Assembly: GCA_900128565.1 (NCBI GenBank)
Contig: LT635959.1
Coordinates: forward strand, 1 to 32,329
DNA from: Stramenopiles sp. TOSAG23-6
Lineage: Eukaryota
Reading direction: 5' to 3'
Length of the DNA stretch: 32,329 nt
How positions within the stretch are numbered: position 1 is the stretch's first letter; every line of letters begins with the position of its first letter. This document shows, piece after piece, positions 1 through 32,329 of this stretch. The notes under the pieces are model-generated. The model saw nothing but the letters and a program-made list of their open reading frames with translations, was not told the origin of the DNA and ran no database searches. Position numbers and translations under genes: made by a program.

Positions 1-93
1 AAGTTTCAGAGCGATTCATGGACAAATGAAAAAGTTGGAGTGATATGGTTACAGTAATTTCTGCCATTCTTTTTTCAAGTCAATTCAATTCAT

Positions 94-132
94 ACATTTA
101 TTATACTAGAAAGCACATTTATTATACTAGAA
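94..132. repeat. Tandem 18-nt direct repeat ACATTTATTATACTAGAA (period 21) just 3' of the transposase stop
   Basis: Copies at 94-111 and 115-132. Confidence 0.85.
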
Positions 133-138
133 CGCTAA

Positions 139-3100
139 CTATACATATTCATACACACTGAGATACTTTTTCTTTAAATAAACGAGCTTGGCTTTCAATT
201 TGTTAACAAATCTTCCCGTTGGATTAAGAGCAGTATCCGTCATATCTCCCTGAAATGTTGGAAATTCTATATGTTGATCGTGATTGTTTTGTAGTATAGG
301 TGGCTTAAACTTGTCCTTTCTTGCTGTCTTATATCCTCCAATTCCCTGAGATTTTTCTACATTATTATCAAGTAAAAGTACTGCATCATACTGTGGTAAC
401 TCAATTCGATGGAATAAAGCAACTGGCTTTATCACAATAACTTTTTTAGTTCCGGGGAAAAATCTATTTCTTCCTTTCTTTGCAAATTGTTGATGACTAT
501 AAAAAGCGTACTTTACTATTTTGTTCTTCCCTACACTACCTAATCCATACGGTTTAAGATAACCAAGAAGAATATTCAGTTGTGTCTGTCCTTTAGAACC
601 GCACCACAAGCCAAGATCTAACCAATCTTTGAATTCAACACCTGTTATAAAATTTATGAACTCTTTTAAGTATGGACGGAACACAGGTTTGGCACGCGGC
701 TTGCCTTCGACCCATTTACGGTATAATAGCAGCTCGTTTATGTCTAGAAAAAGAAGGATTTTCCCAATTTTTGTTACTCTAGCGTCTCCTACATTATTTA
801 TACGCTCACGTTCTGACCATTCTAAATGTATACCAGGAATCTCGTATTTCTCCGAATGCTCTATCATACTTTTACTCGTATTTTTTGTTTTCCCGAATTC
901 TTTTGATAAACTCAGTCGTGTACTTCCATTATGGTTAAGACGCGTGTTTTTACCCAAAAATCCCCCTTCCTTTATATTTTTTGAATGTTGAACTCGTTGC
1001 GCAGCTGACTGCATTCTATTGGCCTTCTCAAGACGCTTGCGTAACCGTTCCTTCTGAGTCTGTCGTCGCCATACTTCGTTCATACGATTTTCTACTTTTT
1101 TTTTTTCTACTTTCCGTACTCTTGGTAAAACAGGTAAGCCTGCTTCTTTTATGCATTCAAGCCTCCATGAGTATTCATCTCCAAAAAAATGGTACATTGC
1201 AGTAGCATTGCTTCTCATTGCTCCCATAGCTGCAATTCCATTCCAGTGTGGTTCTGAAATCTTCCGTCTCTTTGTACCTCTAGTGTGAGTAAATGCAAAT
1301 CCTACTTCACTCACGTTTGTAGTTACTCTCCCATGTTCTCTATCAATCAAACTATCAGCTTTTTCAACACGCTTGTCGCAAATTGTTTTTATGAGCTTTC
1401 TGTGCGCGTCACACGAAACTATCAGCCGTTTTTCAGTTTTAGTAACACCATCTTCATGATGTTGGCATGACGTAACCTCTCCATCAATCACAGCAGAGTG
1501 AACATCATTTAAACAATGAAAAAGCATTTGTACATACCTAGCATACCAACAAGGATCTCTACGTGCGCCTGCTTCTTTTTGTAGCTTGAAGTTTGCTGCT
1601 TTTGACCATTTCATATGGTCACTACTCCTGATGCAACCACAAAAGTTAATCACACGTGCGGGAATTGTACGTTTGTACTTCAATCCCCTTTCTTTTCCAC
1701 TATCCTTTTTAATATTCTTTGGCAGGGTAAAGTCTACCAGTCCATGCTCTTTTGTTTCTAATTGTATTGTTTGGTCTGGACACCACGAATCCTCAACTTT
1801 AACCGTATGTGTGAATATTTTTTTTTTTGCTGGTACATTTCTCGTTGTCCACGTATGCGATTTGTTCTTACATCCGCAGCCTTTCGGCTTCTTGGCTGCA
1901 GCCGTCTCAATTGCTTTTCCAAAACATTTGTTGTCATGGGCGCAACATGCTCTCAAGAGTGCCCATGGGAAAAGAATTTTCAGAATTATGTCAACAGCTG
2001 TATCACCATCACTTATAGACGTCAAGGACTCTTTACCGTAACCCAATGCTTGTAATTCAAGAAATACAAATGTACAAAGAAGTGATTCAAAACTTGCACT
2101 TGTTCCCAAGGATGGATTTTCTTTACTATTCCTTGACATAGTTTTATAGGCCATGATAGCCCCATATAGTCGCGGTTCTCGAACTTGGAATTGTGCATGA
2201 GGGGCATTACTACCTGGTGTATTCCAGGCACAATCTGCAGACGTCAGTGCATTTTCAAAATAACCCTTCAGTTTCGCTTGCCTGTGTGCTTCGTTTACTT
2301 CTCTATCTAATACCCGTATCGTGATTTTGGCAAATTCATCTATTACACTATTAAAAATAGGTTTACTATAAGGGTCTGCACCAAGTAAATCGAAAAAATC
2401 TTTATATTCAGAATAAAAGCCGCGTCCTCCTCCAAGAAACATTGTGAATATTATAGTCCTTCCTAAGTTCCATCGTCTTACATTATTGATTGAGTCATCT
2501 GGTATTGAGTCACCAGATACATTACCACCTAAAGAGCATTCTTCTCCACAGCCATCACACTTGAATTTTACAAATAGCTCGCACCCACGGCCTTTCAATG
2601 GTATTGGAACTATTTGATATTTCCCTCCACAACGTTTACCGTTAACAATTTTGTCATGAGAGGTATCCATACATTTAAAAAGGTCTGCTATGTGTGCTTC
2701 AGAAGTTATCCCATATCTTTTGATTTGTGATTTCCTGTTGGCCTCGGCCTTTTGTTTTAGTACATGAATTCGAAGGCTAGCATGTTTTCTAACTTGTGGG
2801 TATTTCTTTTCAAGAGCAATAACAGGTGCACCTTGGTCTAGTTGAATTGGAATTTCAGGGTTAAGTCCTGCTCCATCTTTATTGGCTCTTCTTTTCAGTC
2901 TAGCACTTAGCCATGGCTTATATACTCTAGATGTTTTGGGGCTTATAAACTTTCCATCAGGTCGACTTTTCCAACCAGCAGCTTCTAATCTTCTTTCAGA
3001 TTGTTCGGGAAGAGTTGATACAAACTTTCGTTTGCTTGTGTTGTTCGTCGTTGACGACGACGTTGACCGGTCCGTTGACCGGTCCGTTGACCGTGTAACT

Positions 3101-3411
3101 CGTTGAGCCTCTCCAACTTCTCTTCCAACTGCAATTGGTCTTGAAGCTGAACCAAGTAGCCCACTACCTCTTTTCGTCGCCATTGCACATGGGGTGTATG
3201 AACTGTGAGCCATTGGCATCAATTTCTCTGGTTGTTCCAGAATATTTTTCATGGTGCCAGAAAGACCTGTCTGTGATGACGCATGGTCATCTTTGTTCTT
3301 TTTTGCATCACTTCGAATGGGAAATACACGCTTTTTTTTTTTNTTTCGATCATTCATCATCTTAGCCCATGCTTTCCTTTTCTTGGGACCCATTCCTCCC
3401 ATTCCTCCCAT
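139..3411 (-). CDS. Mutator-like (MULE) DDE transposase with C-terminal FCP1/NIF-like HAD phosphatase domain
   Basis: Intronless ORF; first ATG at 3411. It has a CxxC ribbon (FKCDGCGE) and motifs SADCAWNTPGSNAPH, SASFES, ISDGDT, CCAHDNKCF and TTNVSE in the order typical of Mutator-like transposases. The C-terminus (LLFLDINELLLYR..VFRPYLKEF..LGLWCGS..LLLDNNVEKS) resembles NIF/FCP1 domains. One N at 3343. Confidence 0.7.
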   Translation of the reverse strand: MGGMGGMGPKKRKAWAKMMNDRXKKKKRVFPIRSDAKKNKDDHASSQTGLSGTMKNILEQPEKLMPMAHSSYTPCAMATKRGSGLLGSASRPIAVGREVGEAQRVTRSTDRSTDRSTSSSTTNNTSKRKFVSTLPEQSERRLEAAGWKSRPDGKFISPKTSRVYKPWLSARLKRRANKDGAGLNPEIPIQLDQGAPVIALEKKYPQVRKHASLRIHVLKQKAEANRKSQIKRYGITSEAHIADLFKCMDTSHDKIVNGKRCGGKYQIVPIPLKGRGCELFVKFKCDGCGEECSLGGNVSGDSIPDDSINNVRRWNLGRTIIFTMFLGGGRGFYSEYKDFFDLLGADPYSKPIFNSVIDEFAKITIRVLDREVNEAHRQAKLKGYFENALTSADCAWNTPGSNAPHAQFQVREPRLYGAIMAYKTMSRNSKENPSLGTSASFESLLCTFVFLELQALGYGKESLTSISDGDTAVDIILKILFPWALLRACCAHDNKCFGKAIETAAAKKPKGCGCKNKSHTWTTRNVPAKKKIFTHTVKVEDSWCPDQTIQLETKEHGLVDFTLPKNIKKDSGKERGLKYKRTIPARVINFCGCIRSSDHMKWSKAANFKLQKEAGARRDPCWYARYVQMLFHCLNDVHSAVIDGEVTSCQHHEDGVTKTEKRLIVSCDAHRKLIKTICDKRVEKADSLIDREHGRVTTNVSEVGFAFTHTRGTKRRKISEPHWNGIAAMGAMRSNATAMYHFFGDEYSWRLECIKEAGLPVLPRVRKVEKKKVENRMNEVWRRQTQKERLRKRLEKANRMQSAAQRVQHSKNIKEGGFLGKNTRLNHNGSTRLSLSKEFGKTKNTSKSMIEHSEKYEIPGIHLEWSERERINNVGDARVTKIGKILLFLDINELLLYRKWVEGKPRAKPVFRPYLKEFINFITGVEFKDWLDLGLWCGSKGQTQLNILLGYLKPYGLGSVGKNKIVKYAFYSHQQFAKKGRNRFFPGTKKVIVIKPVALFHRIELPQYDAVLLLDNNVEKSQGIGGYKTARKDKFKPPILQNNHDQHIEFPTFQGDMTDTALNPTGRFVNKLKAKLVYLKKKYLSVYEYV

Positions 3412-3602
3412 GCTAAAAATGGGGGAAATGTGAATTAGTGCGGCAATATTTGATATAGTACACCAAAGAAGATAAAAAACATAACAATTCTCGCGCGTAA
3501 TTTTTCTTTTAAAAAATCGCGCGAAAAGGCAAAACACGAAAAAACGGTTTACTTACCTCTTAAGCGATCTGAGCGACCGTTATATTGTTATATTTACTTT
3601 GC

Positions 3603-3616
3603 AAACCCTAACCCTA
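3603..3616. promoter_or_regulatory. Telomere-like repeat/telo-box AAACCCTAACCCTA in divergent promoter
   Basis: Two CCCTA(A) units between head-to-head genes; the regulatory role is inferred. Confidence 0.55.
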
Positions 3617-3798
3617 GTTACTACTAGTAGCGCTATTAAAAAAAAAAAAAGGCAGAAAAAAAGGCAGAAAAAAGAAATTTCCTCGGCGACTTGACCTTGA
3701 CTTTGGACTTCCGTTACACAAACAAAATTAATTTTACAGTAAAAGCTTCTTTATTTGATTTGTGTCTTCTACTGATTGTGTCTACTGGAAAACATAAA

Positions 3799-6193
3799 AT
3801 GATGATTGGTGGGGTGAACTTAAGCGCTGTAATAAAGTCAAATGACAATGAAGAATCATTTCTTCTTGTGGACGAAGGAAAATGTGGAGATATCACAACT
3901 TCACCTGAGCAAAAGAAAAATGTTCCAAACTTTTGTACATGTACTACAAAAAAGACCGAGTCTTTATCTTTCCAAAATCAACACGAAATGGACAACTTGA
4001 TGAGTGAGTCCGAGATGGACTTGTTTTCTACATTTGAAATTATGCTTGAGCAGTTTTCCTTTGGTGTTGGGGGTAATCTGACTGACGACTGCGAACAGTT
4101 GGAAGAGTCTGCCGCAAACTTTGACGACAAAATGATGGAGTATACAACTGGAACTGACGGTGAAGTTCACATGGTATTCAAATTGACTGAAGATATGTTG
4201 GAATATCTTCAAGGCCATGATGAGTCTTCTTGGGAGTATGTCTACTCGGAAGCACAAAAAAACAAAGACTCCTCTGAAAGTCAGCCAGTTGATGCTGACA
4301 GTGTAATTAAGGATGAATTTTTAAGAATCTCTCGTGAACAAACACCTGATATGTACGAGAGAAAATACCATCCCTTGCGTTTTTCAATCTTAAATTCATT
4401 ATACCTCGTTTCAATGTGGTTCATTCTCCTTGTCTCAACTATTGCAATGGATAACATCGTTGGCCAAAAGCTCTTTCAACCATGGGCATATACGAGTACA
4501 TTTAACCGTGAACTAATTGAATACAGATTTATGAGCAAGAGAAATTCATTCAATATGAACAAGAGAAATTCATTCAATATGAACAAGAGAAACTCATTGA
4601 ATACTCGTGAATTCGAAAACCTTGCACATGCAAAATATGAAAATGTATTCTATATGTCAACTTGGGCCAAAAAGAAATTAAAGCAACATCCAAAAAAACA
4701 TAATTCAAATGAAAACAAAAAAGATATTTTGAATCCTCCGGAGGTACTTTTTAATTATTACTTTCAATTTTTTTTTTCACAGTAAATTTCATACCTAACG
4801 AGTTTCAAATGTGATATATTTTTTCAGAATACATGTCAAATCGGCTTTGGTATGGCCCTCTTTGAGTGAATTAAATGCATATAATTTACCTCGTGGAAAC
4901 TATAATGAGTCAGTATTACCTATGCATAATCAAAATTTCAACAAAACAAACGATGACTTCTATGGGCCAATTGGAAGTAGAAATAAAAAAGACACATCTA
5001 AATTCATCCCCGTAAGTACGTACTCTGGTGCGAAGAACGAAACACTTAAGGAGAAAGTTTCTCCAGTTGGACCTGTACCAGCTAGTAATAAAGCTCAAAA
5101 GCATACTAAAACTGTCTGGTTTGCGATTGGTGAAAAAGGTGAATCTGTTCCCTCAGGAACGTACGAATACCGAAGTAATCATACACTCTTTCATAAAAGG
5201 AATAAATTCAAAATTAAAAAGGATGGTGCATCATCACTTGCTCTTGTATTAGCAAGTCCAATCGGTCAAAAATGGAAAGAATATGCACGTCAAGTTCGCT
5301 CCCAACTCTATGTTACAAGTGTACAAGTGTTAAAGGATGATGTTTTACTATCAAAATTATTCACTTTGTTCGCAAAAGAGCAATGGCAACGTAAATCTGA
5401 TAAAGATCAGCGCGATGCAATGGCAATGCAACTGGTGATAAGGACTAAAAGCACCGGGTCTCCTCAGTTTATGTCTGATTATGTACAGAATTTTTTAAAA
5501 CATCAGCATATTAATGAATTTTGTTCAAGACAACGCTTATCTGACAAAACAAAAAAGTGTTCATTTGAAGGAAACAAATCACTTGTACCTGTGTATGAGT
5601 TTGCTGTAGTTTCGCCAAAAATGCCAAGCGCATATTGGACTTACTCAACATACCCAACGCCTAAGGTGGACTCTTCATTCTTCTGCAATGAAAAAAAGTG
5701 TCCGTGGTGGGCAGCCATGTTACAGAATGACTCAAGCGAACGTAGCGCAAGTCTGTCTCATGTTGATTCGAAAGCTATGCAGTTGGTTTCAATGTCTAGT
5801 GCACTCACTAAGCTTGAAAATGATATAAGCCATCCTGACACGTGGGGGGAAGAGTTCAATTTTGATAATTTCAATTATGAGAATGCTGAAGAAAATGTCG
5901 CATCATTTGAAGATGCATTGAAATATGTTGAAGCAACACTTTCAGAAGAAGAATCTTGGTTAGTTGAACACCAAAGGCAACTATGGATTGAATTTGCAAA
6001 GACAGAAGTAGCACGTCAAGAATTGTTGTTGCAAAAAAACCTTGTTTATATTGCACGAGCATTCATGAAGGATCTCGAAGACAGAGCAGAAGTGCCAGCA
6101 GCAGCAGCAGCCCGGGCAGCAGCCGCAGCAGCAGCACCGGCAGCAGCAGCAGAAACAGCGGCGGCAGCAGCAGCAGCAGCAGCATCAAACTGA
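3799..6193 (+). CDS. Hypothetical protein, 2 exons (3799-4743, 4835-6193), ~767 aa, with one hydrophobic segment and a poly-Ala tail
   Basis: ORFs 3691-4785 and 4811-6193 join in frame (PPE|VKSALVWP) on removal of intron 4744-4834. Contains a 24-nt x3 repeat (MxKRNSxN) at 4531-4602 and a GCA tract at ~6097-6184. Confidence 0.6.
4744..4834 (+). other. Family intron 1, 91 nt, GT...AT
   Basis: GAG|GTACTTT...TACCTAAC...TATTTTTTCAGAATACAT|GTC. The CAG ending at 4827 gives a frameshift and stop. Confidence 0.75.
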
Positions 6194-6376
6194 TGTGAAT
6201 TTGGCCGTATAATTTACGTTTCTGTGAAACATATTTTGTGGTTCACAAAGAGGATGTGTACTATAAAGTAAAATAAAACAATTCGTAAAAGATTCCCTTT
6301 ATTAAATTTCAATGTACTGGCTACATATTTCATCATACTCCGAATACTCATAGCCAATCCTTGCTCAATGAAAGCA

Positions 6377-9300
6377 TTATTCATTAGATAACATACTACT
6401 AATATAATGCTTCCATTGTATATTCACGTATTTATATGTATAGCGAAGCTTGACATTTATCGTATTATAAACATTACGAATATAGAACTTACATATCATA
6501 TTTATTTTTTCCGCTGTCACTATAATTTTATAGTCATGGAGAAGCTTGTTATGTATTTTCTTATAAATATTATATGTATAGTAGGCATATAACATTTTTA
6601 CTCTATGAAGAGGCCACCTTTGCTTACATCTCGTAAGAAAAGACTGATACTTATCTAAATAATACTCTAAATCATTCATCCCCTGATAAATTATCTCTAA
6701 AAAAAAATCCAATAATTTAGTTTCGTTACACTGCATCTCCTGCTTCATTTTGGATCTGATGACAAGGTCTCTAGTAAAGTCAACAATTTCTTCTGCTGTG
6801 TGGTTTTGGGGAAAGGGTTCGAAACCTTTGAAATCTTCGAAATCTTCTAAATAGTACGCTTTGTGTAATATTTGAGGGGTAAATCTTAAATTTGTCGCAT
6901 CTTCCATAATTGCATTTCGAACTATTTCATCTCGTTGGATATCTGAAAGGCTACTAGCAAAACTTTTAATGCCTTCTTCATTCATATTGTGTATATCAAT
7001 ACCAAATTTGACGTCTATAGGAGAAACATTCGTCTCCTCTGAAATTTCTTTTAGTCGTATTTCTAGAAGCCTATCGCGATTCTTCTTATATACTCGCTGG
7101 TGATACTTTTCAGAAAATCCGGATAACTTTCTTTGGATTCGGTTAACTGATTTCAAATGTTTTCTGACATTTTCTGACTGAACATAGATAGAGGAAGAGA
7201 ACATCGTTTGAACAAGTTTAGAATCCGCTTTATCAAGAAGATTGTAACTTTTGACAATACCTTGTCTAGAATTTTCGTCTGAAGAATATATCGCATTGCA
7301 TGCTGTAAAGTCATTGATGTGTGACGTCGTGTTTCCTATTTGTGTTGAAGTCATTTGCTTTTGTTTGCATGATTTCTCACTAAATGAAGAATTGCCAGGA
7401 ATATTTGACAGCATATGATAACGTAACATATCTTCTGCCGTCACAACATTGCCTAATGTCGTTGTGTTGAATTTGGATTCTTTATACACAACATTATTAC
7501 TTTGCTTACTTATATCTATATAACAAACAAATACATTTCTTCGTATTGAAAGTTTCACAAAGCGTTCAAAGTTAAGCAATAGCGCAACTCTATTAATCTT
7601 TTTGTGAACTATATCCGATATTCTCTTTGACTCAGGAGTGCTGTTGTCAATAATTCCAATAAGAGCAAATTTTCCTGAACTAATATAGGTCATATTATTC
7701 GATCGCAGCGGAGGTACATCAAGTATTCTATGTCTTCTTCTCATCCGCCTGTTATCGCATGTACCCGCTAAAGAAATTGAATTTACAGCAACCTCATTTG
7801 AAAGCTCTGAATGAAAGTAAGCGTATATGCTCGAAATGTTTCCTTTAGTGTATACCCAATGATCCTCATCTAGTGGAAGTGTATAATTTTGTCCAATTTG
7901 AAGAGTAATTGGTTCATTGTAATGTTCTAATCTAATATCAATTGCACCTGAGATTAATTGAATAAAGACTTGTGAAACTTCAGTTCCATTCAAATAATTT
8001 CGTAATACTTTCCCAGGAAGGTCAGCAACAAAAGTTGCATCTAGATCTTCTGTTTTTGCATTTTCATTCACCCGTTCAAAGAAATTTCGATTATCATCAT
8101 ATTTAAATAGTTCAGGCATGAGCCATTCATTAAATCTCCATGGTGACCAAGTCAAATTTGTCGCTCCAAAATCAAAATCTGGATTAACAATTCGCTGATT
8201 CTGGTTATCATTCAAAGATCCCCAAAAGTCAAAATAAAGACTAAATCCTTCGCCATATTCTGAAGCATACTCACGCTTAATACATTGGCTAAAAGTGAAT
8301 ATCATATCCGGACTGAATTTCCATCTGTTTCTCTTTTTTTTGTGCCAGCCTAGCTTTTCGTAATAATCTTCCTTAAGTAAAATAATGGAATCTTCATTAA
8401 TACCTCTTATACCACCGGCAGGTACTATCTCTACACTCGTATATTGCTGAGTATTCCAATCAATCATCATGGTATAGCTATATCCATATAAACCTCGACC
8501 CCAGACATTATTATATCCTTTTGTGATAAAATGTGAATATGGCAAAAAACATTCGAATGTCACTAAAACCAATAAGCAAATCACAGTAAAATGATGCCAA
8601 CAATGAATCCTTTTCCTATCAATTTTCTCGCGCGATTCTTTAACATTTAACGTAGCAGGTAGTAAATATCTATCACGTTGATCATTGTAATAATAAATAC
8701 AACGTGAAGACATTTGGGAATTTGATAGTAAAGGCAGGGTATAATAAGACACATTACAAATATAATGCAATATATTTGAAGTGCGAGATAATACAAACCT
8801 AGGCCAACTCGGATTCCACCAAATACTTATTAATCCAATGCACACATGTGGAAATACACCAATTTCAAATAAGTTTACATTTACAGAATGAAAGAAAAAA
8901 CAAACCATACTGGCTACTACTCTGGTTTTTGGATGCATTAGCAAAAATCCTATACATAAATCGAAGCCAAGTCCGCCAGTATTGATAAATAATTTACGAA
9001 AATCTTCTTCAAATGTTAAATTAAAGTTATCTAAAATTGGCATTATGATGGGTTTCACATAAAACTGCATAAATGGAAGACGAGCAATCCATTTCAGTGA
9101 TTTGCCATTTACCCAATCGTTTGAAGAGGCTTTCTTTAAACCTGCTATAAAATAAAGAATGAAATTTATGATGCGTAAAAGCATTACGTTCCACGCTGGT
9201 ACATGGAAACCTTTATCCCAAAGAATTGCTTTAATTCGAATGGGATGAAAAATTTTACGAGATAGGAAAGAGTCAACCTTTTCACAACAGCGTTTTGTCA

Positions 9301-10808
9301 AGTTATTACGTTTTTCATTTTCAATTTTCCAAGTGCTCTTCTCCTTCTCTTCATCACTTGCTTTATATGTGATGAAACAGGAAAACAATACGCAATCGAA
9401 TGACCAACAGGCATGACACTCTAAAAATATCATCACAGTCTTAAGTGTTGCAAATAAATACGAGTGATTATTCCAGTGAGTTTTGTCTAACAAAAATAAA
9501 TACCAAGCACCAATAGCACAGATAAAACAAGAAAATTTGTAGAAAAATCCTAAAATAATTCCAATATGAGCAAAAGTAAGTACAGCTCTGAACAAAACGA
9601 AACCATCCCAATTTAAAGGAGTTATCCATGAAAAATAACTAAAATGACACTTGTCATTAGTCAACAAATACTGATTATAAAGACGTTCCATGATGAAATC
9701 AAACATCATTACAATACCGAAGAAAATTCTCCAAATTGCGAGAGACGAGCCATCTATGGGTGCACAAAGTTGTGCAACAATGTTATTCCAAATACTCAAT
9801 TTTACGTTTTTATCATTTGTATCATTTGTATCAATACTCAATTTTACGTTTATATCATTTGTATCATTTGTATCATTTCCATTATCTGCAATTTTATAGG
9901 TATCTTTATCTGTACTTATATCCATTGACATTTCAAAAAATCTTTGTTTATCACGACGTTCTCGTCTTTTCTCATCTCTCTGACGTTTATGTATTGTAAA
10001 AAAATATTTTTTTTCATAAAAAAAATCGTTAGGTACGAAATTTCATACCAAAAAAAAAAAAACATGATGAAGAAAAACGTACATCTACCATTTCATTAAG
10101 TGTTGCTTTTAAATAAGCAATTTTACGTTCGTATGTCATAACTATTTGATCTTCCCGTACGATTGAAGCTGAATCTATTGTCAATTGACTTATATCATAA
10201 TCCATGTTCTTTTTTTGATCATTTTGTAGAGTATTCAACGATTTAGAATGATTTCCACTGTCTTGTATAGAATGTTTCATATTTATGTCATTCGTTATGG
10301 TTAGGTTTTCATCTTCAGGAAGTGTATTTTCTGGAAGGGTGTACATTAATCCGACCTCAAGTGCAACAGTTGGATCTATCGTTTCATTTTCATGAATGCC
10401 TTTAAGTTTTATCAATTCTTCTTTCAATTTTTGATGTTTGATCTTTTTTTCTTTTATTCGTTCCATTTTTAAATTTTCCTCTCTCAATTTTCCCTCTTTT
10501 ATATGTTCAAGTTTCAATTTTTCTTCTTTTTCAATTGTTGTATCTTGTTTTATTGGTTTTATTTGACTCGAACAGATATTATTACAACACAATCGATTCA
10601 ATTCTGCATTCAGATTTCCTTGAAACAATTCAGTTTCATCCTCAATTGTTGGTGAGTTTGCACTTCGTCTAGATCCAAATTTAAATCCTAGACGCATTCG
10701 AGCAACGAATTCTATGGGAGAGGATGGTTTGTATGTTTTCTTTTTCATAATATTAGCTTTGTCCTCCTGGGCATTTATACGTAAATTTTGCTTCTCTTTC
10801 TTTGGCAT
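6377..10808 (-). CDS. GGCX: Vitamin K-dependent gamma-glutamyl carboxylase-like protein, 2 exons (10808-10083, 9988-6377), ~1445 aa
   Basis: HTTM/VKG-carboxylase motifs DGSSLAIWRIFFG, FLLDKTHWNNHSYL, YFIAGLKK, LPYSHFITKGYNN, GLYGYS, SLN..QRIVNP and FVADLPG. The upstream 259-aa ORF joins in frame through intron 9989-10082 (EMVD|KRQRDEKRR...FFEMSMD). Confidence 0.85.
9989..10082 (-). other. Family intron 2, 94 nt, GT...AT
   Basis: GAT|GTACGTTT...TTTCGTACCTAAC...AAATATTTTT...ACAATACAT|AAA. An in-frame CAG 9 nt downstream is an alternative acceptor. Confidence 0.75.
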
Positions 10809-11002
10809 TTTTTTCTTAATATATCAATATCTCTGTGCTATTTTCAATTATATTAAAATTATAGTTTAGCTATACTAACTATGTCGTGCGTAGTCGATTG
10901 TAGATACCTTGTTAAGATATACGTAAGATACGTTACTCTCGCTACACTACAGGTTTCGTTTCTGTGCAACTTGCATCAGATCACATAATCTCCGACTATA
11001 GC

Positions 11003-11022
11003 TAGGGTTAGGGTTAGGGTTT
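11003..11022. promoter_or_regulatory. Telomere-like repeat/telo-box TAGGGTTAGGGTTAGGGTTT in divergent promoter
   Basis: About three TTAGGG units between head-to-head GGCX and WDR34. Confidence 0.6.
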
Positions 11023-11145
11023 TTTTAACGTAAGTACGTAACGGTTAAAATAAAATTCACACTTCCAAAGCTTCAAACAAAAAAAAATCCAGAGACCAAG
11101 GTAAAGCCAAGGTAAAATGTCTATTTGATATACTCACTCTGAATA

Positions 11146-13044
11146 ATGAAGAAAATTAATACCGATGATTCACTTTTTCAGGATTTTACTTCTTCTGAAA
11201 ATATTAGTATTATAAGTACTTGGAAAGCACAACGGACAGTTGAAAATGTCGCGACGCAAACAAAATACATTGAAACAGAATCCGAAGGCACACAAACTAG
11301 AATTCCTGTATCAAAAGGTTCACAAACAGTGCGAAAACAATTGGAAGATATTGAAAAAGGTTTGCTTCTTGGTGCATCACGCCTAGAAAAAGAATCGCGA
11401 GCTATTTCAAGCTTCTTGAGCCGTGTTACACCACAAATGTCAAAGCAACTGAGACAGAATGTAGATAGCCATGCCTTTGACGGTTTCTATGATTTTTCAG
11501 GGACTCTAGGTAACGCCACGAGTTCCACGTTGGATATTAAACATGCACTTATATATGAATGGGCCGAATGTGCACCGTCGTTTAAAACACATGTTGCAAA
11601 GGCAATAGCTAATGGTGAAGATAGACCAGTTGGTTTAGAATGCACAGGTCTGTCCTGGAATTCGAATGGTGCTGTGGTCTGTGCAACGTTTGGACGTACA
11701 GACCATAATGGCTGGTGTTGCCATGCACTTAATAGTAAACCAGCATTATGTGTTTGGAATATATTTAGTCGTGATTTAAAATGTGGTGCTCCTCAATTAG
11801 TATACGAAACAAGTTCATGCCTCACTTGTATTTCGTGTCATCCTACTAATCCAGCAATAGTGGCAGTAGGAACTTTTAACGGTGAAGTTTTGGTCTTTAA
11901 CATTGGAAAAGATGATGCACTTGAAGCATCGTCTCAAATAGACGATTATTTTCATCGTGAACCTGTATCATCAATTGAATGGATATCATCATCTCCTGGA
12001 GAACCATTGCAAATAGCAAGTATAAGTGGAGATGGAAAAGTGTTATTTTGGGAGCGAAAGAGTAAGCTTAAATATCCATCCGGTGGTTTTCTATTGTTAC
12101 CACAAAAAGGCCATCAAAGAGGGGAAGATAATAGAGATCGATTGTATAGCAGTAATCGACGGGGCAAGGATGAAAGAAATTTAGGTGGTATTTCGTTATC
12201 GTTTTCCCAGGTAGGTTCCTTATCCTCGTCATTTGTCACTGGTACAGAGGCGGGAGGAATGTTCAAATCATTTTTACGTACGGGTATTTCACGTAAAATT
12301 AGTCAACCGAAATATAAAGGTTGGTCGCGCAATGCATCGAGAGTTCTTGATTCAACTCCAAAAAATACAAAGGTGAAACTTCAACGTCATGTGGAAGAAT
12401 TTGTAAAAACAAATAGAAGGAATATATCTGAGATTACTGCAGATTTAATATATCTTTCAAAACCGCCACCTCATCTAATTTTTCCTGGTTGCACTGGATT
12501 TGCATTTGATCGGCACATTGGTCCTGTTTATTCATTGGCTTGTTCTCCATTTAGTAGGAACATTTTTCTATCTGGTGGTGCCGATGGCCATGTTAGATTA
12601 AATTCTATGCTTAATGTTAAAGCAATATCAACATTAGAAGTTTCATCAACTTATGTTTATAGTGTTGCCTGGTCCGCGTTTAGACCACTGTTATTTGCTA
12701 CAGGTACTGAAGATGGATCTATTTTCTTGTATGATCTTTTTGCAAATCAACATTGTCCTATAGAAACTTTAATTCCATCTGAGTTTTCTACTGTTCCAGG
12801 ATATGGCCGTGTTTGTATTACTGATAGTAACGGCAGAAGTAATGAAGTTGGAGCAGCTGTAAATTGTATTTGTTTTAATCCGAGGCAGAGGGATTTCCTC
12901 GCTGCTGGTGATGCGAGTGGCGCTATTTGGATATGGAAATTACCATGGCATCTTTCTAATGAACAGCAAGGTGAATTATCTGAACTAGAATTTATAGGTA
13001 TGGATAACAATAACCAACACGATACAGATTCAAAATTTAATTAG
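11146..13044 (+). CDS. DYNC2I2: Cytoplasmic dynein-2 intermediate chain 2 (WDR34), WD40 protein of retrograde intraflagellar transport
   Basis: N-terminal TQT light-chain-binding motifs, FLSRV...L..N..SHAFDGF, FGRTDHNGWC, H.GPVYSLACSPFSRNIFLSGGADG and YVYSVAWSAFRPLLFA. Confidence 0.88.
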   Translation: MKKINTDDSLFQDFTSSENISIISTWKAQRTVENVATQTKYIETESEGTQTRIPVSKGSQTVRKQLEDIEKGLLLGASRLEKESRAISSFLSRVTPQMSKQLRQNVDSHAFDGFYDFSGTLGNATSSTLDIKHALIYEWAECAPSFKTHVAKAIANGEDRPVGLECTGLSWNSNGAVVCATFGRTDHNGWCCHALNSKPALCVWNIFSRDLKCGAPQLVYETSSCLTCISCHPTNPAIVAVGTFNGEVLVFNIGKDDALEASSQIDDYFHREPVSSIEWISSSPGEPLQIASISGDGKVLFWERKSKLKYPSGGFLLLPQKGHQRGEDNRDRLYSSNRRGKDERNLGGISLSFSQVGSLSSSFVTGTEAGGMFKSFLRTGISRKISQPKYKGWSRNASRVLDSTPKNTKVKLQRHVEEFVKTNRRNISEITADLIYLSKPPPHLIFPGCTGFAFDRHIGPVYSLACSPFSRNIFLSGGADGHVRLNSMLNVKAISTLEVSSTYVYSVAWSAFRPLLFATGTEDGSIFLYDLFANQHCPIETLIPSEFSTVPGYGRVCITDSNGRSNEVGAAVNCICFNPRQRDFLAAGDASGAIWIWKLPWHLSNEQQGELSELEFIGMDNNNQHDTDSKFN

Positions 13045-13091
13045 AAAATAATAAATAATTCAACTGAGTGAAATCGAATGTAGTATAATTA

Positions 13092-16000
13092 TTACTTGGC
13101 ATGCACAGCAGCATCTTTCACTTCAACGTAAGCCCGAACTGGATACAATGGCATTCTTCTTTGAAATATTTCCAGACCATCGGCATTAATGTTTTGTGAC
13201 TTTTCTGAGACGGACCTTTTCTCATTAGGATTTCTTACCAGCGTTGATTTAACTTCATTTCCAGTCGATACACAACAAAATACAGAACGTTCACTTCCAT
13301 CTTCAGCAATATAGGCATCAAAAAATTCAAGAAGCCGAGCAGGGGTATGTATTGCGAAAAAATATCTTTTTTTTGGTTTAAAAAATTTGTTAGGTACATT
13401 TTTTTATGGTTTTATGTTTTTTTGTTTTGAAATTCATTATGAAAACGTACAATATTCAACACAGCTGCGGCATCGCGTTCTTTTTCATTAAATAGAAACG
13501 TTCTACCTGAAATCTGTTGCCACATTTTTGAAGATTCTTCATTTAATGTTTTCGGTGTTTCTGAGAGCTGAGCAGCCAACGATTTTTTGTGCAAGTTGAA
13601 TGAATTAAATGCATTTTTCAAATGGTTTGGGTTATTTTTATCAATATCACCAGTATCTTGTTTTGCACCACCGTTCATTTCAACAAGAAGTTTACGGAAA
13701 TCTTTCAAAAATAGGAGAATACGATCCTCTAAATATTCTCCAGTAGCCTTATCACTTTGTATAATAATTTGACAACCTAGTACACCCCACTCCGTTGCCA
13801 TTCCTGACCATACGAGATAGCCTAATTGTTCTTTTGTCCGTAGTTGATCATAACAGGGTTCATTCATAATATTCATGAGTAACTGTAACACTGCTGACCT
13901 TTCACCACCATCAGGAAATATTCCATCTGATTCTGAATCATTACTATTTGATATATTTGAAGGATTAATACTTTCTACAGGACAATCCATTCCACACTGA
14001 AAAACATACCGAATTGCATTACAAACCTGTTCAGGATTAGATTCTTTATGTTCAAAATAGTATACAGTTTTGGTATCTAATCGAACAGAACGTGGTGCAG
14101 GTTGTTGTGATGCAAAAAGACGCGAACATTTCAACAACTCAGGAACCAAAATAGCGCATTGTTTTGCATCTGACGTAAGACAATTGCCATGTATTAAAGT
14201 TTCACAAAATATTCGATGAAGTAAACGAGGTATAAATGCATTGACTTGTTCATGTGTAATATCATCAATTACAGCAAGTTTATCTCTATAATGCCATTGT
14301 GGATTTAATAGAGCATGACGTGTACAATACATTGCATGTTGATACGGTGCTTCCATCTCAAAATCTTCATATCCGCGTTTCAATTTATTCTTCAGACTTA
14401 TAAATCTCGGAATGTTTCCTTTTTTTTCTGATATTTCAAAAGACTTCATTTTCTCTACAATTTTCTTCAAGAGAATGGACATTTTACTATTATACCCACT
14501 CAAAACTAATTCTAAACCAGACCAACTTTCAGATAGCGCATAATTCAAACCAGCTAATTCAGCAAAATAGCTAAACTCTGTAAGTTCATCGGTAATCATA
14601 CGTTGATATAATGATACCATTACTGAAGCTTCAGGAGATTCATATGCAACAGGTGTTAACAATCGACAACAAAATGCCATTTTTGGAACTTCAAAATAAC
14701 CATCTTGTTTATACCATAATCGAATATAGTCTGTGTCGAGAATGACACGTGGCGGCTCGGTACACGTTTTTTTAATACCATTAGGTAGCGGATACAGTGC
14801 TAAATCTTCGGGTAAAAATGGATTAATTTTCGGCATAAAAACTTCAGATATAAATTCGTCACCAATTTCCCAATTTGTTTTGACTGTACTAGCAACAGAG
14901 TTGATACTATGTTCAGTTCCATACCATTTTTCTTTCATTAAAGAAATATTGGGGTTATCTGATGTATTTAATGTATTATTATCACAAACACCTAATTTTG
15001 AAACTACAAATACAAAACTATTCTCTGGTTTTAAATAATTTAAAAAGTTTTGAATTAAAGAAGAATCAAATTCACGAAATAAACTTCGACCAGTTAAAAC
15101 AAATTCCGCTGGATATTTCTGTAAATGACCCGCAATAGTAGTACAATTTGACATTGGCTTTCTTTTGGATTGAAATTTTAAACTAATTTCGTTTAATAAC
15201 TTACATTCTTCCCAGACTGATTCATCCGGTCCATGGGTTCGAAGCATCTTCAAATATGAAAATATTACAGAGCACACACCATTCACATTTTGAAGGCCTT
15301 CTTCAGTGACTTCCACGGTAACTTCAAACATAGAAAAGCATGACTGTGAACTACTTGTACCAGCACTTAGTTCATTGGCCCAACCTTTCGACTTTAAAAT
15401 AGACAAAATTGACCCTGCGCTCTCATGGCCGATCAAGTGAGACAGATATCGCATGTATTGTAGAAAAATATTTCAAAAAAAAAACCTTAAATTTGTTATG
15501 TACAAAATTTCGTACGAAAAAAAATTCGAATTTGAAAAAAAGTAAAACATACATGGGTTTCGTCTTCCAGTGTTTCTCAACAGGAGGACAAACAAACGTT
15601 AAACGAACATAACGAAGATCTTTTACTGGGATAATATTTACCTTTTTACAAAAACAATCCGTATAAGGATTTAACTCGAATGACGGTGCAGAAATTTCAG
15701 AATTTTTAATTTTTCCAAATTTTTCTCTTATCCACTTTTCTTGAACATCCAAAGTCTCACGACCGATGACGCATAGTTTCATTAAATTTGCCGAATAATG
15801 TTTGGCATGAAAATTAAGTAATGCTGAACGAACGTCAACTCCTTCTTTTTCTGGAATAGTTTTTAGTGTTTCCAAATTTCCAGTTCCGAATTTGTGCACT
15901 GGATGGTCTGGACGAGCTAAACTTTTACTCAACTGATAGAGGCGCCAATGATCAGACTGTAAATTTTTAGAATTTTCACTATCAACAGCTTTTAGTTCAC

Positions 16001-16427
16001 GCCCTGTAGCAGACGCGGTGAATAATGGTGCAATAAAGAACTGAGCAAAGCGATCAAGTGTACTTTCAAGGTGTTCATGATTCACGTGAAAGTGAAAGTT
16101 TGTACTCTCTGCTCCAGTAAATGCATTACTCATACCACCGTTACTTGAGAGATGAGCAGAGTAGCTATTTTCATCGGGGTATTTCTTTGTTCCTAAGAAA
16201 AGCATATGTTCAGTAAAATGAGCCAAACCGGGTAAATTATCAGGGTCGCTATAGTGACCAACCTTTACATCTAACGCTGCAGCTGCCTTGTCCGTCTGCT
16301 CATCTTGGATTAGCAAACAAGTGAGTTTATTCTCTAAAACAACAACTTTATAGTTACATTTATCATTGGCCGACTTCTCCACACCATTAGATAAGCGCAC
16401 TGCATCCATTGATCCATGTACCGGCAT
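13092..16427 (-). CDS. IDE: Insulin-degrading enzyme (insulysin, peptidase M16A), 3 exons (16427-15553, 15452-13451, 13346-13092), ~1043 aa
   Basis: GLAHFTEHMLFLGTKKYPDEN (HxxEH), YLSHLIGHE and YDQLRTKEQLGYLV. A last exon without its own ORF call encodes TPARLLEFFDAYI...FQRRMPLYP and ends in TAA at 13092-13094. Confidence 0.93.
13347..13450 (-). other. Family intron 3, 104 nt, GT...AT
   Basis: ATT|GTACGTTT...TGTACCTAAC...ATATTTTTTCGCAATACAT|ACC. Gives VLNI|TPARLLEFF. The nearest AGs (19 nt up, 46 nt down) are out of frame. Confidence 0.88.
15453..15552 (-). other. Family intron 4, 100 nt, GT...AT
   Basis: CAT|GTATGTTT...TTTCGTACGAAATTTTGTACATAAC...GAAATATTTTTCTACAATACAT|GCG. Gives WKTKPMRYLSHLIGHE. 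Confidence 0.9.
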
Positions 16428-16528
16428 TTCCCCCTTTCAATTGGTGATTCTTCGAATGTTGCGCTTTAGAAGACAAGTTTTTTTTTTCTCGACGCCGCTT
16501 CGATATTTATTTGGAATTTTTCGGTTTT

Positions 16529-16554
16529 GGTTAGGTTAGCTTAGGGTTAGGGTT
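16529..16554. promoter_or_regulatory. Telomere-like repeat GGTTAGGTTAGCTTAGGGTTAGGGTT in divergent promoter
   Basis: Two perfect and two degenerate TTAGGG units between head-to-head genes. Confidence 0.55.
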
Positions 16555-16737
16555 GACGTTAATTTTTAATAATATTAACGTACCGTTGTGGGTTGCAGAC
16601 CTCCTCGGTATACACAAGGTAGGCCCTTATCAACGTACAATCTTTTGACAAGATACACCCTCTTGACGCAACACTAGTGAGCCAGGTCCCGATTCTAGTC
16701 GAAATCGTAGAAGGTGCGTCCTCCAACATTACACACG

Positions 16738-17519
16738 ATGAGACGACTCGTGATCCTTTCACTATGCACTATATATATATCCTCAACAAACTCCGCAACA
16801 CGCATACGTTGGGCTGATGAAACTGGTGCTCACCTCATATCACGTTATACAGTATATAGAAAAGGAAGTGAATATGATGACTTCCTGCTTGACTCGGAAC
16901 TGCCTACATACAATTATCCAGAAGCTGTACTTCCCCTACCGCAATACCTTCACCCAGAAGCTCTACACTTCCTACTAGAACATTCACGAGCCTTATCCTC
17001 TACTTGGGTGCTCCAAAATAATTTGCTTTTAGAGAAGTCTAACGAAAAAAAACCGTCGAAAACATAAAGGAGCTCATAAAAAAAGTATACGAAGTCCTCG
17101 AAACCTTTAGCAGTTTAGATGCCGATTTTGCACATGTAGACCCAGAATCTCTCCAAGCGTTCGTCAAAACTACAGCCAGAGAATTTTCCAGAGAAATATT
17201 GCAACTATCTAGATTTATAGAGAAACAGATAGATGAACAGCCCAGCAATTCTGATGAAGCAGAACTCTCTGAAATACACATTTTCTCCAAAGAAGTTGAA
17301 CAGCTGCTAGAAAATACAAGTCACTACTTCCGCACTATCGTTCCAGAATTAATACGCCAACGAAACACGAATCGAACGAAAAGAAGACCACTAGAAAGAC
17401 CACTAGATGATAGAGTGGACAAGGCGGAACTAAAGAGACTGCCTCTTCGACCATTTGAAGAAAATCGTCTTGAAGGAACTAATGGTTATGGCGGAGGTGG
17501 TTATGGTGGGTCAAAATAA
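16738..17519 (+). CDS. Hypothetical secreted protein (~260 aa) split by a 1-nt frameshift at an A8 run (17045-17052)
   Basis: Signal-peptide-like start MRRLVILSLCTIYISSTNS. The -1 frame is open from 17043 to 17519; one extra A gives a continuous NEKKTVENIKELIKK...GGGGYGGSK. Confidence 0.5.
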
Positions 17520-17626
17520 CTATTTATAAAAAATAACATTCCTTTGTTAACTTTTTGATTTTTTTTGTCTTGTTTTAGAACAAGGGTGTGTAAAATTTAA
17601 ACAAAAGTTGACTTTTTTTGTACTTT

Positions 17627-18799
17627 TTAATTAGCAAATACCTCAATCTCGTGAAGTAATTCTGTTTGAACTTCAACAAATCCATTTTTTTCTGTTTGTA
17701 ATCTTTGTTTGTATCGTCGGTAACTAGGTAAACGCAAATCATTAGCATTGAACACCGATGAATCATTAGCATCATCAGAGTTTCCTAAAATAGCTTGAAA
17801 CAATTGTTCTATTCTATAATATGGATCTAACTGATTTGTTTGATTCTTTAATTCGCTAAATGAATCTGAAGATTCTCCAATAAACCCTGAAATTAATCTA
17901 GGTTGCATTGCTACTATCATTTGGCCATTAATGGTTGGTGTATTATCATTTTTCGTGTCATCTCGATGAGTTTCAAATGCAAAAGGTGAGCCTGTTGAAC
18001 CTGCTGCAAGTAGTTCTATCATTAATGCTATAACACTACCTTTATGTCCACCAAATGGTAACTGACTACCCTGTAATGCAAGTGTTGGATCTGTCGTAGG
18101 GTTACCGGAAACGTCAACGGCAGCACCTTGAGGTAGTTTCTTCCCTTCCCTCTGAGCTATTTGTATTTCACCTCTAGCTGTTGCAGATGATGCCATATCA
18201 AAAACAAAGGGTTCAGTACTCCACTCTGTGCCTTTGTTTGATGGTTTTTGTGTGTGCTTACTATTTTCCTTTTTGTGTTGTTGTTGAACTCTAGGAAAAC
18301 CAAAAGACATTGGGTTTGTACCATACACACGCTCTTTCCCACCTGGGCTATGAGCCACAAATGCTTTCGTATTGACGAATACTAAAGAGGCGATACCTTC
18401 CCGAGCCAACGTCTCGGCTTCGTACCAAAGTGCACTGAAATGTGCAGAGTTTTTGAAAGCAGCGACAGCAATTCCATTAGATTTCGCCTTATCAACAAGA
18501 AGTGGTCGCATAGCTTCAAAGCCAGGGATTGCAAATCCCGATTTACAGTCTACTCGAATGAGTCCTGGTGCTGCATCCGTGACTTTAGGAGATGTCGTTC
18601 CATCAATTTTACCACTGATGAGAGCAGAGCAATACCCAGGGACTCTAAAAAGTCCATGACTTAAACAGCCATCACGTTCAGCTGCAGTTATAACATTTGC
18701 TAATACCTTTGAAGAAACTTGATTTAACCCTGACTTATTGAGAGCACGAAAAGATAATCTTCGGATCTGAGACAGTGTTAGAGAAGATGTTTGTGCCAT
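17627..18799 (-). CDS. Ldh_2-family (type 2 malate/L-lactate dehydrogenase) oxidoreductase, DpkA/ureidoglycolate dehydrogenase-like
   Basis: AERDGCLSHGLFRVPGY, NSAHFSAL, YGTNPMSFGFP, PFVFDMASSATARGEI and LPFGGHKGS. Intronless; ATG at 18799. Confidence 0.9.
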   Translation of the reverse strand: MAQTSSLTLSQIRRLSFRALNKSGLNQVSSKVLANVITAAERDGCLSHGLFRVPGYCSALISGKIDGTTSPKVTDAAPGLIRVDCKSGFAIPGFEAMRPLLVDKAKSNGIAVAAFKNSAHFSALWYEAETLAREGIASLVFVNTKAFVAHSPGGKERVYGTNPMSFGFPRVQQQHKKENSKHTQKPSNKGTEWSTEPFVFDMASSATARGEIQIAQREGKKLPQGAAVDVSGNPTTDPTLALQGSQLPFGGHKGSVIALMIELLAAGSTGSPFAFETHRDDTKNDNTPTINGQMIVAMQPRLISGFIGESSDSFSELKNQTNQLDPYYRIEQLFQAILGNSDDANDSSVFNANDLRLPSYRRYKQRLQTEKNGFVEVQTELLHEIEVFAN

Positions 18800-19154
18800 A
18801 CACAAAAATAGGCAAATGCTAGGTGAAATGTGGAATTATATGCCTAGCTCTGAATGCTTTCAAGCTCGTGAGATGGGTGAGATGATGAAGTGAAAAGAAA
18901 ACTTTTGAAAGCAAGTTTTGTCGAGATTAATCTCGAAAACATCAATTGGCCGCAATTGGCCGAGTAACTGTTTGACTGCTGTCAAAAAGCAAATTGAAAC
19001 AGGTTTGACAGGTTCGTACCCGAGATTTATTTAAAAGAAACATAAAAATAGCAAAGAAATGATTTTGAGAATGTTTTATAATATATAAGACAAATGAAAT
19101 CATTTAATGTAATAACTATACGTACATATCCAGAAACTTTACACCAAATCTGAA

Positions 19155-22100
19155 TCAATTTTTCTTTCCATTTGCAATACTAATCAGTTTTTTGGCTCTA
19201 GTTTGTCCCAAATCCAAAAGAAGGGATAAGAATTCTCCTCTCTTTTTCAAGGTATTAATATTTTCATTTTCATCATATGAAGCTACTAATTCTTTTGGTG
19301 TACCAAATTCTGATACTATCCCATCATCCATTACAATAATTCGGTCACAATCAATAATTGTTGAGAGTCGATGAGCGATAAAAATACAAGTACAGCTGGC
19401 GAATTCTTCACGAATCGTGTTTTGAACTAGTATATCTGTATCATAGTCAACACTTGCTGTTGCTTCATCTAACATTAGAATTTTACAATTCTTTAATAAA
19501 GCTCTTCCCAAACACAATAATTGTCTCTGTCCTACACTGAAATTAGATCCACTTTCTGTTACAACTGATGATAAACCACCTTCTCTCGCTTCAATAACAT
19601 CTTTTAACTGACATCTACCGAGAGCATCCCATATTGTTTCATCTGAACATGTTTCAAATGGATCCAAGTTTGAACGAACAGTGCCGTAAAATAATACTGG
19701 ATCTTGTGGAATTATTGCAAGTCTTGAACGAAGTGTGTGCAATCCAAGTTTTGAGATATCTCGTCCATCAATTTTAATGCAACCACCTGCATGTTCAACT
19801 AAACGATAAAGTGCTACAAGTAGAGAAGACTTACCAGCCCCAGTTCTGCCACAGACGCCAATTTTTTCACCGCCATTAATTGCTACAGAGACACCACGAA
19901 GAGCAAGAGGGAGACCAGGTCTATAACGAAGTTGTACATCCTGAAATTCAATAAGTCCCTTTGAAGGCCATACAACGGATTGGGTAGCTAGAGTTTGCTC
20001 ACCAACATTATTATTATGAACCACCATCACAGTTTCATTCTCCTTTACTATACTTGGCGGATCACATGGTAAATGTCGTGGAGCCTCACTTTCAAAATTA
20101 CTATACGGATTCGATGTACTTGCTCCCATATACTCCATAAGTCTTTCTACTGCATTTAAATGAGTCTCCGTTTCAGCAACTTGCCTAACACCCCAACTCA
20201 AAGTCCCCATTACTTGAGTTATATACACTAAAGCTAAACCAACCATTGGTGCATTTTTCTTCGCATTTTCGTTTTCGCCGAAATGTAAGGTTGCGACAAC
20301 TGCAGTTGCAAATATTAAACTACTTCCAAGAAATTCAAGTCGTATACCTAACCATCTATTTGCTGAATTTCCATGAAAAAACGCTCGATGATGAGTGTCA
20401 AGAAGCGCACAATTACGTGTTGCTAAATGTACTTTGGAAAAATATTTCAAAAAAAAAATTCAAAATTTGTTAGGTACAAAATTTCGTACGAAAAAAAGTT
20501 CGAAATTGAAAATAAATAAAACATACATAATCTCCAATACAAAAGGAACGAATTGAAGGTAAACCTGAAAGAGTTTCACTTAAATTTGAAAAGATTGGAG
20601 CTGAAGCAAGAGATCCTATACGCTTTAATTCACGTGAAGTTTGTCTATAAAACTGTAAAATTAAATAATACATAATTAATAATGGTACTAAGGGAATTGC
20701 CATATAATATCCATTAATATAACAAACCAAAGCTAATGTGCCAATAACCTCAAATATACATCGTATCATGGTGCTCATCGCTTCCCGTAATTGATTATCA
20801 GCCAGATCTACATCTTCTGAACATCGACTTAATATTCGCCCGGATGGAGTTGTCTCAAAAAACGTTAAAGGAGATAAAAGTAATGAAGTTAAAAATTCAT
20901 TATGAAGATTTGTTGCTGCTCGAAGACCACCAATACTAAAAAATAATTGACATAGGAAATATGCAACCAAAGCACCGAATGTCCAAAGAGCATAAAATCC
21001 TAGCCACCAGTAGTGAGAATGCTCTGGATTAACTTCCGCTGCATCTTCAGTCCAAAATGCCAACCAAAGATTTGTAAAAATTTGAATTGCTTGCTGTAGA
21101 CTAAACATAAACGATAGACATATGATGACAAAAATTGCTGTTGAATTTCCTTCGATTCGCTTATTACTTTTAGGATTTCTCGCAAACATCTTAAAATACA
21201 TTAATATTACTGCCATTTGAACGCTACCTTTTTGTCTAGCATCTTTCTCAGTTAAATGACCAGCTAATCCTTTCCCTTGAAACTGTTTTTTATCTAACTT
21301 TGTTTTATCTTCATTAACTTCACTCTCACTCACTTTGTCTTTTTCTATTTTCAATGTAATCTCATTTGTTGTTTTATTTATAATATCATTTTCATTTATC
21401 TTTTCTTCATCAACTCCATGTGATGCCATATGTTCCAAAAAGTTTTGTGATGATTCTTTTAAATTTGCAAATGAACCATCATCAACAATACAACCATCTT
21501 TTAAGACAAGCACACGATCAACTCGAGGTAATAAATGAAGCTGATGCGTAGCCACGATCCGAGTTTTGCCAGTCATTTTAAATAAACCATCAAAAATTAA
21601 TCGACCAACGTGAGAATCAAGAGCACTGAAAACATCATCAAAAACAAAAATCTCACTATCTGAATAGAACGCACGGGCAAGAGCTATTCTTTGTTTTTGA
21701 CCACCGGATAAATTGATTCCCTTTTCACCAATTTCAGTTGAATCGCCGGCAGGGAGTAATTCAAAATCATATTTCAACTGACTAAATTCAATTGCTCTAC
21801 TGTATAATTCTCTATCAAATGGTTCAGATCCGCGAGATAAGCATATATTTTCCCTCACAGTAGCATTTACAATCCACGCTGTTTGGGGTACATAAGCTGT
21901 TGTTCCACAAGTCTGTAGACTTCCTTCCGTGTATATCATTTCACCTAAAATACTTGATAGTAGACTTGATTTACCGCTACCCACAGAACCACACACTGCT
22001 ATTAATTGACCTTTTTCAATAGATAAATTAATATCATTTAGACTAAAACCAATTTCATCATCATATTTTGCTTCTTCAGGAGAAGATTGTTTCCCTTCTG

Positions 22101-23684
22101 TTTCATTCATTTTTGTTTTTTTATCCTTATCCTTAGTCTTCTTAGCCTTATCTGTTTCATTCATTTTTTTATCCTTATCCTTAGTCTTCTTCTTATCCTT
22201 ATCTTCTTGACGATACCAGACAAATTTTGCATTTTTGATTTCAATGACATGATTAGTATCATTTTCAAGTTTTAATACTTCTTTAACTTCTGGATGAATC
22301 ATAAATTTAGAAATTCGTACATTCGCAATTCTAAATGAAACAAAAGCATTAATGATAAAAGGTAAAACAATAATAGGAAACCGAACCAAACGGAAAATTG
22401 ACAGAGCAGTAAAAATTTTTGATGCAGTCATTTCATTTCCAGTCAACGAATATGTAGCAAAAACAGCGAGAGAGACAAACATGGGTGTTAAATTCCACAT
22501 TGTATAATTTATCATTTGTACTATAATATGAGTAAATAATGCGTCAATCTCCTTTGCTCTAGTTTTATGTATTTGATCACTAAATGAATCTTCCCAACTA
22601 TATAGTTTTACAACTTTAATTCCGGCTATTACATCAGTAATTAACTTTACTCGAGCATCGGTTTGCTCTACTACACGTTTTCTAAGTCTTTCTAAAATTT
22701 TGACTAGACGAGCTTTTAGTGGCATTACAAGAACCATGGATTATGAAAAATATTTCAAAAAAAAAACTAAAATTTGTTAGGTACAAAATTTCGTACGAAA
22801 AATAAAAATAAATTCGAAATTGAAATGAAAACGTACATAACTACAAGACCAACTAATGAGGGCCAACCTATATAATAATATAATTGAGAAAAGGCAACAA
22901 CTATCTGAAAAGGCGCACTCCATAAATTATGCATATATGGAGTAAACCTCATTATTCGACCTGCATCATTAGACACAAGGTTGACAACATTTCCAGCAGA
23001 AAATTTTAAATTTGGACTCAGTTTTAAAACTTTTCCAAAAACACCAACGATAACAAAAGCTCTTACTTGCATAGCAATCCGATATACACCATGAAAATAA
23101 ATATTGATGAAAACACTTTGAAGAAATCTTGCTAAAAATAAAGAGAGAGCCCAGATGTAACCTAGTCGTATTCCTGTGTCATAAAGTTCCTCAGTAGCAC
23201 CTTTCTCAAAAAATTGTATCATTAGAGAAATAAACACTGGAATGGAGTATTGTAGAATGTCGTGCAGTAATTTATAAAATCCAGCGCATGCAAAAGTACA
23301 ACTAAATTCACGACGAATAGCACGTATTAAAGAAGGTTTCTTTTTCTTTGTTGGCTCCGTCGTAGCATTTTCATTAGTAGGTGCTATGGCACTTGAATCA
23401 ATTGAATCTAGATTACAAAAATCTAACTCTTCTTTCCATCGCTTATCAAATGCAGTACTCCATATTCTAGACTTATCAGACTCGAGTATATCAGGAATAT
23501 CTTCCATTTCTAGTGTTTTTTTTCGAGCAAGAGAGATTAAATTCTGAATCCACCAAAAACTCAGACGCGAACAGAAGTTTGCTTTCCCTTCACCACAAGG
23601 AGCAACAAGAGGTACATTGGGAGAAGAAGACAAGGTTTCATCATGCTTTTGACTTTTTTTTGGAGCATCATTCAACTTTGTCAT
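19155..23684 (-). CDS. ABCC/MRP-family full-length ABC transporter, 3 exons (23684-22837, 22735-20527, 20426-19155), ~1442 aa
   Basis: TMD-NBD-TMD-NBD layout with [70 protein letters not shown] and MLDEATASVD. Confidence 0.93.
20427..20526 (-). other. Family intron 5, 100 nt, GT...AT
   Basis: TAT|GTATGTTT...TTTCGTACGAAATTTTGTACCTAAC...GAAATATTTTTCCAAAGTACAT|TTA. Gives IRSFCIGDY|LATRNCALLD. The AGs 5 nt up and 4 nt down are out of frame. Confidence 0.9.
22736..22836 (-). other. Family intron 6, 101 nt, GT...AT
   Basis: TAT|GTACGTTT...TTTCGTACGAAATTTTGTACCTAAC...GAAATATTTTTCATAATCCAT|GGT. Gives GWPSLVGLVVMVLVMPLKA. The AGs 31 nt up and 23 nt down are out of frame. Confidence 0.9.
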
Positions 23685-23889
23685 TTTCAATTGTAAATAA
23701 GTTGCTGACTTACAGAATAAAATCGGAACACAACAACAACAAAACAAAAGGTTGACTTTTACTTGCGCTTCGCTTTGACACGAAATATCGAAATATTGAA
23801 AAAAATAATAATACTAATTTGATTTACTTTACTTGCACCAATAAATCCATTATGAAATAATAGAAAAACGATGATTTCAAACACAATTT

Positions 23890-24977
23890 CTATAATTTAG
23901 ATTTTTCTCTCTGGGCTTTACTTGGTAATTCTGTCTGTTGTTGCCACATGACAACTTTTTCTCTTAAACTTTCTATAATTCGTTCTTGTTTTGATATTTT
24001 TTTTTGTTGCCTTTTTACCACATTTTGAAGTTCTTGAATTCTTTCCATCGCTTGTTCCTGGATTTTTGTAAAATATTTCAAAATTTTTGATTTTTTTTAT
24101 TAGGAATAATTAGGTACAAAATTTTCATAGTAAAAAAAAATGGAAATGAATGATATAAACATACATGAGTTAAATTGTCGATGACTTTCTCGCTTGTATT
24201 ACTACTATTCTGCCGTTTTTCTAACGCTCTTCGTCGTCTTCTCTCTTCTTTTCGTGCTTTTTTTGCAATTAACTCGGCATCAGTTTTTGTATTTTTTGTA
24301 TTTTTTGTATTTTTTGTATTTGTTGTATTTTTTTCATTGTTTTTGTTTTGTAAAGAACGAGTTAAAGACGTTGGAATACCACGCTCAGTTTCACCGTCTT
24401 CATAAATGACATCATATGCTCCTTCTTCTCTGATACTGGTAACTTTTGCTCGTCTCCATGTTTTCCCCCTATATCGGACTTCTATACTTTCATTAACTTC
24501 AAATGCATTTCTTATTTTCATTGCAGTAAATCCACTACCACCATCAACTGTGGCTGCCTCCATTCCTAAATCTGACATACCCCCAATAGACTTTGGCAGC
24601 CTTTGTTTTTTTGGTGTTAACAATTTTGTTTGAACCTCTGAGTGTTTGTTTTTTGGTTCACTAACCTCGTTTTTTATAGAAGTTTTTGTTCCTTTTTCAT
24701 TATTTTCCATTATAGTATTTTCACTTTTGTTTATGTCTTGCATACCATTATCACAACCAACATCTGTACTTGTACTTTTTACTTGAGTAATAGCACCACC
24801 TAAAACACGGATACGCTCTCGAGGTACTTCACTTTCCCCACCAAGTGCCGAGTGACTATATAACAAATCAAATGTACCTTCTTCTCGAATGCCCATTACC
24901 TTCGCTTCTACCCACTCTCCCATATTTTGATAATTTGCTAAAACGTCTTGTCCAAATGCTATAATTGGCTCTGACAT
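23890..24977 (-). CDS. Tandem Tudor/Agenet-like domain protein with C-terminal coiled coil, 2 exons (24977-24165, 24057-23890), ~326 aa
   Basis: Two Tudor-like units (GQDVLANYQNMGEWVEAKV..GTFDLLY and FEVNESIEVRYRGKTWRRAKV..YDVIYEDGETE). In-frame join NLTH|EQAMERIQ. Confidence 0.7.
24058..24164 (-). other. Family intron 7, 107 nt, GT...AG (canonical-ending member)
   Basis: CAT|GTATGTTT...TTTTGTACCTAAT...GAAATATTTTACAAAAATCCAG|GAA. Confidence 0.85.
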
Positions 24978-25267
24978 TACTCGTTGTGTGAAATGATGTT
25001 TACCTGTGCTGCTTATAAATTCCAATGATTTCACTATTTACGAAAGTGTACTGAGTTTGTCGTTTTAAGTAGGACATAATATATCGACGGTTGAGCCGTT
25101 TCATTTCATAATAGCTAGCCTTGACACGTGGCACAAAAATTCAAGCACGAAATCGGTGGCAACAAAATCCAACAAATCGCGAATCGAACCACGAGTCATG
25201 GCCAAACACGAGGACGTCTTCCTGTTTCCTTTCGTTGCGGATAGTTAGATTTTGGCGATAAAAGAAG

Positions 25268-25461
25268 GTACGTTCTTTTTAGACACATTAACTTTTTAGT
25301 ATCTACACATTGCTTCAACATTGATGTAAATGTAATCTTTCATGGGTTTAGATTTCCCCTACTTTTATCCGTGAGAATTCATATATTTTGGTTGCCATAT
25401 GTATTTCCTTGACAATTTGTACTCACTCGTAACACCGCATGTATACTACAACACACTACAG
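25268..25461 (+). other. Probable canonical GT-AG 5'-UTR intron of ATP synthase beta
   Basis: AAG|GTACGT...CACTACAG| ending 8 nt before the ATG at 25470. Confidence 0.5.
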
Positions 25462-25469
25462 TCCGAAAA

Positions 25470-27659
<2,190 letters not shown>

Positions 27660-28065
27660 ATATATACTTGATGTTACCTAGTGTATATGTAGTATATTTA
27701 TATGGATACAATATCTTCATATTTGTATATGGTGTGTATAGCTGAATGAATGCGTATTTTGAAATGATACAAATGTCTTTATTGTTGCGAATTTTGGTAC
27801 AAATTTGTTACCTAAGTCTGTGGTAGTAGATATAAGGTTTACCTTCTTTTTAGTTTGTTTACAGTAATCGTTTAATATTTCACAAGAAATACATGAAAAC
27901 AGTTTACCTGTCACATGAGAGAAAATTTTGAAAGAATGAGATAAAAAACGTTGAAAACATTTTATTTTTATTTGTAAATCTTTTCTATTTTGTGTTTCAT
28001 TTTAACCCATCAAATTATTGCACGCTTATATGTAAGTATTCTTACTGCTGGTACGGTTGCATTGT

Positions 28066-28135
28066 GAGATTCCATACCATTTTTTTATAAAATGTACCTA
28101 ATTTTCAATTTGTTTAAAAAATGGTATGGAATCTC
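28066..28135. repeat. Perfect 20-bp inverted repeat with 30-nt loop
   Basis: GAGATTCCATACCATTTTTT (28066-28085) and AAAAAATGGTATGGAATCTC (28116-28135). Confidence 0.9.
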
Positions 28136-28143
28136 GTAGTACA

Positions 28144-28668
28144 CTACGACAAGGTTTTTCTTATAGTTCTCAATGTAGTCAACATTTTCAGTCTATCAAT
28201 TTTTAGAAACAATCCTATAAGTGTCGCGTATGTACTACTTGAAGAGCGCATGGAAAGTAGAGCTATATCTACATCTTCTTTATATTCTTCGGGGATATCC
28301 GCGAAACTAAAGGGGTTTTCTTTCACCCTTTCCATCGTTAGTTTCTTCCCATGTTTATAAAATTCTTTGCACTGGCTTTCCGAAAACTTTTCACGTTCAC
28401 AAATCTTTTTGACTGTAGGCGGATGAATCATAGATTGAAGTTGTTCATCTGAGACATGACGATGTTGTCGCGTGCCTTTTTCTTTACCAATTTCAACAGG
28501 ATTTTGTGGTTCGCGTCGCTTCAACATATGTTCCCGTGCGCTTGATGTATTGTGAGGAAGAAACTGTTTACCTTGACCAAATTTGGAGCTACTCGTATTT
28601 GTAGAACCACTTACATGTACAACGAAGATCAAAAGTAGCCGATAACCCCAAACTGATTTAATGGCCAT
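28144..28668 (-). CDS. Hypothetical secreted protein with a DUF4116-like segment
   Basis: ATG start and hydrophobic N-terminus; VKENPFSFADIPEEYKEDVDIALLSM resembles one DUF4116 unit. Confidence 0.55.
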   Translation of the reverse strand: MAIKSVWGYRLLLIFVVHVSGSTNTSSSKFGQGKQFLPHNTSSAREHMLKRREPQNPVEIGKEKGTRQHRHVSDEQLQSMIHPPTVKKICEREKFSESQCKEFYKHGKKLTMERVKENPFSFADIPEEYKEDVDIALLSMRSSSSTYATLIGLFLKIDRLKMLTTLRTIRKTLS

Positions 28669-28862
28669 GGTTATTTAAACTCGAGTTACACAAGTTTGGT
28701 TTATAGCTGCAGCATACACGTGCAGGCGCGACTTGATCGATCCAATCAAATATAACTTACTATGCGCGCGCAATTTTTCTAAAAAAAACAATTTTCACAC
28801 CAAAATTCGCGATTTCGTGTTTTTCAGTAATACAATGCTTGTATAAATTTCAAGAAATAAAC

Positions 28863-30609
28863 TTATTTATTTATATCATTGAGGTCTCTCTTTACTGTCC
28901 CACATTTTTGAGGAGTTTGAGATTCTGAAGAATTCCTTACAGGCTTCATTGGACTATTTACTTTTTCAATATTATCGAGCATTTTGTCTAGAATGTTGTC
29001 TATACATTTATCATTAAATGCAGAATGTACACCAAGCTTCATCTTTTCTAACACCATCTGTCCTTTATTAGAATTATTCAAGTTTTGAGTATTTTTTACA
29101 TCACTCTTCATATTCTTTTCTTGCTTTGACACGATCTTTTTTACATCACTCTTCATATTCTTTTCTTGCTTTGACACGATCTTTGGCTTTGAACAATAAT
29201 ATATCTGATTTGTAGACAATTTTTTAATACTTGAATACATATCTGATTCCACAGAAACTCTAAATTGCATGTATAGGAAAAACAATATGATACACTTGAA
29301 ATTTGGTTAAAACAAATCGTAAAACAAAAAAAGATCTAAAATATATATCTTTGAAATTCATGATGAAAACGTACATACCAACAGTCATACCAGCAGGAAC
29401 TATAACCTGTACGGGGGTTTGTGTCCCAGGTTTCATGAATTCTAAAGTAGAGCCTGTTCCTGCAGTGGGGGGAACTTCTAAATCTAGTATCAATGGTGGT
29501 AAAGATTTTAATACAGCTTTTTTTCGTAGAAAACGCACAATAATTTTTTTGTCAGTCTCATTGGGTAAATTGCTTGATTCAGTCTTCGGTAGAGTACTCA
29601 ATTCAGTAGAAATTTCTTGTGCTGTCTTTGACGAAGCAGATACTCCGTTAATAGCCAAGACTGCATCCCCTACTTCTATTTTATAGCTATGCTGTTTTAT
29701 GTCACTGGAGCTACCTTTCTTACTTATGCTAAAACTACGTAGAGGAAATGCCACTGCATCAACATCCTGAATGGTTACTGCAGTCATTTTGAAATCTTTC
29801 ACCTTGTAAACTGTCTGATCCGTAAAAACAAAACCTTGCATATATTCATGACAAACGACTTGATTTTGAAAAACAACTTCATACACGTCAGATTTCACTT
29901 TACTTTTTGTTTTCTTTCGATGAACACGTTCCGCAGCTCTTTGGGCAGCTGCTAAACGTTTTTTCTCCTCCATTTCTTTTTTAGTGATGATTACGGTCTT
30001 ACTGGAAGAATTAACACTATTTGCTTCAGCTTCAACGCCAGCAAAAAGTCGGAGAGATTCATTTGCTGCGGTTTTTCGATGTTCTCGGACACCAAGGTCA
30101 CCTTTTGCTTCATCATTACCTTCAGGTGGTACGTTTTTTGATAAACGAATTTCTTTTACCGTAATTCCAGACGTTGTTGAGTTGTCCGGTAGCCATGATA
30201 CTGAAAATGTAAGCCCTTCTTCCATATCATTATCGACAGAAGACACTGTCGCAGGACACCACTCCCCCTCCCAAAGTGCTTCAACCAAAGTCCCAACTTT
30301 AAAAAGTATTTCAGGCTTTTCAGTTTCAAGAAAGTTAAGCAACCTTTTTTTTGAGCCACGCCTTACAGAATTCACCTTCGACTTTTTGAAGTTACCAACG
30401 TTTTTAGTGTTTTTTTCCCTTTTCTCATCACTGCTTAATTGACGTTGGCGCTTTTTATTTGAACGAGCTTTTGTTAAAAGCGCTCCTAAAGACTCCTCAT
30501 CTGAAGAGTCCGAATCGGAATCACTCGTATCAACTTTGCTCATTTCGAAATTATTCTGAATTGATTTTGAATCAAGAGATTTGCCTCGAACATCTGCAAG
30601 GTCTCCCAT
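28863..30609 (-). CDS. Protein with Tudor-like and PDZ-like domains, 2 exons (30609-29375, 29268-28863), ~546 aa
   Basis: FKVGTLVEALWEGEWCPATVSSV (Tudor-like) and IEVGDAVLAINGVS (PDZ-like). Join gives VIVPAGMTVGMQFRVSV. A 39-nt tandem duplication (KIVSKQEKNMKSDVK) lies near 29095-29180. Confidence 0.65.
29269..29374 (-). other. Family intron 9 (diverged), 106 nt, GT...AT
   Basis: TAT|GTACGTTTTCATCATGAATTTCAAA...TTTTAAC...TTTTTCCTATACAT|GCA. An in-frame TAG 9 nt downstream is an alternative acceptor. Confidence 0.75.
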
Positions 30610-30870
30610 TATTGAAAATACTCAGAGTAAAACAATAAAAAATTGGGAATTGGCGGTAATTACTCTCTTTTGACTGACATTTTACAAATATTTATTACGC
30701 GACAAACCTGTTTCTTTTCTTTTTTTTTCGCTCCTCTGGCTCTAGACACAGAGGGGGAATTCAAATTTCGTCTCAAATTTCAATTATATAATCATATTGT
30801 TCGTATCGATTGTTCTAGCCTAGAATTCACGCGACCCTTCACATAAAAGTAGTGTGTACATCAATATAGA

Positions 30871-31713
30871 ATGATTCACGAAATAATTTTAATTAGTGCA
30901 ATTTTAGTAACACATGCTTTCGCAAAGTCATATCCGCATGATGAGCTAAACTCTGATGCTGCTATTGATAGTATTCTCGAGGAACACCCAGTGAACTACG
31001 AGTTTGAGGTGCCTGCTGTGCCAAGGTTTAACTTTCATTTACCTGATTGGGACGTTGATGCTGAGTATAGCTTCCTTGAATTAGGAGCAAAAGCATTTGA
31101 TAGTACAAAAATTGTGGAAGATGACCCAATACAATGTAGCACCGTGTGTAAACCTCTCAGTGTTGCTAAGAAAGAAGCAGCAGCAGCAAAAGCCGCGGCA
31201 CAAAAACCAAACCCAACAGAAGAGTCAAAATCTGCTAAACCATCTCCCTCTAGTTTTGCCGAAATTGGAGCAGATATTTCGCACAGGATGTCATTTTTAG
31301 AACTTTCCGTTTCGAAACAAATTTGCGAAGGTAAAAGCGGTGGATGGAATGATGAGAAAAAAGAGTGTGAACATTTTATGGTTGCAACAAAAGAAGAAAT
31401 GGCTTGGAATGGGAAAGAAATGTTCGAACTTTGTAGCAAAGAAATTGGTACTCTATACGTGCCATGTAATCCTTACCAAGCCCTGGCGTTGTCACATTCG
31501 TATGATATACCTGATCATAGTTACTATTGGCTTTTTCCAGGAGGACGTCATGTACATTTTATTTTTTCTCAATTTCGAATTTATTTTTCGTACGAAATTT
31601 TGTACCTAACGAATATTTTTTTGAAGTATTTTTCCAAAATACATCAGCCTGGATATATTCCACCTGGTTCAACTCTTTGTTTTTTAATCACACTAAAAAA
31701 AGTTGTTTCATGA
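30871..31713 (+). CDS. Secreted protein with degenerate FKBP-like C-terminal domain, 2 exons (30871-31551, 31645-31713), ~249 aa
   Basis: Signal peptide; repeated SFLE/SFAE motifs; ELCSKEIGTLYVP...GYIPPGSTLCFLITLKKV resembles the FKBP C-terminal pattern. Confidence 0.6.
   Translation: MIHEIILISAILVTHAFAKSYPHDELNSDAAIDSILEEHPVNYEFEVPAVPRFNFHLPDWDVDAEYSFLELGAKAFDSTKIVEDDPIQCSTVCKPLSVAKKEAAAAKAAAQKPNPTEESKSAKPSPSSFAEIGADISHRMSFLELSVSKQICEGKSGGWNDEKKECEHFMVATKEEMAWNGKEMFELCSKEIGTLYVPCNPYQALALSHSYDIPDHSYYWLFPGGRHVHFIFSQFRIYFSYEILYLTNIFLKYFSKIHQPGYIPPGSTLCFLITLKKVVS
31552..31644 (+). other. Family intron 10, 93 nt, in-frame and stop-free, GT...AT (or AG at 31647)
   Basis: CAT|GTACATTTT...TTTCGTACGAAATTTTGTACCTAAC...GAAGTATTTTTCCAAAATACAT|CAG. 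Confidence 0.85.
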
Positions 31714-31777
31714 TAATAACTGGTTTATAAATTGAAAAAAACAATGACTCAAAATAATGAAATTTCCTGAAATTTCC

Positions 31778-31857
31778 CATCTATAATTTTGCACAAGACT
31801 CTGAGAGCAGTTCCGTTCCGCATCTATAATTTTGCACAAGACTCTGAGAGCAGTTCC
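31778..31857. repeat. 37-nt direct duplication (period 43) covering the last codons and stop of the terminal gene
   Basis: CATCTATAATTTTGCACAAGACTCTGAGAGCAGTTCC at 31778-31814 and 31821-31857. Confidence 0.9.
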
Positions 31858-32327
31858 ATTTGCTCCGCCAGATTCTTTTTATCTATAACTGCAATACATG
31901 TTTTATTACTACTTTTGTTTTTTGGCATTGAATTCCAATTTTCAAGTACATGATTGATAAATTGGACTGCATCAATCACTTGATTTATATTTGTCTTTTT
32001 CCTACTAAAATCAATACTAAATTTCCTTCTCGTACGTTTTCCCTTTTTAGTGATATTATGATCAGTTCTTAGCTTACTATTGCTGTTTTTCATATTTATA
32101 TTTGGTGTTGACAACGATTTTTTTCTTACCGATCTTGTATTATTATTCACTCTTGTACTACGATTAGGAGATGATCTCTGTTTTGAATTATGCTTATAAT
32201 TATTACTATTATTATTCACTTTTGTACTACGATTAGGAGATGATTTCTGTTTTGTATTATGATTATGATTATTCACTCTTGTACTACTTGAAGGTGATCT
32301 CTGTTTTATATGACTTGTTTCCTTCAT
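31824..32327 (-). CDS. 3' part of a low-complexity basic protein, probably truncated by the window edge
   Basis: Open frame to the window end with three K-Q-R/K-S-S-P-x-x-S-T-R/K-V-N-N-like repeats. Confidence 0.55.
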   Translation of the reverse strand: MKETSHIKQRSPSSSTRVNNHNHNTKQKSSPNRSTKVNNNSNNYKHNSKQRSSPNRSTRVNNNTRSVRKKSLSTPNINMKNSNSKLRTDHNITKKGKRTRRKFSIDFSRKKTNINQVIDAVQFINHVLENWNSMPKNKSSNKTCIAVIDKKNLAEQMELLSESCAKL

Positions 32328-32329
32328 AT

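Follow-up and report, generated by a model that had tools for sequence, protein, structure and literature searches.

Ten related introns interrupt coding sequence in the 32,329-nt stretch of DNA analysed here (the window), and nine of them do not end in AG. We consider it very probable that these are true introns belonging to one introner-like GT-AT family in an intron-poor, compact genome, and that their removal is of the U2 type. The source is probably a marine stramenopile of the MAST-3 type.

Ends and internal signals of the ten introns

The initial annotation had proposed ten related introns, all beginning with GTAY. All ten inserts were found again on the strands and at the positions listed in Table 1, with lengths of 91-107 nt. 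Seven of them start with GTAC and three with GTAT, and the longer motif GTAYGT is present at the 5' end in 8/10 copies. At positions +5/+6, a G, A or T is followed by T in all ten, and never is CC found there. The 5' splice site of U2-type introns has an extended consensus of the GTATGT/GTAAGT type. At the 3' end, nine introns had been described as ending in CAT, mostly ATACAT, and this is indeed the case (six ATACAT and one each of GTACAT, ATCCAT and AAACAT). The sole non-CAT end among the ten is the CAG of 24058-24164(-), in which G occupies the position homologous to the T of the other nine copies. Hence, a terminal AG, which is the U2-type hallmark, is present in 1/10 introns, and AT in 9/10. 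A terminal AG is near-universal and ranks among the most constant signals of eukaryotic gene expression.

Table 1. Position, size and termini of the ten introns of the window and the genes that contain them.
Position	Strand	Length	Termini	Gene and remarks
4744..4834	+	91 nt	GTACTT...ATACAT	unnamed gene 3640-6193, no Pfam match
9989..10082	-	94 nt	GTACGT...ATACAT	HTTM / vitamin-K-carboxylase-like gene 6377-10823
13347..13450	-	104 nt	GTACGT...ATACAT	insulin-degrading-enzyme (IDE) gene, second intron
15453..15552	-	100 nt	GTATGT...ATACAT	subfamily A; first IDE intron, splits codon AT|G
20427..20526	-	100 nt	GTATGT...GTACAT	subfamily A; second ABCC intron
22736..22836	-	101 nt	GTACGT...ATCCAT	subfamily A; first ABCC intron, splits codon AT|G
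24058..24164	-	107 nt	GTATGT...ATCCAG	canonical end; separate gene (about 23900-25037) upstream of ABCC
27474..27564	+	91 nt	GTACGT...AAACAT	ATP synthase beta gene, C-terminal extension
29269..29374	-	106 nt	GTACGT...ATACAT	divergent, without TACCTAAC; unnamed gene 28863-30621
31552..31644	+	93 nt	GTACAT...ATACAT	subfamily A; near 3' end of unnamed gene 30853-31713

A branch-like motif had been attributed to all ten introns, and this stood only in part. The sequence TACCTAAC is exact in 7/10 copies and occurs in variant form in 15453 (TACATAAC) and 24058 (TACCTAAT), but nothing resembling TACCTAAC was found within 29269. Present as such or with one base changed in 9/10 copies, it is a candidate branch point. 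The distance from its penultimate A to the intron end is 35-52 nt, and a conserved ATATTTTTT block lies on its 3' side. In U2-type introns, the branch motif is of the CTAAC/TACTAAC type and is located 5' of the pyrimidine tract. Rfam gave no RNA match within the window, and Pfam no family for the gene containing 4744, for the genes at 139-3552 and 28863-30621 or for two frames at 16711-17519.

Reading frames and homologous proteins restored by intron removal

In 9/10 cases, the two longest flanking frames are fused once the intron is excised as GT..AT (or GT..AG); 31552 alone is unconstrained. At the first IDE junction (15453), residue 294 of exon 1 corresponds to residue 330 of 3tuv_A and residue 2 of exon 2 to residue 333, so that two residues lie between the aligned points on both sides and the junction is collinear. 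No PDB match was obtained with the last IDE exon (84 aa), and the evidence for the second junction (13347; ..VLNI|TPARLLEFF..), for which there is no in-frame AG, comes from six database homologues. Neither IDE junction shows a gap in the alignment with any of these homologues (6/6). At the first ABCC junction (22736), residues 322 and 1 of the consecutive exons align with 462 and 467 of 8rq3_A, and residues 324 and 1 with 458 and 461 of 7mit_E, the intervening counts matching exactly in both comparisons. At the second (20427), residue 733 equals residue 976 of 8wi5_A and residue 7 of the next exon equals 986, with 9 residues between the aligned points on both sides; with either of the AGs at -5 and +4, the frame is shifted. 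The initial annotation had stated that cutting after CAT restores collinear IDE and MRP-type sequence; its junction peptides, including GLVVMVLVMPL, were reproduced, and collinearity was obtained with 3tuv_A, 8rq3_A, 7mit_E, 8wi5_A and the six homologues. At the level of protein alignment, the removal of both IDE and both ABCC introns is proven by gapless collinearity with solved or related proteins.

Removal of 4744 would create a single 820-codon frame, and no AG between -52 and +32 leaves this frame open; here, the reading frame stands in place of a homologue or RNA as the evidence for the predicted excision. When 9989 is removed, a frame of 1450 codons is joined, with the junction inside a low-complexity region. 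Likewise, removal of 24058 joins a frame (291 + 55 codons), and removal of 29269 joins the flanking frames.

In the search for alternative acceptors, the conserved donor was kept fixed, and the AGs from the motif to the intron end and beyond the end were tried. A broad list of distant GT/GC..AG pairs was discarded as uninformative, since any long deletion can stay in frame. For both IDE introns, both ABCC introns and 4744, it had been claimed that each of these AGs, including the first one downstream, results in a frameshift or stop; this holds, a stop being reached within 0-28 codons. With the conserved donor, no frame-keeping AG exists for 4744, 13347, 20427 or 27474. The sole in-frame AG of 15453, at +33, would delete MRYLSHLIGHE, and those of 22736, at +48 and +54, would delete aligned residues. 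In-frame AGs are found nearby at +9 and +18 in 9989 and at +9 and +39 in 29269, and the length of 31552 is a multiple of 3, with an in-frame CAG 3 nt downstream (+3). Since an in-frame AG lies 3-9 nt downstream of 9989, 29269 and 31552, sequence alone cannot call these three AT-ending; use of that AG would yield a canonical GT-AG intron and a deletion of 1-3 residues. The GT-AT splicing that the initial annotation took to be routine in this organism is borne out at one junction by RNA and at four by collinearity, but not at these three. The word "norm", which it applied to non-canonical 3' splice sites, is based on ten introns in 32 kb, together with the high depth and loose contig ends described below, and is not a genome-wide count.

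RNA and DNA contigs across the introns

RNA and DNA contigs were placed on positions 26320-32329, which cover introns 27474, 29269 and 31552. Runs X6, X10 and X11 are RNA, X6 and X11 coming from two polyA metatranscriptome studies, and X3 is a seawater DNA metagenome. The contigs of X10 were fragmentary and none bridged 27474-27564 either way. No RNA contig bridged 29269-29374 or 31552-31644. Neither of these outcomes speaks for or against removal.

Contigs of X6 (1528 nt, depth 17) and X11 (753 nt, depth 14) join position 27471 to 27563, a skip of 91 bases. As this joint slides by 2, it equals 27474-27564, and the intron is removed exactly from the mRNA. For this one intron, contigs of two studies agree with the excision that the initial annotation had predicted, and not with retention or use of an AG acceptor. 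In the DNA run X3, no skip joint was present, and two contigs (27016-27528 and 27516-28895) cross the intron. The X6 RNA contig and X3 share five base variants, at 26554, 26704, 26944, 27010 and 27289. X3 did not substantiate the concern that the terminal T might be a miscalled G, neither 27564 nor 31644 being among its listed base differences.

Position of the cut

Owing to the slide of 2 at 27474, the RNA joint fits either GT-AT or AT-AC, and the program printed it as AT..AC. Most copies could then be AT-AC introns, with both cuts displaced 2 nt upstream (AT|GTAY...AYAC|AT). An A at the first and a C at the last intron base are compatible in both spliceosomes; as such an A...C terminal pair can replace G...G, cutting at AT-AC needs no unusual 3' recognition, and it is allowed with an identical product in 6/10 copies. 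However, it is impossible for 4744 (the exon ends in AG), for 13347 (the exon ends in TT), for 22736 (the cut shifted by -2 reads AT-CC) and for 24058 (the intron ends in AG), and the boundaries of 13347 and 22736 are both fixed by homology. Moreover, it would put the GTAYGT block at +3 to +8, probably out of the U1/U6-type pairing register. Shift 0, that is GT-AT, is the only boundary pair common to all ten copies, an argument from a uniform rule which presupposes that every copy is cut at the same place. We regard the AT-AC boundary as highly improbable and retain GT-AT.

A highly repeated element within genes

The ten copies form one repeat family, distributed over eight genes, all in coding sequence and all in sense orientation. 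The members of subfamily A (15453, 20427, 22736 and 31552) share 77-88% identity from end to end, and the others 56-76%. An nhmmer profile of the ten, which these match by construction, detected no further copy in the window. No copy lies outside a gene within the window, which is a point against a DNA transposon, since this would predict copies outside genes. The depth of X3 in the bins over two of the three introns covered was 2370-37486 versus about 7 on the flanks, a factor of hundreds to thousands, and only 2 and 167 in the bins over 29269-29374, although, as the program cautions, depth summed over contigs should not be taken for a copy number. Loose contig ends from the same placement show other copies that begin with ATGTAYGTTTT. 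Going beyond the initial annotation, we conclude that the ten segments all represent a single introner-like element that is highly repeated.

In public metagenome contigs, a 17-base core motif was located at 64 loci, of which 0 were family members by nhmmer; two partial nhmmer matches among them (E about 1e-3) were put down to chance. A 22-base motif of subfamily A had 0 matches in public viral contigs and 0 in public genome contigs.

Next to the introns, AT precedes GT in 8/10 copies versus a background of 0.092 (P = 2e-7), with A at -2 in 9/10 and T at -1 in 9/10. The AT upstream of the 5' splice site is consistent with either a target duplication of 2 bp or a site preference at insertion, and the AT at the 3' end may stem from a target-site duplication or belong to a proto-splice site. 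No locus-specific match was seen at position -3 (3/10 within loci versus 27/90 between loci), so a target duplication is inseparable from an insertion or exon preference. A TA duplication of the Tc1/mariner type was rejected, the flanks beyond AT not being conserved on inspection. Inverted ends are weak, with a mean of 5.4/12 matches versus 3.5/12 in internal controls.

Proposed mode of removal and alternatives

In the explanation that we favour, each copy would bring its own signals, namely a yeast-like 5' site GTAYGT, the CTAAC-type TACCTAAC and a T-rich tract. The cut would follow the ..AYAC-AT motif, which is fixed and lies 35-52 nt on the 3' side of the putative branch A, and would give the termini GT-AT. 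This would be the work of the major (U2-type) spliceosome, with its last-base requirement relaxed or shifted. The family may have spread as a mobile element with its own 5' site, the 3' AT being taken either from a 2-bp AT target duplication or from insertion at an AT| proto-splice site by reverse splicing; by either route, removal of the element plus one AT would restore the original coding sequence. To be set against this explanation is that the RNA proof concerns one junction only and that 4744 is placed by its frame. The modified 3' splice-site recognition system that the initial annotation had deduced is plausible as a putative feature of this organism. A further step would be that a MAST-3-type lineage moved the last-base specificity of its major spliceosome from G to U after an introner burst of thousands of copies with a duplicated-AT 3' boundary, GT-AT becoming the main intron class; we put this forward tentatively and lean slightly against it.

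A transformed minor (U12-type) spliceosome might remove the family instead, GT-AT being a known tolerated subtype, splicing-competent according to the cases described in PMC1557818. In our own comparison, TACCTAAC matches 6/8 positions of the U12 branch consensus TCCTTAAC, and the 5' GTAT with a T run at +7 to +9 resembles RTATCCTTT. Nevertheless, the bases at +5/+6 depart from the CC of RTATCCTT, and the 35-52 nt from branch to end contrast with the short distance usual in U12-type introns, 9-12 nt for those of Physarum described in bioRxiv 10.1101/2020.10.12.336362, which makes this route highly improbable. A spliceosome-free removal guided by pairing of the intron ends, modelled on the non-conventional introns of euglenids and the hairpin introners of Amoebophrya, appears very remote. 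ATGTA at the 5' junction is the reverse complement of TACAT at the 3' end, bases 1-4 pair with the last bases in the minimum-energy folds of 15453 and 20427, and the Amoebophrya introners, as portrayed in PMC7789003, have inverted and direct repeats that span their non-canonical borders. However, the alignment fold contains 0 predicted pairs and no consensus structure, single folds do not surpass those of shuffled sequences (z between -1.83 and +1.60), and the possible end helix comprises 4-5 A/U-rich pairs with no covariation, GTAC standing opposite ATAC in most copies; the conserved GTAYGT and CTAAC blocks, in turn, are spliceosomal hallmarks. Finally, an artefact (a miscalled terminal G, pseudogenes with frameshifting insertions, or RNA from an intron-less allele) has next to no probability and is largely refuted: the window, which contains three Ns, apparently derives from a low-input assembly and a published gene model of this IDE is severely disrupted, but T is found at the homologous place in nine independent loci, the seawater DNA run, which is independent, agrees with it at 27564 and 31644, nothing but exact removal restores the frames of 820-1450 codons, and the intron-holding DNA contigs share their five variants with the spliced RNA contig.

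Significance of the GT-AT family

With GT, branch site and T tract kept and an AT end in nearly every intron of the stretch, one variable has been changed, and the GT-AT family offers a natural experiment on the reading of the final intron base during the second splicing step. Candidate readers of this base are U2AF35, Prp8, Slu7/Prp18 and the pairing between the intron's two terminal bases. The family is also informative about the creation of introns by mobile elements. An element that needs a non-AG site for its exact removal spreads only in a host able to use that site. Gene callers restricted to GT/GC-AG mis-model these genes, and of the 1046 residues of this IDE, 210 are absent from its sole named model. 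A fresh look may therefore be needed at the gene counts, completeness scores and claims of gene loss published for these protists, which are abundant in the ocean. If the lineage-wide shift from G to U were true, canonical-only gene models would be systematically broken, and reported gene decay could partly be mis-annotation.

Comparison with known systems

No report of such a GT-AT intron family was found in the literature searched. The closest parallel is offered by introners, transposon-derived intron families described in Micromonas, Aureococcus, Chrysochromulina, Symbiodinium and others (PMC9860276, PMC12130899). As in the accounts given there, the copies are many and similar, about 100 nt long, located in unrelated genes and each spliced as an intron. 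Introners have one splice site in the element and the other at a short flank repeat, so that the mRNA is restored exactly, and the same may apply here. In both surveys, only AG and AC were accepted as 3' sites, in contrast to the AT of 9/10 copies here, and families with unfamiliar splice sites were dropped unless supported by transcripts (PMC9860276, PMC12130899). Unlike typical introners as characterized in those sources, the present family has a possible duplication of only 2 bp, inseparable from site preference, and shows within the window no clear terminal inverted repeat and no extragenic copy.

Amoebophrya is likewise a protist from the sea whose intronic elements are repeated and have borders other than GT-AG (PMC7789003). 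Direct repeats of 3-5 nt overlap its exon/intron boundaries, the first and last two nucleotides have no clear signature and splice positions vary, whereas the ends here are uniformly GT-AT. Its inverted repeats of 8-20 nt form hairpins, in contrast to the lack of significant structure and the strong internal signals of the present introns (PMC7789003).

The same terminal dinucleotides are found in the GT-AT subtype of U12-type introns (PMC1557818; bioRxiv 10.1101/2020.10.12.336362). This subtype is rare, with 7 cases in human plus mouse in the set presented in PMC1557818. In Physarum, it accounts for 17% of a set of 1,014 non-canonical U12-type introns (bioRxiv 10.1101/2020.10.12.336362). As outlined in these two sources, it combines RTATCCTT with a branch site near the 3' end, whereas here GT-AT predominates and is accompanied by GTAYGT and a branch motif far from the intron end. 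Lastly, the tunicate Fritillaria borealis is described as having U2-type non-GT/AG introns genome-wide, including introns with 3' AC or 3' AT (PMC13326754). Compared with that description, the introns studied here keep the 5' GT, a strong branch motif and the T tract, and the last base alone differs.

Genes of the Window

The window (32,329 bases, approximately 36% G+C, three Ns) is eukaryotic and compact, with about 81% covered by long open frames in the standard code. Genes assigned to families are listed in the table, and several further proteins had no family match.

Genes identified in the window, with the basis of assignment
Gene product	Position	Strand	Basis
HTTM / vitamin-K-carboxylase-like protein	6377-10823	-	Pfam, PDB, database matches
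WD40 protein	11143-13044	+	Pfam, PDB, database matches
Insulin-degrading enzyme (IDE)	13092-16436	-	Pfam, PDB, database matches
Ldh_2 family protein	17627-18835	-	Pfam, PDB, database matches
ABCC/MRP transporter	19155 to ~23750	-	Pfam, PDB, database matches
ATP synthase beta with C-terminal extension	from 25727	+	Pfam, PDB, database matches

The first of these genes (1450 codons) combines an HTTM domain (E 1e-56) with a vitamin-K-dependent gamma-carboxylase lumenal domain (E 8e-28), a pairing unexpected for a heterotrophic flagellate, and its product carries long N- and C-terminal extensions, both without family match. The WD40 protein appears intact. ATP synthase beta (25727-27660(+)) extends approximately 100 residues past its conserved C-terminal end, and its P-loop region contains two Ns (26300, 26319). 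At 139-3552(-), an unbroken frame of 1137 codons with one N (3343) had no Pfam match at E <= 0.01. Between the IDE and Ldh_2 genes, at 16711-17519(+), two open frames, 118 and 158 codons long, lie in different frames with a 25-base overlap; both lack a Pfam match, and the interval contains no family intron. The arrangement might be coincidental, or stem from a frameshift or from a short intron unrelated to the family.

A Family of Related Introns

The ten segments proposed in the initial annotation, named here by start coordinate (4744(+), 9989(-), 13347(-), 15453(-), 20427(-), 22736(-), 24058(-), 27474(+), 29269(-) and 31552(+)), were exact in position and measure 91-107 nt; no other introns were seen in the window. 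Intron 24058 lies outside ABCC, in a separate gene upstream of it. All ten begin with GTAY and nine end in CAT, with CAG at the homologous position in 24058-24164(-). The branch-like TACCTAAC is exact in seven, carries one-base variants in 15453 and 24058 and is absent from 29269; the penultimate A of this type of motif lies 35-52 nt before the intron end, and a conserved ATATTTTTT block follows downstream. Introns 15453, 20427, 22736 and 31552 are 77-88% identical across their full length, including non-signal parts, and the remaining ones 56-76%. A profile of the ten introns, which match by construction, being its source, found only the same ten in the window and no further copies; all are sense and within coding frames. 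A lone TACCTAAC at 20345(+), antisense inside ABCC, and a lone GTAYGTTTT at 14009(-), in sense orientation within IDE exon 2, are probably due to chance, since the rest of the family is not found around them.

Contigs of three metatranscriptome runs (X6, X10, X11) and one seawater DNA run (X3) were placed on 26320-32329. In X3 (1459 contigs placed), two of the three introns in this region had bins reaching depths of 2370-37486 versus about 7 alongside, and the bins of the third, 29269-29374, reached only 2 and 167. This shows that the family is a very abundant repeat in the seawater DNA run, the summed depth being no copy number. The family is very abundant in RNA too: in X10 and X11, within 27325-27726 and 31546-31746, summed depth over family sequence was 329-9251 versus 0-14 on flanking exon bins. 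Each of three sources could account for this: unspliced transcripts of many loci, stable excised introns, or carried-over DNA.

Removal and Boundaries of the Introns

Contigs of two polyA RNA runs, each belonging to a different study, joined 27471 to 27563, skipping 91 bases (X6, 1528 nt, depth 17; X11, 753 nt, depth 14). The joint fits the annotated cut 27474-27564, two bases fitting either side. X10 had no contig across this junction, spliced or unspliced. The joint was absent from the X3 DNA, where contigs 27016-27528 and 27516-28895 cross the intron. An intron-less strain as the source of the spliced RNA was ruled out, since five base variants are common to the X3 DNA and the X6 RNA contig. 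Positions 27564 and 31644 had no listed base difference, so a miscalled G, an artefact that the initial annotation had considered, does not account for the terminal T. The intron sits inside the C-terminal extension of ATP synthase beta.

Homology and reading frame locate further junctions. At the first IDE junction, exon 1 residue 294 aligns with residue 330 of 3tuv_A and exon 2 residue 2 with 333, leaving a split codon and one more residue on both sides; both IDE junctions align without gaps in six homologues. At the first ABCC junction, 8rq3_A passes from 462 to 467 and 7mit_E from 458 to 461, and the window gives exactly the 4 and 2 intervening residues; at the second, 9 residues separate 976 and 986 of 8wi5_A, and the window likewise has 9. 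Overall, excising the intron links the two longest flanking frames in nine cases of ten.

With the conserved donor kept, all AGs between offset 30 and +60 were tried; no in-frame AG existed for 4744, 13347, 20427 or 27474. For 15453 (only +33) and 22736 (only +48/+54), its use would remove aligned residues. The AT end is thus established at five introns, by RNA at one and by homology and frames at the others, and is likely at 4744. Of the nine AT ends in the initial annotation, which held GT-AT to be the norm here, the other three retain close in-frame AGs compatible with an AG end: 9989 (+9, +18), 29269 (+9, +39) and 31552 (+3). RNA proof covers a single junction, and the sample is the ten introns of this window.

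Sliding the cut by several shifts leaves the spliced product unchanged, which allows an AT-AC reading in six introns and rules it out for 4744, 13347, 22736 and 24058. Only shift 0 is common to all ten, giving GT-AT (GT-AG for 24058), and the conserved GTAYGT block would favour the GT-AT reading.

Organism and Published IDE Model

IDE exon 1 best matches a EukProt entry with a label starting GSMAST32, which we read as a MAST-3 stramenopile; 810 of 836 aligned residues are identical, with mismatches confined to places where its gene model leaves the open frame. An IDE homologue from a relative (P0005) follows at 73% identity, then oomycetes, diatoms and fungi at 55-60%. The EukProt model (P0001) is the sole named one for this gene in the databases. 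Of the 1046 open-frame residues it lacks 210, in 19 blocks; at the first family intron it includes 13 residues translated from intron sequence, and it continues into the second intron. Apparently, a gene caller restricted to canonical introns created spurious GT-AG introns within a continuous frame. For MAST-3A, the absence of any full-length gene for an axonemal dynein heavy chain, and 'advanced pseudogenization', have been reported (PMC5778133, section 'Functional repertoires'); we speculate that, if GT-AT introns were common in this lineage, frame-breaking inserts could mimic gene decay.

Splicing Mechanism

Judged by sequence, the family signals are of the major spliceosome type (GTAYGT, a CTAAC-type branch site, a T tract), the last base alone differing. 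Splicing by the minor spliceosome, which elsewhere tolerates GT-AT (PMC1557818 and a Physarum preprint), is improbable, as the 5' site has no CC at +5/+6 and the branch motif is distant from the intron end. Removal guided by RNA structure has no structural support, with 0 consensus pairs in the alignment fold and single-fold z of -1.83 to +1.60. AT is used in preference to a nearer AG in 4744 (CAG at -7) and 20427 (AG at -5 and +4). Obvious candidate cues would be the conserved ..AAYAC-AT context and the fixed distance from the branch motif.

Flanks, Insertion and Known Systems

The last two exon bases are A in nine and T in nine of ten copies. AT precedes GT in eight of ten, versus an AT frequency of 0.092 in sense-strand exons (P = 2e-7), and other copies, seen as loose contig ends in the placed runs, also read ATGTAYGTTTT. 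The excised piece thus resembles the element with one of its two flanking ATs. Since there was no locus-specific match at -3 (3/10 within loci versus 27/90 between loci) and the intron ends are only weakly inverted, a 2-bp duplication and a preferred AT| insertion site are indistinguishable. A preferred site would agree with spread by reverse splicing, and so would the fact that every copy is genic and in sense orientation.

Introners are known (PMC9860276) in which the element supplies only one splice site and the second comes from the duplicated target, so that element and duplication copy are removed together; the AT family looks alike. Introner architecture is the same as here, whereas introner ends are AG or AC, the only ends accepted in introner surveys. 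Among the closest systems are Amoebophrya introners, which form hairpins and lack a clear border signature (PMC7789003), and Fritillaria borealis, in which non-GT/AG introns make up 95% of the total, some of them ending in 3' AT or AC, and non-canonical 3' ends are recognised by divergent U2AF paralogues (PMC13326754). Literature searches on introns and splicing in MAST-3 returned nothing relevant, and the main texts of MAST genome papers PMC5778133, PMC12614181 and PMC8163842 do not mention non-canonical splicing. Since the closest systems differ and GT-AT appeared in the searched literature only as a rare subtype, what seems new is the uniform GT-AT boundary in an introner-like family, such families being already known.

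Follow-up and report, generated by a model that had tools for sequence, protein, structure and literature searches.

The AG at the end of an intron is among the most constant signals of eukaryotic genes, which structures account for by the contacts that A(-2) and G(-1) make with the branch adenosine and the donor G. In Saccharomyces cerevisiae lacking Prp18p, non-YAG alternative 3' splice sites (HAU, especially CAU) are used, with CAU the best of the non-G acceptors known from such cells; as described by Roy et al. (2023, PMC10711555), the HAU sites need a strong poly(U), and a pairing of U(-1) with G(+1) was proposed by the authors. Mammalian GT-AT introns are presented as rare by Sheth et al. 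(2006, PMC1557818), with a U2-type example in DGCR2 that is conserved between human and mouse and, for the U12 type, 7 of 66 non-canonical introns. In the tunicate Fritillaria borealis, non-canonical introns are reported to be recognized by U2AF paralogues that have diverged (Soo et al. 2026, PMC13326754). Repeated introns are known as introners, described by Gozashti et al. (2025, PMC12130899) as transposon-derived intron families; non-canonical introner elements are described from the dinoflagellate Amoebophrya by Farhat et al. (2021, PMC7789003), who also cite cases from Micromonas and Aureococcus. According to PMC12130899, families with unfamiliar splice sites were dropped from the introner survey unless they were supported by RNA.

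The window analyzed here (the whole stretch of DNA, 32,329 nt) comes from a MAST-3 stramenopile and contains ten look-alike introns of 91-107 nt each, 4744-4834 among them. Judged from sequence, this focal intron is probably both spliceosomal and a member of an introner-like family in this MAST-3 genome, and would be cut after CAU by means of an extended 3' motif. A literature search (MAST-3, stramenopile, GT-AT, non-AG) returned no paper describing such CAT-ending introns, with supplements and possible splice-site tables for MAST assemblies outside its scope. The features of the focal locus are as follows:

4744..4834, forward strand: focal intron, 91 nt, GT...CAT, phase 0, joining ORF 3640-4785 to ORF 4799-6193
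4744..4749, forward strand: donor GTACTT (GAG|GTACTT) following exon AG; AT is missing before the GT in this and one other family member
4792..4799, forward strand: branch-site-like motif TACCTAAC, with 4798 as the presumed branch A, 36 nt before the intron end
4825..4827, forward strand: internal CAG after the T-run, 29 nt from the branch A, at the end of TTTTTTCAG
4816..4834, forward strand: conserved 19-nt 3' block ATATTTTTTCAGAATACAT, terminating in the proposed CAT acceptor (...AATACAT)

The two ORFs are in different frames and are separated by 13 nt. Once 4744-4834 is removed they are joined in phase 0 and the frame is open for 368 codons upstream and 452 downstream, which bears out an initial annotation of this DNA that had placed the intron end at a CAT 7 nt beyond a textbook acceptor, joining two long ORFs in frame. 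The textbook acceptor itself, the CAG at 4827, had been said to frameshift into a stop, and its use indeed gives a -7 nt frameshift with a stop 13 codons later. No in-frame AG acceptor was found when the sequence was scanned to 40 nt past the intron end. Pfam searches detected no family in either ORF, and a word-based search with focal exon 2 returned no homologue at E<=1e-5 among proteins of 248-791 aa. A full HMMER search with the focal gene gave three weak matches, the best of which (P0247, E 1.6e-11) covers the C-terminal part only. Because no homologue spanning both ORFs, and so covering the focal junction, was found, the use of 4834 is argued from the reading frame and the family alignment only; on that footing, it is quite likely that the focal intron ends mainly at 4834.

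The other nine members of the family are distributed across the window:

9989..10082, reverse strand: 94 nt, gamma-carboxylase-like gene, GT...CAT, phase 0, with an in-frame CAG 9 nt downstream
13347..13450, reverse strand: 104 nt, insulinase gene, TT|GT...CAT, phase 0
15453..15552, reverse strand: 100 nt, insulinase gene, AT|GT...CAT, phase 2
20427..20526, reverse strand: 100 nt, ABCC transporter gene, phase 0
22736..22836, reverse strand: 101 nt, ABCC transporter gene, phase 2, terminal TCCAT
24058..24164, reverse strand: 107 nt, phase 0, canonical CAG end at the aligned position of the others' CAT
27474..27564, forward strand: 91 nt, near the 3' end of the ATP synthase beta gene, phase 1
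29269..29374, reverse strand: 106 nt, AT|GT...CAT, phase 2, divergent branch motif TTTTAAC, joining ORF 29260-30621 to ORF 28863-29306
31552..31644, forward strand: 93 nt, AT|GTACAT...CAT, phase 0, with an in-frame CAG 3 nt downstream

Four of these (10082..9989, 27474-27564, 31552-31644 and 29374..29269) were added to those listed in the initial annotation, and the donor of 24164..24058 was newly defined; the homology of the family, the AT before the GT and the precedent of CAU in yeast lacking Prp18 had also been overlooked. When metagenome contigs were scanned for the motif, 29 loci came up, but inspection revealed the family layout in none of them, and a stricter motif gave 0 matches in genome contigs. 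Because no further copies were found in public contigs, every count given for the family is drawn from the single 32-kb window, in which neither Rfam families nor tRNAs were detected.

Excision from GT to CA[T/G] keeps the frame and joins long open frames in all ten introns ((1/3)^10 = 1.7e-5), with 233-500 open codons upstream and 22-500 downstream, and every copy lies in sense orientation relative to its own gene. The donor begins GTA[C/T]NT in 10/10, as in U2-type introns; in place of the terminal AG of that type, the introns end in CAT in nine cases and in CAG in one. In the family alignment, conservation is bounded exactly by AT|GT on the left and CA[T/G]| on the right, with no relation between the exon flanks. 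Identity is 81-90% among four copies in three genes and 59-79% for the remaining pairs, compared with a mean of 0.59 and a maximum of 0.70 for shuffled sequences. The introns are homologous copies of one family in different genes, with identity of up to 90%.

Protein homologues were compared at five junctions, two in the insulinase gene, two in the ABCC transporter gene and one in the ATP synthase beta gene, and all five were matched without indels. At insulinase junction 15552..15453 (KP[M]RYLSH) there is no indel relative to 21/21 homologues, and at 13450..13347 the codon directly before the GT encodes Ile, where I/L/V stands in 19/21 homologues. On solved ABCC chains, the ends of the transporter exons fall at consecutive residues (junction positions extrapolated across 5-8 unaligned end residues): exactly one residue, that of the split codon, separates the exons at 22836..22736 in 9u57_A, 7m68_A, 8bjf_A, 5uj9_A and 9c12_A, and zero residues at 20526..20427 in 8rq3_A, 8vt4_A, 7m68_A, 8bjf_A and 7vlu_A. 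For ATP synthase beta (27474-27564), the nine residues from SW to KWTG equal those of P0127, P0130 and P0132, and the split Phe codon is common to P0130; the best match, 89% identical, is a relative. A near-identical insulinase exists as a public gene model only, and no transcript-derived proteins of the same species were found in searches with ATP synthase beta and insulinase. Ten poly(A) seawater metatranscriptome runs shared at most 0.29 of the sampled words from 4300-14299.

At the five checked junctions, a GT donor combined with any AG acceptor gave no in-frame, homologue-fitting product, and canonical AG acceptors are ruled out there by frame or by homologue length. The acceptors of 31552-31644 and 10082..9989 are ambiguous from sequence because of the in-frame CAG at +3 and +9, respectively. 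Reading frames in 10/10 introns and homologues at five junctions uphold the earlier proposal that the first AG beyond the branch site does not serve as acceptor, and that mostly no AG is used at all; the acceptors of the family are very probably non-AG.

The putative branch motif is of the kind known from U2-type introns (CTRAY / TACTAAC-like): it reads TAC[C/A]TAA[C/T] in nine introns and TTTTAAC in the tenth, and each is followed by a T-run. With up to one mismatch, GTACCTAAC occurs 13 times against 3.7 expected, a number reached in 0/100 shuffles. The last ~19 nt form a conserved 3' block ([A/G]TATTTTTY N3 AAYACAT), separated from the branch motif by a stretch of variable length. From the start of the block to the intron end there are 19 nt in 8/10 introns, and the two remaining members have 18 and 20 nt. 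The branch A had been placed 35-43 nt from the end, which holds for all ten introns, including 24164..24058, where the second CCTAAT is required since the first lies at 52 nt; the end had been placed about 8-10 nt past the motif, and was measured at 9-10 nt after TATTTTTY. Unused AGs follow the branch motif in 7/10 introns, the CAG at 4825-4827 among them. The bypassing of internal AGs noted earlier was found again in 13450..13347 (AAG 24 nt after the branch A), 15552..15453 (AAG at 10 nt), 20526..20427 (AAG 5 nt from the end) and 22836..22736 (TAG at 10 nt); in 20526..20427 a TAG also lies 4 nt past the end, and both it and the AAG are out of frame.

In the mechanism proposed for this family, the spliceosome would remove introns in which a yeast-like GUAYNU donor is followed by a branch site of the UACCUAAC type, a U-run and a conserved terminal block (...UAUUUUUY N3 AAYACAU), and would cut them after CAU instead of YAG. 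The acceptor would be picked by the extended 3' motif, presumably recognized by a factor or snRNA, and AGs between the branch site and the end, or just beyond the end, would be left unused. A(-2) would be retained and U(-1) would replace G(-1) opposite donor G(+1), and the fidelity of the second step may be relaxed or altered in the lineage (Prp18/Slu7/Prp22 or a U2AF-like protein).

The borders in this scheme depend on where the segments are cut. AT stands just before the GT in 8/10 introns (dinucleotide frequency 0.093, P ~2e-7), and because of this AT the borders of seven introns can be slid by 1-2 nt with an unchanged mRNA. Cut 2 nt upstream, the same segments would resemble the AT-AC introns that the major spliceosome processes, and A(+1) would face C(-1). 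A and C are established as compensating terminal bases, and the slid intron reads AT...AC with an identical mRNA in 6/10; U2-dependent AT-AC introns are also mentioned in PMC1557818. We consider these borders unlikely, since just those six conform: 4744 would begin with AG and 13450 with TT, and 22836 and 24164 would end in CC. The slide would also shift GTAYGT from +1 to +6 to positions +3 to +8, and at 13450..13347, the sole junction that speaks against sliding, it would place Asn where 19/21 homologues have I/L/V and none has Asn. Assignment to the AT-AC class was rejected on the required 2-nt slide, the six conforming members and this conserved-residue conflict. Furthermore, in the CAG-ending member 24164..24058 the G sits in the alignment column of the others' T, so that this column is the last intron base. 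Exact GU...AU borders are likely.

It is similarly improbable that the focal locus is ordinary, that is, that splicing goes mainly to the CAG at 4827 and yields a truncated or decayed isoform, or that two genes flank an untranslated or intergenic copy of the family. TTTTTTCAG, 29 nt from the branch A, would make a good canonical acceptor; its CAG, however, occupies a variable alignment position that reads CAT, CCA, CTA, CGC or TAC elsewhere in the family. As for two genes, ORF1 could stop at the TAA at 4783-4785, ORF2 has its first ATG about 137 nt on (some 41 codons in), neither ORF carries a Pfam family, and no homologue spans both. Against this, the ORFs are a mere 13 nt apart, and a complete sense-oriented family intron lies exactly between them and restores the frame, like the other nine.

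Given GU...AU borders, the site might still be set by a ruler from the branch point or by pairing of the intron ends (AUGUA with UACAU), both of which had been offered in the initial annotation beside a dedicated RNA-binding factor; we regard either as rather improbable. A ruler would be consistent with the confinement of the branch-to-end distance to 35-43 nt, but the 8-nt spread is wide and makes it a poor fit. Because the branch-to-end distance varies and the block-to-end distance is 19 nt in 8/10, an acceptor defined by the motif fits better. End pairing is possible on paper, as ATGTA and TACAT are reverse complements and occur together in 6/10 introns (ATGTA in eight, TACAT in seven). However, three introns (27474, 22836 and 24164) alter the 3' arm (to AACAT, TCCAT and TCCAG) without a compensating change at the 5' end, and RNAalifold on nine introns predicted neither an end-to-end helix nor any consensus pairing between the ends; its output was confined to two local stems of 4 bp, with a total of -0.25 kcal/mol. 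The dedicated factor, reading the conserved ~19-nt block, fits best of the three, and we lean towards an acceptor defined by a motif and not by a ruler. The fixed register of the 3' block could also partly reflect the common descent of young copies and not function.

Removal outside the spliceosome, as DNA excision resembling that of ciliate internal eliminated sequences or by an RNA endonuclease and ligase, is very remote: the segments are short and AT-rich, with an AT direct repeat at both borders in 7/10 and short inverted termini (ATGTA/TACAT, 5 nt, too short to be separated from splice-signal constraint) on which cuts at paired ends would leave a 2-nt 3' overhang, but the GTAYGT donor, the branch-type TACCTAAC and the U-run are spliceosomal signals that are retained in divergent copies, every copy is in sense orientation, one member is AG-ended, and the excerpted text of PMC5778133 describes no programmed DNA elimination for the group.

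Two further classes were considered and rejected. Euglenid-type nonconventional introns have no conserved borders and ends joined by a stable helix; here the borders and the branch motif are conserved and there is no consensus end helix. In U12-type introns the donor is RTATCCTT, the branch motif TCCTTAAC is found about 10-15 nt before the intron end, and spacing relative to the branch site determines the acceptor. The donor RTATCCTT was found in 0/10 family introns and the branch-to-end distance is 35-43 nt, so that the U12-type donor and branch spacing are both missing; the likeness lies in the toleration of non-AG ends (PMC1557818).

Among the systems compared, the closest precedent is the use of CAU acceptors in yeast lacking Prp18. 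Shared with such yeast, as far as it is described, are the CAU acceptor, the normal GU donor, the upstream poly(U) and nearby YAGs that are not preferred, and all four features of HAU sites (A(-2), U(-1), strong upstream poly(U), G(+1)) are present in 9/10 family introns. In that system CAU use is described as rare, mutant-dependent and mostly upstream of a real YAG (PMC10711555), whereas here CAU is proposed as the normal acceptor of 9/10 introns in a wild organism, within a 19-nt block and 35-43 nt from the branch site. Mammalian GT-AT introns likewise have GT...AT ends with otherwise normal signals, which indicates that the chemistry is possible in natural introns, but those reported are single exceptions among hundreds of thousands and not, as here, the rule within a family. 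Fritillaria, as reported, offers a lineage with non-AG 3' ends as the norm and a dedicated protein reader, and thus a model for a dedicated factor; there, 95% of introns break GT/AG at both ends, whereas here the donor and branch site are canonical and the last base differs.

The occurrence of similar introns in unrelated genes (four of them 81-90% identical) and the duplicated border dinucleotide would be in keeping with introners, but the introners described in PMC12130899 have canonical GT/GC...AG sites, unlike the CAT found here. Amoebophrya elements share with the stramenopile family their setting in a marine protist and their nature as repeated introns; their short direct repeats across the exon/intron borders and their inverted repeats at the two ends have candidate counterparts here, and a transposon-like character may be common to both. 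As reported in PMC7789003, they have inverted repeats of 8-20 nt, direct repeats of 3-5 nt and inconsistent terminal dinucleotides, in contrast to the 5-nt inverted termini, 2-nt repeat, uniform GT/CAT ends and clear branch motif of the present family.

For the free-living marine MAST-3 lineage as a whole, we give about an even chance to the broader reading that CAU is the normal acceptor of most introns. In this reading an introner-like family would have spread through the genes, each copy bringing a GU donor, a strong branch site and the fixed 3' motif, and the second step would depend on contact between G(+1) and U(-1) as well as on changes in the fidelity factors (Prp18/Slu7/Prp22 or a U2AF-like reader). 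Gene finders restricted to GT-AG break such genes; the public insulinase gene model runs on into both introns and lacks the last exon. MAST-3 assemblies are described as having few predicted genes (2694 and 3289) and apparent pseudogenes (PMC5778133). The use of CAU as a normal acceptor would explain the poor public gene models of the group, and the low gene counts and apparent pseudogenes may in part be an annotation artefact. The family is possibly an added case of introns that spread with a non-standard splice site. If the broader reading is true, this would be the first natural organism with the Prp18-less yeast state as the rule, and its routine use of CAU would constitute a natural experiment on the terminal contact and its proofreading.

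The window was eukaryotic and gene-dense (G+C 30-44%), with long open reading frames (ORFs) on both strands. The feature noted in the initial annotation covers the 3' half of segment 4744-4834 (91 nt), which lies between ORF 3640-4785 and ORF 4799-6193, two ORFs on the same strand in different frames.

Signals of the focal intron (slash, exon-intron border)
Starts 4744, + strand: donor side, GAG/GTACTT
4792-4799, + strand: branch-type motif, TACCTAAC
Ends 4827, + strand: internal CAG, TTTTTTCAG
Ends 4834, + strand: intron end, AATACAT

Excision of 4744-4834 fused the two frames in phase 0, with 368 open codons upstream and 452 downstream, whereas ending the intron at the CAG (4827) shifted the frame by 7 nt and led to a stop after 13 codons, just as the initial annotation had described the site. 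CAG 4825-4827 fell in a variable column of the family alignment, where other members had CAT, CCA, CTA, CGC or TAC. The locus may alternatively hold two genes, with ORF1 stopping at TAA 4783-4785 and ORF2 starting at its own first ATG. No Pfam family was matched by the focal gene, and the homologue search returned none spanning the junction of 4744-4834; the case for this intron is therefore made by the reading frame together with the family alignment. Exon 1 of this gene also contained a threefold 24-nt tandem repeat (4530-4600, +) encoding M[S/N]KRNSFN.

Family members were found by reading around GTACCTAAC-type sites and GTAYGT donors. Allowing at most one mismatch, GTACCTAAC had 13 matches in the window against 3.7 expected, a count reached in 0 of 100 shuffles. 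Ten segments of 91-107 nt were obtained, all sense-oriented relative to their own gene.

Family introns (minus-strand members written from high to low)
4744-4834, + strand: focal intron
27474-27564, + strand: family intron
31552-31644, + strand: family intron
29374..29269, - strand: family intron
24164..24058, - strand: family intron
22836..22736, - strand: family intron
20526..20427, - strand: family intron
15552..15453, - strand: family intron
13450..13347, - strand: family intron
10082..9989, - strand: family intron

All ten had the donor GTA[C/T]NT and, in common, a T-run followed by the block [A/G]TATTTTTY N3 AAYACAT; the branch-type motif was TAC[C/A]TAA[C/T] in nine and TTTTAAC in one, and the intron end was CAT in nine and CAG in one. 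When nine introns were aligned with 10-nt flanks, conservation started at AT/GT and ended exactly after CA[T/G], and the exon flanks were unrelated. Pairwise identity was 81-90% for four copies in three genes and 59-79% for other pairs (shuffled control sequences: mean 0.59, maximum 0.70). The most divergent members (13450..13347, 29374..29269 and 4744-4834) kept the donor, branch motif and terminal block and differed in their middles. Judged from these alignments, the introns are homologous copies of an introner-like family, more than introns with strong signals.

Excision as GT...CA[T/G] joined long upstream and downstream frames in 10/10 cases (chance (1/3)^10 = 1.7e-5). Five junctions within conserved proteins, identified by Pfam, were compared with homologues. 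In the insulinase gene, the product spliced at 15552..15453 (KP-M-RYLSH) aligned without indel to 21 of 21 homologues, and the product spliced at 13450..13347 also fitted the 21-homologue alignment. For the ABCC transporter, each exon end was searched against solved structures, and exon ends mapped to consecutive residues in five chains per junction (the last 5-8 residues per end were unaligned and extrapolated), leaving one residue, a split codon, at 22836..22736 and zero at 20526..20427. At the ATP synthase beta junction (27474-27564), nine residues lay between SW and KWTG, as in P0127 (89% identity), P0130 and P0132, relatives with the same C-terminal extension; the FD at this junction was also present in P0130. 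With frames agreeing in all ten introns and homologues at five junctions, the family acceptor is very probably non-AG. AG acceptors were tried in combination with the GT donor over the stretch between the branch site and a point 40 nt beyond the intron end; at the five homologue-checked junctions each was out of frame or gained or lost 10-13 conserved residues. For 31552-31644 and 10082..9989, the sequence fits a CAT or a CAG acceptor, as an in-frame CAG follows 3 and 9 nt further on, respectively.

The best insulinase match, EukProt GSMAST32.ASY1.ANO1.2100.1 (P0003), was identical to the window translation in every aligned block. Its public model (13092-16436, -) is wrong, skipping coding stretches as false introns; it enters intron 15552..15453 in the wrong frame and runs into 13450..13347 up to a stop, so that the last exon is lost. 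The ATP synthase beta extension (27200-27659, +) spans ~90 residues, the last 31 forming a separate exon, and is common to several uncultured marine relatives (P0127, P0128, P0130, P0132 and P0133). N bases occur at 3343, 26300 and 26319, two of them within the ATP synthase beta P-loop (GLXGGAGVXKT).

AGs were present between the presumed branch adenosine and the intron end in 7/10 introns. Those skipped comprised a CAG, a TAG and a GAG at 29, 10 and 4 nt from that adenosine and AAGs at 10, 12, 17, 24 and 38 nt; four introns had further AGs 3-9 nt past the end. First-AG scanning does not describe these acceptors. The initial annotation had proposed choice by position or motif, through a ruler, a dedicated factor or end pairing. 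The motif part is supported: the start of the 3' block lay 19 nt from the intron end in 8/10 introns (18 and 20 nt in the other two), whereas the branch-to-end distance (35-43 nt) and the T-run between branch motif and block varied in length, which favours a terminal motif over a branch-point ruler. As the introns are related copies, the fixed register may partly reflect descent, although even the most divergent members retain the terminal block. End pairing was unsupported: AUGUA/UACAU pairing is possible in most members, but three alter the 3' arm without compensation, and the RNAalifold prediction (total energy -0.25 kcal/mol) contained no end-to-end helix.

AT directly preceded GT in 8/10 introns (dinucleotide frequency 0.093), giving P ~2e-7. 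This AT repeat could have arisen as the target-site duplication of a mobile element, or it could belong to the donor signal on its exon side. Sliding both borders 1-2 nt upstream would allow an AT...AC reading and leaves the mRNA of seven introns unchanged; however, GT is present in 10/10 and AT...AC would hold in only 6/10, and the G of the CAG-ending member aligns with the T column of the others. At 13450..13347 (TT before GT), unslid borders encode Ile (I/L/V in 19/21 homologues) and slid borders Asn (0/21). The sequences therefore favour GT...AT borders over AT...AC.

Elsewhere, the family branch motif is absent from the first ATP synthase beta intron (25520 to ~25773, +), whose donor side reads AT/GTAAGTAAAC. 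With that donor, the TAG that looks like its acceptor is not in frame; this TAG would fit a weaker donor, GTAAAC, 4 nt further on, and a non-AG end would fit too. A candidate 144-nt intron (3413-3556, -; GTAAGTAAAC...TTTTTAG) ends 1 nt before the ATG of a 1137-aa ORF. Its GT-AG borders look canonical, which makes it probable that AG acceptors are also in use in this organism. A vitamin K-dependent gamma-carboxylase-like protein, of a family known mainly from animals, was encoded in this stramenopile DNA at 6377-10823 (-; HTTM E 1.2e-56, VKGC lumenal domain E 8.6e-28). Telomere-like GGGTTAGGGTT motifs (2-3 TTAGGG units; 4 matches versus 0.25 expected) occurred in three intergenic regions (3604-3614, -; 11005-11021, +; 16544-16554, +), each time a short way upstream of a gene, and are possibly a promoter element. 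An inverted repeat at 28066-28135 (+; 28 nt, 89% complementary, 14-nt spacer), with a TACCTAAT motif inside, lay in sequence that lacks a clear gene model. At 16711-17519 (+), an A8 run (17045-17052) is the meeting point of two ORFs that overlap in different frames; the cause could be an error in the homopolymer, a frameshift or an intron that went unrecognised.

According to the available text of PMC10711555, the spliceosome of yeast lacking Prp18 accepts non-YAG 3' sites; among those that do not end in G, CAU and UAU are used with the highest efficiency and require strong poly(U) tracts. Its authors propose that U(-1) can pair with G(+1), where C or A would clash. The family introns show exactly those sequence features. 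Single GT-AT introns of both U2 and U12 classes are known in mammals (PMC1557818), divergent U2AF paralogues in Fritillaria are a dedicated reader of non-AG ends (PMC13326754), and Amoebophrya has repeated non-canonical introns with border repeats (PMC7789003). As far as the accessible portions of these sources go, in none of the four systems do uniform GU...CAU introns with a canonical donor and branch site make up the normal class. Literature searches on MAST-3/stramenopile non-canonical introns, GT-AT and non-AG (supplements outside scope) found no description of this class, and the accessible text of the MAST single-cell assembly paper (PMC5778133) made no mention of unusual splicing. On their sequence features, the segments would best be classed among the spliceosomal introns, as a new variant that an introner-like family carries.

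Follow-up and report, generated by a model that had tools for sequence, protein, structure and literature searches.

Sequence analysis of short GT-AT introns that probably form an introner-like family in a marine stramenopile

Introduction

Introners have been reported from Micromonas pusilla, Aureococcus anophagefferens and many aquatic eukaryotes, and the sections of the surveys cited here describe families that have target duplications or terminal repeats as well as families that lack them (PMC9860276, PMC12130899). As far as the cited text of one survey goes, only AG or AC acceptors were taken as familiar, and annotated introns were relied on (PMC12130899); because of these requirements, a GT-AT family would be missed or discarded. 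In the tunicate Fritillaria borealis, AG/AC makes up 18% and AG/AT 16% of 31,093 mapped intron borders (PMC13326754, PMC11282704). The parts of these reports cited here describe a U2-type spliceosome whose 3' recognition has changed (U2AF paralogues) and which uses YAY acceptors (PMC13326754), and propose an origin from inserted repeats (PMC13326754, PMC11282704). The introners of Amoebophrya, in the cited part of their description, have inverted repeats of 8-20 nt that form hairpins, direct repeats of 3-5 nt, and no fixed terminal dinucleotides (PMC7789003). Rare GT-AT introns of animals and Physarum have been shown to be compatible with splicing (PMC1557818; bioRxiv 10.1101/2020.10.12.336362).

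We analyzed a window of 32,329 nt (the whole stretch of DNA, contig LT635959.1) from a compact genome of 35% GC, which belongs to a marine eukaryote indicated by protein labels to be a MAST-3 stramenopile. The window contains 10 short introns of one type, 91-107 nt long and labelled A-I and K. As in the introner accounts cited, there are many similar short introns in unrelated genes of a marine host, the repeated unit is the intron, and it has its own splice signals; unlike those introners, the window family ends in AT, not AG, and has neither a terminal repeat of at least 6 nt nor a demonstrable target duplication. With Fritillaria, as portrayed in the cited parts, it shares a YAY acceptor triplet (here CAT) and a frequent YAY before the 5' site (here YAT in 6/10). 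Fritillaria has AG starts and highly diverse ends, whereas this protist family has a strict GTAYGT and a strong branch box, so that solely the last base departs from the rule. The cited text on Amoebophrya likewise concerns repeated non-canonical introns of a marine protist, in which a direct repeat overlaps the borders and makes them ambiguous, but the window family has no hairpin, an invariant flank of 2 nt and fixed GT..AT ends. The GT-AT introns of animals and Physarum have identical terminal dinucleotides; they are rare and mostly U12-type with a proximal branch site, whereas GT-AT accounts for 9/11 introns of the window (the 10 family-type introns plus the non-family intron J) and the layout is U2-like.

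Results

Location of the introns

Intron K (4744..4834, + strand, 91 nt) reads GTACTTTTT...ATACCTAAC...ATATATTTTTTCAGAATACAT and follows an exon ending in GAG, not AT; its removal from GT (4744) to AT (4834) joins ORF 3640-4743 to ORF 4835-6193 in frame. Intron I (9989..10082, - strand, 94 nt; phase 0, 200 codons open per side), recognized by motif matches, lies in the N-terminal part of an HTTM/vitamin K gamma-carboxylase-like gene. The M16 peptidase gene carries H (13347..13450, - strand, 104 nt; phase 0, 200 and 84 codons open), before which the exon ends in TT, and G (15453..15552, - strand, 100 nt). F (20427..20526, - strand, 100 nt) and E (22736..22836, - strand, 101 nt; 3' end TCCAT) belong to the ABCC-type transporter gene. 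D (24058..24164, - strand, 107 nt; phase 0, 200 and 55 codons open), recognized by alignment, is the sole family member ending in CAG (GT-AG), and its box is TACCTAAT. A (27474..27564, + strand, 91 nt) is situated near the 3' end of the ATP synthase beta gene. C (29269..29374, - strand, 106 nt; phase 2, 199 and 134 codons open) ends in ATACAT, and its 5' 25 nt are 96% identical to those of H. B (31552..31644, + strand, 93 nt) starts with GTACAT. The span 15453-31644, within which a sequence-only reading had placed the family, does contain seven of these introns, but leaves out K, I and H; its density of about 1 per 3 kb agrees with the 10 introns per 32.3 kb (about 1 per 3.2 kb) found here.

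As a non-family comparator, intron J (25519..25804, + strand, 286 nt, GTAAGT...ACAG) was found in the 5' part of the ATP synthase beta gene with the N-terminus of P0123. It is 29-35% identical to the family members and has none of the family blocks, and the exon before it also ends in AT. Its 3' end is provisional, because an AT acceptor 6 nt downstream would keep the frame too.

Frames and homologues define the excised segment

Removal from GT to AT (GT to AG for D) joined the sole frame open on both sides in 9/9 of introns A-I, and the junction of K, which lay outside this nine-intron phase test, was checked by hand; the GT-AT ends proposed earlier were confirmed. For K, the reading frame is the evidence that suggests a single gene, and no Pfam family was found in either flanking ORF.

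Homologues were colinear without gaps across five junctions (G, H, E, F, and A). At junction H, the relative P0002 aligned without a gap (ESITREEL vs LNITPARL), and the residue formed under GT-AT is Ile, matching Ile in P0002. At junction G, KKPLRYLSH aligned with TKP[M]RYLSH of P0002, also without a gap. At junction F, 27 residues lie between RSF/RAF and NRWL, the same as in ABCC2 chain 8rq3_A, and the codon AT|G (Met) at junction E aligned with an ABCC2 Met (GVGVMVLLIPV vs GLVV[M]VLVMPL; chain 8rq3_A). With intron A retained, translation would end 5 codons inside it; the tail encoded just after the intron continues the protein in five relatives (72-94% identity), including P0123. The gene of P0123, the relative of 94% identity, may simply be without intron A. 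These frames and alignments show that the segment removed from the predicted transcripts would be exactly GT..AT.

GT-AT, TG-CA, and AT-AC give identical mRNA for 7/10 introns; H, K, and D, together with uniformity, therefore carry the GT-AT call. A uniform AT-AC reading was excluded, since the exons before H (TT) and K (AG) cannot supply the AT start. The scarless removal expected by the sequence-only reading is predicted by these junctions, but its supposed dependence on an AT acceptor was not upheld: AT-AC would be equivalent, and is excluded on other grounds by H and K.

Splicing signals of the family

The 5' end GTAYGTTTT is common to all 10 family introns, two of them variants; GTAYGT itself was found in 8/10, the exceptions being B (GTACAT) and K (GTACTT). 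A branch-like box, TACCTAAC, occurs in 8/10 introns, while G has TACATAAC and C is without the box. GAAATTTY usually stands before it, and in the introns with an identified CTAAY motif it lies 35-52 nt from the 3' end. A T-run and a conserved ATATTTTTY block come next. The 3' end is CAT in 9/10 and CAG in 1/10. This is a U2-like layout, with a GTRNGT-like 5' site, a CTRAY box, and a pyrimidine tract, in which the acceptor is YAT (9/10) or YAG (1/10). The pattern of three signal blocks gave 6 matches in the 32 kb window against 0.00 expected, and 7 matches in 596 Gb of prokaryote genomes, all in unrelated stretches.

G and E have no AG near the 3' end, and the AGs in F and K would break the frame. 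In B, E, F, H, and K, splicing would pass over an AG located between the box and the 3' end; in K, the skipped motif is TTTTTTCAG, which ends 7 nt before the intron end and is out of frame.

Four introns are alike beyond the signals

The exact 20-mer TTTCGTACGAAATTTTGTAC was found 4 times in the window, in the introns with low coordinates 15453, 20427, 22736, and 31552, against 0.01 expected, in accordance with the near-identical cores noticed there before. A further copy with 3 mismatches is present at 10033, and 5 copies were reached in 0/100 shuffles. The full-length identity was 0.90 for F-G, 0.86 for E-F and E-G, 0.84 for B-F, 0.82 for B-G, and 0.81 for B-E; the shuffled control had a mean of 0.61 and a maximum of 0.69. 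The non-signal spacers of B, E, F, and G were 80-92% identical (E/F/G 92%, B/F/G 90%) vs a shuffled maximum of 71-75%. The subfamilies are mosaic: B belongs to this core subfamily by its 5' spacer and core, and its 3' spacer differs.

Within B, E, F, and G, conservation peaks in the signal blocks, begins at (AT)GTA and stops at CAT, and the flanking exons are unrelated and without consensus. Because the similarity starts and stops at the intron borders, the repeated unit is exactly the intron. Likeness beyond the signals among introns of several unrelated genes, by which introners are recognized, was found for these four and not for A, C, D, H, I, and K, whose likeness is confined to the signal blocks and whose spacers are at the shuffled level. 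Similarity limited to splicing signals, which the sequence-only reading had named as speaking against copying, is thus true of these six introns, but not of B, E, F, and G.

Through searches with read-through peptides, we found four or five more copies in other genes, namely in a carnitine acyltransferase-like model (2), a UCH model, a Nrap model, and an environmental contig. The read-through peptide of B matched P0247 and P0248 at 86-89% identity, with 24/25 residues identical from QFR to KIH (read by eye). The read-through parts of P0247 and P0248 were 28/28 identical, and the two could be one locus seen from its two sides. Because B, E, F, and G are 81-90% identical end to end and copies exist in other genes, these sequence comparisons show an introner-like copy family, whose members have been copied into unrelated genes, some apparently recently. 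Common descent is supported in this way for these four, the other six sharing the signal blocks alone.

Exon-side AT and inverted repeat

The exon before the intron ends in AT in 8/10 cases (H has TT and K has AG), the count given before and recovered here for the same 10 introns; at an exonic AT frequency of 0.092, P(>=8 of 10) = 1.9e-7. AT stands at both the exon end and the intron end in 7/10, and this flank is invariant across loci. In the cited part of an introner survey, a flank match seen only across introns counts as ambiguous for target duplication (PMC9860276). Co-variation of the two ends was found at 0/3 informative loci, since H and K keep AT as their last bases and in D an exonic AT is followed by an intron with an AG end, and a locus-specific extension (exon -3 equal to intron -3) was found in 3/10. 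The copy in P0243 sits after an Arg codon, which cannot end in AT. The exonic AT favors the proposed AT target duplication; the lack of co-variation and the AT before intron J speak against it.

The proposed inverted repeat ATGTAY...RTACAT was not borne out. Both hexamers are present in only 5/10 introns (B, C, F, G, and I), their sixth position is truly complementary only in G, and beyond the AT flank the repeat amounts to 3 nt, GTA/TAC. Since AT is palindromic and the 5' splice site already demands GTA, the inverted repeat is no more than chance. A terminal inverted repeat of at least 6 nt is absent from the family introns; the survey, in the part cited, accepts terminal repeats from 6 nt upwards, usually 10 or more (PMC9860276). 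RNA folds of the 10 introns were not more stable than shuffles (z -1.83 to +1.60). All of the window copies (10/10) are sense and genic, blastn-short found no antisense or intergenic copies in the window, and Pfam found no transposase domain there. In so dense a genome, selection would leave sense-only, genic-only copies whatever the mechanism. Hence, of the earlier introner/MITE proposal, the copy family stands through B, E, F, G, and the outside copies, but the MITE reading, with a 3-nt repeat and no co-variation, is not supported.

Discussion

In our judgment, the introns are probably spliceosomal and belong to a single introner-like family, specific to the lineage of a MAST-3-type marine stramenopile. 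Each copy would bring full splicing signals, comprising a yeast-like extended GTAYGTTTT, the TACCTAAC box, the T-run, ATATTTTTY, and a 3' site that would be the usual YAG with its last base changed. We infer removal by the major (U2-type) spliceosome, which in this lineage would accept a final U and apparently even favor it. Whole introns, together with their 3' CAT, would insert as new copies behind a site that usually reads AT, and we take the exon-side AT as a site or splice-context preference, not as a duplication made by a transposase. Copying could proceed via DNA or RNA (reverse splicing); our slight preference is for a mechanism that involves neither terminal repeats nor target duplication. 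Introns A, C, D, H, I, and K may be old copies that keep the signals only, or ordinary introns that were molded to this same strict consensus. Against this reading, K skips the textbook TTTTTTCAG, whose use would be expected of a U2-type spliceosome that is merely tolerant.

The exonic AT before 8/10 introns and the AT at 9/10 intron ends would be expected from a 2-bp target duplication. A non-autonomous DNA transposon (MITE) whose ends form short terminal inverted repeats, and which inserts at AT and duplicates it as the acceptor, would also account for the near-identical copies and for scarless removal, as in the Met codon restored at junction E. In the cited parts of the surveys, most introner families show signs of DNA transposons, and a duplication can supply a splice site (PMC9860276, PMC12130899). 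We nevertheless regard this origin as rather unlikely: later point mutations could explain H, K, and D, but the -3 position is hardly shared, the P0243 copy and intron J do not fit, the inverted repeat is dictated by the 5' splice site beyond AT, the window holds no antisense or intergenic copy and no transposase, and the CAT/CAG end resembles a splice acceptor with one base changed, not a transposon end.

That the introns of an intron-poor genome converged functionally on one strict, extended splice consensus, with no recent copying, would suit A, C, D, H, I, and K, whose resemblance is confined to the 5' site, the extended branch box, and ATATTTTTY, and also the peak of B/E/F/G conservation in the signal blocks; Entamoeba, according to a preprint, is reportedly an intron-poor lineage with transformed, extended splicing signals. 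This is improbable in view of spacer identities well over the shuffled maximum, the mosaic structure of B, the near-complete identity of the read-through peptides of B, P0247, and P0248, and intron J, which is spliced in the same window without any family block. A transformed minor-spliceosome class, either AT-AC introns starting at the exonic AT or U12-type GT-AT introns, is more doubtful still. It draws on the 7/10 introns writable as AT...AC, the long 5' consensus (9 nt), and CCTAAC being one base from CCTTAAC, but [AG]TATCC of the U12 5' site [AG]TATCCTT occurs in 0/10, since all read GTAY[GAT]T, which from GT is the classic U2-type GTAYGT. The U12-type branch motif lies about 10-26 nt from the 3' end, whereas the family has a U2-like distance followed by a T-run, not a proximal TCCTTRAC without a polypyrimidine tract; moreover, an AT start is impossible for H and K, and E and D would have CC ends. 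We give hardly any credence to an account without RNA splicing, whether precise, ciliate-like DNA elimination or broken genes and assembly artefact. TA-bounded eliminated sequences have a 2-bp direct repeat at both ends, of which one copy is left, and the family flanks resemble this; we know of no such elimination system in stramenopiles. The assembly is low-input and contains Ns, but ten genes would all need breaks at points restorable in frame, independent seawater DNA runs contain 0.39-0.67 of the words sampled from window positions 19100-29000 (word matching), and the strong 5' splice-site and branch-box consensus argues against elimination and artefact alike.

Beyond the spliceosomal copy family that we favor, it is quite possible that the acceptor rule of the major spliceosome shifted from YAG to YAU in the MAST-3 lineage. 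Most introns of the genome would then be GT-AU, with all signals except the last base strictly canonical and a perfect upstream CAG passed over (K), and the shift would have accompanied or allowed the spread of a CAU-carrying introner. If true, the Fritillaria U2AF story would have a counterpart among protists, in which one clean base change makes 3' splice-site recognition directly testable. With GT-AT as its rule, a eukaryote would offer a natural experiment in recognition of the last intron base (U2AF1, second-step factors, pairing of the first and last bases). The family would also add to introners one that is invisible to standard surveys, which start from GT/GC-AG (or AT-AC) annotations, and provides a case for separating insertion-site preference from target duplication in intron gain.

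The deposited annotation is affected as well. Intron read-through in models P0001, P0243, P0244, and P0248 means that the gene counts and protein sets of the lineage are probably degraded, and allowing GT-AT would probably improve them. The M16 peptidase model P0001 reads into two family introns, including H, and has further gaps compared with the continuous ORF of the window; the other three models belong to the same proteome.

Ten short introns interrupt the genes of the window

Ten short segments of 91-107 nt each break up the long ORFs of the window. Removal of GT..AT applies to intron K at 4744-4834 (+), I at 9989-10082 (-), H at 13347-13450 (-), G at 15453-15552 (-), F at 20427-20526 (-), E at 22736-22836 (-), A at 27474-27564 (+), C at 29269-29374 (-), and B at 31552-31644 (+), and removal of GT..AG to intron D at 24058-24164 (-). 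For introns A-I, excision in this way joined the sole phase open on both sides in every case (9/9), with open runs of 199-200 codons upstream and 22-200 codons downstream. Excision of K fused the ORF at 3640-4743 in frame to the ORF at 4835-6193.

At five junctions (G, H, E, F, and A), the excised length was exact and gap-free compared with homologues. The G and H junctions were colinear with P0002, a 45% identical relative. The junction codon AT|G of E aligned to a Met of the ABCC2 chain 8rq3_A, and at the F junction the same two motifs were 27 residues apart in the window protein and in this chain. At junction A, five ATP synthase beta relatives (72-94% identity) all continue into the tail coded immediately after the intron, and translation of unspliced A reached a stop after five intron codons. 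One of the five, P0123, comes from a 1984-nt contig with 94% identity and therefore shows junction A without demonstrating an intron in its own gene. Within the open frame 28144-28674, the segment at 28540-28620 (-), GTACATGTAAGT...CACAATACAT, has family-like ends without a branch box; it could be another diverged intron or a coincidental match.

The introns probably begin with GT and mostly end with AT

For seven of the ten introns, both the upstream exon and the intron itself terminate in AT, so that the same mRNA would result from GT-AT, TG-CA, and AT-AC ends. We found that four loci (H, K, E, and D) broke this tie. H is preceded by TT and K by AG, which makes AT-AC ends impossible for both, and under the AT-AC reading E and D would terminate in CC; AT-AC was ruled out by these four introns. 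Read from GT, all ten 5' ends fit GTAY[G/A/T]T, and eight carry GTAYGT, the classic U2-type site. The 3' terminal triplet was CAT in nine introns, which is YAG with its final base altered, and CAG in one. The residue at the H junction is Ile under GT-AT, the same as in P0002, and Asn under the shifted reading.

Introns G and E have no AG close to the 3' end. In F an AG sits 5 nt from the 3' end and in K a TTTTTTCAG sits 7 nt from it, both out of frame; nearby AG acceptors were excluded by the reading frame. An AG between the branch-like box and the 3' end is bypassed in introns B, E, F, H, and K. Since no AG is usable as acceptor, we infer from the sequence that the family introns are GT-AT introns.

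Splice-signal blocks are common to the family and four members are alike over their full length

The blocks common to all ten introns are the 5' site, a branch-like box (none in C), a T-run, and ATATTTTTY some 10 nt upstream of the 3' end. The box is TACCTAAC, with TACATAAC in G and TACCTAAT in D, and GAAATTTYGTACCTAAC is a candidate branch-box sequence of the family; GAAATTTY mostly stands just before the box, and in the eight introns with a CTAAY motif the box is 35-52 nt away from the 3' end. The pattern of blocks alone gave 6 matches in the window versus 0.00 expected. As a specificity control only, the three-block pattern was compared with 596 Gb of prokaryote genomes (MAGs), where the 7 matches were unrelated and chance-like, none of them family-like. 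The exact 25-nt core was absent from the genome-contig and viral-contig collections searched.

Introns B, E, F, and G form a core subfamily with full-length identities of 0.81-0.90 (shuffled mean 0.61, maximum 0.69), and their inter-block spacers were 0.80-0.92 identical versus shuffled maxima of 0.71 and 0.75. In their alignment, conservation starts at (AT)GTA and stops at CAT, with no relationship between the exon flanks. B carries the 5' spacer of the family and a different 3' spacer, a mosaic typical of repeat subfamilies. The sequence-only reading had noted near-identical intron cores in unrelated genes for these four introns. In A, D, H, I, and K, spacer identities were no higher than shuffled. 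The likeness of C to H was limited to a 25-nt 5' block (96%).

Family copies are present in other genes

Gene models and ORF calls run into family introns, so we used read-through peptides as queries. Of three candidates for the G peptide (P0242) in 5.8 billion proteins, two were CDS models with family introns: the carnitine acyltransferase-like P0243 contains two of them, and P0244, a ubiquitin hydrolase, a single one. With the B peptide (P0246) as query, 1.84 billion cluster representatives gave two matches at E <= 0.001, the Nrap model P0248 from the same proteome and P0247, encoded by an ORF of an environmental contig of 536 nt. Their flanks are unlike those of B, and manual comparison showed that B shares 24/25 residues (QFR to KIH) with each of them. 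P0247 and P0248 are identical in the intron part (28/28), with opposite flanks and a frame shift between them near the 5' end, and thus may be two alleles at one locus. Copies in unrelated models, together with this near-identity, show that the family is dispersed across the genome and that some members are very young. This census is sensitive to two of the three frames and to mis-modelled genes only, and is a lower bound that gives no copy number; all counts refer to one 32-kb window and four further proteins.

The deposited model P0001 (M16 peptidase, window 13347-16436, -) reads into introns G and H and has several extra gaps compared with the continuous window ORF. Intron read-through was also observed in three more models of the same proteome (P0243, P0244, and P0248), and failure to recognise GT-AT introns has probably lowered the quality of the public protein set.

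Insertion with an AT duplication is weighed against the intron flanks

The sequence-only reading explained the family as a MITE that inserts with an AT target duplication and has ATGTAY...RTACAT inverted repeats at its ends. AT does stand upstream of eight of the ten introns (exonic AT frequency 0.092, P = 1.9e-7), and only 133 of 1404 exonic GTs are preceded by AT. This flank, far above chance, is identical at all loci, so a duplication cannot be shown from it alone, and a passage of the main introner survey makes the same point about AG flanks (PMC9860276). Where exon and intron ends differ, they fail to co-vary (exon/intron: TT/AT in H, AG/AT in K, and AT/AG in D); the next base inward matches between exon and intron in 3/10, and an extra copy in P0243 is preceded by an Arg codon, none of which terminates in AT. 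Intron J (25519-25804, 286 nt, GTAAGT...ACAG), the window's only non-family intron, is 29-35% identical to family members and is likewise preceded by AT, which points to a general exon-side context, as a single case with an uncertain acceptor.

The proposed inverted repeat dwindled to GTA/TAC beyond the self-complementary AT, and no RNA fold pairing the intron ends in a hairpin was better than shuffles. The window contains no transposase and no copies outside the ten, all of which are sense and genic (10/10), a distribution that says little on mechanism because coding density is high. The MITE features fail or stay ambiguous in this family, and we consider a MITE inserting with an AT duplication unlikely.

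The family is apparently introner-like, four of the ten members having two of the three defining features, the third of which is recent gain, seen as presence or absence in relatives. The AT acceptor sets it apart from published introners. Compared with the introns of Fritillaria and Amoebophrya, as described in PMC13326754 and PMC7789003, the family keeps a strict canonical 5' site, a branch box, and fixed ends. In the literature searched, which covered the introner surveys by their main texts, neither GT-AT introns nor introners were reported for MAST-3. The text of PMC5778133 contains 'intron' twice and 'splice' and 'canonical' 0 times, and 'stramenopile' occurs 0 times in the main texts of the introner surveys PMC9860276 and PMC12130899.

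Proposed splicing and copying

Each copy would be self-contained and be spliced out by a U2-type spliceosome accepting U as the final base. The arrangement, a distal branch box plus a T-run, is U2-like and not U12-like: [AG]TATCC was found in 0/10 and a proximal branch motif is absent. GT-AT ends are splice-competent as rare exceptions (PMC1557818; Physarum preprint 10.1101/2020.10.12.336362), and PMC13326754 describes in Fritillaria a U2-type system with YAY acceptors at large scale, in which divergent U2AF paralogues are implicated. K bypasses a textbook CAG, which suggests that the ...AAYACAT end or the ATATTTTTY block is actively recognised and not just tolerated. Copying of the introns is demonstrated; as to its route, we only lean to insertion of whole introns after an AT-type site without duplication, and we regard the overall account that includes this lean as reasonably probable.

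Source lineage and other features of the window

The window (32.3 kb, GC 30-44%) carries tightly packed long ORFs on both strands. It encodes eukaryotic proteins, including an M16 insulinase-type peptidase, an ABCC-type transporter, a mitochondrial ATP synthase beta subunit, an Ldh_2 dehydrogenase, a WD40 protein, and an HTTM / vitamin K gamma-carboxylase-like protein. By word matching, parts of the queried stretch 19100-29000 were found in seawater metagenomes and poly(A) metatranscriptomes, and RNA runs share 0.09-0.22 of words with it, as word matching only. The nearest protein was P0001, a deposited CDS model with a source label starting GSMAST32. It was identical to the window translation across all aligned blocks, and we therefore regard the source as a marine stramenopile of the MAST-3 type. 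Neither the Rfam nor the tRNA scan gave a match in the window.

The 1221-codon ORF at 6377-10042 (-) matched the HTTM domain (E = 1e-56) and the vitamin K-dependent gamma-carboxylase lumenal domain (9e-28). Such an ORF would not be expected in a heterotrophic stramenopile. The gene for ATP synthase beta (27100-27660, +) encodes a C-terminal extension of about 100 residues (...KWTG...GKIKPPP...), also present in the relatives P0123, P0125, P0126, P0128, and P0130; such an extension is not known from the standard enzyme. Single Ns are located at 3343, 26300, and 26319, the last two inside this gene. The ORFs at 16711-17067 and 17043-17519 (+), the latter without Met, overlap in different frames at an A run (about 17046-17056), which is likely a homopolymer length error of the assembly and less likely a real frameshift.

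A telomere-repeat-like motif, CCCTAACCCTA, has 4 copies in the window versus 0.09 expected, at 3606-3616 (+), 11003-11019 (-), and 16542-16552 (-). Every copy lies within the window's three short head-to-head intergenic regions between divergent genes, and the motif could act as a telo-box-like promoter element. Short tandem peptide repeats are encoded in two genes without a known function, KIVSKQEKNMKSDVK in two copies at 28863-29306 (-) and NKRNS(F/L)N(M/T) in three copies at 3640-4743 (+).
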